NCBI RefSeq assembly: GCF_964194025.1
Contig: NC_134471.1
Location: 31,558,001-31,622,000, forward strand
Reading direction: 5' to 3'
DNA length: 64,000 nucleotides
DNA from: Convolutriloba macropyga
Taxonomy: Eukaryota
Within the stretch, counting starts at the first letter, position 1. The number at the start of each line of letters is the position of its first letter. The notes below the pieces were generated by a model. It made no database searches and was not told the origin of the DNA. It worked only from the letters and a program-made list of their open reading frames with translations. Of the stretch, positions 1-64,000 are shown piece after piece. Made by a program: the position numbers and the translations under genes.

Positions 1-540
1 ACCAAAAAGTACAAAGGCTACTAGACATGCAACAAACTGAGATTCGACGAGCATATTAGCATAAACTTTAGAGAAGCCAACAGCATATCATTGGTTATCA
101 GTAAAAATTTGTTTTCAAAACAAATCTATCAGCCCTCATAAATAATAACGGCTCCTGCCAGCGCAGATTGTTTCTTGGTATAAAATTTAGTATCCAAATA
201 AAAAAACAGGTCATGACAGAAACAATTAAACGAAGAGCAATTAAATTAGTGAAAAGTGTAAAAAATCTAACGTAACGTTCAAGATTGAGAAAAGTCGAGT
301 TACTAGGACTTGAATATCGACGGAAACCGTCAAAAGTGATTGGTGTATGGAAACTAATTAGTTCCAACTAAAGCCAATTCAATATTGCCGCCCGTTTTTT
401 TAGCATTAAAGAAAGAATTGGTATATGCAATTCATGTCAACTCCAGGTTCCAAAACCACGACAAGAAATTACACAAAAATCCATTGCAGTACAAATAGTC
501 AAGGCTTGGAATAATCTCACAAATTCTCTGATCCAAAACA
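1..540 (+). mobile_element. Decayed CR1/L2 LINE ORF2 3' fragment (also at 2887-3480 and 5824-6417)
   Basis: + strand translates with stops to LRFDEHI..EANS, KRRAIKLVKSVKNLT*RSRLRKVELLGLEYRR and IVKAWNNLP, resembling CR1 C-terminal motifs (QRRATKLV..YEERL..LEYRR, VNAWNSLP). Confidence 0.8.
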
Positions 541-2140
541 TTTGTTGTTGTTGTTGTTGTGGTTTTGCTACTTCCGTCGCAGAATTAATAATCAAAGTCA
601 TTAAGTTTTTAAATATTGTTCACTTATTTCTACAGCGCTGGCAATCACAGAACAGTTGCAAGGCAGATGTTCTTTTTAGAGTAATTTTTGTCAACGAAAA
701 GTCACATCATTACTATTATTCTACTTTTCAGTTCCCAATTTCAACGTGTTTGTCCATTTTGTTTACAAGTCGACAGTTTTTGAAGAAGAACTCTCCTCAA
801 CTTTTTCGATACGTTTTGTTCGAGCATAAAGATGTCATTTTTCGTTTTGCACAAATTCTGGCAGTTCAATGCAGTTCGAATCTTTTTTCATCATCCTTGA
901 CAGAAGCATTATATTGTTTTGTTTAAGAAATATCGGCAATGACAAAATTTTCAGATGTCTCAGTTGGTTTTCATAACTGACATCTCTGAGTCCAGTGATC
1001 CATTTGACAGATTTCTTCTAGAATTTCTCAAGCTGTTTAAGATCAGTTCTTAATTGCGATATGCAAACGAAACCTTTCAACATCACTAGAGGAATTAAGG
1101 ACGTGTAGAGTCCAAGTTTGATCCTTGTTTGTACACCCATTTCAACATTCCTGCAAAGTAGGTAGAGAACTTTGTAGGCTTTCAATTAACCTTTCGACGT
1201 GCACGTTCTAAGTAAAGTCGACACATGAATTCCTAGTTCTTTCCATATCCCTTAGTTCTGTAGTCGGCCATCATTTAGTTTGGAGGACATATCTTTTCCC
1301 ATGAACCTATCTTTCTCGACTTTTTTCACTGCACGATCCATTTTATTGGTTCGCAACCAATTTTGAAATTCATCTTCATATACCTCCCATGTTTCTTTTA
1401 CGGTTGCTAGGAGGAATTAATCTGAGAAATTGAGGGCTTCGGCAAGTGATCAACAAAGATGCAAAAGAAAAGCGGGTCCAAGAGTGATCTTTGAGTTACA
1501 CCAATTGTCACTGTTAGTGTTCGTGATATTGTGTCCTCGAAGCGTACAAATAGTTTTCTTATCATTAAGTAAATGAAAAAGATCTTCAGTTAACGCCCTC
1601 CTACTGATATTCATACAAATTTCTTCAAGAGCTCGTAGTGAGTTACTTGATCCAATGGCTTAGAAAAATCTGTGTAGAACGCCACCACCTCAAATTTGGG
1701 ATCTCTGTCAGGGGCGTCATGTATCTTTTTAAGGAAGGATTGGTTGGGACCGAACAATTTCTTACAAAACCATGCTGATGCACAGTCACCATGCAGCAGA
1801 AGGGGATGTTAAATTCTATTAATAAGCACTTTCCATCTATATCCAGCAGTTAAGCTGGTGTGTAGTTTTTACAGATCTGTCACTTTTCCTGTAAATCGTT
1901 GAAATTACAGCCAATTTTCAGCATTCTGAGATTTTGCGCAAACTTTTCATATTCTTGAAGACTATGGAGAGAGTCCATTTCTTCTTCGCGACTTTGATAT
2001 GTCCTGAGATGACTTTGATATGTCCAGGGATGCGTGAAACTGAACAAAGTGGACGAAAATAAGGATAATTTAGACTGACAACTGATCGGTTTACTATACC
2101 TATCAACAGATTGTCAAGGCACGTCACCGACGTCACTTTT
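541..2140 (-). mobile_element. 5'-truncated decayed CR1-like LINE with (CAA)n tail (also at ~3481-5075 and ~6418-7980)
   Basis: - strand carries RT remnants (QHGF, DFSK-like, GVTQRSLLDPLFFCIFVDHLP ~ GVPQGSLLGPLLFCIFINDLP), a terminal CDCQRC motif, and a (TTG)n tail on + at ~542-560. The 5' boundary is approximate. Confidence 0.8.
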
Positions 2141-5100
2141 AAAGAGCTTGTCCAGAGAACAACCTAAATACCAGAAAATTAAAACATAGAATGAAAACTT
2201 TTCTTTGAAAGAGATGTAGACGAAACAATTGACATCAAGCTATCAAAAACCTGAAACATAGCAAAAGCGAAAATTTTTAGCCATGCGCCGACTGCAGAAA
2301 GACAAATGTTTTGCTGAAAAAACGGCCATGTAGATTTAATTTTATCAATTTACAGAAAATGGGTACTATTTAGTCTAAAAAGAAGTGGGTCTTTTCTGTG
2401 TGTGCCCCATCCCCGCCCCCAGTACGCGTTGCAACCCTCAGCAAACAGAGCACGTGTTATTACAAAATAAATTTGTTGTTGTTGTTGTTGTTGTGGACTT
2501 TCAGGTTGTCCTGAGGTAATTGCGCCATGTTGTTGGATTAGAGTCTTGACCACTGATCTTGGCAGAGGTGGCAATCGCATGCAACAACACACGTTTCGCT
2601 CTGAGAAGTAATTTGGACGATTTTTCATAAGCTTTATAATTCTGGTTTTTAAACCAATAGAATTCAAAAACTCCACTTCAATTCCGATAATTTTGACCAT
2701 CAGGCTCATTCGGTAGAAGAACTCATGTCTGATTCTTTCATTTCTAACCTTTCTGAGATCAAAGAGTAAATTTTTCTCTCTTCTGCGTCTCGCAGATTTG
2801 GAATGGGGCAGGAGTAGAACGTCTGCTCAGGTAAACTCAAAAAAAGTAGGCTGTTCAATTGCAGCTACATAGAGAGAGGCAGTATGTTTTTTGAGCTGTC
2901 GTTCCTTTTCGCAAAATTTTGCTGCAACCAAAAATTAAAAACCAAAAAGTACATAGGCTACTAGACATGTAACAAACTGAGATTCAAAGAACATATTAGT
3001 ATAAACTTTAGAGAAGCCAACAGCATATCATTGGTTATCAGTAAAAATTTGTTTTCAAAACAAATCTATCAGCCCTCATAAATAATAATGGCTCCTGCCA
3101 GCGCAGATTGTTTCTTGGTATAAAATTTAGTATCCAAATAAAAAAACAGGTCATGACAGAAAAAATTAAACGAAGAGCAATTAAATTAGTGAAAAGTGTA
3201 AAAAATCTAACGTAACGTTCAAGATTGAGAAAAGTCGAGTTACTAGGACTTGAATATCGACGGAAACCGTCAAAAGTTATTGGTGTTTGGAAACTAATTA
3301 GTTCCAACTAAAGCCAATTCAATATTGCGGCCCGTTTTTTTAGCATTAAAGAAAGAATTGGTATGTGCAATTCATATCAACTCCAGGTTCCAAAACCACG
3401 ACAAGAAATTACACAAAAATCCAATGCAGTACAAATAGTCAAGGCTTGGAATAATCTCCCAAATTCTCTGATCCAAAACATTTGTTGTTGTTGTTGTGGT
3501 TTTGCTACTTCCGTCGCAGAGTTAATAATCAAAGTCATTAAGTTTTTAAATATTGTTCACTTATTTCTACAGCGCTGGCAATCACAGAACAGTTGCAAGT
3601 CCCACGTTCTTTTTAGAGTAATTTTCGTTAACGAAAAGTCACATCATTGCTATTAATCTATTTTTCAGTTCCCAATTTCAACGTGCTTGTCCATTCTCTT
3701 TACAAGTCGACAGTTTTTGAAGAAGAACTCTCCTCAACTTTTTCGATACGTTTTATTCGAGCATAAAGATGTCATTTTTCGTTTTGCACAAATTCTGGCA
3801 GTTCAATGCAGTTCGAATATTTGTTCATCATCCTTGACAGAAGCATTATATTGTTTTGTTTAAGAAATATCGGCAACGACAAAATTTTCAGATGTCTCAG
3901 TTGGTTTTCATAACTGACATCTCTGAGTCCAGTGATCCATTTGACAGATTTCTTCTAGAATTTCTCAAGCTGTTTAAGATCAGTTCTTAATTGCGATATG
4001 CAAACGAAACCTTTCAACATCACTAGAGGAATTAAGGACGTGTAGAGTCCAAGTTTGATCCTTGCTTGTACACCCATTTCAACATTCCTGCAAAGTAGGT
4101 AGAGAACTTTGTAGGCTTTCAATTAACCTTTCGACGTGCACGTTCTAAGTAAAGTCGACACATGAATTCCTAGTTCTTTCCATATCCCTTAGTTCTGTAG
4201 TCGGCCATCATTTAGTTTGGAGGACATATCTTTTCCCATGAACCTATCTTTCTCGACTTTTTTCACTGCACGATCCATTTTATTGGTTCGCAACCAATTT
4301 TGAAATTCATCTTCATATACCTCCCATGTTTCTTTTACGGTTGCTAGGAGGAATTAATCTGAGAAATTGAGGGCTTCGGCAAGTGATCAACAAAGATGCA
4401 AAAGAAAAGCGGGTCCAAGAGTGATCTTTGATTTACACCAATTGTCACTGTTAGTGTTCGTGATATTGTGTCCTCGAAGCGTACAAATAGTTTTCTTATC
4501 ATTAAGTAAATGAAAAAGATCTTCAGTTAACGCCCTCCTACTGATATTCATACAAATTTCTTCAAGAGCTCGTAGTGAGTTATTTGATCGAATGGCTTAG
4601 ACAAATCTGTGTAGAACGCCACCACCTCAAATTTGGGATCTCTGTCAGGGGCGTCATGTATCTTTTTAAGGAAAGATTGGTTGGGACCGACCAATTTCTT
4701 ACAAAACCATGCTGATGCACAGTCACCATGCAGCAGAAGGGGATGTTAAATTCTATATATAAGCACTTTCCATCTATATCCAGCAGTTAAGCTGGTGTGT
4801 AGTTTTTACAGATCTGTCACTTTTCCTGTAAATCGTTGAAATTACAGCCAATTTTCAGCATTCTGGGATTTCGCGCAAACTTTTCATATTCTTGAAGACT
4901 ATGGAGAGAGTCCAATTCTTCTTCGCGACTTTGATATGTCCTGAGATGACTTTGATATGTCCAGGGATGCGTGAAACTGAACAAAGTGGACGAAAATAAG
5001 GATAATTTAGACTGACAACTGATCGGTTTACTATACCTATCAACAGATTGTCAAGGCACGTCACCGACGTCACTTTTAAAGAGCTTGTCCAGAGAACAAC

Positions 5101-8100
5101 CTAAATACCAGAAAATTAAAACATAGAATGAAAACTTTTCTTTGAAAGAGATGTAGACGAAACAATTGACATCAAGCTATCAAAAACCTGAAACATAGCA
5201 AAAGCGAAAATTTTTAGCCATGCGCCGACTGCAGAAAGACAAATGTTTTGCTGAAAAAACGGCCATGTAGATTTAATTTTATCAATTTACAGAAAATGGG
5301 TACTATTTAGTCTAAAAAGAAGTGGGTCTTTTCTGTGTGTGCCCCATCCCCGCCCCCAGTACGCGTTGCAACCCTCAGCAAACAGAGCACGTGTTATTAC
5401 AAAATAAATTTGTTGTTGTTGTTGTTGTTGTGGACTTTCAGGTTGTCCTGAGGTAATTGCGCCATGTTGTTGGATTAGAGTCTTGACCACTGATCTTGGC
5501 AGAGGTGGCAATCGCATGCAACAACACACGTTTCGCTCTGAGAAGTAATTTGGACGATTTTTCATAAGCTTTATAATTCTGGTTTTTAAACCAATAGAAT
5601 TCAAAAACTCCACTTCAATTCCGATAATTTTGACCATCAGGCTCATTCGGTAGAAGAACTCATGTCTGATTCTTTCATTTCTAACCTTTCTGAGATCAAA
5701 GAGTAAATTTTTCTCTCTTCTGCGTCTCGCAGATTTGGAATGGGGCAGGAGTAGAACGTCTGCTCAGGTAAACTCAAAAAAAGTAGGCTGTTCAATTGCA
5801 GCTACATAGAGAGAGGCAGTATGTTTTTTGAGCTGTCGTTCCTTTTCGCAAAATTTTGCTGCAACCAAAAATTAAAAACCAAAAAGTACATAGGCTACTA
5901 GACATGTAACAAACTGAGATTCAAAGAACATATTAGTATAAACTTTAGAGAAGCCAACAGCATATCATTGGTTATCAGTAAAAATTTGTTTTCAAAACAA
6001 ATCTATCAGCCCTCATAAATAATAATGGCTCCTGCCAGCGCAGATTGTTTCTTGGTATAAAATTTAGTATCCAAATAAAAAAACAGGTCATGACAGAAAA
6101 AATTAAACGAAGAGCAATTAAATTAGTGAAAAGTGTAAAAAATCTAACGTAACGTTCAAGATTGAAAAAAGTCGAGTTACTAGGACTTGAATATCGACGG
6201 AAACCGTCAAAAGTGATTGGTGTTTGGAAACTAATTAGTTCCAACTAAAGCCAATTCAATATTGCGGCCCGTTTTTTTAGCATTAAAGAAAGAATTGGTA
6301 TGTGCAATTCATATCAACTCCAGGTTCCAAAACCACGACAAGAAATTACACAAAAATCCAATGCAGTACAAATAGTCAAGGCTTGGAATAATCTCCCAAA
6401 TTCTCTGATCCAAAACATTTGTTGTTGTTGTTGTTGTGGTTTTGCTACTTCCGTCGCAGAGTTAATAATCAAAGTCATTAGGTTTTTAAATATTGTTCAC
6501 TTATTTCTACAGCGCTGGCAATCACAGAACAGTTGCAAGTCCGACGTTCTTTTTAGAGTAATTTTCGTTAACGAAAAGTCACATCATTGCTATTAATCTA
6601 TTTTTCAGTTCCCAATTTCAACGTGCTTGTCCATTCTCTTTACAAGTCGACAGTTTTTGAAGAAGAACTCTCCTCAACTTTTTCGATACGTTTTATTCGA
6701 GCATAAAGATGTCAATTTTCGTTTTGCACAAATTCTGGCAGTTCAATGCAGTTCGAATCTTTGTTCATCATCCTTGACAGAAGCATTATATTGTTTTGTT
6801 TAAGAAATATCGGCAATGACAAAAATTTTCAGATGTCTCAGTTGGTTTTCAGAACTGACATCTCTGAGTCCAGTGATCCATTTGACAGATTTCTTCTAGA
6901 ATTTCTCAAGCTGTTTAAGATCAGTTCTTAATTGCGATATGCAAACGAAACCTTTCAACATCACTAGAGGAATTAAGGACGTGTAGAGTCCAAGTTTGAT
7001 CCTTGTTTGTACACCCATTTCAACATTCCTGCAAAGTAGGTAGAGAACTTTGTAGGCTTTCAATTAACCTTTCGACGTGCACGTTCTAAGTAAAGTCGAC
7101 ACATGAATTCCTAGTTCTTTCCATATCCCTTAGTTCTGTAGTCGGCCATCATTTAGTTTGGAGGACATATCTTTTCCCATGAACCTATCTTTCTCGACTT
7201 TTTTCACTGCACGATCCATTTTATTGGTTCGCAACCAATTTTGAAATTCATCTTCATATACCTCCCATGTTTCTTTTACGGTTGCTAGGAGGAATTAATC
7301 TGAGAAATTGAGGGCTTCGGCAAGTGATCAACAAAGATGCAAAAGAAAAGCGGGTCCAAGAGTGATCTTTGAGTTACACCAATTGTCACTGTTAGTGTTC
7401 GTGATATTGTGTCCTCGAAGCGTACAAAATAGTTTTCTTATCATTAAGTAAATGAAAAAGATCTTCAGTTAACGCCCTCCTACTGATATTCATACAAATT
7501 TCTTCAAGAGCTCGTAGTGAGTTACTTGATCCAATGGCTTAGAAAAATCTGTGTAGAACGCCACCACCTCAAATTTGGGATCTCTGTCAGGGGCGTCATG
7601 TATCTTTTTAAGGAAAGATTGGTTGGGACCGAACAATTTCTTACAAAACCATGCTGATGCACAGCCACCATGCAGCAGAAGGGGATGTTAAATTCTATAT
7701 ATAAGCACTTTCCATCTATATCCAGCAGTTAAGCTGGTGTGTAGTTTTTACAGATCTGTCACTTTTCCTGTAAATCGTTGAAATTACAGCCAATTTTCAG
7801 CATTCTGAGATTCTTCGCAAACTTTTCACATTCTTGAAAACTATGGAGGGAGATGACTTTGAATTGTCCAGGGATGCGTGAAACTGAACAAAGTGGAGGA
7901 AAATAAGGATAATTTAGACTGACAACAAATCGGTTTACTATACCTATCAACAGATTGTCAAGGCACGTGACCGACGTAACTTTTAAAGAGCTTGTCCAGA
8001 GGACAACCTAAATACCAGAAAATTAAAACAGAGAAAGAAAACTTTTCTTTGAAAGAGATGTAGACGAAACAATTGACAGCAAGCCTTCAAAAACCTGAAA

Positions 8101-8315
8101 CATGGCAAAAACGAAAATTTTTAGCCATGCGCCGACTGCAGAAAGACAAATGTTTTGCTGAAAAAACGGCCATGTAGATTTAATTTTATCAATTTGCAGA
8201 AAATTGGTACTATTTAGACTAAAAAGAAGTGGGTCTTTTCCATGTGTGCCCCATCCCCGCCCCCAGTACGCGTTGCAACCCTCAGCAAACAGAGCACGTG
8301 TTATTACAAAATAAA

Positions 8316-11300
8316 TTTGTTGTTGTTGTTGTTGTTTTTGTTATGGACTTTCAGGTTGTCCTGAGGTAATTTCGGCATGTTGTTGGACTAGAGTCTTGAC
8401 CACTTTTCTTGGCAGAGGTGGCAATCGCATGCAACAACACACGTTTCGCTCTGAGAAGTAGTTTAAACGATTTTTCATGAGCTTTATAATTCTGGTTTTT
8501 AAACCAATGGGATTCAAAAACTTTACTTCATTTCCGATAATTTTGACCATCAGGCTCAATCGGTAGAAGAACTCATGTCTGATTCTTTCATTGCTGACCT
8601 TTCTGAGATCAAAGAGTAAATTTTTCTCTCTTCTGCGTCACGCAGATTTGGAATGGGGCAGGAGTAGAACGTCTGCTCAAGTAAACTCAAAAAGAAAAGC
8701 AGGCTGTTCAATTGCAGCTACATAGAGAGAGGCAGTATGCCCACTCGTAACAGAAGCTCCTCGTAGTTAAGTTTGTAGTTGTTCGTTATCCCCTTCATTA
8801 CTATCCTTTGAAACTCCTTTAGGTTCTGCAGTGTGCAATTGGTTTTAGCACTCAATATCCTTTCAAATTCAATGATTTCGTACCGATACTGACTGCCCTT
8901 GGGTCTATTGTAGAGACTATCAACGAAGATGAAATTGTTGTTCATCTTAAATCTTTAATCTTTCAAATCGGCTGTAGCAACGATTCGTAAAGACACGTCT
9001 TGATTTTCTCGTTCACTTTGTGCGGCAGTTCTTCCCAAACAAAAAAACTTGTTGGTCTTTTTTAATCGATTTTCCAAATGCTCAGACTGTGTTAGCGAAG
9101 GACAAACAACTACACGAAGGTCGGTTACTGCGTTCGATGACTCTAGAGAAAACTTGGTATACGTCCTTTAATGACTAATTGAGAACATTTATTTGGTGCC
9201 AGTTCTATCTTGTTTTCCATCACCCCTCGTGAAACTTGTTCGCGGTTAGATTGAAACTCTGACTCAAAAATTCCGTCTGCCAAGAAATTGAAACCATCCG
9301 CAACCCAAACAAGATTGCCGAAATTGACGACAACTGGAAGATCATTCACGAAAATGCAGAGCAGTAGCGGCCCCAAGAGAGAACTTAGGGGAAATTCACT
9401 GGTAATGTCCAATGTCCTTTAGGAGACATTGTCCACTGTCACGAACTTCATGCATTCATCAAAGTAACTCGCCAGCACTTCTAACAGACAACCTCCAACT
9501 CAAACATCAGCTATTTTCTTTATCAGCTCTAAATGAGGAGCCTTATCGAAGGCTTCTGAGAAATTGGCGTAGACAGCCACAATTTGTTCATTTGAGTTGT
9601 CATCTATTGCTTGATTGAGTTTCTGCAAAAAACCAACCATGTTGGTTGCGACAGCTCTCTCTTTCACAAAACCACAAAATCATGATTACCGTTGACAAGT
9701 TGTTACAAAAATGATTCATCAGTGGCTCGTGAAAGCATTTCTCGATCACTTTGCTGGCTATAATAGCAACACAGATCTGTAATTGTCGACTTCGGTTCTA
9801 TGTCCCTTTTTGAAAATCGGTGAAGCTGACGCAAATTTTCACTGGTTTTGTATCTTTTATCGTATTTCGACATCCAATGAGATGCGGGAGCAGGTCGAAA
9901 ATTTAATTCTTGCTGAAATAGACTGGAATCCAGCAGATCAATAAATCGGCTTTATTCTCTTCTGTTGCCCAACAAATTGTGCCAGTTTTTGGACGAAAAG
10001 TTGAGGTCTTAGAACGGGATAGAAGCGTCCCTTTTATTGGGTATTGCACTCAATATCCTCTCAATGTCAATGATTTTGTACCGATACTGACTGCCTTTGG
10101 TTCGATTGTAGAGACTATCATTGAAGATGAATTTGTTGTTCATCTTCAATCTTTAATCTTACAAATCGGCTGTAGCAACGATTCGTAGACACACATCTTG
10201 ATTTTCTCGTTCACTTTGTTTGGCAGTTCTTCTCAAATAAAAAATAACTTGTTGGTCTTTTTAATCCATTTCCGAAATGCTCAGGCCGTGTTAGCGAAGG
10301 ATTAACAACTACATGAAGGTCGGCTACCGCAATTGATGACCCTAGAGGGCCTCCAGCAAGTTGAAAACTTGGTATACGTCCTTCAATGACTAATTGAGAA
10401 CACTTATTTGGTGCTAGTTCCCTTTTGTTTTCTATCAACCCTCGTGCAACTTGTTCGAGGTTAGATTGAATCTCTGACTCCAGATTTCCGTTTGCCAAGA
10501 AATTGAAATCATCCGCAACCCGAAAAAAATTGCCGAAATTGACGACAACTGGAAGATCATTCACGAAAATGCAGAACAGTGGCGCCCCAAGAGAGAACTT
10601 AGGGGAAAACCACTGCTAATATCCAATGTCCTTGAGGACACATTGTCCACTGTCACGAACTTCATGCGTTCATCAAGCTACCTCGCCAGCACTTCTAACA
10701 GACAACCTCCCACTCAAACATCAGCTACTTTCTTTATCAGCTCAAAATGAGGAGCCTTATCGAAGACTTCTGAGAAATTGGCGTAGACAGCCACAATTTG
10801 TTCATTTGAGTTGTCATCTATTGCTTGATTGAGTTTCTGCAAAAAGCCAACCATGTTGGTTGCGGCAGATCTCTCTTTCACAAAACCACAAAACCATGAT
10901 GACCGTTGACAAGTTGTTACAAAAATGATTCATCAGTGGCTCGTGAAAGCATTTCTCGATCAATTTGCTGGCTATAATAACAACACAGATCTGTAATTGT
11001 CGACTTGGCTTCTATGTCCCTTCTTGAAAATCGGTGAAGCTGACGCAAATTTTCACTGGTTTGGTATCTTCTATCGTATTTCGACATCCAATGAGATGCG
11101 GGAGCAGGTCGAAACTTTAATTCTTGCTGAAATAAATTGGAATCCAGCAGATCAATAAATCGGCTTTATTCTCTTCTGTTGCCAAACAAATTTTGCCAGT
11201 TTTTGGACGAAAAGTTGAGGTCTTAGCACGGGATAGAAGCGTCCCTTTTATTGGGTATTGCACTCAATATCCTCTCAATGTCAATGATTTTGTACCGATA

Positions 11301-13885
11301 CTGACTGCCTTTGGTTCGATTGTAGAGACTATCATTGAAGATGAATTTGTTGTTCATCTTCAATCTTTAATCTTACAAATCGGCTGTAGCAACGATTCGT
11401 ACACACACATCTTGATTTTCTCGTTCACTTTGTTTGGCAGTTCTTCTCAAATAAAAAATAACTTGTTGGTCTTTTTAATCCATTTCCGAAATGCTCAGGC
11501 CGTGTTAGCGAAGGATTAACAACTACATGAAGGTCGGCTACCGCAATTGATGACCCTAGAGGGCCTCCAGCAAGTTGAAAACTTGGTATACGTCCTTCAA
11601 TGGCTAATTGAGAACACTTATTTTGTGCCAGTTCCCTTTTGTTTTCTATCAACCCTCGTGCAACTTGTTCGAGGTTAAATTGAATCTTTGACTCAAGATT
11701 TCCGTTTGCCAAGAAATTGAAATCATCCGCAACCCGAAAAGGATTGCCGAAATTGACGACAACTGGAAGATCATTCACAAAAATGCAGAACAATGGCGGC
11801 CCCAAGAGCGAACTTAGGGGAAAACCACTGGTAATATCAAATGTCCTTGCGGAGACATTGTCCACTGTCACGAACTTCATGCGTTCGTCAAGCTAACTCG
11901 CCAGCACTTCTAACAGACAACCTCCAACTCAAAAATTAGCTACTTTCTTTATCAGCTCAAAATGAGGAGCCTTATTGAAGACTTCTGAGAAATTGGCGTA
12001 GACAGCCACAATTTGTTCTTTTGAGTTGTCATCTATTGCTTGATTGGGTTTCTGCAAAAAACCAACCATGTTGGTTGCGACAGATCTCTTTTTCACAAAA
12101 CCATGTTGACCGTTGACAAGTTGTTACAAACACGATTCATCAGTAGCTCGTAAAACCATTTGTTGATCACTTTGCTGGCTATAATAGCGACAGAGATCGG
12201 TAATTGTTGACTTGGCTCTTATGTCTTTTCTTGAAAATTGGTGAGACTAACGCAACTTTCCACTGGTTTAGTGTCTTTTGTAACCTCTTGATGCTCTTGA
12301 AAACTCTTTGGAGAGTTTTGATCATTTGAGCCGTTGTTTGCTTGTAAACGATTGGTTGTAAACCATCTGACCCACGAGTCTTTGTAATGTCAAATAAGAG
12401 AAGGATCTGTAATTTTCTATACGAAACGGAGAAATTTGTCAAAACAGGATTCTTGCAATTTATTTCCTTAATGTTGATCTCTTTTTTCGGAGGAAACATT
12501 AAAAGGAAAAACTGATGCAAAAGATCGGCTTTATGTTGGCTATCATGTTCTTTCAGGCCAAGTGATTTCTTCAAGTAAAGTTGAAGAATTATTCAAAGAT
12601 TTCAAGTGTTTGAAGACAGCATCGGTGTTTCTGTTGCTCATCAGCGCTTTTTGATACGCCTTTCGATCCTTTTTACATTCTTCTGCGACACTGTTCTCTA
12701 ACTGTGTCACTTTCAGCTTCCGATAGCGAGTCGGTTTCTATGCCGTGATGTCCTTTTACGTCTTCAACCGTTTCAAGGGGTTTGAAGTTGATGATGTTAT
12801 CCAGTGACACAAAATTTGACGTTGTCTGGATCTAAGCAGGACATGCTCAACAGTTAATTGATCCACGTGGTCGTTGAACTCAGGGCAAAAATTGTTTATG
12901 TTTGAGAAACAGACGAGGTTAACGCACGATCGATTCATAGTGTTTCGCACCCCTGCGTAGTTCACAGAGCCGAACCTCTTGGAATTTTGGAGGAGAGTCT
13001 TAGATACCCCAATAGAACAATGGACTGACAAGTTTCAGGTACGTGTTTTTGTTGTATGAGTCGTCTATAGACATAGCGGACAACCAAAAGACATTCTGCT
13101 GCGCCTCTGGCTAGCACGAGAACTTCATATTCATTGTTCATTGTTCAAAACAACGTCTTAGATTGCAACAACTTTTATTGAAATTTCTCAGTCGTCGCTA
13201 TTGCTCAATTTTCGGGCTGAACTCAAGAGAGTTCAAGACTTCTATCAACTTCTCGTTCGTTGGCACAAGTTTCACTCCTTTACATTTCTGGACCCTGGAG
13301 AATCCCTTGCACTCTAAAGCTTGACTGAAAGCAGCGATCAACGGACTTGCTTGACTTTCCCTTGCCTTCACCTGGCTTCTCACGTGATGATAACGTGGCA
13401 TATTTCGCAGCAACATCCGCGTAGTTTATTTCAGTTTTCTGCAATGCCTCGTTTACAGAGACCTGAATTGGGTCTTCAACTACTTGAGTCAGTTTTTGCT
13501 CAATCATCAACTTTTTGACGAGCTCGAGGCTTTTAACTGATTCTTCTATTTGCTTTGCTATATCAGACTCTAGTTGTCGCTGCCGTTTGCCGGTCTCTAC
13601 ACACTTTTTGCAGAAGAGTAACACGTTTGCCCCAAGCTCTTTTACGCCATTTATTGCTACACTAGACGAACCTGTACAGATTGCTTCCAAATGCAAATCA
13701 CAAATGCAACTCACACAGTGATAGTTGGTTCATTGTCGTTGATTTTCTTCGTAAACGTACGACACGAGCGCTACAGTTTCTCAATAACTGCGTGCACCTA
13801 TAACCAATACTTTAAAGGTCATCAATGCACGATCACAAACTGAGAAAACTTAATCAGTGGTCAAGACTCTATTCAGAAGCCGGCG
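8316..13885 (-). mobile_element. Decayed CR1/L2-clade LINE: PHD-like ORF1, ORF2 lacking most of the endonuclease, triplicated RT segment, (CAA)n tail; its 3' end is also copied at 2472-2886 and 5409-5823
   Basis: ORF1 13280-13714 (C..C..H..C...LLFCKKC). Pre-RT KADLLHQFF and QWKVALVSPIFKK..NNYRSLSLL (12179-12574). RT SLLGPLLLCIFVNDLP/ADD. 3' YEELLLRVGILPLSM, CDCHLC motif and (TTG)n at 8316-8335. Confidence 0.9.
8848..12290. repeat. Internal tandem triplication of the LINE RT region, period ~1.2 kb
   Basis: GCACTCAATATCC at 8848, 10046 and 11260 (periods 1198 and 1214). ORF pairs 9412/10626 and 9979/11193 are offset by 1214. Confidence 0.95.
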
Positions 13886-14113
13886 CTTGGTGTTTCAATG
13901 TCTTTTGCCTTCTTTCAGAAAGTCGGTTCTTCTGTTCCGTCAAAGAAAGCTGACTGGCTAAATTCTTGTTGACAATGGAGATTTGAGTGCCAATTGACGG
14001 ACCACACGAAATTGCTGTAACAGCTCAACGTCCGTGATCTAACCTTCGTCTAGTTGAGTAGGGTAGTGACTGAGTGGGTCGATTCAAAGAACTTACAGCA
14101 AAAAAATAATTTT

Positions 14114-14240
14114 GGGTCTTTCCCATTATATCCCCCCATAAAATTATAGCCCCCATCCCACATTATGGTATAATTACCATAATTGAAGGGCTATAGCTTA
14201 TCTGACCACTAAGCTGGGTGGGCTATAATGAGACAGATCC
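14114..14240. mobile_element. 127-bp MITE with imperfect TIRs and 8-bp TSD
   Basis: Left end GGGTCTTTCCCATTATATCCCCC vs reverse complement of right end GGATCTGTCTCATTATAGCCCACCC; flanked by ATAATTTT at 14106-14113 and 14241-14248. Confidence 0.75.
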
Positions 14241-14491
14241 ATAATTTTCATAATCAGATGGCCGCAACTGCTGCCCCAGTATAGCAACTTTAATCTGAAA
14301 CTATTTACATAAATCATTGTAAAAATTTTGCACGTGCCTCAGGGGTTCCAAATTTTTTAATCACGAAGCTGGGGGAACACAAACGGAAAAGATCCATGGA
14401 ATTTCATGTGTAATAATCGTTCGTTCTGACACATGTCTTTGAGTTTTCAGTTTTTGTTTCATAGCTTCATGGTAACTTGTATTCAAGGTTA

Positions 14492-17400
14492 ATGGCAACG
14501 CGCTCTCTGACGGAAGTTTTTATCTTAATGCGAAATAATGCAATTCAACACCGACAGTTTTTTGCGAAAACAGTTGATGAGTCTTCAATATCAGATAGAA
14601 CAGCTTTAGTTGCCGACGATGAGCGGACGCTTGGCTCTCGTGCTCCTAATGGAACACCACCTGAGTGGTCTGATACAGTTGAAGATGTACAGTACAACGT
14701 TTCAAAAATACAGCAGCGTTTAAAGGTAAATTCCTTATTTTATGGATAGTATAATTATTGAAGCTCACGGATTTCGTTTATTTTTACGAATTTTGGCAAG
14801 ATCTGCTGTATTTTCAATTGGGTGAATGGGTTAGCAATAGTAAATTTTCTATTTTGAAGCTTTTAGGCCTTTGGTGGAAAACAGTGACAATACCTCCTCG
14901 CATATATTCAAGGTATGTCATTGTTTTTTTTGTTGAAATGAATGTTACCACGCGATTCTTGTCGCCATCGAGAGCAGAGCCGCAGGCGAAGCAGAGTTGT
15001 GGAATAACTTTGAGAGGGCAATAGCAACCGTGTGCTAATCGTTGCATAATTTAAGCCATACAGCAAGTGATTAGACTATCGTTTTCCGCCACCCTTGGCT
15101 GTGCCCTAAAGTCTCGACTACACTACTTGGGCGTAATCCAGAAGTCTCAACTACTACTACTAATGTAAGAAGGAAAAACGCCTTAATTTGAATAAATGTA
15201 GATTATATACAAGCGGTTAAATATTTATCCAAACGGCGCGTATCTATAATTTCAACATAAACATTAAAACGGATTACTGGGCTCTGTCAACTTTTTACTC
15301 GCCAAAAAAAACTTGAATGCTCGAATTCCGGTGAACTCAGACTACTGTCGACAAAATATCTTTTAAACGCTCTTGCAGTTTTATTGTTTTAATGCTTAAT
15401 ATTCGAAGGAATTAGGTGGATTGTTCCATTTCTTAGCTGTTGCATAGAAAAAAAATTGTTGCGATAATTTGTCAACCGATGGTTCTGGAAGATGATTTTC
15501 TGGGTTCGACAATGCATGTGGTAATTTGCGCTGGGAACTTTCAAGTTACCTTTAAATGCTAGATTCTGATTGGCGATGTAATTGTAAAAATACCAAATTG
15601 AGCGTATGTAAAGTCAAAATGAAGCAATTTCTGTAACTTATCACAATGCGAATTGATAAAATGCTATTCGTTAACCGCGGTCACAAAATAAGCATAATTT
15701 TTTTCACTACTGTTCGCGGATAATTTAAAGACTGATTTTGATCATTTACAAAATCTTCATAAGAAGCACGGTGCTAGAACAATAGATCGAAAGATCGAAA
15801 GCAAAAACTGGGACAATAGATCGAAAATTAAATTATTGAAGTTGCGTATTGGCCAATCAGATTTGAGCGCTCATTTATTATACAGCATATAACATGTTCT
15901 GTAGTGATATTTTGTTCGGTTGTATTAGTTTCATATCAAGTCCCCTGGGCCGCTAAGGCATGGCCATAATGTGGTAATCATATTGCAGTTTGCAAACAAT
16001 GCTTAATTTCAACCAATAAAAATGGATATTAATTTTCGAGCTATTGTCCCAATTTTTCTGTTTTCGATCTGTTGTCCTTTCGATCTATTGTCCGGTCACC
16101 AAGAAGCAGATCAATTTATTGCATTAAGCAATTATATTAGTCCTGTTGGTCTTTTTCATGTGATTTTTCGCTTGACCGATTTTTCGTCTGACCCATTTGA
16201 CTTTTCGTCCTCAAAAATGGGATAAACAGGTAGCGTCCAGAGGACATTAAGTTTTCTTAGTACCTTTCAGCTCATGAGTCTTCAAGGTAGAGCCACAAAG
16301 ATCTGACACCCAAGTCATCTCGACCTTTGTTCCAAGTATGTGATTCACAGAAACCGTTCTGGAGACTTATATTTATGGTGTTAAGGGCGGTTCTTAGAGG
16401 TTGACCTGCCCCCCCACAACCACCCCCCCCCCCCAACCTCACATCAGCCCCCCTCACTAAACCGCCGTTTGGAGTTGTTCTGAAAATGACGCTTTCTCTG
16501 GTGAAGTTTCTATTTTAACGAGTTGTGCGCTTTGGTTTATGTACTAGCTTAAGAAGGTATTCAAACATAATAAATTTTGTGTTGCACACGATAGAGCGAC
16601 AAAGATCTGACACCCAAGCCATCTCGACCTTTGTTCCAATCAATTTTATTTAGATTCTACTGTTGCCTCTTTCACAACTAACATACCAAAAGAAACCCCT
16701 TTTTCATTTACAGATGACTCCAACGGACGCCACACTCCAAAGGCCCGGCATTCGTAGTCCTACCACTTCTACAGAATTTACAGCAAATTTCACTTACACA
16801 AATCGCTCTACTCAGAGAAGAATTTCCTCTATATAAAATATTGAAAGAATGGCAAATAGAACGTGAAATTAGTTACCTAAGAAAAGTGTATTGTTTTTAA
16901 TTGCTCTCAAGCAAAGTTTGTAGCAATTATATTAATCCTGCGTATTTTTGCGTGATTGATTTTTGTCTAACGCATTCAACTTTCCATCTTGAAAAACGGG
17001 ATGAACAGGTTAAACGCTGAGGGCATTAAGTTGCTGAGCAGCTCTTTTAGAATTCGGTTAGTCTCTAAGTGGACACTTCGCCGAAGCTGCTAAGAAGACA
17101 GTCATGCTGCAAAGTTGGTTTGGACCCCAATCCAACCCATCCCCCGCTCCAACCCCCCTAAATTGCCCTTTTCTGCTAGCCTCCCTAAGCCCAAGCTGAC
17201 CACTACCAAAGACAGCCGGTCGTCAAAGCTATTCGCTCGACGACGTTAATCGGTTGTTTTCTTAACGAGTTCTCGTTTTCATTGCTCTTTAATAGCCGCC
17301 CTCATCTTCTCAGCCGGCTATTATAGCGCTCCTATTTTGTTTTTTTTTACAATTCAAAGAATTTGAATTGTATTGGGGCGCTGTCTTTTTTACGACTCGA

Positions 17401-20400
17401 AGAGGAGTATTGGAGAAGTCCTTTTTTTAAATCAATTTTATTGGAGTGGTTTTTGAAGCGGGAAATGAAACGCGTGAAAAATTTTGGAGTGATTTTGGTG
17501 CTGAACAAAAGTGAAGAGTGGAGCGGAAAGAGAGTGGTTTTTGTTCATACCGCTGTCTTTGAGAGAGCGAGAAATTGATGTGTGAAAAAATTTTCTCTAA
17601 GCGAGCGAAATTTTTTTGTTCACGTGCGGCATTTTAAAGCAGTTTTTTTCCATTTATTTTGGTTAAGAGGTTTGGTTATGATTTTGTTTTAATTTCAGGC
17701 TGGTTTTGGTAGTGCTTTGAAGGTTTTTGGAAATTCGTGTGAATTTTATGATTATTCGGAGGTTTTTTTATGTATTTGGCTGATTTTCGGGCTAATTTTC
17801 GTTTTTTTGACGATTATTTTGTTTTACTGGCTCAAATGGGTATTGAAGAAACCCTTCTACTTGAGCAAATTTATGATAACAATTGGTTCTAGTTTTATGG
17901 GTAAGAATCTTTTTTTTGTTGAAAAATATGACAAAAAAAAATGGCGAAAATTGGAACTATTTTTCGTAATTTCTTGCCGTTTTTCGTTTTTTCTGTTTTT
18001 AGATAATTTTCTTAGCCTATTATGACGTGCCTATTGTTTTGTGAGCATCTGGATACCCTATTGGCTGATGGTAATTTTTCTTTGGATTTATATGCTTTTG
18101 AAATTTTAAAGAATTTGATAACTTTTTCCAGTTTTTCAGTGAAAGTTGTTTTTAAGAGCTTTCTTTTCATAATTTAGCCTAAAGTATTTTTTTTTCAAAA
18201 TTCACCTCAGTGGAATAAGTAAGTACTAGTTGTTTTCGTGAAGTTATTTTGGCAGAGATAGTTTTTTCGGGATCTCAATTTATAACAAAATTTGATCAGA
18301 TTTTTTATCATATTTTAACAGATTTGATTTTGTTTTTACTTTTTTGTTTCATGACTTTGTTTCAAGATAATCATAAATTAGTGAAGGCACGTTTTGTTTG
18401 ATGAGTAGTTGGATGGCGTTTAAATAAATTTTCACTTCGAGTCATTTCCGGAATTCTTCCGGCTATGTTTTTTAAGATCTGTTCACACATTTTCATGATT
18501 TTTGAAGTCAAATTGGAGTAGTGATTTTGGTCACGCCGAAACAGGAAGTGGAGCGAACAAGCGAGTGGTTTTGCGGGGTGAAAATTTTTTGCTCTAAATT
18601 TAAAGTAGAGTGAGAAAACGGGGTTTGAACAAAAATTCGCTTTCTCGCTAGTGGTTTTTTGTTCACATGCGGCAATTTCACTTTGATTTTTACTGTTTTT
18701 TCGATTTTTTGGATCGGATTTTTTTTCTAAATGGTTTTCCCAATCCATTCATAGACCGTTCTTTGTCTAGTTTTGTGTTTGGTCAGTGAAAATTCATTGA
18801 ATTGTATGCCAGGACTTGTCGTGCTATGTTTTTTTACTTCGTCGAACTTTTTTTCGCTTTACCCATTTTGCCTCTTTTTCGACATTTTGCGTGAAATCTT
18901 TTTGACTTCTCTAGGCTAGTTTCACTCTTCTGTCACTCTACTCAAAGTCCTTTTAAACAGCAGCTGCTTAGCAAAGCAATTCAAAATGAAAAGAGTCAGT
19001 ATTAAAAAATCAAAGTCAGAAATAGAAACAGGATAAACCCATAAAGCCCATTTTTAGATGCCCGGTACTTGAACTTTGTTCTCATAAGTTTTAGTTACTA
19101 TCTATAAAGCTTATTTGTATTAATACTAGACCCTGTCGCCTCTCTCTGAGAGACAGGAGTATGTTCAATTACGAAATGACATTAAAATATATTGCACTTA
19201 AAAATGTTTATATACAAAAATCAATTTTTGTTGATATTTTCTTTTCTTTCAATCCCAATAGAGTTATGGGAATCAACGGCGGCTATTTTCCGGCAATCTG
19301 CTGGGTATGTTTAAAAATCTGAAGAATGTGATGGCAGAGCTATTTGACGCTTTACAACATTGCTTAATATGTTCGACAAAAACTTTATGGGTTAATCGTT
19401 TTTCTTCTGACTGTTGTAAAATATTGTTTTCGCACTTGACTTGTGTATGTTAGTTTCTGAAGCTGAGGATGATTCCATATAACTGTCTGGCAAACCATTA
19501 TTTGATTTGTGAAATGTACTTTATTTTCAAATTAATTCTTTCGTTGCTTTAGTTGTTTTATGGGTTCCATTGCACGTTGGCTCACATGCATATATCTTCC
19601 ATTAGGCACGGATTTTGATGCAGCCTACTCCCCATTTTTTGTTTAATTTTTCAAACTTTTAAATCTTTAATCTTTGCAAAGGACATTTTTGGGGCACATT
19701 TTCTACATGCCTTGAGTTTGGTTGTTTTGGGAACCATTTTTATACATGGTTTGTAATTTTTAATGGACTTTTTGTTAATTTAGTTTCTCTAGAAATGCCT
19801 TTCTGATTACATTTCAATAGCTGCTTCATTTCAGAACGTTTTTGATATTTTGTAGATCCATTTATAGAGGAAAGTGATCTTTGTGTGCTTCAAAGGCGCG
19901 TTATAAATCAATTTAGGCAGAACTGCCCTGAAAACTTTTCTTGAGACAAACGGAACTAGGAACAGTGCCACAATCACATGAGCCCTCTTTTTAAAATTAT
20001 TGATTGTTGACAGGAATTGCAGTCCATGCATGACAAACACATCAACAGGCCAAGTTTAGATGACGATTTTTCCTCGGATCATGGGATCGAGGCCTTGACC
20101 CAAGAAATAACCCAAATGTTTCTACATTGTCAAAAGTGCATTCAAACCATCAATAGATGTGCTACCGATGTCAAGTTCAACTTTCAAGATCGCAAGCTGG
20201 CCAAAAACGTGGTGTCATCATTAGCTTCAAGTTTGCAAACACTCTCTACACAATTCAAACAAGCACAATCTGATTATTTGAAGAAGTTAAAGTCAAGAGA
20301 GGAGAGATCAAGGTTCTTCGCCTTTGAGCCGTTGGATAGTAATGCCGATGATAGATACTCTTCATATGACCAAGGTTTTTCTGATGCTCAAATGCAAGCT

Positions 20401-20700
20401 TTGATGGATAACACAGACATGGTTGAAGAAAGAGAACGCGAGATCTCTAACATAGTGCAATCTATTACAGAACTGAACAGTATTTTCAGGGATTTGGCTC
20501 AAATGATAGTTGACCAAGGAACGGTGCTTGACAGAATTGATTATAACGTTGAGCATGCTTCATTTCGTACTGAACAGGGATTGAAACAACTCCAGAAAGC
20601 GGAGACTTATCAAAAGAAAAATAGGAAAATGATGTGCATTATTGTTTTGGGTATTATAGCTTCAGTTATGTTTGTACTTCTAATGGCAACTAAATTTTAA
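14492..20700 (+). CDS. STX16: Syntaxin-16 (Qa-SNARE), 2 coding exons: 14492-14725 and 20014-20700; 306 aa
   Basis: N-peptide MATRSLTEVFILMRNNA, PPEW, phase-0 junction K|ELQSMHDKHINRP, SNARE motif EREREISNIVQSITELNSIFRDLAQMIVDQGTVLDRIDYNVE, C-terminal TM. GT at 14726, AG ending 20013, AATAAA at 20940. Confidence 0.96.
15770..16100. mobile_element. 331-bp MITE with ~60-bp TIRs made of ACAATAGATCGAAA subrepeats, 8-9-bp TSD (Mutator-like)
   Basis: GGTGCTAGAACAATAGATCGAAAG...GGGACAATAGATCGAAAATTAA mirrors TTAATTTTCGAGCTATTGTCCC...TTTCGATCTATTGTCCGGTCACC; flanks AAGAAGCA(C) 15761-15769 and AAGAAGCA(G) 16101-16109. Confidence 0.85.
16898..17256 (+). mobile_element. Family C Helentron/DINE-1-like non-autonomous element (other copies ~16125-16530, 21051-21390, 45960-46200, 55585-56015, 56024-56283)
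   Basis: 5' TAATTGCTCTCAA..TAGCAATTA hairpin, shared body (GGGATAAACAGGTAGCG-like, C-rich tract), 3' hairpin CGACGTTAATCGGTTG. Confidence 0.65.
17290..19309 (+). mobile_element. Nested Helentron-like stack A[D[B]]: A 17290-19309, D 17348-18828, B 17392-18467
   Basis: 5' ends in order TAATAGCCGC / ACAATTCAAAGAATT / CGACTCGAAG. 3' ends in reverse order CTTCGAGTC+CCGGAATTCTTCCGG+CTATG, AATTCATTGAATTGT+CAGGACTTGTCGTG+CTATG, GCGGCTATT+CCGGCAATCTGCTGG+GTATG. Confidence 0.85.
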
Positions 20701-21399
20701 ATATTTTGAATTCCTATTTGTGGACATATCTATTTAAGGATGTATAAATTAAAGCTTAATTTGCATTTGTCGTTGTATATAATTGGCTTTGATAATTGAC
20801 TCTATGTTCAAATAAGGTTTAATCTGAACAGAAAGAAGTTTTTGGTACAGAAGTTGCTAAGCTTCGTATAGTACAAATATGTTTTAAGAACGTGAGTGAT
20901 GTTGTAATGCTTATAGGACGTTGTGAGAACACGTGGATGAATAAAGGAAAATTTATGACCTATTGCTTCGAAAATTTGTCGCTGAATAAATTCCGTTCTT
21001 TTTGCTCTGAGTGATCTGGCAAATATTTAGGTGAATAACTGTATGGTTATAAATTGGTTTCAAAAAAAGTTTTTAGCAATTGTATTGGTCCTCATTTTCT
21101 TTTTCGTACTACTGATTTGTCTGATAGTTTTTTTTTCGTCTGGACTTTTGATCTGGCATTAAGCCGCTGAGCAAATCTCTTAGAGCCTTACTAGTCTAAG
21201 TATGCGATTTGCCTAAATTCATGGTTTGAAGGGTTGTTTTTCAGAGTTTGACACCCTCCTTCACCCTCCCGCTCTACCCTCCTTCAATTAAGTTTAATCA
21301 AGACTCCCTAAGCCGCAGCCTGATATTGACGAAGCGAATCGCTCGCAAGTCGTTTGAGATTAATAAGCTCGACATTAGTCGATTAATTACTATCGAATG

Positions 21400-23572
21400 A
21401 GAAGCAATTATTGTAAACGTGTGCCTTTGCGACGACTCGAAGAGGAGTATTGGTATTCTGACGGTTTTTTACGACCCGAAAAAGAGTAATGGTATTCTAC
21501 AGGTTTTTTAGCCGGAGCAAGTTTGTTCATGACTTGAATTTTGACTTCTTTCGTTTCAAGCATTTACCTGTTTTTGATTTTTGACTTCTGATTTTGAACC
21601 TTGGGCTTCAAGAGTAGCTCAATTGGTAATGTATAGTAATTAGGAACTGCCGATCATATTCAAGGTAACAGGCCATTTTCAGGTTTTTTGATCCTATATA
21701 TGTCACCCCGACGTATCTAAACTACAGACCCCACACCTCCTCATATACCTACCTCCCCCACATAACTACCTCTCCCCCACCTACGTACCTGCCCCCCCCC
21801 CTGCTCCACTATCCCATCTACCCCCAACCCCAACTACCTACACCACACCTACCCCCTCCACCGAATATAATGCACGACGCTTCGAGTTGTTTTTGGTCTT
21901 CTACCGGCTTTGAATTTTTAGCTGACGCAAGTTTGCTCATGACTTGTACGTCTGACTTGTTTTCGAACATTGACTTCTGCTTTAGAACTTTGACTACTGT
22001 TATCGAATAATGAACTTTAACTGTACCTTAGTTACTAATGCAGTGATTAGATACTGCTGGTTATGTTCAGGGTCGACAGGTCATTTTGAGAAATTTTCTT
22101 CCCATAAGTTTTCTGTCCCATTTACTGAACCCGACCCCTAACTACACCCCGGAACAAACTTACCCCTCCCATCTACCTATCCTCCTCCCCCACAAACTTA
22201 CTCCGGCCCCCACCTACTTTTGCACCAACTACCTACCCCCTGTTCCACCCGCACCTACCCTCCCCGTATTTACCTGCCCCCTCCTAACAAAGCTACCATC
22301 ATCTTATCTACCTCCATAATTCCCCATCACCACCAACCCACAGCCTCAAACGAAAAATTGTGCGCTTTTTTCAAAACACTATCGGTTTATTACGCATTTT
22401 TTTGTTTCCGATTTCGGTAGTAAAACTGCTTTCTTTTTGATATTTCTTATTTAGAGAATATTCGAGTATTCTACCGGTTATGTTTTTTTAGCTGGCGCAA
22501 GTTCGTTCATGACTTGAACTTTTGATTTTTTTTGTGTTTTCGAACGTTGAATTCTGTATTAGAACGATTACTTTTGTTTTCGAACGTTTGACTCCAACAA
22601 AAGATCAGCTACTAATACACAAAATGGGAACTGCTTGTAGTAGTCTCTTCTCCCTATTCAAACTACTGTAACCACCCACCTACCCAGACCCCTAAACTAA
22701 AAGCTGTCTTCATTTTTTATAACCATGTCTAGTTTCATTAGGCTATTAATTTCTTCGTTATTTCTTTCTTTCGTTTTTTCTTACTTTAGATAAGGTTAGT
22801 TGATTAATTATATTGCACGACTCTTCGAGTCGCTTCCGGTATTCTACCTTCTATGTTTTTTAGCTGACGCAAGTTTGTTCATGACTTGAGCCTTTGGCTT
22901 TTGTTTTAGAACATTGACTTTTGTTTTCGAACATTGGACTTCAAGAGTAGCTGGCTACTAATACATAGAGATTAGGAACAGCTGGCAATACTCAGGTAAA
23001 AGGTCTTCATGAGAAGTTTTCATCTCTTAACATTTTCTCCCTATTCAAATTACAGACACCGCGAACTTTATATTTTTTGAAACCATGGCTATAGTTCATA
23101 CAGGCTATTAATTTTCTCGTTAATTCCTTTCTTTGATAATTCATATTTTGTATGGTTGTGCAAGTTATTTTCGGTCTTCGAGTTGTTTCTGGTATTCTGC
23201 CGGCTATGTTTTTATGTAGTTTTTTGGCTTGACCGTTTTTGCCCTTTTATTCTAGAGTTATCTTTGACTTCTCAAGTGACCTTTTCACGCACTTTTTCTT
23301 ATTTTTGAGTGTCTCAACTGCTCATCTTCCGAAATAAAGTTTGTTTTTCAAACAAAACGGGTTGTGTGAGGGAAGATTTCAAGGCCCCGTTAGACGAGTG
23401 GGTAACACCTCAGTTGGGTTGATGGAATCGGACTCTGGGGGTCGGAGTTCAAACCCTACCTTCGGGTGATATTTTTGCAGCCCTAGAGAAAAATTAATCT
23501 AGGCCACAGCCCCTGAATTATATTGCACCGCCTGTCATTGGAGAGCTGTTTTTGAGATGTTGATCAGTTTAT
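21400..23572 (+). mobile_element. Family C element containing an array of four family B bodies (21431-23208) and a tRNA-like segment
   Basis: C 5' arm GCAATTATTGTAAACGTG, two B 5' ends (21431, 21470), four B 3' ends (~21880, 22460, 22823, 23177); the C body then resumes, homologous to 29880-30217. Confidence 0.7.
23383..23468 (+). pseudogene. tRNA-derived segment (A/B box) inside a family C element
   Basis: A box TAGACGAGTGG 23391-23401, B box AGTTCAAACC 23446-23455; no intact cloverleaf. Confidence 0.55.
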
Positions 23573-24399
23573 TTCTGAAGTGTTACCGAAGAAAATGAAT
23601 ACCCCATTTTTATCATGTATCCCCCTTTTGTGAAATGAACTGTTAGTTTATCCTACATGGTTTTTTAGTTTATTCTACGTGGTTTTTTAATGTCCATTTC
23701 GGTTTTTAGTAGCATCATCTCCGAGCTCAATGCTATCAGATATACTCCAAAACAATTTTGAAAGTTTTAAGTTTTTTTTATTTTTGAGTAAATGTTCAAT
23801 TCCATCTCATTTTTGCTTGAATAGTGCGCGTGTTCGCACATTTTTGAAGCGAGTTGTGAAACTCATTTCAGTTATTTGTTGATTGAGGCACCGAGATGGT
23901 GCTCAGTTTAAACCCTTAACTTAATTCTTTAGGATTATTGAGAGCTACAACATTAGAACAATCTCTTGTCATTTGTAAACATTCTGATTGCATATACTTT
24001 CCTCTGAATCAATTTTATGCTATTTTTCTGCTCATAAAAGCTAATGCTGACAGCACTTTAATCACATGGGAAAACTTTTTGAAACAATTTTTGCGTTATC
24101 AGATAATATTTTAACATGAAAAAATTTTATTGGCTTAATTTCTTTTTTTTTGTGATTTATTTTTAGCGTGAACCAAAATTCCTTTAATTTTTGAAAGTTT
24201 TGCTTCTTTTAATTTTGATGTCTGGTATTTTCAGACATTTTGTCCTAAACCTTTTCAGAAATGATTTTCTATGTTACTTGCGAATGTTTGCTTTCTTTAC
24301 AACTTAACGTAGGGTGATCTGATGAGCTACTTGATTACTCAGATGTTTTATTGCTGAGCTACTATTGGCCTTCACTTGTTTTTTTTCTACTCGGAGTGG

Positions 24400-25095
24400 T
24401 GTAATGGTAATCTGGGATTTGTCAAATCGATGAAATGAAACAGGATTTAAGTCAATGCTGAACGTGAAAACAATTGTATAGGTCAACTCGCTGAAGGAAA
24501 ATCAAAAGCTAAGAGTCGCTTTTGGTCATTCATTGTTCTGATAGTATGCTAAAATAGATTTGCAAAATTATTGGCGTTGGGAGTGAAATTTTGTGATCAG
24601 GCACGTCTTTTTAGAAGTAGGTTTTAAATTTTTAGTTTTGACTTGCGATCAAAGTGGTTCTTCTCAATTATATTACTCAGTGGGTCTACTTTTGAAGCTT
24701 TTTGATCACCTAAAGGTTTTGTTAGCTATTTTGAGCAATAGGAGTTGTTGGCTATTTTGTAATGGTAATCTGGGATTTGTCAAATCGATGAAATGAAACA
24801 GGATTTAAGTCAATGCTGAACGTGAAAACAATTGTATAGGTCAACTCGCTGAAGGAAAATCAAAAGCTAAGAGTCGCTTTTGGTCATTCATTGTTCTGAT
24901 AGTATGCTAAAATAGATTTGCAAAATTATTGGCGTTGGGAGTGAAATTTTGTGATCAGGCACGTCTTTTTAGAAGTAGGTTTTAAATTTTTAGTTTTGAC
25001 TTGCGATCAAAGTGGTTCTTCTCAATTATATTACTCAGTGGGTCTACTTTTGAAGCTTTTTGATCACCTAAAGGAGTTGTTAGCTATTTTGAGCA
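24400..25095. repeat. Near-perfect tandem duplication, period 358 bp
   Basis: GTAATGGTAATCTGGGATTT at 24401 and 24759; ORFs 24593 and 24951 are nearly identical. Confidence 0.95.
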
Positions 25096-25156
25096 GTTTT
25101 TATCATGTTGACTTTGCCCCGTTTTATGCAATTTTTGTATCCCTTGACAAGTCTCT

Positions 25157-25637
25157 AATAGCCGCACAGCGATAGTTGGTGCTATTATTGGCCTTCTCTT
25201 GGCTTGTTTTTATTTCGTCAAGATTTTTGTTACAACCATATGACGTCACAAGCACTTCAAATATGCTTTTTGTTCACTCTTTCAAGCAATTTCCACTGAA
25301 GTGTGTGCGTGACGTCATTTTTCACTCTTAGTCGATTTTTTTATTCATTCGCGTGATTAAATTTTTGGTCACACGTGACTTACCTCACTCTCAGAAATGA
25401 TCTCCTCACTTTGAAATTGATTTATTTATTTTGTTTCAAGGAGATAAGGTCAACTGAGTGTATATCACTCTAATTGAAAGTTAGTTAAGAGCAGCTAATA
25501 GAGGCAGAAATAACTATTACAGATTCTTAATCAAAATATAACATCTCAGCGTTCAATGAAAAGATTTCTGTTTTATTTTGAGACTGTTGAATTACGAAGC
25601 TATTGCGGCTGTTTTGTGGCGATATGCCAGCTATGTT
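25157..25637 (+). mobile_element. Family A Helentron-like element, apparently un-nested
   Basis: 5' AATAGCCGC..GTGCTATTA; body GTGCGTGACGTCATTT shared with 30445 and 39285; degenerate 3' GCGGCTGTTTTGTGGCGATATGCCAGCTATG. Confidence 0.65.
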
Positions 25638-27838
25638 CATAGAATACGGGATAAGTCAGTCTTTCTAGAAGTTTTGGTGACATTTTTTAGTTTGATAACT
25701 TTTAATTTTTTGAGTTTTCTTTGTTAAAGAAGTTCAATTCATTTTTTTTGTCAATTTAACGTCTACTTTTGGTTCAATTTAACGTCTACTCATGCAATAG
25801 TTTTTTGCCTTCAATTGTTAGTTTATGCTTTTCTTTGGGTGTTTTTTGGGTTTTCTGAAGACATTTGTGACTACCGCGAAGGTTTGATAGAGCAGTATTG
25901 AGTAAGTAAACTGATCTCAATTGTTTAATTTTGTTAAATTGCTAGCCGAATGTGTATTGGTTTATTGAACGGAACCAGTAACGACGGGTGTCTTCATAAA
26001 AGTTGCTCTGACGTTGGGACCGTATATTTTGTAAAGATTTTTGAAAAGAAAATTAGTTGGTTTCAAATTTTTTTGCTCGTCATTAGCTCGTTCTTTCCTC
26101 GGCTTTCACGGTAACATTTTTTGTTTTTTTTTCCTGTCATTTGGCGGTCATTTGTTGTTTGAATTATAACTAAAATGAACGACCTGCTGTGCATAATTGT
26201 TTTCTTGCATAATTGTTCGTTTTTTGTGGGAAATTTAACTTTATCGCACGATCTGTTGTGCAAAATTTTTCTGGAGTGCAGCATTGTTTGATAATTATTC
26301 TGGAGACGAAAACGGTATCAGATATGGCTTTCATCGCCTTACCCTGGCGTCTTTGCGTTTTGTGTCAACGACCAATGCCGTCAATCTCACTTCAAACCAG
26401 CTTTTGTCAATAATTCGTGCAATTTAAAACATTTCTTGCGTGAATTCATTTTCACAATGGTTGGTGCGAAATAGTTATTCAATCTCGTGGATAACTTTAT
26501 GGTCACACGTCGCTTCACTTTCAAATTGATTTTTCCTCTCTCGAATTGACTTTTGCATACTTCACCAGGGTTATTCCTATAGGAATACTGTAAATCAAGG
26601 TTATTTAAGGGCAGCTTTTTGATACATAAGTCCTAGGTCAGTTAGAAGAAAAATAATTTCCCATGGTTTTTAGCTCATTCTTTTCATTTTTTGCTCTAGA
26701 TTTTGGATCTATTTTCCGACGATCGGCTTGCTGTGTTTTCCTTTTTTCGAGTCAAAATTTTTCTAGGACGTCATTCTTAAGTCGTGTGAGCTTTATATTT
26801 TTGATAGATGATCAATGTTTATGCAATCAATGTTACTAACTGGGTTTGAGAAGATTCGAACCTTGATGGGTTTGAGAAGATTCGAACTCATCGTTTTTTT
26901 TTTTCAAATTATTCAGTGATTTCGTCTTGTTAAATTTGGTTGGTTTTAGAATCAGGCGTAAGCGAGAAACGTTTAGATCTCATTGAAGTATACGTCAGTG
27001 TATTTTTCTGGAGAGCCTAGAGTGATTCAAGCGCTTGCGATCTAGGCTGGTTTCACATTCCCGAAGTTACTTGAAATCAAGTACCAAGTGTCTGATACAA
27101 GCATTTGGATAAGTCTCATTTTAAGTTTATTTCTGTTCATTGGAACTAATTAATTCTTTAATTGCTTAGTTGAAGCACACGTGAAAGTTTTAAAATGCCA
27201 GAGATTCTTGTATGTCAGATTTTCCTATATATAGTGCAAGAATACAAACTTGCCAATTAGTTTTTCAAGCAATGTTACGTTACTCTTTAAGTCGCTGCGA
27301 ACGTCAGGCTTGCTTATTGAACCACTGCGCTCTTTTCGATTAATTCCCGACTTTGGCTATGACTTCATCAGTCATGTAAACTATATATTTGTTTTTCCTG
27401 TACCAATCGAAAGGTATCCAACTGCTTGTTGTGGTAACTGAAACCTGACCGGAGTTTTTGCGCTACCAAAGAACCTTAATTACTTGAACAGATTGCGTCT
27501 ATGAACCGATACGACTCCGAAAATACTTCTTTGAATTGCATGTAAACTGCCAGATTTTTCACAAAAATGCTCAAAATTAGAAAATTTTAAAGCTTAAATT
27601 TAATTATTTGACTTTTTTGCATTTATTCCGCTCAAAAAACTATAAAGTCAAGTTAGCTGATCCAATCTTTCTGTCAATGTGGCTGTCATTTTTAGCGAAA
27701 GTTTTGACCGGGTTTCTTGTCACGGTGAAATTATTACTCGTTAAATTACTGCCGAATCTATTATTAAAAATGTTCACTCAAAATTTGTACTCAATCATTC
27801 AGTTTTCAGATCCTGTGTGTTGTGAAGTGTCTGGCAAA

Positions 27839-30800
27839 ATGGCAACTATGTTCACTCGTGTTTGTAGCCGAGGTTTGGCAACATCTGCCGCCAGGGGATC
27901 CAAAGTGGCAGTGCTGGGAGCTGCCGGGGGTATTGGACAGCCTATGTCACTTCTATTGAAACAGGTATATTTTTCCCTGTTAATTGATTCTTAAGTTAAC
28001 CTGCAATAAACGAGTTGTGGGTTGTACGCTCTCTGGATTGTGATAGAAATGAAGTAATTGATGTGAAGTTTCAAAATGATAAAAGATCTTATGGGATTCT
28101 TGTTTCATTGTGCTAAGTGAAATCAAGCGATTGACAATTTAAGTGTTGAGCTTACATCCAAATCTATTTAAGGCTCCTGCAGTGTCACAACTGAACTTGT
28201 ACGACATCGTCAACACTCCAGGAGTAGCTGCAGACCTGAGTCATATCAATAGCAACGCCAAGGTCAAGTCCTACCAGGGGTCAGAACAACTTGATGATGC
28301 ATTGAAGGGCATGGACGTTGTTCTGATTCCAGCTGGTGTTCCTAGAAAACCAGGAATGACTAGAGATGATTTGTTCAACACCAACGCATCTATCGTCCAG
28401 ACATTGGCAGAAGCTTGCGCTAGAAGTTGCCCCGAAGCCATTTTGGGCATTATTGCGAACCCTGTGAATAGTACTGTTCCTATCACCGTCGAGGCATTCA
28501 AAAAGCACGGGGTAAGAAGTTCGTGGATTGCAACATTTTGATTGCGCATCTGTAGTATTGAGGGTTGCAGTTGTTGGTTTAATAGTCTTGTCTGGTGAAG
28601 TAAATAAAACAAGTAATCTTTTGAACATAATGTAGTCTTTCATGCAGCAAATCAAACTAAACGGCGACATCGAACATTAAAATTTTCCTTTCTTAGGAAG
28701 TCTGTGGGTGCAACTCGTTGCACTAAAAAATTTAGTTTATCATGTATGATAACTTAATTCTAATACTGAATTGTTTGAACAGCTTATGGGGCCTTTTCAA
28801 TTATTTAGTGTCGCAGCTGAGAAAAGATTTTTTCGGAATCTTTGATTTGAAACGGATTCAAAAAATTACATCCTCTTGTTTTACACCTGCTGGATGCGAT
28901 TCTAAAAAATTACAGGTGTACAATCCCAACAAAATCTTTGGTGTGACTACGTTGGATGTAGTGAGGGCCAACTGCTTTGTAGCTGAGCTGAAGGGATTCG
29001 ATGCTGATTCCACGCTCGTTCCTGTGGTTGGAGGACACGCTGGCAAGACCATCGTACCTCTAATTTCCCAGTCCAATCCCAAGGTCAGTGCTATTAACAG
29101 AAATTTTGTATAAAAAAAACGATTAAGAAAAATAAAAACATTGTAGCGTGACCATCGTTTCTGAAAATAAGAGGTTTTTTTCTAATTTTTTCATTAAAAT
29201 TGAGAAAATGATAGATATTAACATTTCCATAACATCGAATTTCCAATTGAAATTTGGTTAATGATCAATGACAGATTAAATTTCAATTCAAAATAAGAGG
29301 CGTTAAATTTTTACATGACAATCGTTTCTGGAAATAAAAGGTTATTTTATTAATAGCCGCGAAGTGATAGCGGCTATTATTGGGGAGATCGTAGTTTTTT
29401 ACAATTCAAAGAATTTGAATTGTATTGGGGCGCTGTCTTTTTCTTAAATCAGTTCACACATTTTCATGATTTTTCAAGTCATATTGGAGTAGTGATTTTG
29501 GTCACGCCGAAACAGGAAGTGGAGCGAAAAAGCGAGTGGTTTTGCGGCGTGAAATTTTTTCGCTCTAATTTTAAACTAGAGTGAGAAAACTGTATTTGAA
29601 CAAAGATTCGCTTTCTCGCTAGTGGTTTTTTGTTCACATGCGGCAATTTCACTTTGATTTTTCCTGTTTTTTTAGATTTTTTTAATATGTTTTTTTTTGT
29701 AAATTGTTTTTCCAATTCATTCATTGTTCATTCTAGACCTAGTTTTTTTGTTTGAACCAAATATCAATTGATTGCTATTGGTTTTTTGTTCACATACTGC
29801 ATTTTACATAGATTTTCTGATTTTCAATTGGTCTTGAACGAAGTTCATAGCATTTATTGTAAACGTGTTTCGTTTTTATGCAAATTTTTCGCTCGATAAT
29901 TTTGCGTTTTTCTTCTAGAACATTCTTTGACTTCTCAAGTGACTCTTTAGCGCTTTCGTTCTTCATTTTTGAGTGATGTCTATTGCTTACAAGTAAAACT
30001 TGTTGCTAATATGAAATCGGTTGCAGCATAGCAGAGGTACGTAATTCGTAGCGCAGTGGTTATTGCGGGTGGTTGTGAATTGGGAGGTCAGTGGTTTGAA
30101 TCCCGGCAGGGGAAAGGTTTTTGCACCCATAAAAAAATTCATCTAGGCTACAGCCCCTGAATTAAGTTGCCTCGCCTGTCGCTCAAGAGCAATTCTTCCG
30201 ACATTTGTCGGTTTATGTTTTTTTCGATCTGATTTTTTTAGAAATGGTTTTCCTCATTTCACTCATAGTCTTTTCTAGCTCTAATTTTTTGTGTAGTCAA
30301 TGACAGTTCTTGTCAAAATTTTACGTGAGGACTTGTCCTTCTATCTTTAATTCGTCGTCTCCATCGATTATTCTTACGACCCGACTTGGAATTGACTTTT
30401 GCACTGACTTCAGTGACTTCTACTGCTTTGCAAATAAAATTTGTGTACGTGACGTCATTTCTGCTTTAAGGTCGATTGCGTGACTTACCTCACTCAAAAA
30501 AATTACTTCTGAACTCCCTTATGAAACTTTAATTTTTATGAACAATTACTAGTGAAAGATCAATAGTATGCATCTAAGTAATGCCAAACTTATATGCCCT
30601 ATTTCTTGAGTATTTGTCTTGAGTTTTTGATTTCGAATATCAATGTTGAAAAAGCTGTGTTAGGCCCTTTTCTTATAGACCGTATGTGTCATAAAATTGA
30701 CAGTCCCAATTTAACCCAAAAATTGTGGTCTATTAAAGGACTGGTGGGCGATCTGTCTATCTTATTTCTTTAGTTGTTTCAATTCATGGAAGGCTGCAAG

Positions 30801-33800
30801 CGTCTATTGCGGCTATTTTCCGGCAATCTGCTATCTATGTTTAATTTCATCATTATTATGGAGAAAATAATAGATAATAATAGATAAATAGTAATGTGAG
30901 TGCGATAACAGACAGCAGTGTTAAATCTTAAGTATATAATTGCTGAAGTTGGCGTTCTGGATAGTTGCTCTTTAGTTTCTCTCAGAAAAGCTTGGGGCAA
31001 TTATTAAAAACGTGTCTTTCTGATATAAGTTTTTTGCTTGACCTTTTGCGCTTTTCTAGAATATTCTTTCACTTCTCAAGTTACTTTTTCACGCCTGTCT
31101 TCTTTTATCGTGATCTGAATTGCTCTTGTTGTTTATTTGAGATCTTGTGCTGAATCTGTTGTGCTGCCTTTTATATTGAAAGTTTTATCATACTTGGCTC
31201 ACTCATGTCACTAAACATTACTTTTGCTTTTAGAATATTTCTGGTTTAAGGACGATATATGTTATACGAACTCGGTTGTTCTAATGTCTATTACTTCGAA
31301 GTCAATTAAATGAGGATGGAATTGCAATTCAGAAATATAGTTATTTTGCCTTTGACTTCTACTGTCTGTTTTGTGGCTATTTGCTCACAATTTGCCAGCT
31401 ATGTTAAGAGATTGTGATGTGCATTTTTATCTAAATTTGTGAGTTCAATTAAATTATGGACAGAAAGTTCTAACTATGCTCTTTAGTTTCTATATGTGGA
31501 AAATTCTATAAATTTTAGTCATGCATGATTTCGTCTCTTTTGTATCAATTAAATTCGAACTTATGTTTTCAGCAAATATACGCAAATACGTTCAAGTTCA
31601 AAAGGCAAAATCATACGAATGGGAACCGAAAAACCTGGACACTGAAACTTTATATATTAAAACTTAGTTCATTAAGTTTTTAACGTTCCTTAGAGCATGA
31701 TGCTAACTGATATTAGTAAAAATAAAGAGACTCGGTAATGTGCCTTTGCACATGATGTTCCGAACCCGCTCATCTACATTTTGACAGTTCGAAATTTTTT
31801 GAAATCATTTGACTTCAAAAGTTATTATAACCATCAGCTTTCAACATAAGAATACTAGATTTATTCACAATTACCTGTTTGAGAAGCGAACATCACTTGT
31901 CTTTGGTGACACTAACGCTTAGAACTAAAAAATAAGTATAGGCAAGACTCACAATTAAATTATGAAAACACTGTTTTTAAGCATTTACTAAAATTGTTAT
32001 GTTTCATTAAGTGGGCCTCCTTTCAACAGCAACGGGCCTGTTGTGATTTTGTGACAAAACACCAGAAAGAAACCACAAATACAGGCAAAAATAAAATTTT
32101 GTGTGAAAACACCCAGTATCTGTAGGAAAACCATTTATTAAAAGATATAAACCGCTTTCCGTCTAACTTTGCTGTTTTCGAAAGAAAGTGGACCTGTCAT
32201 TAATAAGAAAAGGCTACAATTTGACAGAAATCGGTTTAAAAATGTCGGAATGTTCTAAAATTCTTTGATATATTTTTTAATCAAATATATTCAATATCAT
32301 CAGCCATTAGTTAAAAGTAAATTTTATTTTTGTTTCTTTAAAAAGAAAATGTAACTATTCAATGATTAGAGTAAGCTACAATCAGACAGAAATAAGGTTA
32401 AAAAGGTGGCGAAGATCAAAAGTTCCTGGATAGTTATTAGAAATAATTTTAATGTCATATGAGACATTGGTTATTAACTGAAAACTTTCATTAGTCTCAC
32501 TAATACATCTTTAGATAGCGAATTGGACCTTTGAATATTCAGACAATATGTTGGCAAGGGTTAGGAATTCATAAATTCTTTGCGAAAACAATTTGAAGGA
32601 GCCATAAAAACGGTGATGTTACCCTCAACACATTTGTTCATCGAACGTTATAAGATCTCTTATTAATTGGAAGTTCTATTAAAAGCAGTTTTGTCTGAAT
32701 GTTGGGTTTAAAAAATTACAAAAAGATTTGAAAAAGGGACACCGACCTATTATAATCCAAATCTTTTCCCCGTTGTGAAAATTCACCATGGGACAAAAAA
32801 TGGCGTTGCTATCGCTGAGCGTCTGCTAAACAAAATCTTTTTGGATAATGATGCATTTTGGATAATTTTTGATTTAAACTTCGAAAGCCTGGAAAATTGT
32901 TCCAGAACATTTGCATACGAATTGGAGGTAAAGAAGACCTCATCGTAGTATGCTTAAATTGTGTCAGTAGTTTATATGGCTGTACTATCTGTAAATCTGG
33001 ACAAAGTGGGCTAAAGAAGCATATTTGTTGCTTTTTCATTAAAAAAATGATAATGAATTTTCAAAAGTTGAGCCAAATTTGTAGCTAAACGAGTCGGTCC
33101 AAACAATTCAGCCAATTGGCTTTATATTTAAAGGTAAATTCATTAACACTATATTCAACATTTGTATCATAATTTTAGCGAAATTTGAGCAATATGAACA
33201 AAACGCGGAAAACGTGAACAAAGCGGAAATGAGGCTAAGGTTCAAAAAATTTTAATCCTTGATTACTCCTAGGAAAAAAGCGAAATTCAAGAAGTTTTAA
33301 TTTGATATTCTACGCTTGAAAAGCGTTCTAATGAAACCACTCACAACTCTGTAACGATGCACATATCTATCGACGAAAATTGATTGAACCAAAAAAACAA
33401 TACCGCATACAGTTCCTCCTCCCGCCACTAAGTTGGGATCAGAACAAAAAAATCTTATGCTACAGATGCTAGCTCGCCATGTTTAATGAATCTTATAAAG
33501 CTATGGACGACATTAGAAAACTTTGAGATTTCGTCAAAACAAAAGGCTGTCAATTTGTAACTTTTTTTACCCTGAATCAATCGGAACTTCGGTTACATGA
33601 AAATAGAAGATATTCCGTTTCTGTCTATATGTTTATAAATAAGCCTCGGTGAATAGCAAATGTGTGCTTACTTTTTGCGATTTGACTTATTAGGCTGAAT
33701 TCGACCAAGAGACCCTTGACGCATTGACTCACAGAATTCAGTTTGGAGGCGATGAGGTTGTGAAAGCCAAGGATGGTGCAGGATCTGCAACCCTTTCAAT

Positions 33801-34062
33801 GGCATTTGCGGGTGCCAAGTGGGCTTTCTCAGTTTTGAGAGCTCTGGCTGGTGAAGCAGGAGTTGTTGAATGCTCTTATGTTGAGTCAACTATCACGGAT
33901 GCTAAATATTTCTCGACGCCAATCCAGTTTAATAAAGATGGTATGGAAAAGAACCTTGGATTGCCTTCTGGAATCACTAAATTTGAGGAGGAATTGATCG
34001 CGGCTGCGGTTCCTGAATTGCAGGCCAGCATTAAGAAGGGAGAGGAGTTTGCGCACAAGTAG
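27839..34062 (+). CDS. MDH2: Mitochondrial malate dehydrogenase, exons 27839-27964, 28173-28511, 28916-29083, 33694-34062; 333 aa
   Basis: Presequence [85 protein letters not shown]. All three introns are phase 0 GT-AG; AATAAA at 34085. Confidence 0.97.
29351..30839 (+). mobile_element. Nested Helentron-like stack A[D[C]]: D 29400-30345, C 29826-30217
   Basis: TAATAGCCGCGAAGTGATAGCGGCTATTA is followed by the D 5' end at a T-run. C 3' GAGCAATT+CCGACATTTGTCGG; degenerate D 3'; A 3' GCGGCTATTTTCCGGCAATCTGC. Confidence 0.8.
30042..30113 (+). pseudogene. tRNA-derived segment (A/B box) inside a family C element
   Basis: A box TAGCGCAGTGG 30049-30059 and B box GGTTTGAATCC 30093-30103 with tRNA-like spacing; acceptor and anticodon stems do not pair well. 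Confidence 0.65.
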
Positions 34063-34453
34063 AAGGCTTGTTTGAAGTCACTGAAATAAAATTTATTCAT
34101 GAGAATGGCTATAACTGATTTTACTCGAAGTAATGATTGCACATATTTTAATCAAAAGCTGGCAGGTGATATCTGATGATAAATCTGAAATTGAAACTAA
34201 CTATGTTTAAAGCCTTCTTTCGGAAAAAAAAACTTAAACTTGTCAAGTGTGTTTGGTAAAGGTTCGAAAGTTCTTGGAAAATGAGAAAATTGGTTTCAGA
34301 TATGAGTACATACATCGCTCATAATTTAGTTCCGGAGTGCACTGTGACATCAAATATATTGAAAGCCCTTAGCAAACGGATTCCGGACATTGAGATTAAC
34401 GTTTTTCGTATTTCAGAGTTCTGAATGTTTTCCTACATCCAGTTTTGTGAGCA

Positions 34454-37400
34454 ATGACAGCTAATCCAGATCTGATTAAAAGTGTACTCGTGGAGCTTCT
34501 TGGAAAGGGACATAACGCTTTGAAATCAACCCCAGTCAGAAACGAACCGAAGCAATTGAAAAACCATGATGAAGAACGCAATAAAATAGACCACGATATT
34601 GAAGATAATTCGGATGCCTTTCCTTGCAGAGAAAGCCTCCAAGATTATTTAATCGAAGCCACTGGAGAATTTCATTTACAAGTCACCCGTTTCCAAAATG
34701 AAGGCGAAGGAAATTACGAGGCTGAAGTGAAGTTCCCGTGTGACACCATAGAGTACATGTACTCGTGGGTCGAAGATTTTGAGCGTGCTACTCGGTGTGT
34801 GTTACGACCGAAGCAAGTCGAAAGAGGGGCTCCGACGCCTATACTGAATATCCACAAGGCAAGGCAAAGATGTGCTTTAAAGAGTCTCGAACGACGAGTG
34901 CGGTAAGTAAGAATTATTCTTCGATAAACAGTTTAGTTCCGGAAGGAAAAGGTTTTGATAACCAGGAACATAAGTCTTAATCACTAGAAATCTGAAGTCT
35001 CAGGCACTAGGAACAAGTCTTGTGATCCAAAGGGAAATGGACAGCGTTTCACTCAATGCTTGCAGCTGCTTTTAATTAGATTTCCTCGCATGGCTTTAGT
35101 AATAGATGTCACAGTATGAAGTGACTGCATTGTCATGTCAGAGATTATAATATTTCAGGCCTGATGGCACCATACAATACGAGAGTGTAGACTGTTATGC
35201 CGGTGTCACGATGAGTCTAAGGAAAGATGGATTTGCTCACATCTCAATTGACATGGTACATAATCACAGTCTCAAAGGTTGGCCATTGCTTAAATGTCCA
35301 ATTGCTTCAAAACACTTGACTTTTCATCTTGCGATACGATAACTGAAAAGCTGAGATAGCGATAGCCGATCAGAGCTATTTTTGGCCTTTGTTTTCTTTC
35401 TCACGAATGGACTAGGAGTGTTGGTTTTCCTGAGTTTTTTTACTGGAAGTACAGGTGTGTTCAGGGTGACCTTAATGCAAACGTGAGTAAAATGGCTGTA
35501 TAGATTAATTTTTGCTGAGCGAGAGAAGGTTTTGTTCATGCGCTGCGTTGAGTGACTGACTCTGACTTCAATTTTTTTAATGCATAGTGCACAATGTTTA
35601 GCCTACTTTTGTCCATTTGGATCATTTTTTTGTTGTTGGGTTTTTATCTGTGCTGCATTATTATGTAACTCTATGGAAAAGATAATAGTGTTTTTGAGAA
35701 CCTAATAATGCGTTTAAGTGCAAAATCGGCTCACGTGCCCAATTTTTCCATTTTTGGCGTTCACAATAATTTCTGTTTTGAAGATATTTGAACGGATTTT
35801 GTTTTATTTTTACCCGAAGATGGCAATGTAAGTTTTATGAAGTTGCGAGGTTAAAAAAAATCTATCTTTCTATCTTTTAAAATTAATATTTGTTTTTAGT
35901 TCTCAAAATGTGAAGATAACGTTTCCTTTTTACAATGTGTCCTTTTTTACAATGTGTCCGTTACCTTCACATTCTATCATTTGGTACCTTTTCTTTTCTT
36001 CTAATTGTCAATGGTGAGTTGATTTGAAATTTTATTGGCTCTACCTTAATGAGTTCATAATAAATTTTAACCTTTTTTTCCGTACATTTTTTGTTTATTA
36101 TTGATTCCAACTAATGTAATGCAATGCAGTTCTGAGAACGTGTTGAACTTAATATTGCGAAATGATTGATTTTTATATTCTGAGAAATCCGTTGCGAACT
36201 AGGTTTTGGTAATTAACGAGTTCATGCTTATGAGTGTTTATCTGTTCCTTTTCTGTTTCCGGATGAATTTAAATTCTCAAAATTTTCAATGAAATAAAAT
36301 TCATTTTATCAAAGATTAATCCAAAAAGAGATCAAAATGCCAAAAATTAGTATTACCTTTAAGTTTAGAAGCTGAATAAGTATAGCTTTAGAATCCACCT
36401 GAGACTGCACGCCAAATTAGAAAACTTTTTACACTGAAAAAAAAAACAGAAAAAATTCGGTCAATGCATCTTTTTCTTTTTTCTTTGTTTCAATCCCGAT
36501 GTGCATCAAGCGCGTCAACGGTGGCTATTTTCCGGCAATCTGCCGGCTATTTTATCGTGGAACCCAAAATATTGTTTAAATTTTTAAAATTCAGTTCTAA
36601 GATTATTATTTATTTAATGCCCTTTCAATGTCTTTTGTGCCTCAACGTTAATTGAGTTCTGAATTTTTGATACCGGTTTTTGTGCAGCAATTTCTAGAAT
36701 TTCCCATTTTTATGTTGTTGAATTCTTGTCCATCTTCCTTTTTGAATTGTTTCTGAATAATTTGGTAAACATTTTCTATTTTTGCTTGCTTCAATGATTT
36801 TAATGCAAATTTATTTCATTTTCTCAGGGGTAAAATTTCGATCACCTATTTTTAATAATGATGTGGTAACGGATGATTTTTTCCAGACGATAAAGAAAAG
36901 TTTTGAATGCAGGGACATTTCGGTTTTTCTGGAAATTCAGCCTTTTCGAGTCTCTGCCGGACTTCTAACTTTTCTTGCCGACATTTTTGTCACAATTTTC
37001 AGACGTCACGCGCACTTCAAGTCAGTTCATATTCATTCTTTCATGAAATTTGCAGAGTTGTTCTTGGCGTAGTTTTCTCAGTAATTGGAGCAAGTTCTGT
37101 TCATTGGCGTGAATAAGTTTGTCACACTTGACTTGCCGCACTCTCAAAATGTTTTTCTTCTCAAATTTATATTTGCTAACTTTTATTGTTTTAAATTAGT
37201 TTAAATAAGTCCTAATCACTTTCTTGTCAATAGAGGTAGCATAGCTATTCTCCGGCAATCTGCCATCTATGTTAAGAACATAGGGCGTTGAGTCTGCAGA
37301 AATTCTTAGAGCTCTTCTAGCTTCTAAGTATGGGGCTCACAGAAACTGCGCAGGAGGCAAGTTCATGGTTTGATGGGTAATTCTGACACTTTGGTTTGTG

Positions 37401-40400
37401 GAGTTCTGTAGACTCTTAGAAACAAAATGTGGTGCTGTTTTGGACTAATTTGTTTTTACATAAAAGTTCAATGCGGACTGAAGTAATTTTTATCGATTTT
37501 TTCTGAAGTTCGAATGTTTTGGTTATGGAAGAATCTTATTTATATCTCAACTGCAGTATTTGTCTGACACATGGCGGAATAATTAATTTGATATCTGTAA
37601 TGATTTTTGAAGTCAAATGGTGTAGTGATTTTGGTCACGCCGAAACAGGAAATGGAGCGAAACAGTGAGTGGTTTTGAGGCTTGAAATGTTTTCACTTAA
37701 ATTATTTATAAGTAGAGTGAAAAAACGTTGATCGAACAAAAATTCGCTTGTGGTTTTTGTTCACATGCGGCATTTTGACTTTGATTTTTACTGTTTTCCC
37801 CCAATCCATCCATAGTCCAATCTTGAACTAGTTTTTGGTCAGTCCATGAAAATTCTTTGAACTGTTTCAGAACTTGTCGTGCTGTTTTAATTCGCTTTGC
37901 CTTTTGATTACGTTTTTCGTTTTACATAAGTTACGATTTTCACGTTTGACTCGTGACTTACTTTATCATTGCTTCAACTAAATGAATAATAAATCCTTTC
38001 ACTCATTGAATTACGCAATGTAGTGAATACTATCAATGTCAGAAGAGCAAAATTAAGAGAAACGGGATAAACCGATAATTTCCGGTCATCAAGTCATCTC
38101 GCATTAGGGTATCAAAGTTTATTAGAGCCATTGCTAGCTGACATTAGTCTTAAGCCTAAAAGCTTTGATTTTGTAGTTGATTAAAATCTGCTCTTTTTAG
38201 TTGTTTAAATTCTGCTGTTGTCACAAATTTTATTAGTTTTCTAGCTCTTGAAGTTTTTAATCATAAATTACTGTTACTGCACGTAACTTTTTTTTATTGA
38301 CAAATCCTGGAAATGTTTTGAATCATTGGTTTGTGCCCTTTTCTTGAGACCATTTGATGAAGTTAATTTTTTTGGTTCTGCTGCAACATTCTGAAGGCCT
38401 ATCAGACTTCAATTTTTAAACTTTGATTATTTTTTTTTTGGTCCAGGAGGTTGTTGACAAGAGGTGTTGTCGGAAAATTTTGCAAACGCACATTAATGAG
38501 TCGCCTTGTTTCGCTACATTGTCAAACGTACCAACTGTTTGATGATCCAGATGTTATTCGTTATAAGTCCTGCTCGCAAATTTTCTGTTTGTTATTAGTC
38601 GCGAAGCGATAGCGGCTATTATCGGGGACAGCGTGGTTTTTTACAATTCAAAGAACTTGAATTGTATTGGGGCGCTGTCTTTTTTTCTTTCAGATCTGTT
38701 CACACATTTTCATGATTTTTGAAGTCAAATTGGAGTAGTGATTTTGGTCACCATGAAACAGGAAGTGGAGCGAAAAAGCGATTGGTTTTGCGGCGTGAAT
38801 GTTTTTCGATCTATTTTTAAAGTAGAGTGAGAAAACGGTGTTTGAACTAAAATTCGCTTTCTCGGTAGTGGTTTTTTGTTCACATGCGGCAATTTCACTT
38901 TGATTTCTTACTGTTTTTTCGATATTTTAGATCAGATTTTTTTCCAATCCAATCGTAGTTCATTCTAGACCTAGTTTTTTGTTTGAACCAAATTTCCATT
39001 TCTCGCTAATGGTTTTTTTGTTCACATGCGGCTTTTTTACATTGATTTTCTGTTTTTTTTTATTTTTATCTGATTTTTTTGGAAATGGTTTTCCCAATTC
39101 GCTCATAATCCGTTCTAGGTCTAGTTTTTTGCTTAGTCAATGAAAATTCTTTGAATGCTTCAGGACTTGTCCTGCTATGTTTTTTCAATTCGTCGTCTCC
39201 ATCGATGATTCTTACGACCTGACTTCTTGAAAGTGACTTTTTCAATGACTTCAGCGACTTCTACTGCTTTGCAGATAAAATTTTTGTGCGTGACGTCATT
39301 TCTGCTTTTAGGTGAATTGCGTGACTTACCTCACTCAAAAAATGACTTCTGAACTCACTTATGGATTTTTAAGTTTTATGAACATTTACTAGTAAAGATC
39401 AGTAGTGTGCATCTAAGTAGTGTCAAACTTATATGCCCTAATTCTTTAGTATTATAGTCTTGAGTTTTTTATTTCGAATATTAATTTTGAAAAAGCGCCG
39501 CTAGGGCTTTTTCCTTTTAGAGCGTATGTGTCTCAAAAAAAAGGACAGGCCGAATCCAACCCAGAAAGTTTGGTCTATTAGAGGACTGGTGGTCAATCTG
39601 TCTATCTTATTTCTTTAGTTGTTTAAATTCCCTGGAATGCCACAAGCGTCTATCGCGGCTATTTTCCGGCAATCTGTCGGCTATGTTTTTAAATTGTCGT
39701 CTGCATCAAATTTGTTGCGACCATCTAATCAAGTGGAAAAGTATTTGATTACGCAGAAGTAGTAATTTTGTTTAGTAGCTTCCTATTTTTCTCAGTTACT
39801 CGAAATGTGTTCAGATGACGCGAAAATCTGGTCAACGCCTCACATTTCTTCTAAGCAAAAGCAGTTCATGGTAGATCTGTTCAAGGCTGGTCTTACTCCA
39901 GTGCAGATTTTGGATTACCTGAAGAGCACGCCTGTGAGTGCCGGAGAGGAAAGCTTCCCTGTCGCGTCCGGGCAGTGTTCGGCCATCAACAGAGATGGAT
40001 TTACTTGGCCAAACAGTTTGAGAAAGCTCACCTACCACCAGGTATGTTTAAAATTTGTATTGTTCACATAGCTGACGAGTGTAATATTTTTGAGTTTAAT
40101 CTCCTGCGTCTTGCTAATTGGTGCTGTTATTTGACCTCTCAAGAAGTTAGGTTTCTTTACTAAAATAATGAGTGCTCGGATAAAGAGGTAATGGTTCCAC
40201 GTCAGTCTAGATCTCTCAAAATTATCAAACTTAGGAGCTTTGGTATGATGTCATTTGTGATGTCTTGTAAAGCAGAGATGTTTTGTTTTTAGGTATACCA
40301 TACGTTCAAAAAATTCAAACAACAGAGCGTAGAGCAGAAGAAAAATCTTTTCGAGATGCGCAGTCGGTTGGAGAAAGAACTGGACATGCTCAAGATGAGA

Positions 40401-43400
40401 TTGTTTAAGAGTGAAATGCTCATGGCCTCTGCTCAGTGTTTCATCAATAGGACGTCTCTTCTCTCCGATCAAGAAGTAAGAGTGTACAGACGTCATATTA
40501 CTCATATGCACATAGTGAATAGATATTTGAACATGGGCACTTTCATGACGAGCAGTCTTTCAAACACATGATTGCGAACCATTTTTTTCCTCTGTTATTT
40601 TATGTTCTCAGGTCTGTATGATTTTGAGAATAAGATAAAACTGTGGTATAACTTAGACTGATCATTTCATATCGGTTCGAGAAATTTAAAATGTTGATGC
40701 AGTGAAGCAACTGACGTTCTAGCAAATTTATTATCTTTTCAGCTAGGAAAGTTCTTGCTTAGCCATTCTGAATGGTCACCCGAAGAACAAAAGGCGCAAA
40801 AACGCCGAGTGACAAATGAAGTATCAAAGAGAAGTAGCAATGACCGACTCAAATCTGTTAAGCAGAACAATGCGATTTCGGTCTTCACGAACAGATCTGT
40901 TAATCTCCAGTCGAATTCTGCCCCGATTCAGTGTTCGAAAAGCAAAACTCTTCATGACAAGTTAAGTGAATGTCGTCGGGAAGTGCGATCCTTGGACGGA
41001 TTCGAAGACCTTATTTCTTTTCACAATACGCCTAAAAGAGCCAAGATCGAGAAGTCGCAGTTTGTTCCAATTGAGACAATAGGTATGACTGAATACTGAG
41101 ATGCTTTTATCAACTTATGGTGCTATCCTTCGGCTTTCAAGTGTCATTTTATTTAAGTAGAAAACGCGATTCAATTTTTCATTTAGTTCTCTAGAACCAT
41201 CGTACGAATGTTTATCCAAAATCTGACTCAACTATTTTGTTTCATCATGCGTCTGGCTTCTAAGTTTAATTTGAATTTTATTATGAACAGTCTCATATTT
41301 TAAGCGCCATGATCCCTGATCCCTCGAATTTCACATACATGATACAAGCTCTATGCATTTGAAATACCATGAAATTCAGGGAGTATTCGTAAATGGAATT
41401 ATTTGGTACAAAATACTGAAGGGAAATCGTATTTGAAAGGCTCGCACCGATGTATGATTGTAAAATGGATTTTCCTCACTGATGGGAGCAATTTTACTCG
41501 CCTCTCTTGTACATAACAATTCTGAGCTTAATAGGGACTGTGATGTTTAGAACTGGGTTGCAATGAAAGCCCTCTTCGTACATGTGGCAGCTCGGATCAG
41601 CAGCCGAATACAGCCTCAAATGAGATTATTGAACTGCAAGACCCCGATGAACTTTACACAGGTCATTCGTCTCCTGTTGAGATCCTACAAGACGAGTGTT
41701 GTCTGGCCAGTGAAAACGCTGATGAGGGCAACTCTTATGAAGCTAATGCTGAATTGACTACTTGTAGTGATTTAACAGGAGAGATGACTCCGTGCAAAGT
41801 GAAGGATAGAACTGTAAAGGCTCAAAAAGCGTTCATGGAAACGTTGATGATGGTAAGTATCTCCTTTTGTATCCGGTTTCAGCGGGTCTTATTGAACATC
41901 GATAATACGTGTTAGATGGAAGCAATAAATACAATATTTCGTGGTTTCCTGAAAAGTACCAGTTATAAGGAGTGTCGCGTTCATATGTAAAATTGGCTGA
42001 CTCGAAGTATGACGGCATAATTTGGCGTAAAATTGATTCGAATGGTTATTAAAATTTGGTTTAATAGCCGCCGTCAGCCTCTCGAACAGCCATTATTTAG
42101 GCGCTCTCCTTTTTTATTACAATTCAAAGAATTTGAACTGTATTGGGGCGCTGTCTTTTTTTTTCTTTAAGATCTGTTCACACATTTTCATGATTATTGA
42201 AGTCAAATTGGAGTAGTGATTTTGGTCACCATGAAACAGGAAGTGGAGCGAAAAAGCGAGTGGTTTTGCGGCGTGAATGTTTTTCGCTCTAATATTGGCC
42301 TTCTCTTGGTTTTTTTTGCGACTTGAAGAGGAGTATTGGTGTTCTTAAGGTTTTTTTTACCGGAAGTACTGTTCGTTCAGACGCTGTTTTGACCTAAAAG
42401 CAAAAGTGAGAAAAATTGCCGTGTGAACTAATTTTTTCTGAGCGAGAAGTTTTTTGATCATGCGCTGCCTTTAGTGAATGACTTTTAGACTTTGAAAAGT
42501 AGTTTTTGACTGAACGGCAAATATAGATAACTGTTTTTAGCCCTTTCCCTATAACCGTTTCCAGCTCAAAATTGGCACATATTTCTTTTAGTTAATTTTT
42601 GGCTTTTTTTTCCTATTAATTTCTTCATTTTTGGATCTTTCAGCCGTCTTGTTGTCAAAAATCAGTTAATATGGCAGCGCAACTTCCCTTTGATAATTCA
42701 TATACTCAACGCCTCTTTCTACCTCGAGGTAATTTAGTTATATAAAATTATACATATGCTAATCCGATTTTGGTAGTTTTTTTTTCAATTTTTCTGTTTT
42801 TATGTATTTTGGTTTTAATTACTAGAAATAGTCTTTTTTGTGCAACTTGAGAAACGTTATTTTCGTTTTTACAGAAGTTCAATCATTTGTTAGCGTTAAG
42901 GTTTTGAAAAACAGTTAAAATTTGATAAATGCAGTCTTGAAAAATTTTTGACCATTCTTTGCAAAATGTTTCGTATGTTTGAATTCTGCTTTTTCTTTGT
43001 TCTGTTCTGGAGGATGGATCTTTGTCTCGGTTGACTCGTTGTCTGTTCCATGACTCAAATGCTGAACAACTAAATAAATGTATTCGTTTTTCATGGTTTT
43101 ATCAATTTGGTTTTTAACTTTCAAAAATCAAGAATTAGTCTTCGTTACGGCGTTCCTTACATTGTGTCCATATTCTTCACATTCTAGTTTGTATCATTCT
43201 AGATTTGTCCTGGCACCTACATTTATACTGGTTATATTGATTTTTTCAGTTGTTAAAAAATTGAATGATTTCAGCTTTTTCTTGAATGATTTGATGAAAT
43301 CGAATGATTTGAATGAAATTGAATGATTTGAATGATTTCAGGTTTTCGTCATTTCTCTGGTTTGCATTTGATTTGATTCAAAATAAGGCAGTACTGAGAG

Positions 43401-46400
43401 TTTGCTAGAAAGCTCTTTTCCAAAATTTTTACTGATTACTATTGTACTGTAATCTTCATTTTCTACTGTAATTTTCATTCGGCCTTCGAATTGTTTTTAA
43501 TCGATTTTTTGCCTTTGAGTATTTTTCTTTTGCTTGTCTTTTCTATGATTATTTTAATTTTTGAATTCGTATGAAATCATGTTGTCAAGCATATATACAA
43601 CTAGGAAGATGTATAAGTTGTTTTTGTCTTAATTGCAGTCATTAGAAATCTAATTGTAGTGGTTTTCTGATTCTTAAATTTGAGCATTCTGTTCTGAAAA
43701 ATTTAACTTCGTTATTATTATTGTCTTCCGTTTGCTTTCGCGATCTTTTCGAGATTAGAATCACGAATTATTTGAGGGCGATTGATAGTCTTGTCAGCTT
43801 TTTCAGCCTATCAGTACTTTGACCATCTTAATTTTTTCGAACTTTTTTAATGTTTACCAAACGTTTTCAATAAAAAGTTTTGCTGCATTTTGTTTCTCTT
43901 TGTGGCAGTGGTTCAAATTTCACCAATTTGTAGATCAGACCTGGCGAGGTAATGAGTTAAGGGTTTAATACAAAAGGTAATGACCTCAGCTGCAATTACA
44001 ATTTTTTTGTGAAACTTTGACGCTTCGAGTTGCTCCCGGAATTCTTCCGGCTATGTTTTTAAGATCTGTTCACACAGTTTCATAATTTGTGAAGTCACAT
44101 TGGAGTAGTGATTATAGTCACGCCGAAACAGGAAGAAGAGCAATGAGCGAGTGGTTTTGTGGCGTGAAATTTTTTTGCTCTAATTTTAAAGTAGAGTGAG
44201 AAATCGGTGTTTGAACAACAATTCGCTTTCTCCCGTGGTTTTTTCATATGTAAAATTTTTACTTTGATTTTTACTGTTTTTGTTTCGATTTTTTTGAATC
44301 TTTTTTTTCTAAGTGGTTTTCCCAATCCATTCATAGTTTATTCTAGGCCTATTTTTTTGTTTGAATGGTTTTTTGTTACCTGTGGCATTTTGGTATTGAT
44401 TTTCAGTTTTTTTAAATTTTTTAACTGATTTTCTTAGAAATGGTTTTCCGAATTCACTCATAGTCCGTTCTAGTTGTAGTTTTTGTTAATTCATCGAAAA
44501 TTCTTTGAATTGTGCATCAGGATGTGTCCTGCTATGTTTTTTACAATTCAAAGAATTTGATTTGTATTGGTGCGCTGTCTTTTTTTAAGATCTGTTCACA
44601 CATTTTCATGATTTTTGAAGTCAAATTGGAGTAGTGTTTTTGGTCGCGCCGAAACAGGAAGTGGAACGAAAAGGCGAGTGGTTTTGTGGCCTGGAAGTTT
44701 TTCGCTCTAATTTTAAAGAAGAGTGAGAACTCGGTGTTGGAATAAAAGTTCGCATTCTCGGTTTTGGTTTTTTGTTCTAATGCGGCAATTTCACTTTGAT
44801 TTTTACTGTTTTTTCGATTTTTTGGATCGGATTTTTTTTCTAAATGGTTTTTACAATCCATTCATAGACCGTTCTTGGTCTAGTTTTCTGTTTAGTCAGT
44901 GAAAATTCATTGAATTGTACGTCAGGACTTGTCGTGCTATGTTTTTTTACTTCGTCGAACTTTTTTTCGCTTTACCCATTTTGCCGCTTTTTCGACATTT
45001 TGCGTGAAATATTTTTGACTTCTCTAGGCTAGTTTCACTCTTCTGTCACTCTACTCAAAGTCCTTTTAAACAGCAGCTACTCCTTTTCGATTTTTTGGAT
45101 CGGATTGTTTAAATGGTTTTCCCAATCCATTCATAGTTTACTATAGACATGGTTTTTTGTTTGAATCAAATTTCAATTTCTCGCTAATGGTTTTTTGTTC
45201 ACATGTGGCCTTTTTACATTGATTTTGTTTTTTTTATATTTTTGCTGCGGTTTTTTAGAAATTGTTTTATCATTTCACTCATAGTTCGTTCTGGGTTTAG
45301 TTTTTTGTTTAGTGTGTGACAATTCTTTGAATTGTACGTCAGGACTGGTCCTGCTATGCTTTTTTAATTCGCTTTACCTTTTGATCACGTTTTTGGTTTT
45401 ACATAAGTCACTACTTTCACGTTTGACTTGTGACTGATATCATTCACTGTTTCAACTGAATGGTTTTAAAAACCATTCATTTGATGAAATACACAAGATA
45501 GTGAATACAGTCAAAGTCAAAATATTAAATCAAAGAGATGGGATAAACCGATAAAGCCCGGTCATTAAATCATTGAGAATTAGGTTATCAAAGTTCATTT
45601 AGAGTGTTTGCTAGCTGACATTGGTATTAAGCTTTGGTATTTTTTGGTATTTGTCTTTCAGTGTAGAAGCTGAATTAAGTATGGTTTTAGAGTCCCACCG
45701 AAACTGCACGCCGAGTTAGAACATTTTTTGACACTGAAAAAAAATAGAAAATTTTGTCAATTTATCTCTTCTTTTTTTTCTTTTTCTGTTCCAATCCCGA
45801 TGTGCATCAATCGCGTCAACGGCGGCTATTTTCCGGCAATCTGCTGGCTATGTTTTAGTTGTCACTGCAGAAATCTAGTTTAATTTACGAATTTAGTTTG
45901 GACAATTTACGTCTTGATCAAAAGTTGCCTATATTAGAAACCTTCAGATAATAGATTATTAATTGCTCTCAAAGAAAATTTTTAGCAATTATTTCAGTCG
46001 TGCGGTCTCTTTTATGCCATGTTCCTACTGGTCGAATTTTCGTCCGGCGCTTTTAACTTCTCGTCCTTAGTTTCCAGTGGTGTATAATTCTATTGGTGTA
46101 TAATATCCCCTAAACCAACTCACCGGATGATGCAGGCTTCAACAATAGAATCGACACTTCGGCAGTCCTTAGAGGGCAATTCTTTCGATATTAGACGCAC
46201 TCGTCTGTATTGTTCCGACCCCTCTTGGGGGGGACTATATACTCTTATGGGTTTTTTTGTTCAGACAATTTTCGCCGATCGATATATTCATCGTAGAGAG
46301 TTGAAACTGGTATCATTAGAAAGCTCGTCGAGCTTAGAATATGGAATTAAAAAGATTTTTTTTATTTTCCTTTTTAAAGGTAGTTATCGAGGTTAAAACT

Positions 46401-49400
46401 TCTGAGAAAAGTAGAGTGAATTCCGTTGTTTCTATTCACATTTTCCGGAATTTTTGCCTAAATTTTCGTTAATTTTGCTAAAATTTGTTAAAATTTTTAA
46501 GAATAGTGTTCTTAATGTAGTTTTAAAGAAAAAGTATTGTTGATTATTTTGATAATTTTTGTTGTCAAAAATTCTGGCTAAATATTTCAAAATTCAGCCT
46601 CTTTAGCCTAATTGTTGTGATAATCTTATTAAATAGATTAAATTGAGCTAGGGACTTGAACAAAACATATCCGCCGGTGCCAGCATTGGTTCCACAGGAT
46701 TATATTCCTGACACTTCGTTCCTAGCTTGACGGGCACTTGTTGTTGCTGTATCCTTTCTTCGTCGTCGGTGCCAGTATTGGTTCCATAGGCTACTTATTA
46801 AATAAAATCTTAATGCCTCCGCCAACACGTAACAATATCGGTTCCACCAGCGATGATCTAGTTGAAAAATTGATAGCATGCACGGCTACGAATTGTCCTG
46901 TACATAAAAAAGTTTTGGTAACCGCTAATTTTGACTGCTCTCAACCTTTCACTTGCGGCTTTTGTTGTGCTTCAAAATCAGTTGAAACCTTCAAAACCGT
47001 GCTCTGAAAAGGTTACGAATTGAAAAATGAGCAGAAGACTCGAGACACATTGTTTGCTGAAATTCAGCAAGAGCAATCACGTAAAGATGCAAAAAGATTA
47101 AATTTAACCGTAAAAGGGACAAAGCCATCTGACAATTGCGCTGGCTACGATATTGTTGAAAAGATTGCAAATCAAATTGACGTATCTCTTGTGTCACCTG
47201 ATATTCAGTTTAAATGGATTAGAAAACGACAACGTGATACAGGAAATCAGTTATTGCTTCGCAAGTTTATAGAAATGATAAAAACGAAATCAGTTTCTGC
47301 GTAAGTCAGTAGCATTGAGGGATTGTGAGAATTTCGATTGGGTATGTGTGTCACCAGACTTAACTAAGGCTGAAAGAGTACAACAGTACAATTTGCGATT
47401 GCAGAAATGTCAACTTGATAGTCAAAATCCTGCAATTATATACAAAATTTGTTGTGGTCGTGTACAACAACAACAGAATTGACTACAGGCAAATTACTCC
47501 TCTCAAATTTCGATCCTCCTTCTTAACGTTCAGAGCATTCTATCGATTGAAAGAGGGTTAATGCTTTGCCAGCTGTTAAGCTTAGTTCCGCCCGCTGTTG
47601 TCTGTCTAACAGAAACATGGCTTGATGGTTCGGTCAGTGATAATGGAGTTTTGTAGGTTACCCTTATGCAGTCGTTCTGCGATCAGATCGAACGGCCGGG
47701 CGTCATGTTGGACTCCTAGTAGCAATGAGTAACGCTTTCTTGAGTACTATTGTTTTAATTTATTAAAAGTGTGAGAATTTTTGTGTTCTTGTCTTAAGTA
47801 ACCAGATTCTTACTCTCTGCATTATACTTGCATATCTACTTCCTCGAGGATCGGTGTTTTATGTCAAACCTGGTGTTACAGAATTCAACTTGCGAAGTGT
47901 TTCTGCTGATGTGGAGGCAGGCCTAAGCTGCGATCAACGCAAATCTGGCCAGTGGATTCTACTTGGCGATTTTTTTTTCCCAAAATAGGTTGGGAGTCGA
48001 TCTCTTCGCCTCATTCTGATGAGCAAAAATTGTTCGAATTTTTATGCAATGATTTATTGCTTATCCAAATTGTTGATTTGCCTACTCATAAGCTTAGAAG
48101 TATTTTGGATCTAATTTTTTGCTCCCATCCCGACAAATGGGACTTCAATATTGTAGAGCGATTGTGCTCAGATCATTATCCTATTCTTTTAACAAATGTT
48201 GACCTAGATTACCAATATGCAAATGGGCACGATTATACGATCAGCTCTTTTAACGAGGTTGACTACTCTACGCATCCAACACTCTCACGATCTTTTGCCC
48301 AGAAATGCCACAACTTTAATCCTGATTTTCTATCAACGTTCTATCGTAAATTATTTTGCGCTCTCAACCAAAGTGTTCACAGAAAACTGAGAAAGCGCTT
48401 TGAAGCTCCCTTCTATTATTCACCGCAGACAATGCACTGTTTAAATAAACTAAATACAGCTCAAAAATATCAGAAAAATTCAGTTGAATGCCTCGAAAAG
48501 GAGCCTATGATTCTCATTGACATGGGCAAGCAGGTCTTGTTGAGCAGTGTACAGAAGTTTAATACAAATGAAGCGTTTGCTTTGTTGAAAAGTATAATTG
48601 GTAGAAGTTTCTTCCCTAAACAAATGTTCTACAAAAAGGAGATGTCTTTTGAAGGCTCAGTGAAAGCAAATCTGTTCAACACATTTTTTAAATCAATTTT
48701 TCAACCGAAAACTGAAATACGGTTAACTGACTGAAAACTGAAATACGGTGTGCGGCAATGAGAGCAAGTTATCTGATATTCAGTTCAGCCTTGACGAAAT
48801 TCAAAATTATCTAAGTGTCCAAAGTAGCTCAACTCCTGCTTTTGATGGTATACCGCCGACCATTTTAAGTAGAGCGGGGCACATACATTAGCACCATTTG
48901 TCCATTTTGTTTTCACATATATTATTCATTCGCAAATTTGGCCCGAGAATTGGAAATGTGCCTATGTTCCCCCTATTCACAAAAAGGAGCTCGAGCGGAC
49001 GTTGAAAATTATCGGCCTATTTCACTACTCCCGAAGTTGTCTTTAGTTTTAGAGAAAATTCTATTTCCGTTTATTTATCCGAAGATTAAAGATCGGCTGA
49101 ATCCTAGACAACATGGATTTCATGCAAAATATTCTACAGTTACGCAATTGCTCATATTTCTTATGAGTTCTATCTGAATTTGGACGGAAACGTTGAGGAA
49201 GTTGTTGTTTTTTTAGATTTCAGCAAAGCTTTTGATTCTCTGGACCACTCCACGCTGCTTTCAAAAATTGTTCGTTTTGGTTTTGACGAAGATTTTGTGA
49301 AACTTAATAATTCCTATTTATCGTCTAGACGGCAATGTGTTAAATTAGATGGGTTTTATATCAGAGAGACCCCTAGTTACTAGTGGTGTTCCCCGGGGAA

Positions 49401-50378
49401 GCGTGTTGGGACCTCTTTTCTTTTTAAATTTCATTGATGATGTGATTGATGTACCCGAAGTATCAAAAGTTTTCTGCTACGCCGACGAGACGAAATTGCT
49501 CTGCCATGGCGACTTCTGCTTGTATAGTGCTCCAAAATGATCTATGCTCGTTGCGGTTATGGGCTTATTGTTACTATTTGTCTTTTAATTCAGATAAAAG
49601 CGGTTATTTACATATTAATGGAATGTCATTGGATAATATACTTCTTGGTGAATTCGAGACTCCTTCGCTTGATAATATTACGGATCTGGGAATTCAGGTA
49701 TCCAAAACGTTGAAATGGAGTCTTCATCTTCAAACAAAAATAGTAAAAGCTGGTAGATCGCTCAATTACCTGAAGCACAGTGTTCCGTTCAACCTCCCAT
49801 CTGGTTTTAAATGCAATTTATTCAAGGCATGTGTTTTGTCGGTTCTTCTATATGGATGCCCTGCTTGGTTTCCTGAAATTTCGGATCTACGGAAACGAAC
49901 AGCTCATTATCCATGGCCTGCGTTGGTACTTTGGTTACAATGACTACAAATTTTTCAAGTTCGAATCAAAGGTTTCCAACCTACGCACTTTTGATCATGA
50001 ACGTCTGGCACGAGCTCAGAAAAGATGTACTGAAAAATCGTTTTTCTTCAGAGTTGAACGTATTATAAATGACGCCGCGGATTTAGTTAATGTCAGCATC
50101 AGTTTTTTCAAGGATACTTGCAAATCCAAAACAGCAACTCGAAATCTACTAATGGCAATGAGAAATGATAAGTTTGATTTTGTTTTATCCTGCACGTGGT
50201 ACTTTAGGTGTAGATGTAATTTCTGTATAGCATGACTTTCTGTTCAATTAATGATTTTTTTTTCTAGCTGTTACATAATTCATATTCTTTATCTTTGTTT
50301 TATCTTTGTGCTACCATTTTTATTATCATCCTTGTTTATACCCTCAGAAGGTACTTGAATTCTTATACTACTACTACA

Positions 50379-50424
<46 letters not shown>

Positions 50425-53400
50425 TTTCATCAAAAACAGTACGAAATAAGCTTCTTTAGTCCACTTTGATTAAATTTGCTGGCTGTACAACCCCATACAA
50501 CACTAATATAATCATTGTAGACTCAAAAGGAGGCAAATTGTACTTCAACTTCTGTTGAGAGTGCTCTGTAAATAAAACTTTGCCGTTTTTTGATAACGTT
50601 ACTCGTTGATTATCATAGACACAGTATTTTTGACTTATTAACTATCAAATTGTCTATGTCAATAACACGAAGATTTTAGTGTTCCTAATGGACAAACAGC
50701 ATTAAAAGGGCTAGTTTTGGACCAATCTTGGATTATTGCAGTCCAAAAAGAATTCGGATTGTAACCAGTCGGTCTTCTTTTTTAAAAAAAAATTGATCTT
50801 TTTTATATTAAATGAAGAACAGAACATATCAAATCAAAGTGCAGGAGTGATAGGTCCAATTGGCCTTCTAAGCAGCTCCAAGCTATTGCGTTTAATTTTT
50901 TACTTGAGAGCTTATGGTCGTTTTGACTTTTAAAAATCATTGATTTTTAAATAAATAATGGCGTAATGAACTTTTCCTCTATTTTCTTCTTAATTTGGTC
51001 AACTTGTGGCTTAGTGTCAGCAAAGAAAGAATGCTTCTTCTTTCTACTGATTTAAATTTTAATCTCTCTTGGGGTTTCAAGCCTAAAGTTATTGTTTTTT
51101 GGCTTTGATACTACCAGATTTCAGATTTCTTTTATTTTTGGATATTTGCCCAGTTTTCAGGTTTTCTAGTTTTTTCACATTATCACAATATTGACAGTTC
51201 TCATATGACATTATTGGCGTTCAAAATTAGGCGCTATTGAACATATTAAAGTCCTGAAAGATATAGATTACCGTTTTAACGGCTTCGACAATTTCTTGAA
51301 AAATTTAATTGAATTTTTAGTTTTGTCTTCAACTGTCGTTTTTGCTTTGTCGTTTTAGTCGTATAAAATTTCCTGTATACGGACAGGTTTCATTAGTTTC
51401 TCAAGGAAGAAAAGATGAGCCAATTTTCTGATACTAATAGGTAGCTGATAGCTTTCATGCCTTTGAAAACAATTGTTTTCCAAAATAAAAAAACTTTTCA
51501 AATTTGCAATTCTGTTTTTCTATTGTCTTTTTTTACCTGGTCTCGTTAATTACAGGTCCAATATTACATTGTTGGTGTCAAGGTAAGGCGTCAAAAGAGA
51601 TTGCGGTCACAGAGTCTAAAATTTTTAAGGAATTCGTTATGACCTCACTGGCTTCGACAACCGTTTTTCACAAAAAAGTAAATTAACTTGACTTTTGTCA
51701 TATTTGAAGTTCTTTTTGTAGACGCAAGACTTATTCTGGATAATGGCAGGTCTCAAGGGCTTCCTTTTAACGAATAAGTTAACCTATTTAACTAATTAAT
51801 TTTGTAATTGATGGCTTTCAGGACTTTGGAAGTAATTTCGTTTCGAAAAAAAAATCAAAATTATTACCTAATTTTGCTTTTTTCTTTTTTGCATACTTTT
51901 TAGCTAGTCGCATTAAAGAAAGGCCACATACTATAGTATCGGTGTTTGAAGAAGGCACAATTGAACATATTTTTGAGGGCCAGAATGTGGCTCAACGGCC
52001 GCGACAGCGTTTTCTGGCAAGTTCTAATTGAATTTTTGTTTTGTCTTTTTGGCCACATAAAAAGTTGAATAATGTTAGGTCTTTATTCTCTTCTATGGAA
52101 GCATTGGTTATTGTTATTCTTTGGGATATTTTACTTTATTTCTAATGGTGACTTGATTTCTAAAAGCGATTTATTTAACTTCACTGTTTTTGTTCTTTGT
52201 CATATTGTTGCCAAACCTTTTTATGGACTGGTCCCATATCTTTTCCGATGATTTTTAAATTATTTTGTTTAGTTTCAGTTTTATCTGACGGTTTGTTGAC
52301 TTTGTTATTAAGTTCTGTTTTTTGAAACGGATATCTCGTCATATCTGTTTTTTGTAATATCTCGTCAATCTAGTGCATCATTTTTTACTCCACTGGGTTA
52401 TTTGCTTTGGAGGCTATCTTTTCGCTGATACACTATTGTTTTTAAAAAAATCGTTTTTTTTGGCGTTTTTGGGATTCCCAAAAATAATTTTTGGGTTTTT
52501 CTATCTGTTCCACATTTGGTAGACAATTATGCGAAAATTGTGGATGAGCGGGGTCGGAACCTTATGTGCGGTCGCACATTACCGAGCCTCCTTGTTTGGA
52601 AGACTACTGGCAAAATGACAACTGGTGTGGAAACTTTTGAAAATGGTTATAAATGAAAAAAATAAATGCAGAAAAAATGTTCATTGTGGCACTAGTTGGT
52701 TTTTGTTGACTTTGCTGCCTACAAAAACTGTAGAGGAAGTAAGTGTTCCATTCTTCTCTGCATTGCCGTGAAAAATTTTAAGTTTAAATTCGAAGCTCTG
52801 TTTTCGTAAAGTCCCTTAAAATATTTTACATTGAATCCTGAATTTCTCTTACGTGACGCAATTTTGATTTAAATCTGTTCGCTTAACCGCAGTTCCTATG
52901 TAAGTATATTGTGCCATCACCATCAATTGATTAGTGCATTTTGAGTTAAGTGTCCCAAAATGTTGCTTGAATTATATTAGAGAGAATTAGATGAAGAATG
53001 AAATAATTGTTTTATAAAAGTGTTTCTTTGACACTTGCGAATTTATTTTGTATTAGTACCCTCGCAATCAGTGTTTTTGGAATATAAGTTTGGAAAATCT
53101 TTGACACTATTACCAATTACTGTTCGATTATCGCGTGTTCTTACGAACGAAATAATTATTTTTTATTCATGAAACTTGAATGAGTGGAGATCCATAGACA
53201 TGTTTTTGCCTTATTGAATATTTTTAATAGCCGCCCTCATCTTCTCAGCCGGCTATTATTGCGCTCGTATTTTTTTTTACGACTCGAAGAGGAGTATTGG
53301 TTTTCTCTCGGTTTTTTTTTTACAGGATGTAGATTTGTTCACGCGGCATTTTGACCTAAAAGCGAAAGTGAGAAAAGCTGTCTTGGTGAACAGATTTTCA

Positions 53401-56400
53401 CTAAGCGAGAGAAGTGTTTTGATCATGCGCTGCGTTTAGTGAATGACTTTTTGACTTTGAAAAGTAGTTTTTGACTGAAATGCAAATATAGATAACCGTT
53501 TTTAGCCGTTTTTTCGTCTAAGTGGCCCAAATTTTTTGCTTTTAAATTGGTTCCTTGTAGAAATAAATTCTATTCGATACTATATTGAAATTTCAACCTC
53601 GGAAATTGATACCAGTGTTTTGCAGAGCCTGAAAATGCGTTTCAAGTTGAAAATTGGCACATAATTCTTGGTTTTTTTTTGTTAATTTTTGGCTTTTTTC
53701 TTTTAATTTCTTCTTTTTTGGATCTTTTAACCGTTTTTTTATGTCAAAAATCAGTTAATATAGCAATTTCTCTCACTGAAAATTCCTATACTCAACGCCT
53801 CTTTCTACCTCGATGTAATTTTGTTCAATGAAATTGTACTTATGCTAATCCGATTTTGGTAGTTTTTTCCGATTTTCATCAGTTTTTTGTTTGTATTTTG
53901 GTTGTAATTGCTAGAAATAGATTTTTTGTGCAACATGAGGGACTTTAATTTCGTTTCAATAAAAATTCAATGATTTTTTGGCGTTAAGTTTTGAGAAAAC
54001 AATTAAATCTTTTTCATAAATGCAGTCTTAACTTAAAAGTTCTTTGACCATTTTTTTTGCAAATGTTTCAATGTTTCTTATTTATGAATTCTGCTTTTTC
54101 CTATTTTTTGGTGTCTCAGGAGGATAGATTTTTGTATCGGATGAGTAGTTATCTTTTCTCTGTCTTGAATGCTGAACAATGAAATGTATTCGTTTTTCTT
54201 GAATTTTTTAAATTGATTTTAAACTTTCAAAAATCAAGAAACTCCTTTTGTTACGGTGTTCCTTACATTGTGCCAATATTCTTCACATTCTAGTTATTGT
54301 CATTCTAGCTTTGTCTTGGCACCTAATTTTATTTTCGGTATATTGATTTTTTTTAGTTGTAAAAAATGAACGATTTCAGCTTTTTCTTAGATTTTTGTCA
54401 TTTCTTTGGTGTACAATTGATTTCATTCAACAAATGGCAGTACTGAGAAATTGATAGCAAGCCTCTTCCAAAATTTCTACTTATGACTATCTATTGCAGC
54501 TTTCTTCCGGCCTTGGTGTTAATTTAAACGATTTTTTGCCTTTGAATATTCTTCTGCTGCTTATGTCTTTTCTATGATCAATTTTATTTCTGATTTAGTA
54601 GGAAATCATGTTGTCTAGCTTATGTACAAAGAGGAACAGTTTGTGTGTGTTGTTTTTTGTCTTAATCGCAGTGATTAGAAGTGTAATCATAGGTGTTTTC
54701 TGATTCTTAAATTTGAGCTTTCTTTTTTAAAAAGATTTAACTTAGTTTCTAAGATTATTATCTGCCGTTTGCTTTCGCGATCTTTTTCAGATTAGAATCA
54801 TGAATTATTTGAGGGCTATTGATAACCTTGCAAGCTTTTTCAGACTATCAGGTTTTTTTGACCACCTTAATTATTTTGGATTTCTAACGTTACCAAACGT
54901 TTTCAATAATATAAAATTTTGCTGCATTTTGTTTCTCTTGTTGACAGTGGTTTAAGTTTCACCAATTTTTTTAGCAGACCTGGAGAGGTAGTGAGTTAAT
55001 GGTTTAATACAAAATGTAGTGGCTTCCGCTGCAATTACGGTTTTGTTAGCAAAGTTTTAACGCTTCGAGTCGCTTCCGGAATTCTTCCGGCTATGTTTTT
55101 CACTTCGTCAAACTTTTTTTCGCTTTACCATTTTGCCGCTTTTTCGACATTTTGCGTGAAATCTTTTTGACTTCTGTAGGCTAGTTTCTCTCTTCTCTCA
55201 TTCTGCTAAAAGTGAATTTGAACATCAGTTGCTAAGCAAAGCAATTCAAAATGAACAGAGTCGGTATAAAAAATTGAAGTCAGAAATAGAAACGGGATAA
55301 ACCCATAAAGCCCAATTTTAGATGCCCGCTATTTGAATGTCGTTCCTATAAGTCTTAGTTTCCACCTCTAATGCTTATTGGTGTTGATAGTAGCCCCTGT
55401 AGCCTCTCTCTAAGAAACAGAAGTACGTTATGTTCAACTACGAAATGCCATCAAAATAGATCGGACTTTAAAAATATTTTTGTACAAAAATTTTTGTTTT
55501 TCAATATATTCTATTTGTTCAATCCCAATCATGCTTATTGGAATCAACGGCGGCTATTTTCCGGCAATCTGCCGGGTATGTTTTTAATTGCTCTCAAATT
55601 TGTAGCAATTATATTAGTCAAGTTTGTCTTGTGCGATTTTTCGCTGAACCGATTTGTCGTCTGACCCATTTGACTTTTTGTCCTCAAAAACGGGATAAAC
55701 AGGTAGCGCCCATTGGGCATTAAGTTCTCTATATTTCATTCTCATTAAGTTCTTTCAGCTCGCTATTCTCTAAGTATGCGAAACTGTATTGGAGACTTAT
55801 ACTTACGGTGTGAAGGGCGGTTATTCGAAGTTGACCCCTCATCACCCCCCGCCCTTACTTCACCCCCAATCCCCAGCCTTGCACATTGTCCAGGCCGTAA
55901 GAGCCCCGTGTAGCCAAGGACATCCCTCGCAACGTTGCCCCTTCAAGTAGGCTAAAGCTAGGCTCACTAAACCGTGGCTAGCTACTGACAAAGCCAACCC
56001 CTCGCCGGTCGTTGTTTATTTTTTATTGCTCTCAAACTAATTGCTTTTTAGATTAGTGCTGTTGGTCACTAAACCACGTAGCTCGCACGCATGCTCGATC
56101 CTCTTGAGATCCCTACTGCGCTCACCCCATTCCATTACCCCCTCCCCCCAATATACCCCTTTTCCCCCTATCAGTTAAGCTTAGGCAAACCGCGCTTAAC
56201 CCGGCTAGCTAATGACAAATCCAACTTGGTAGTCTCGCGGTGTTAGTCATTTGAGAGCAATTCGTCCAAAGTTAGTTGGTTATTCGAATTGGGCTAGAAG
56301 CTTCCAAAATTAGAAATTTGATTTGCATTTTATCCGCTCTTATAAACTTTTAAGTTAAGCTCCTAGTTGATAACCTTTTTATTTGTCTAGTTGAGCACCT

Positions 56401-59400
56401 AGTTATAGACGGTTTGTATCTCTTCTTGTTCTGTTCTCTTTATTATAGTTTCTTTAGTTCTGCTGATTTACCTGTAAATAATGAATGACAGACAGACTAG
56501 TTTTCTGGAGCGCCTAGTACTCTAGCTGCTGCATCCAAACTGAAAAAGTGTCAGATATTAGGACGGTACAAAATTGCACGAAAAGGTAGGAACATCATAG
56601 CTGAAGTTTACCTTGGACAGTATTGATAACATTTTTAAGATTACTTCATCTGAAGCATCATGTGTCTTTTTAAAATTAACTAATTATGCTCGTCTGTTCA
56701 GAGTGGAGGCAAAAGGCTTACTCCAATCAGAAGGACAAATTTTCTGACCCCGACCAAAGCCACTCCCAAAGATTTTTTGGTGACTCCGGACTTCACCAGA
56801 CCACACAAACCCAAGCAGCGAGCAAATGGAACTACCAATTATGGTATGATTGGACTGGATCGCTCGAAAGAGTAGTTGTGTTCCAAGACTTCAATTATAC
56901 TTTAAATATCTATGTGCTTGTCATCATTTTAGGTTATTCTTTGGTGTTCGTTTTAAAATTTTCTGTGTGATTCGGTTTTCTCATAATTGAGCTCCCTCAC
57001 TTGCAAAAAATGGCCTCAATTTAATTATAATGTCAAATTGAGACTACCAACGCTAATTAAAGGTCATAGATTAGAGTTAACCTTAGTCTTTCGAATGTTG
57101 ACGTCAGATAAAGGATGCAAGAAAATTCGGAAGTTCAGTTCGTTGAGTTTTATATTGTTTATGCGTGATGTGAATATCAGTGATCTTTATTTTTAAGCCG
57201 TACAAGGTGGTGTTATTCGCCAGTTCTTTTTGTTAACATGTTGATCTTTATTAAAAAGTTTTGTTTGCAATTAGTTCGTTGTTTGTTAATAGCAGCCCTC
57301 ATCTTCTCAGTCGGCTGTTATTGTAGTTCTACTTTTGCGAGTCGAAGGAGAGTAAAGGTGACAAGTATTTTTTTTTAAATGGCGACTAGTTCAGAAAGAG
57401 AGCAGCGGGTGTTTGGTGTGAAAAAAAGTATTTTGCTAACCCAGCAAACCTTTTCAGCCAAAGTGGCTTCTCTCATAATTATTTTGAATTAATTGTACGT
57501 TTTGGGAGCGTATTTAATCATACCACATTTGTTCGATTTAAATGAAATTTTTTAGCTATTTTATTTTTCGTTTTTAATTGCTCTCAAACGAAGTTTGTAC
57601 CAATTATATTGGTCCTGTCGGTCTTTTTTATGCGATTTCGCTTGACCGATTTTTCGTCTGACGCTTTTGACTTTTCGTCCTCAAAAACGGAATAAACAGG
57701 TAGCGCCCAGCGGGCATTAAGTGCTCTTAGAGCCTTTCAGCTCTATTTCAGCTCAAACTGTTTTGGAGACTTATACTTATGGTGTGAAGGGCGGTTCTTA
57801 GAGGTTGAAGACACTCCACCCCCACTAGGGTTTATAATAGGTTACTGCATAGTTTCTAATGGTAGTGCAATTGTTTCAACTTTTTAACACGCATTTTAGC
57901 ATTTTTTGACAAAACGTCCAAATTTTTTCAATTTCATTCACTGCATTGCTTTTAGTGGTAATAGAATGGTTTTCAGTGTTTTAACATCACGAATTTTGCA
58001 ATTTTTTATAAAACTTGCATTTTTCAAATTTAAAAAATTTGTTGTCATTATCTAAGTTTTACGAGACCCAGGAGACAGGAAGTCTCCTATAGCGTTTGAT
58101 AATAGTGTACTAAAAATTTTTAGTGGCCAAGGAATGGTTTTCATCATTTTATTATTACAAATTTTAGCAAAATTTTTTTGAAATATTTTGTCATTTTTTA
58201 GGTTTCTCAAACCTCAAGGGCAGACGAACCTCCTGCAGGGTTTGACAATAGGTTACTGCATAGCTTCTAGAGGTAATAGAAGGGTTTTTAACTTTTTAGC
58301 ATCACAAATTTTAGCAATTTGTGTATGAAACTTGCATTTTTTTAAATTTTTAAAAAATATTTTGTCATTTTTAGGTTTCTCCAACCTCAAGGGCCACCCA
58401 ACCTCCACCGGGGTTTGATAATAGATTACTGCATAGTTTCTAGTGGTAATGGAATGGTTTTTCAACTTGACATCACGAATTTTAGCAATTTATCTGACAA
58501 AACCTGCAATTTTTTCAAGTTTTTTGAAAATTGTCATTTTCTAGGTTTCTCCAACCTGAAGGGCCGGCCAGCGAATCACCTCGAGCGTTTGATTATTAAT
58601 GTAAATCTTTTGGATGTAATTGAATGGTCTTCAAGATTTTATTATCAATATTTTTTAAAAAATATTTGCATTTTTTTCAAGTTTTTTCGATCTTTTTGAA
58701 TTTTTTATCTTTTTTCCGGCACCAGGGTCCAAGTTCTCCTCCAAGGTTTGATGATAGGCTGTTGCATAGTTTCTAGAGTTAATGGAATGGTTATCAATAT
58801 TTTAACAATTTATGCTTTAACAATTTATGAGCCAGTCAAACTATTTAAAGCTTGAACTAGGGATACTGGATTGTCTCTTGAGACAATGAAATCATTTTGA
58901 AGATTTTAATATATTGAATTTCAGCAAGATTTTGTGTAAAATTTGCAATTGTTTTCAAAATTTTTGATTATTTTTGTCCTTCTACGATCATTACTGGCCA
59001 ACGAAGCTTTTCAAGTCAAGCAGATGAGTTACTTGACATAAGTCCAGAGACAAAAAATAGTTTTTAACATTTTCACTGCAAAATCTGGAAGCTTTTTAAA
59101 ATTTTGCAATATTTCGCAGTTTTTTTAAAAATCAGTTTTTTATTTGATTTATTTACTAAAAAGGCTAGAAAACTAAAATTTGCAGAGTCGAATCATGCTA
59201 AAGCTAGCCTCACTAAACTGTGGCTAGCTACTGACAAAGCCAACCGCTCGCCGGTCGTTTGAGAGCAATTTGCCCGACGTTAGTCGGTTATGTTAGAATC
59301 TTTTTATAGCGATTTATTTATCCTTCTCTAAGGTTTTCAAATTTTGTTATCTAATTTTTGGCGTTTTCTGTTTATCCTTCTTTTGAGCTTTGGGAAAACT

Positions 59401-62400
59401 TCTCTTTTCAGATTAGTAGATTTGTTTTGATACTCAAAGGAGACAACTGAACGTTTTTGAAGAGACTGTTACTGAAGTAAATAAAGTATTTTGTATTTTC
59501 TAACGGTTTTTCGTTTCTGCCCTTGTTTTAATTTCTGTTCACTGTGTTCTCTGTCGTGTGGATGGTGACCATGCAGCATCTTAAGAGCTTAGAGCATGAA
59601 AGTTCTCTCAAGAAGGTTGTTGGGAAATCGAAGCATTTGAACTTGTAGAAATTATTGAAAAACTTGCTAAAATATTTCGAGTTTCTTTTCACTTGGTTTT
59701 TTTTCGTTATATTTGGTTTTCGCTGCCATTTGGTTTGCCATTTAATGAACTAACTGTGTAGCAGGGCAGTCTGCGGAGAGTATTTGTTTTGGAGTCATAT
59801 ACCTTGGAGGCGAATATTTGAACCTGTAAAGAATTTTCCAGAAAATTTGTTTCCGACTCTGCTTTTTATCAATTGATCTCTAACGACGTTTGAAACAATG
59901 ATTGTGAATGAAGTTTGAAGCCGTTATTTTAATTGTGTTGCTGTAATGAATTTTTTTGCTGGACTGTTTTGACTTACCGAGTGACTTTTACGACCTTGAA
60001 TTTTTCTATCTGAATTTCTTCATTCACAAATGTCACCAGCTGAACTCCAGTAGCAGCAGTTGACGACTAAAAGTCGAATAAGAATGCGCCAAAATTGGTG
60101 TATTTTTTTGCTTCGCATTATTCTATTGGTTATAATGGTATATAATAACCTCTAATTGCGCCATTTGGAACCCCCTTTGTGAATTTAGTTGCTCCCCGTT
60201 CCGACTGAAGTAGGCTGCAATAGATTTGAGCTCCAACTATTCGTTCGAGAGCAGTTCTTCCGACGTTAGTCGGTTGTTTTTTCCTCGAATTTCTTATTTG
60301 TCTACCGTTCTTTGTTCCTTATCTATAAGTATATTGGAGATACTTTTGAGGCTAGCGAGTAAGTAGCTATGGTCTACGTCAAGTTTTACTTTGAGTTGAA
60401 TTCGGGTCGATTCCAGAGTCTTTCGGCAATGTTTTTACAGTACAAAAAATTGATTGTGTTAGTGCTGTCTTTTGTAACGTGTTCATACATTTTTTGATGA
60501 CTAAGCTTTCAGAACGGGATAAAAAGGTACCGCACAGTAGTCACAGTAGTCATTAAGTGGTATTATAGTCATCACACTTGCTGTATTAGTTTTCAGCACT
60601 ACTGAATTTTCTGAAAGTGTTGGGAAGGCCTACATCAAGCTGAAAATGTTGCTTTTTGAAGTTTTTGGGACCAGCATAAAACAATTCTGTTTGTGTCCAG
60701 TTTTTAAAAGTTTTTTTTTATTTATCGGTTTGTGATGAAGTTTTGTCATAGGTGTTAGTCGTATGCTATAGGAACTGTATCAAAAAATGTCATTGTGATT
60801 CATATATTTTCTTGATTCCATATTTTACACGAAATTTTATCATTATTCAGATTTTTATGGGATATTAAAACTTATAACTTGCAGACCAGATAGTGGGTAG
60901 ATTTTTGTAGCTCCAAAAATATTGCTTTGTTTGCCGAATTTAGCTTTTTAAGTTTGTTTGTTTTTTGCTTCGTTTTGTCTTTTCTCTATGTCCAGCCATG
61001 TTTCTGGTTGCCTTAGAGGTTGTTGTTTTGCCGATTTTGGTGACAACCAGTTGGTTTGCCGAGGAATATAAACATTAAAGAGTTTTGCAACTTTATTTTC
61101 AGAAATTTTGCATTTCAATTATTTTGTCGAGTTTGAGGGGCCAGAATGTTTTGTTGATCTTGCGTCTTTGTTGCGTATTTTCACCGGCAAAATATTGTTT
61201 CGAAGACTAGCTTTAAGATCCATGATCAAGTTTTTGCGAAAGGCTCTAATTTTCTTAGATTTTTTTTACAGCTTTTGTTTTTTTGCCAGTGCTCCTTATC
61301 TTTTCGTTCTCTTATATGTTAAGTAAGGTGTCTGTCAAGTAGCTATTTATTCTTGAGTTTTTTCCGTTTTTGATTAGGAATTTTGATTTTAACACCAAAA
61401 ATATCAACAAGTTTATTTTTCACAAAATATATGGCATTTTGAAGTTTTTTCATTCAATACTTTGCATTGTATTTCAAAAATTTCACCTGCTGTGTTTTTT
61501 TGTCAAATGAAAATTTTGCTTCATCCAAATTTGCCGTTTTTTGACATTTTGCGTGAAATCCTTCTGACTTCTCTGAGTTTTTTCTTCGCTCATTTTGCTC
61601 AAAGTCAATATTGTAAACGAAATCAAAAATGGAAACCGTGTAAACGAAGTCAATATCGTAACCAAATTAGAAATTGAAACGGGAAAAACCCGATATGGTC
61701 GTTTTAGGTGCCGGGTATTTGTACTTTGTTCTAATCGATTGGTCTTAATTGCCAGCTCTTAAGCTTATTGCTAGTGGTACTAATCCTTGTACCGTCCTAT
61801 TGAGAAGCAGTAGTATGCCTAATTACAAAATCCAATCGAAATACCGAGCGCTTTTGTCATTTTTTTGTGTAACAATCAATTTTCCTGTTCTTGTTTCAAT
61901 CCCAATCGTGGTCATGGGAATCAATTCAACTGTTGATATTGAATGTCTGTTGCCATTGGTTTTAGTAATTTGCTTTTGTGACTTACCTGGCTTTTCGTTA
62001 TTTTAATTTTGAGAAAATTAACGATAAGTTTTGAGTTTTTTAGTGTGAACTCAGCTTATAAACCATTGCGAAATAGGAGTGAACGCAGAACTGCTAGAAT
62101 TATTTTATTTTGTTGCATCGGGCATGATTTCAGCAACTCCTGGCGGAAGCAGTCGGAAACCAACACTGTCGTTGGAAGAGCTTCTGAAAACACCTCCGAC
62201 AACAGGACCGTTCGGACGAATTCATTTCCCTACGCCTGGCTCTACATTTTGTCTACTTGAAGATGAAACAAGCTTACCTCATGTTGATTTATCCACCGAT
62301 GACGAGGCCGATACTATTGATAAAACAGAATCAAATTACAAATCAAATTTTCCCTCGAATTTCTCACCTACTGTTCACTTTTTGTCGAGGTTGACGCCCG

Positions 62401-62441
62401 ATGGGAAGAGTTTTGGGTGCAATAATTCATCAACCCATTAA
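34454..62441 (+). CDS. Uncharacterised ~701-aa protein with FAR1/WRKY-GCM1 (MULE-type) zinc finger; predicted exons 34454-34902, 35159-35277, 39779-40041, 40293-40475, 40743-41082, 41551-41852, 56702-56843, 62134-62441
   Basis: All junctions are GT-AG with compatible phases (2,1,0,0,1,0,1), giving a 2106-nt open frame. C-x21-C-x21-H-N-H spans exons 1-2, followed by KQKQFMVDLFKAGLTPVQILDYL and LTYHQVYH. The exon 3 acceptor and the link across the 14.8-kb intron are the least certain parts. Confidence 0.72.
38593..39685 (+). mobile_element. Nested Helentron-like stack A[D]: D 38643-39179
   Basis: Same architecture and A body (AATTCGTCGTCTCCATCG) as 29351-30839 but without the C insert; intact D and A 3' hairpins. 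Confidence 0.85.
42062..45852 (+). mobile_element. Complex nested Helentron-like cluster: A, several D copies (one complete at 44543-44941) and B 42318-44055
   Basis: A 5' at 42062; D 5' at 42118 and 44543; B ends at 42318/44055; D 3' at ~44536, 44941 and 45358; A 3' at 45852. 44585-45075 is nearly identical to 18470-18965. Confidence 0.8.
46660..50423 (+). mobile_element. Near full-length decayed CR1/L2-clade LINE with (TAC)n tail, inside the largest intron of the zinc-finger gene
   Basis: ORF1 from ATG 46813 (CTATNC..CGFC). APE endonuclease motifs (LNVQS, CLTETWL, LDLIF, SDHYP). RT motifs (NYRPISLL, QHGF, DFSKAFD, GVPRGSVLGP, YADETK). End CTWYFRCRCNFC*, then (TAC)n 50366-50423. Many frameshifts; the 5' boundary is approximate. 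Confidence 0.92.
53225..55580 (+). mobile_element. Nested Helentron-like stack A[B]: B 53279-55095 (homologous to 42318-44055)
   Basis: The A 5' end matches 17290 and B sits in the T-run behind it. After CTTCGAGTCGCTTCCGGAATTCTTCCGGCTATG the A body (ACTTCGTC.AACTTTTTTTCGC) resumes. Confidence 0.87.
57575..59292 (+). mobile_element. Family C Helentron-like element with an expanded central tandem array
   Basis: 5' TAATTGCTCTCAAACG; 3' TTTGAGAGCAATT+CCGACGTTAGTCGG+TTATG; the flanks of the array match 55585-56015. Confidence 0.8.
57828..59150. repeat. Degenerate tandem repeat, ~145-175-bp units, about 7-8 copies
   Basis: GGGTTTGATAATAG.TTACTGCATAGTTTCTAG-like motif at 57828, 58092, 58238, 58411, 58586 and 58744, with weaker copies beyond. 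Confidence 0.8.
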
Positions 62442-62587
62442 TGGTAGTTGTTGAATTTGCTTATTGATTCACTTGGATTTGAAGTTTCTTTTTTGTTAGA
62501 TTGAAATTTTGTTAATGGATTTCTTGTTCAAAAATATTCAATTAAAATTGATTTAGAAGAAAATTATACCAACTGTGTCTTTTCAAC

Positions 62588-62886
62588 GGTGTCCCGCCTT
62601 ATCACCGCGTTTAATTTCAGGCCCTATCATTGCACCCAGATTAATTCACACCTATATCATTTCACCCCGATTTTAATTCCTTAATAAATTGGTTAACTTA
62701 ACATACAAAATATGAGATGCGTAGTGTTTGGGTGAAGAGTTTAGGGATTAACACTCAAAGTTAGATTCGTCAGGCTTGGGAAAGGGCTTCTGGGGTAAAG
62801 TTTGCGGGTGAAATTATATAAAGGTTTAAGATTATGATGCTAAATTTTTTTGGGATTAATGAATCAGGGTGATAAGAAGTAGAACC
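62588..62886. mobile_element. 299-bp MITE with degenerate TIRs and perfect 9-bp TSD (Mutator-like)
   Basis: CTTTTCAAC at 62579-62587 and 62887-62895; ends GGTGTCCCGCCTTATCACC / GGTGATAAGAAGTAGAACC. Confidence 0.78.
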
Positions 62887-63024
62887 CTTTTCAACAACGC
62901 CACTAGTATTCTTAGTTGGCTTTTATTGTATGCGCATAGCTGAATTTTGATGAATTTGAAGTTAATTACGCTTTGATATAATACAATTTGATTCGAGATA
63001 GAGAATTTTATCTTCAGATTAAAA

Positions 63025-63877
<853 letters not shown>

Positions 63878-64000
63878 TAAATTTTAAATCGATGTTTAAA
63901 ATCCATAGCTTCCAACTTTGTAATTGTTGAGGCATCGCTGATCCATTAATCGTAATTGCTTTCGAACTGAGTTTGGCAGTTATTTGAGTGCTTTTTAATT

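Follow-up and report, generated by a model that had tools for sequence, protein, structure and literature searches.

Nested Helentron-type elements in the genome of Convolutriloba macropyga and the choice of their insertion sites

Why do short transposable elements in this part of the Convolutriloba macropyga genome lie within one another like Russian dolls, and what determines the point at which one enters another? In the window (the whole stretch of 64 kb that was analysed), rolling-circle non-autonomous elements cover about 45% of the part from 16 to 61 kb. The answer that we favour, and that we hold to be probable with some reserve, is that elements of two families, B and D, insert into a landing pad just inside the 5' end of resident copies, that A and C elements insert into ordinary T-rich DNA, and that the resulting composites are amplified. 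The sample consists of this single 64-kb window and of partial contig tables from the genome, and the insertion events are partly dependent on each other, composites having been copied.

Structure and classification of the elements

HINE and DINE-1 elements are defined by subterminal inverted repeats (about 11-15 bp), a 5' inverted repeat, a 3' palindrome, T-rich targets and the absence of a target site duplication (PMC4067079, PMC2374699, PMC7492417). The elements in the region are confirmed to be of the non-autonomous Helentron/Helitron2 kind, HINE/DINE-1-like, short and non-coding. A preliminary description had named subterminal inverted repeats, hairpins at the 5' and 3' ends, T-run targets and the lack of a target site duplication. 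All of these are present, and TATG and Ts come after the 3' hairpin. In A1, A2, A3, D, B, C and C2, the 5' start pairs over 9-16 nt with a stretch just ahead of the 3' hairpin; the A1 start at 17291, for example, pairs with the A1 3' subterminal repeat. The 3' palindromes have stems of 5-6 bp, 1-3 nt ahead of TATG, and such stems precede the TATG at 18464, 30214, 39176, 44052, 44533, 55092, 55577 and 59289.

The layout of the 5' module is kept in 25 copies. In all families, it consists of a hairpin in which the 5' subterminal repeat pairs with an inverted copy close by (folding z from -1.5 or -1.7 to -4.2, with -4.1 for the D copy at 17349), followed by an unpaired spacer of 12-20 nt, often with ATTGG at its start, and then, at 30-53 nt from the end, by the first T-run. 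Spacer and T-run are predicted to be unpaired beside a stable hairpin in every family. Comparisons with empty sites, which are paralogous copies and not alleles at the same locus, indicate insertion into T-rich or TT targets without target site duplication, Ts being the only flanks of the inserts. Filled pads carry about twice as many Ts as empty pads, and a duplication of Ts alone is therefore possible, an ambiguity likewise described for HINEs (PMC4067079).

The likeness to published HINE/DINE-1 elements (Thomas et al. 2014, PMC4067079; Yang and Barbash 2008, PMC2374699; oyster Cg_HINE, PMC7492417) extends to the subterminal inverted repeats, the inverted copy beside the 5' repeat, the 3' palindrome, T-rich or TT targets with variable flanking Ts, the lack of a target site duplication and of ORFs, and a very high copy number. 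Published elements have a microsatellite after the 5' inverted repeat, whereas here a T-run stands in that position and receives insertions of other families. The 173-bp repeats of C2 and the internal repeats of D may correspond to the central tandem repeats that some HINE copies have.

A canonical Helitron (HLE1; 5'-TC...CTRR-3', A/T insertion) was rejected: the elements here start with A(A/C), end in TATG and lie in T-runs. A MITE or other cut-and-paste transposon with terminal inverted repeats was rejected as well, the 3' repeat being subterminal (21-23 nt from the end) and only Ts being possibly duplicated. An autonomous partner would share the ends and encode Rep/helicase, in Helentrons proper together with an APE endonuclease. 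No such ORF was found among the ORFs of at least 110 amino acids in the 64-kb window, which match only a SNARE, a dehydrogenase and a LINE endonuclease. A tRNA-like interior of C, noticed by eye (about 30032-30115 and 23385-23470), was recovered neither by ARAGORN nor by Rfam at the gathering score or E<=1, and the D 5' module had no match in a metagenome scan. Where four families had first been proposed, the number of families and subfamilies comes to at least five or six (A1-A4, B/B'/B2, C/C2/C3 and D).

Nested copies and their junctions

All the nests of the preliminary description are present where it had placed them. In a motif scan, the terminal motifs of each family occur on the plus strand only and pair in a last-in-first-out order, and the earlier end coordinates agree with the TATG ends within 1-2 nt. 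The earlier list had overlooked a compound nest at 42063-45852, a degenerate A element with B at 35355-36551 and several solo copies. The copies are:

16899-17256, + strand: C2-type solo copy with an empty 5' module, T-run 16945-16949 (5' motif; fold z -2.1)
17291-19309, + strand: A1 hosting D, which hosts B; A1 5' module 17291-17348, body and 3' end 18829-19309 (5' and 3' motifs)
17349-18828, + strand: D in the A1 pad, hosting B; 5' module 17349-17391, body 18468-18828 (motifs)
17392-18467, + strand: B in the D pad, 43 nt inside D (contig joints from 17391 to 18468)
21381-23572, + strand: C-type host with degenerate ends and a B-type nest in a T-run about 50 nt inside (sequence reading)
21432-23208, + strand: B/B' compound with stacked 5' modules at 21432 and 21471 (motif scan and sequence)
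25157-25635, + strand: A3 solo copy with an empty pad, T-run 25207-25211, then conserved ATTTCGTC
29352-30839, + strand: A2 hosting D (29401 to about 30345), which hosts C (29825-30217) (motifs and alignment to 38582-39700)
35355-36551, + strand: degenerate A-like host; B-like 5' end at 35403 right after the pad, A-type 3' end 36523-36551
37600-38160, + strand: fragment of a composite of A with D; 3' part of D, then A-type body
38594-39685, + strand: composite of A2 with D (38643-39179), a paralogue, lacking C, of the nest at 29352
42063-45852, + strand: compound, rearranged nest (motif scan, sequence, BLAST); A4 5' module 42063-42118, D 5' part 42119-42292, A3-type pad fragment 42293-42317, B 42318-44055, remainder of D to 44536, second full D 44543-44941 in tandem, A body piece 44949-45078, D 3' part to 45358, A body and 3' end to 45852
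53226-55580, + strand: A1 hosting B (53279-55095) in the pad equivalent to that with D at 17349
55584-56013, + strand: C2-type copy in tandem, starting right after the T-run of the A1 3' end, with a shortened 3' end
57288-59292, + strand: A1' hosting B2; A1' 5' module 57288-57336, B2 5' end at 57337 in the A1' pad
57576-59292, + strand: C2 within B2, 239 nt inside, with central 173-bp repeats
59870-60279, + strand: C3-type solo copy (motif scan)

Contigs from many other genomic D copies, in which the pad is empty, join 17385-17391 straight to 18468, which fixes the ends of B as AC...TATG, without shared letters. The A1 body of the same nest is 84% identical to 55090-55583, and the A1 5' module at 53226 is 95% identical to 17288-17344; as had been claimed, the same A1 site is occupied by D at 17349 and by B at 53279. 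For the nest that begins at 57288, the 3' ends of B2 and A were not found within the window. The C2-type copy at 55584-56013 has BLAST matches to 57570-57808 and 59197-59259.

The C-type host does not start at 21400, as first reported, but near 21381, where it adjoins a preceding C-type 3' end (about 21340-21385); its segment 23208-23311 matches 29872-29975 of the empty C copy. The B/B' compound that it holds has four B-type 3' ends (21880-21912, about 22452-22482, 22823-22855 and 23176-23208), each followed by an identical body start, and its two 5' modules are read by TRF as a 39-bp repeat with 85% matches.

The C copy within the A2 nest sits deep in D, at offset 424; this exceptional position had been correctly noted, but the start is at 29825, with a hairpin of its own, and not at 29826. 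In an alignment of 29340-30850 with 38582-39700, this C is one clean insert of 393 bp plus a T tail, in a T-run. The two A2 copies with D are 85-91% identical in both host and guest parts and have unrelated flanks; the composite has been copied as one unit, its host ends still working, in agreement with the earlier claim that such ends stay intact.

The nest at 42063-45852 is rearranged, and simple insertions alone are insufficient as its cause. Its segment 44581-45078 is 93% identical to 18468-18965, spanning the D/A junction. Within the degenerate A-like host, the segment 35414-35561 matches 42329-42483 at about 76% identity, and the segment 36357-36553 matches 45655-45855 at about 83%; the fragment at 37600-38160 has BLAST matches to 18495-18699 and 45298-45632. 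A generic scan of both strands for a hairpin, spacer and T-run gave 122 hits on the plus strand and 32 on the minus strand, with about 48 in shuffled sequences; it is too unspecific for new families and detected no further stacks.

Choice of the insertion site

The proposal of a fixed insertion site holds for nine of the 11 separable nesting events, which lie in the first T-run, 30-58 nt inside the host; because of the Ts, the point of insertion can be located only to within a few bases. Under uniform use of the runs of at least five Ts within hosts, nine of 11 events at the first such run have a P of about 2e-6. There are 5-14 of these runs per host in A, C and D and 22-32 in B, and the run of the pad is not the longest. 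Both off-pad events concern C-type guests. B and D guest copies lie in pads in 12 of 12 cases, A-type units in none of eight. Over 45 kb, 493 runs of at least five Ts are counted and about 27 pads, which make up about 5% of these runs. Contrary to what had been supposed, the families do not target each other symmetrically: the pad preference belongs to the guest families B (with B' and B2) and D. A- and C-type units use ordinary T-rich DNA, the C-type units being found in ordinary T-runs, at true 3' ends or at deep sites. These junction types recur in contigs from elsewhere in the genome, namely junctions of the A pad with a B 5' end, the B pad with a B 5' end and the D pad with a D 5' end.

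B (with B' and B2) and D would thus enter the first T-run of resident copies of any family, in the orientation of the host, probably at the T|A step of the run, and bring along their own TATG and T5-7 tail. Russian-doll stacks would build up because elements of these two families enter other copies almost exclusively at a single T-run close behind the 5' end, and because each guest carries its own pad, allowing repeated insertions. The two ends of an element appear to be defined by the matching subterminal repeats, so that copying could still take in an entire invaded host together with the ends nested in it, and composites like A2 with D could multiply; that invaded hosts remain mobile implies, in turn, that these repeats pair the two ends.

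As to how the pad is recognized, it seems most likely that the transposase of B and D, or guest DNA bound to transposase, docks on the resident 5' module, with strand transfer into the adjoining T-run in its single-stranded state. Within the 5' module, the 3' subterminal repeat has a direct copy about 21 nt ahead of the insertion point, which equals the spacing at a true 3' end; the inverted copy lies 17-26 nt from the insertion point, and the 3' subterminal repeat 21-23 nt from TATG. That only one B or D copy (44543) lies behind a true 3' end argues against the pad being a mere mimic of a 3' end, a comparison that is confounded because the T-tails of the outer 3' ends are short (2-5 T). The idea that the pad spacer copies the 3' hairpin of its family was kept as a sub-hypothesis only, the similarity between the two being weak (permutation p = 0.04). 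More tentatively, and with doubts prevailing, B and D can be regarded as obligate nesters, the target of which would be the module of hairpin, spacer and T-run with which every Helentron-type element begins.

HUH enzymes, as in IS200/IS605 and Helraiser, work on single-stranded DNA, and the spacer and T-run are predicted to be unpaired next to a stable hairpin in all families. Extrusion of the 5' hairpin or a replication stall might therefore leave the T-run single-stranded and favour HUH-type integration there, DNA structure and not protein docking being decisive. This is unlikely, though worth considering: A- and C-type units, presumably with the same chemistry, do not use pads, and true 3' hairpins with T-tails are rarely used.

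The reading in which B and D insert repeatedly into resident pads must also be weighed against one in which every stack goes back to one or two ancient composites, so that nesting would have taken place once or twice and amplification would account for the rest. Such amplification agrees with the pair of A2 copies with D in unrelated flanks, with the identity across the D/A junction of 44581-45078 and with contig loose ends, as the sequence upstream of D 5' ends tends, genome-wide, to end like an A3-type pad. Part of the abundance of stacks does stem from composites amplified as units, the two A2 copies being an example. As a full account it is, however, improbable. At least seven host-guest pairs are found (D in A1, A2 and A4; B in D, C, B, A1 and the A-like host; B2 in A1'), one A1 site holds D in one copy and B in another, and the D copy at 17349, in A1, is 90-98% identical to the D copies within A2 hosts while the hosts are 54-61% alike. 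Several of the insertions are independent, in agreement with the earlier claim.

We give even less credence to stacked ends having arisen by local tandem duplication, unequal crossing-over or gene conversion instead of insertion. The tandem B 5' modules at 21432 and 21471, the four B-type 3' ends against two 5' ends at 21432-23208 and the doubled D segments of the nest at 42063-45852 could be so produced, but the last-in-first-out pairing of unrelated families, the clean empty-site paralogues and the different guests at one site are left unexplained. Duplication or conversion covers a minority of structures only and is ruled out as a general cause by the empty sites. Hardly credible at all is nesting near 5' ends by chance, without a special pad: T-runs are targeted by all HINEs (PMC4067079), T makes up 36-44% of the elements, which take up about 45% of the region, and C-type guests do occupy ordinary T-runs within D and B2, but the use of the first, not the longest, of 5-32 runs in nine of 11 events and the confinement of all 12 B and D copies to about 5% of the runs contradict it.

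Relation to other nested elements and significance

In the literature searched, neither a fixed nesting site nor guest-specific targeting was found for Helentrons or DINE-1, but only nesting in general and the stacking of 5' ends. Among published cases, the stacked 5' ends of Fusarium Helitron2-like elements and the nested Helitrons of maize come closest. FoHeli1 of Fusarium carries two to five stacked 5' termini, ascribed to self-insertion near the resident 5' end; it belongs to the same broad clade of end structure and likewise has short (<200 bp) repeated 5' ends (PMC5148889; PMC13342296). Its stacks, in contrast, are of one family, usually have a single 3' end and have been attributed to re-mobilisation that starts at the leftmost 5' end, and a defined target run, cross-family hosting and complete last-in-first-out 3' ends are absent from the descriptions (PMC5148889; PMC13342296). 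Canonical maize Helitrons, according to PMC3288121 (citing Yang and Bennetzen 2009, Du et al. 2009), integrate within other Helitrons or in their vicinity and have multiple termini as well as pseudo termini; the preference for other copies, the nested intermediates and the internal pseudo 3' ends are shared features, whereas the ends are 5'-TC...CTRR-3', the target is AT and no fixed host position is described. Another Helitron-like element resembles the elements described here in its sequence- and strand-specific integration with absolute orientation bias, but its target is a host repeat and not a module borne by other transposons.

Biochemistry on target choice and end recognition of Helentron/Helitron2 elements is still called for by Thomas et al. 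2014 (PMC4067079), and a fixed nesting site offers a testable handle on the target choice of these poorly understood transposons. The genome holds a natural experiment: a target of about 45 nt, well defined and present in thousands of copies, is entered by some families and left alone by others, and the sequences lend themselves to direct tests of cleavage and integration. For repeat annotation, there is a risk that composites are called as families and that stacked 5' ends mislead Helitron finders. If B and D were indeed obligate nesters, transposons would encode a landing site for relatives, and target choice would be read from DNA structure, comparable to IS200/IS605 elements and integron attC sites; the unexplained module of inverted repeat plus microsatellite of DINE-1/HINEs in other animals could serve likewise.

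Nesting in pads would also explain how a genome fills with stacked elements at little cost to genes, and in evolutionary terms it may be read as a safe-haven strategy. An inflation of introns had been proposed as well, and one nest, that of A2 with D and C at 29352-30839, is located inside an intron of a malate/lactate dehydrogenase gene.

Families and their ends

Element ends were identified by self-BLAST, direct reading and mismatch-tolerant motif scans of both strands. Four end types occur in the window, those of the A, B, C and D families (with subfamilies such as A1 and A2) of short, non-autonomous Helentron-like elements.

Family A: 5' start AATAGCCGC, the first hairpin arm; 3' end GGCTATTTTCCGGCAATCTG..TATG
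Family B: 5' start ACGACTCGAAG; 3' end CTTCGAGTCG, a CCGGAATTCTTCCGG stem and CTATG
Family C: 5' start CAATTGGTCTTGAAC; 3' end CAAGAGCAATT, a stem and TTTATG
Family D: 5' start ACAATTCAAAG, also a hairpin arm; 3' end TTGAATTGT, a short stem and CTATG

In each family, the 5' start and the sequence immediately ahead of the 3' stem are reverse complements. All recognised ends (about 27 5' ends and 28 3' ends) are carried by the + strand, and recognised elements occupy about 45% of the region from 16 to 61 kb. The elements agree feature by feature with the structural definition of HINE/DINE-1 (PMC4067079, PMC2374699, PMC7492417), but have a T-run in the slot where published HINEs have a microsatellite. 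Canonical Helitrons and MITEs were rejected as candidates, since canonical ends and MITE features, respectively, are absent from these elements.

By motif scans and direct reading, the last-in-first-out order of ends claimed in the preliminary description holds at every site listed there, and the end coordinates given there coincide with TATG ends. Two nests can be added: a degenerate A element with a B guest (35355-36551) and a compound nest (42063-45852). A further C2-type 5' module (TAATTGCTTTCGAAC...) begins at the far end of the window (63954-64000). Inside B' units and C2-type bodies, C-rich low-complexity tracts of the CCCA/CCTAC type are found repeatedly (16400-16450, 17130-17160, 21700-21870, 22100-22350 and 55830-55880). 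The A2 and A3 bodies have in common TGACGTCA palindromes, which are CRE-like, and a conserved CGTGACTTACCTCACTC stretch (25241-25325, 30446-30460, 39287-39300); they might have a regulatory role or have been captured.

Insertion at the landing site

In 25 copies, from all families, the first 30-53 nt form a front module made up of a hairpin, a spacer of 12-20 nt that often starts with ATTGG, and the first run of at least five Ts, which serves as landing site and is here called the pad. As single-stranded DNA, the hairpins fold better than shuffled sequences (z -1.7 to -4.2), while the spacer and T-run are predicted to be unpaired. The module also contains the 3' subterminal repeat as a direct copy, and the insertion point follows this copy by 17-26 nt (about 21 on average); at true 3' ends, TATG ends 21-23 nt downstream of the repeat.

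Several comparisons support true insertion. The D-containing A2 nests at 38594-39685 and 29352-30839 align end to end apart from one block in a T-run, 29825-30217 plus T tail, equipped with a hairpin, a subterminal repeat and a 3' stem of its own. Furthermore, the solo A-type element at 25157-25635 is continuous across the site that is occupied in seven other A-type copies, and shares with them the A[CT]TTCGTC after the T-run. Contigs from four public runs, aligned to 17200-23190, derive mostly from other genomic copies. Depth is about 72 in unique DNA versus a summed depth of 0.2 to 3.5 million over elements, so copy number must be very high, although summed depth is not a count. Among the joints listed, the best supported pass directly from 17385-17391 to 18468 and represent D copies without B, so that B is bounded at 17392-18467, with an AC start and a TG end. 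The others listed lead from an A or B pad to a B 5' end, or from a D pad to a D 5' end; junctions of these types are thus also found elsewhere, in assemblies made independently. At 42293-42317, a 25-nt A3-type pad fragment separates a D interrupted at about 175 nt from a B 5' end. This D resumes beyond B at its own post-pad position, an arrangement suggestive of recombination between two distinct nests or of a flank that was carried over.

Rebuilt hosts contain 5-14 (A, C, D) or 22-32 (B) runs of at least five Ts, and 63-414 TT sites, and the pad is not the longest T-run of its host. Offsets proportional to T-run availability had been named beforehand as counting against a preferred site. When the comparison was run, offsets did not track availability: the first such run is the site of 9 of the 11 separable nesting events (Poisson-binomial P about 2e-6; 3e-5 for the six fully rebuilt hosts by themselves). 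The nesting-site preference is a real and statistically solid feature.

Guest families and a possible mechanism

It had also been proposed that all families insert into each other's T-run. This stands for B and D, but not for A or C. All 12 B-type and D 5' ends directly follow another element's pad, 11 times a 5' pad and once a true D 3' end that is itself within an A pad; they are hosted by A1, A2, A4, an A-like copy, an A3-type pad fragment, D, C and B. Each of the eight A-type 5' ends is preceded by ordinary DNA with only 1-5 Ts. C-type elements occupy ordinary T-runs, sites directly behind true 3' ends (55584, about 21381) and positions deep within D and B2, and both exceptions to the pad rule, the one already described and a second, are C-type guests. 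The region has 493 runs of at least five Ts and about 27 pads; for ten independent B/D events all to fall in pads the chance is about 1e-13, and the difference in pad use between A and B/D gives a Fisher p of about 2e-5, both rough values as the events are few and partly linked. Pad preference is thus a property of the guest families B and D.

That some insertions are independent, and not copies of one composite, is borne out. In the two A2 copies carrying D, host and guest parts are both 85-91% alike and the flanks unrelated, so this composite was copied as one unit. When the A1 nest is compared with the A2 nests, similarity is 93-98% in the D 5' module and 90% in the D body, but only 59-61% in the A modules and 54-56% in the A bodies. 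The same A1 site is occupied by D in one copy (17349) and by B in another (53279), and the window contains no fewer than seven different pairings of host and guest. Composite copying and multiple separate insertion events are both present.

The data show where and in which orientation the inserts lie, how the families differ as guests, and that hosts are copied whole even after invasion. Element ends probably pair via matching subterminal repeats, by which inner 3' ends would be skipped. T-run polarity would set the orientation of the guest, which would supply its own T tail. In B and D, 5-7 Ts follow TATG, and the pad retains 6-9 Ts left of the guest, compared with 5-9 in empty pads, which makes the T|A step the probable point of entry. 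The direct repeat copy at about 21 nt, matching the spacing at true 3' ends, suggests that the transposase, or guest DNA held by it, docks on the front module much as on an end. It could be imagined that the pad works purely as a 3'-end mimic, but B and D rarely use true 3' ends (though T tails there are short), the spacer resembles the family's own 3' stem only weakly (p = 0.04), and a transposase gene is absent from the window. Docking on the front module remains the preferred reading, and the nests may serve as a safe haven.

Helitron-in-Helitron nesting, multiple termini and pseudo 3' ends are known from maize (PMC3288121). In Fusarium, Helitron2-like elements have short 5' ends stacked two to five deep, attributed to self-insertion (PMC5148889, PMC13342296). 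The searchable literature yielded no description of a fixed landing run common to several families, of complete last-in-first-out stacks built from different families, or of guest families confined to such sites. Pad nesting yields a concrete, testable hypothesis on target choice of these transposons.

Genomic setting and strand bias

G+C content of this eukaryotic window is about 36%, the + strand is T-rich from 12 kb on, and exons of two genes are present.

20017-20700, + strand: SNARE-domain exon
27608-29113 and 33694-34059, + strand: malate/lactate dehydrogenase exons

In the dehydrogenase gene, a 4.6-kb intron separates Ldh_1_C Pfam positions 1-57 from 58-173. A single 831-nt contig of run X5 corresponds exactly to 20012-20815, at about 35 times its neighbours' depth, and resembles an expressed exon of the syntaxin-like SNARE gene.

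Within 16000-61000, all of the roughly 27 recognised 5' ends are on the + strand, that of both genes, and about 13 are outermost and hence independent insertions. Outside elements, T-runs make up only 57-70% versus 30-43% for A-runs, so that target availability alone would give this uniform orientation with P about 0.001-0.01. Possible causes are selection against antisense copies where DNA is transcribed, or a bias linked to the replication strand.

Large tandem duplications lie upstream of the nests (1-12279): a unit of about 2.94 kb at 98.5% identity (1-4910 versus 2941-7852) and one of about 1.2 kb at 87-92% (8838-12279). Immediately upstream of the solo A3 element, 24400-25095 consists of 1.9 copies of a 358-bp unit with 99% identity. 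Finally, a 260-aa ORF (47952-48734) has a weak match, under the curated cut-off, to Pfam Exo_endo_phos_2 (E 0.0024), the endonuclease of endonuclease-reverse-transcriptase (LINE) elements.

What the first reader, a model, noticed from the sequence alone, without database searches (positions are those of the whole stretch)
34454..62441. Hidden 8-exon gene: candidate domesticated Mutator DNA-binding protein with a CDK-site tail
Seen: splicing yields ~701 aa with WVEDFERAT...RC-x21-C-x21-HNH, a helical KQKQFMVDLFKAGLTPVQILDYL...TYHQVYH segment, a likely coiled coil, then a low-complexity half with 14 S/T-P sites, five of them S/T-P-x-K/R (TPKR, SPLR, TPCK, TPIR, TPTK). Exons 2 and 7 are absent from the ORF track in this frame. 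Known: the C..C..HxH finger plus following helices is the N-terminus of MULE transposases and FAR1/FHY3-type factors. I see no DDE domain or TIRs, and the gene lies between housekeeping genes. Inferred: a lineage-specific, possibly cell-cycle-regulated transcription factor or transposon repressor.
Basis: partly seen in the sequence, partly recalled or inferred. Interest (0 to 1): 0.75.

Follow-up and report, generated by a model that had tools for sequence, protein, structure and literature searches.

The report
Acoel-specific zinc-finger protein with phosphosite tail
This is a real, single-copy, eight-exon gene of the acoel worm Convolutriloba macropyga, already in RefSeq as an "uncharacterized protein" and kept under selection in related acoels; it probably, but not provably here, carries the DNA-binding head of a Mutator-type jumping gene without the cutting enzyme, followed by a tail of conserved kinase target sites.

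Summary
Eight GT-AG exons with matching phases (34454-62441, +) encode a protein. Comparison with other species moves the exon 3 acceptor to 39815. That gives 689 aa, identical to RefSeq XP_075243103.1 ("uncharacterized protein LOC142337621", Convolutriloba macropyga), so the gene is not hidden from annotation.

It is single copy, has no transposase core and no terminal inverted repeats. It lies directly after the SNARE and MDH genes in four acoel assemblies, including Symsagittifera roscoffensis (XP_063723134.1). Selection is purifying: pN/pS is 0.19-0.33 between S. roscoffensis haplotypes, and omega is about 0.11 between two other species.

The C-x17-21-C-x21-HNH ligands are invariant in all four species. 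The tail has 14 S/T-P sites against 5.6 expected; 11 are kept in S. roscoffensis, including all five S/T-P-x-K/R sites.

The Mutator/FAR1 reading is only partly supported. A language-model search of exon 1 points to ZSWIM3_N, FAR1 and AFT (score 0.87, a lead only). One orthologue's exon 2 hits FAR1 profile positions 59-88 (E 0.038). The full domain gives no Pfam hit, and profile comparisons were negative. I used both folding jobs before I found a reference for the contiguous domain. No RNA runs were served. Cell-cycle control remains an inference.

The parts
34454..34902 (+). Exon 1 (aa 1-149, phase 2 at its end). It holds a conserved N-terminal helix, a predicted beta hairpin, a helix (aa 97-113) and the first half of the finger up to Cys140.
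   Evidence: The ATG is preceded by an in-frame TGA and the donor is GCG|gtaagt. Orthologous ORFs P0002 and P0003 are 44% and 40% identical. Secondary structure comes from a low-confidence AF2 model.
35159..35277 (+). Exon 2 (aa 150-189): the second half of the finger, with Cys162 and His184-Asn-His186.
   Evidence: Acceptor tttcag|G, donor AAG|gt. Identity to the orthologous exons is 68% and 42%. The orthologous exon of species 3 matches Pfam FAR1 positions 59-88 at E 0.038.
34715..35277 (+). Candidate FAR1/ZSWIM3_N-like (insert-type WRKY-GCM1) zinc finger, aa 88-189, split by intron 1 (34903-35158).
   Evidence: The C-x17-21-C-x21-HxH ligands are invariant in four species. Atlas feature hits go to ZSWIM3_N, FAR1 and AFT. 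The two halves co-fold with weak support: 0.48 against a best control of 0.26. No Pfam hit reaches threshold.
39815..40041 (+). Exon 3 (aa 190-265). An alternative in-frame acceptor at 39776 would add 13 aa.
   Evidence: The junction HNHSLK|DD... is conserved with L011, L019 and L053 and is identical to the RefSeq product.
39850..39927 (+). Helix-turn-helix-like pair, aa 202-213 and 218-227, with the invariant core DLF-AGLTPV.
   Evidence: AF2 on the three-species alignment A3 gives helices 12-23 and 28-37 at pLDDT 72-79.
40293..40475 (+). Exon 4 (aa 266-326): a basic stretch followed by a long amphipathic helix, a possible coiled coil.
   Evidence: This is the most conserved segment, 62% identical to S. 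roscoffensis and 43% to species 3. The 3-4 spacing of hydrophobic residues is read from the sequence. No coiled-coil predictor was run.
40743..41082 (+). Exon 5 (aa 327-439): a poorly conserved linker that ends in the conserved F-x-D/N-L-I-x-F-x-N-[ST]-P-[KR] basic patch, a candidate nuclear localisation signal next to a phosphosite.
41551..41852 (+). Exon 6 (aa 440-540): holds ELGC-ESP-[LI]-R, the SSP-[VI]-E motif, a TP-x-K site and AQKAFMETLM.
56702..56843 (+). Exon 7 (aa 541-587): GKR-x-TP-x-R-x-TNFLTPTKATPKD...TPD block with four conserved TP sites.
   Evidence: 62% identical to the S. roscoffensis tail. In S. roscoffensis it is fused with exon 8.
62134..62441 (+). Exon 8 (aa 588-689 plus TAA): holds the S-L-E-[ED]-L-[LF]-[KR]-TP motif, F-x-TPGS and FPSNFSPT. 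An AATAAA lies at 62683-62688.
   Evidence: The S-L-E-x-L-x-TP motif is also found in species 3 and 4.

Best explanation
This is a lineage-restricted (convolutid-type acoel), single-copy host gene, LOC142337621 of Convolutriloba macropyga. Its product is most likely a nuclear, sequence-specific DNA-binding protein. The first ~265 residues most likely derive from the DNA-binding head of a FAR1/ZSWIM3-type Mutator-like transposase: a helix-preceded C-C-H-H zinc finger of the insert-containing WRKY-GCM1 kind, followed by a helix-turn-helix-like pair. The transposase core has been lost. A ~50-residue amphipathic helix follows and may dimerise the protein. A ~360-residue disordered tail carries conserved proline-directed phosphosites and short linear motifs, which would let CDK- or MAPK-type kinases control its localisation or partners. 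Shown here: the gene structure, its conservation, synteny, copy number, purifying selection, invariant ligands and conserved S/T-P sites. Inferred: zinc and DNA binding, the Mutator origin, dimerisation, phosphorylation and any link to the cell cycle.
For: Gene: eight GT-AG exons with fitting phases. The product equals RefSeq XP_075243103.1, and my independent model of the S. roscoffensis orthologue (656 aa) differs from XP_063723134.1 (657 aa) by one residue in length plus a few substitutions. CDS GC is 44.6% against 34.5% in introns. Conservation: the SNARE-MDH-gene order is kept in four assemblies, and the positions and phases of introns 1-3 are kept. Selection: pN/pS is 0.19-0.33 among three S. 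roscoffensis haplotypes, all with intact frames and only an in-frame indel. Between species 3 and 4, dN is 0.24 and dS about 2.2, omega 0.11. Domain: the ligand set is invariant and the C-C insert is 17-21 residues. This fits the insert-type family, with its N-terminal helix, described in PMC1702500, which also reports transposase-free members in animals. Atlas features for exon 1 put ZSWIM3_N, FAR1 and AFT on top, all ten best named hits in one clan. The exon 2 orthologue hits FAR1 positions 59-88. The two halves co-fold with weak support, 0.48 against 0.26. A helix pair follows the finger. Tail: the S/T-P excess, with 11 of 14 sites and 5 of 5 full-consensus sites kept in S. roscoffensis at ~45% background identity. 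Not a transposon: no MULE domain at the locus among 69 genomic hits, no TIRs, one copy.
Against: The contiguous finger region of both RefSeq proteins gives no FAR1, ZSWIM3_N or FLYWCH hit at E<=10. Only one of four orthologous exon 2 pieces gives the weak FAR1 hit, among about a dozen other spurious weak hits. The Atlas score of 0.87, with 145 shared features, is in the range that the tool calls a lead only. The strand-4 tryptophan typical of the insert family is F, F, I and F here. hhalign against algal FAR1-like MULE heads and against host FLYWCH heads was not significant. The resident MULEs of the host chromosomes that I scanned (two long ORFs) are FLYWCH type, not FAR1 type. AF2 on exon 1 alone was poor (pLDDT 46) and its fold search meaningless. 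There is no RNA, DNA-binding or phosphorylation evidence.
Confidence: 0.55

Rival explanations
1. An acoel orphan gene whose N-terminal Cys/His domain is a fold of its own, or another zinc-binding fold, with no descent from a Mutator element. The FAR1-like spacing would be convergent or coincidental. Otherwise the architecture is the same: a folded head, a helix and a phospho-regulated disordered tail.
For: No Pfam family is found for the full-length proteins or for the contiguous domain. Nothing turns up in the PDB by sequence. The profile comparisons were negative. There are no relatives outside four acoel assemblies among 1.84 billion representatives.
Against: Two different methods, on two non-overlapping halves of the domain, both point to the same small clan out of about 24,700 families. 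The C...C...HxH ligands preceded by a helix and followed by a helix pair match the published description of the family.
Confidence: 0.3
2. A very fast-evolving orthologue of a conserved bilaterian nuclear or cell-cycle protein that sequence searches can no longer recognise.
For: The gene evolves fast: about 47% identity to S. roscoffensis where the neighbouring MDH exon keeps 85%. Acoel proteins are generally divergent (my own knowledge). The tail looks like those of many CDK-substrate adaptors.
Against: No hit to any annotated protein outside acoels, using exon 1, the exon 1 profile or the tail profile. No Pfam domain is found. I know of no conserved animal protein with this head architecture (from memory).
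Confidence: 0.1
3. Not a functional gene: a chance chain of open frames, a pseudogene or a transposon remnant.
For: No RNA run was available to show splicing.
Against: The exon structure and frame are conserved in four species. There is purifying selection at both polymorphism and divergence level. Frames are intact in all haplotypes. RefSeq models in two species are independent of mine. Synteny is kept, the gene is single copy and it has no TIRs.
Confidence: 0.03

Closest known systems
FAR1/FHY3 (FRS) transcription factors of plants (Pfam PF03101 FAR1 domain)
   Same: An N-terminal helix-preceded C...C...HNH finger with a long insert between the cysteines, followed by helices. They are host genes derived from FAR1-type Mutator-like transposases and act in the nucleus by binding DNA (PMC1702500).
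   Different: FAR1/FHY3 keep the MULE core and the SWIM finger, while this protein has neither. No Pfam-level match was obtained here. This one is from an animal, and it carries a long S/T-P-rich tail that FAR1/FHY3 are not known for.
ZSWIM1/ZSWIM3 of animals (Pfam PF21599 ZSWIM3_N)
   Same: This is the animal version of the same finger family and the top hits of the language-model search with exon 1. These are domesticated, single-copy host genes.
   Different: ZSWIM1/3 retain the RNase H-like and SWIM domains (PF21056, family names as given). PF21599 finds nothing in this genome, the locus included.
Fungal Rcs1/Aft1, Aft2 and Rbf1
   Same: These are finger-only derivatives of MULE transposases that became transcription factors. 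They are restricted to one lineage and evolve fast (PMC1702500). AFT (PF08731) is among the Atlas hits.
   Different: They are fungal, with a different C-terminal part. No sequence similarity was demonstrated here.
FLYWCH-type MULE transposases resident in the C. macropyga genome
   Same: They belong to the same WRKY-GCM1 superfamily and end in HNH. At least 69 MULE domains occur in the assembly.
   Different: FLYWCH has a short C-x6-12-C spacing and a W-x-C motif. phmmer and hhalign against these copies were not significant. They are multicopy and carry the transposase core.

Membership tests
Insert-containing WRKY-GCM1 finger (FAR1 PF03101 / ZSWIM3_N PF21599) | Four zinc ligands in the order C, C, H, H(C), with H-x-H at the end of strand 4 | tested here: met
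   C140, C162 and H184-N-H186 are invariant in four species.
Insert-containing WRKY-GCM1 finger (FAR1 PF03101 / ZSWIM3_N PF21599) | Insert of about 20-70 residues, often basic, between the two cysteines (PMC1702500) | tested here: met
   The insert is 21, 20, 17 and 17 residues and rich in K/R, so it sits at the low end of the range.
Insert-containing WRKY-GCM1 finger (FAR1 PF03101 / ZSWIM3_N PF21599) | N-terminal helical extension before strand 1 | tested here: inconclusive
   AF2 places a helix at aa 97-113 directly before the first strand, but at pLDDT of about 50-60.
Insert-containing WRKY-GCM1 finger (FAR1 PF03101 / ZSWIM3_N PF21599) | Conserved tryptophan in strand 4 | tested here: not met
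   The position nine residues before HNH is F, F, I and F in the four species. The paper says 'typically'.
Insert-containing WRKY-GCM1 finger (FAR1 PF03101 / ZSWIM3_N PF21599) | Match to the family profile above its curated cut-off (28.1 or 27.8 bits) | tested here: not met
   There is no hit for P0011 or P0016, whole or cut to the domain. The best result is 15.2 bits, E 0.038, for exon 2 of species 3 on profile positions 59-88. PF21599 and PF03101 do not ring at the locus.
Insert-containing WRKY-GCM1 finger (FAR1 PF03101 / ZSWIM3_N PF21599) | Four-stranded WRKY-GCM1 fold | tested here: inconclusive
The split halves co-fold with zinc with weak support, 0.48 against 0.26.
Autonomous Mutator-like element | MULE/DDE transposase core (PF10551) | tested here: not met
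   No hit in any exon or in the RefSeq proteins. None of the 69 genomic MULE hits lies in the locus.
Autonomous Mutator-like element | Terminal inverted repeats and multiple dispersed copies | tested here: not met
   There are no inverted repeats flanking 34454-62441. Only one copy is found in 1.18 Gb.
FLYWCH finger (PF04500) | W-x-C-x6-12-C-x17-22-H-x-H spacing and a profile match | tested here: not met
   The C-C spacing is 17-21 residues. There is no Pfam hit, and hhalign against host FLYWCH heads gives E 0.079.
Proline-directed (CDK/MAPK) kinase substrate | Clustered, conserved S/T-P and S/T-P-x-K/R sites in a disordered region | tested here: met
   14 sites against 5.6 expected. 11 of 14 sites and 5 of 5 full-consensus sites are kept in S. 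roscoffensis.
Proline-directed (CDK/MAPK) kinase substrate | Actual phosphorylation, and cell-cycle dependence | not testable with these tools
   No phosphoproteome or expression data could be reached, and no RNA runs were served.

The most novel reading that the evidence does not exclude
Acoels of the Convolutriloba/Symsagittifera group recruited the DNA-binding head of a FAR1-type Mutator transposase, dropped the enzyme, and joined the head to a dimerising helix and a CDK/Polo-style docking tail. The result would be a lineage-specific, cell-cycle-gated DNA-binding factor, for instance acting in proliferating stem cells or silencing Mutator elements. The resident chromosomal MULEs I scanned are of the other (FLYWCH) type.
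Probability: 0.15. Interest if true: 0.6.

Novelty: new member of a known kind. Interest (0 to 1): 0.38.

Why it matters
If the head is indeed a Mutator-type finger, this would be a clean animal example of a finger-only transposase domestication. It would be the animal counterpart of yeast Aft1/Rcs1, in a phylum-level lineage (Xenacoelomorpha) where lineage-specific regulators are almost unstudied. It has four-species conservation and a tail whose conserved motifs can be tested directly. It also gives two RefSeq "uncharacterized proteins" a testable functional hypothesis. If the head is not such a finger, what remains is a fast-evolving but constrained orphan nuclear phosphoprotein, which is of modest interest.

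Tried and rejected
RNA support: the run search returned only four DNA-type runs from one study and no RNA.

Pfam on all exon pieces of four species and on the full proteins gave nothing over threshold, and about a dozen unrelated weak hits such as T2SSM, Aft1_HRA, SP2_C and DNA_pol3_beta_2.

Atlas search with exon 3 and with exon 2 alone gave nothing usable.

AF2 on exon 1 (pLDDT 46) and the Atlas fold search with that model were meaningless, with TM <= 0.46 and bacterial lipoproteins on top.

Complex prediction with exon 1 (aa 56-149), zinc and exon 2 gave a 'weak support' verdict: score 0.48, best of 3 controls 0.26. The runs agree in at least 51% of contacts and the partner pLDDT is at least 56. 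At scores of 0.60 or under, only 5 of 78 solved complexes and all 4 passing mismatches fell. It is used only as a weak hint that the two exons form one domain.

I tried to build a FAR1 reference profile from FAR1-like MULEs in the assembly. They sit on GC-rich small contigs, have only three close relatives in the database, and show no similarity to the gene in hhalign.

phmmer against 120 ORFs from 36 MULE or FAR1-hit loci gave nothing. hhalign against host FLYWCH heads gave E 0.079. PDB sequence searches with three profiles gave nothing.

A 39-aa, intron-less look-alike of the exon 2/3 junction on chromosome 3 (L059) looked like a retrocopy. But it lies inside a LINE reverse-transcriptase context, has no DNA-level similarity, and has a genome-wide E of only 0.079, so I treat it as chance.

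An HMM of the C. macropyga plus S. roscoffensis tail did not find the tail of species 3. It was found only by comparing species 3 with species 4.

Full report
**What is there.** On the + strand between 34454 and 62441, eight stop-free pieces can be joined through canonical GT-AG sites with matching phases.
- Exons 2 and 7 have no start codon of their own and are absent from the ORF list.
- Exon 3 has two in-frame acceptors, at 39776 and 39815. Only the second gives a junction conserved in the three other species (HNH-x-L-[KS]|D...).
- With the 39815 acceptor the product is 689 aa.

- A cluster look-up showed that the 689-aa product is exactly RefSeq XP_075243103.1, "uncharacterized protein LOC142337621".
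- The orthologue I had rebuilt from contig L011 (656 aa) corresponds to XP_063723134.1 of Symsagittifera roscoffensis (657 aa). The two differ by a 3-bp indel polymorphism and a few substitutions.
- So the gene is not hidden from public annotation, but it has no name, no domain and no literature.

**Is it a real, constrained gene?**
- Exon 1 finds only three clusters among 1.84 billion representatives, all exon-sized ORFs. A profile search adds a fourth assembly.
- In all four assemblies the gene lies directly downstream of the SNARE and MDH genes.
- The positions and phases of introns 1-3 are conserved.
- Three S. roscoffensis haplotypes (98.5-98.9% identical, introns included) all keep the frame, differ by one in-frame indel, and give pN/pS of 0.19-0.33.
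- Species 3 and 4 are 66.8% identical over exons 1-4, with dN 0.24, dS about 2.2 and omega 0.11.
- Between C. macropyga and S. roscoffensis, synonymous sites are saturated (pS 0.87) while pN is 0.35. The protein is about 47% identical where the adjacent MDH exon is 85%.
- Coding GC is 44.6% against 34.5% in introns.
- No RNA run was served, so splicing is inferred from conservation and from the two RefSeq models.

**Not a transposon.**
- The gene is single copy in 1.18 Gb.
- No inverted repeats flank it.
- No exon and no RefSeq product matches a transposase.
- None of the 69 or more MULE domains in the assembly lies in the locus.
- The two long chromosomal MULE ORFs that I scanned carry FLYWCH heads.
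- FAR1-like MULEs occur only on small contigs with 56-60% GC, unlike the 34-38% of the host. These are presumably from the Tetraselmis symbiont named in a preprint.

**The head.** Across four species the candidate ligands C140, C162 and H184-x-H186 are invariant. The C-C insert is 17-21 residues and basic, and a predicted helix precedes the first strand. This is the layout that PMC1702500 describes for the insert-containing WRKY-GCM1 family of FAR1-type MULEs. That paper also notes transposase-free members in animals.

Two weak signals agree with this reading:
- The language-model search with exon 1, which lacks the C...HNH half, ranks ZSWIM3_N, FAR1 and AFT first. The score is 0.87, all ten best named hits fall in one clan, and the tool calls it a lead only.
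- Exon 2 of species 3 hits FAR1 profile positions 59-88, exactly the expected half, at E 0.038.

Several results count against it:
- The contiguous domain of both RefSeq proteins gives no FAR1, ZSWIM3_N or FLYWCH hit even at E<=10.
- The strand-4 tryptophan is replaced by F or I.
- Profile-profile and phmmer comparisons with the MULE heads I could collect were not significant.
- PDB sequence searches were empty.

On structure:
- The two exon-encoded halves co-fold around zinc with weak support only: 0.48 against a best control of 0.26. The runs agree in at least 51% of contacts and the partner pLDDT is at least 56.
- After the finger, AF2 gives two helices (aa 202-213 and 218-227, pLDDT 72-79) around the invariant DLF-AGLTPV core.
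- The decisive fold test is therefore still open.
- I put the FAR1/ZSWIM3_N-like reading at about 0.55-0.6.

**The rest of the protein.**
- Exon 4, a basic stretch plus a long amphipathic helix, is the best conserved part, at 62% and 43% identity.
- The tail (aa 327-689) is rich in S, T, P, K and E.
- Its 14 S/T-P sites exceed all but 1 of 5000 shuffles. 11 of the 14 are kept in S. roscoffensis, as are all five S/T-P-x-K/R sites, although the tail is only 26-56% identical.
- The conserved blocks include F-x-D/N-L-I-x-F-x-N-[ST]-P-[KR] with a basic patch, SSP-[VI]-E, NFLTPTKATPKD, S-L-E-[ED]-L-[LF]-[KR]-TP and FPSNFSPT.
- The pair [VN]-F-x-TP-x-K ... S-L-[ED]-[ED]-L-[LF]-[KR]-TP recurs about 45 residues apart in species 3 and 4, whose tails are otherwise unalignable.
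- This is what a kinase-regulated docking region looks like. Which kinase acts on it, and whether the cell cycle is involved, is inference.

**Verdict.** This is a genuine, constrained, lineage-specific host gene without a transposase. It has a conserved Cys/His head that probably belongs to the Mutator/FAR1 finger family, and a conserved phosphosite tail. It is already annotated as uncharacterized, and finger-only derivatives of MULEs are a known kind. The finding is therefore a probable new member of that kind, of moderate interest.

Noticed in passing
window 46700-50235 (intron 6): A decayed LINE in sense orientation. Reverse-transcriptase fragments (RVT_1, E 4.5e-5 and 5e-4) are spread over several frames, and a 274-aa open stretch upstream has no Pfam hit.
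   Followed up: partly
window 56844-62133 (intron 7); L053 10320-12920: Intron 7 is absent from S. roscoffensis and from species 3 and 4, where the two coding pieces are continuous. It is therefore probably a gain in the C. macropyga lineage. I found no inverted or direct repeats at its ends. Species 4 has its own extra intron that splits exon 1.
   Followed up: partly
window 57800-58850 (inside intron 7): A degenerate tandem-like array of about 150-170-bp units, 60-80% alike.
   Followed up: no
window about 36464, 39619, 45738 and 55538 (introns 2 and 6): A short dispersed repeat whose translation reads ...[10 protein letters not shown]... recurs in the introns. A second repeat, reading ...NSKNL(N/I)CIGALSFF..., occurs at about 38567, 42037 and 44509. 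Both are probably SINE- or MITE-like elements.
   Followed up: no
G000 contigs C895, C3027, C282, C1304, C3927 (loci L013, L014, L020, L022, L023): Small contigs with 56-60% GC (host 34-38%) carry intact FAR1-like MULE transposases (loci L013, L014). They are probably sequence of the green-algal symbiont left in the assembly.
   Followed up: partly
L053 and L054 (one contig of ENA ERZ25074608, about 120 kb apart): The block SNARE-L21e-MDH plus exons 1a, 1b and 2 of this gene is present twice. The second copy stops matching after exon 2, and an integrase (rve) ORF lies downstream. This is a partial segmental duplication or an assembly artefact.
   Followed up: partly
window 28916-34059 (MDH gene): The part of MDH that is a single 178-aa ORF in S. 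roscoffensis is split by a 4.6-kb intron in C. macropyga (29090-33693).
   Followed up: no
L059 = G000:C3:69481073-69484327, locus positions 1498-1614: A 39-aa stretch is 46% identical to the exon 2/3 junction region, without an intron, inside a LINE-like context. The genome-wide E is 0.079 and there is no DNA similarity. It is probably chance, though a very old retrocopy is not excluded.
   Followed up: yes
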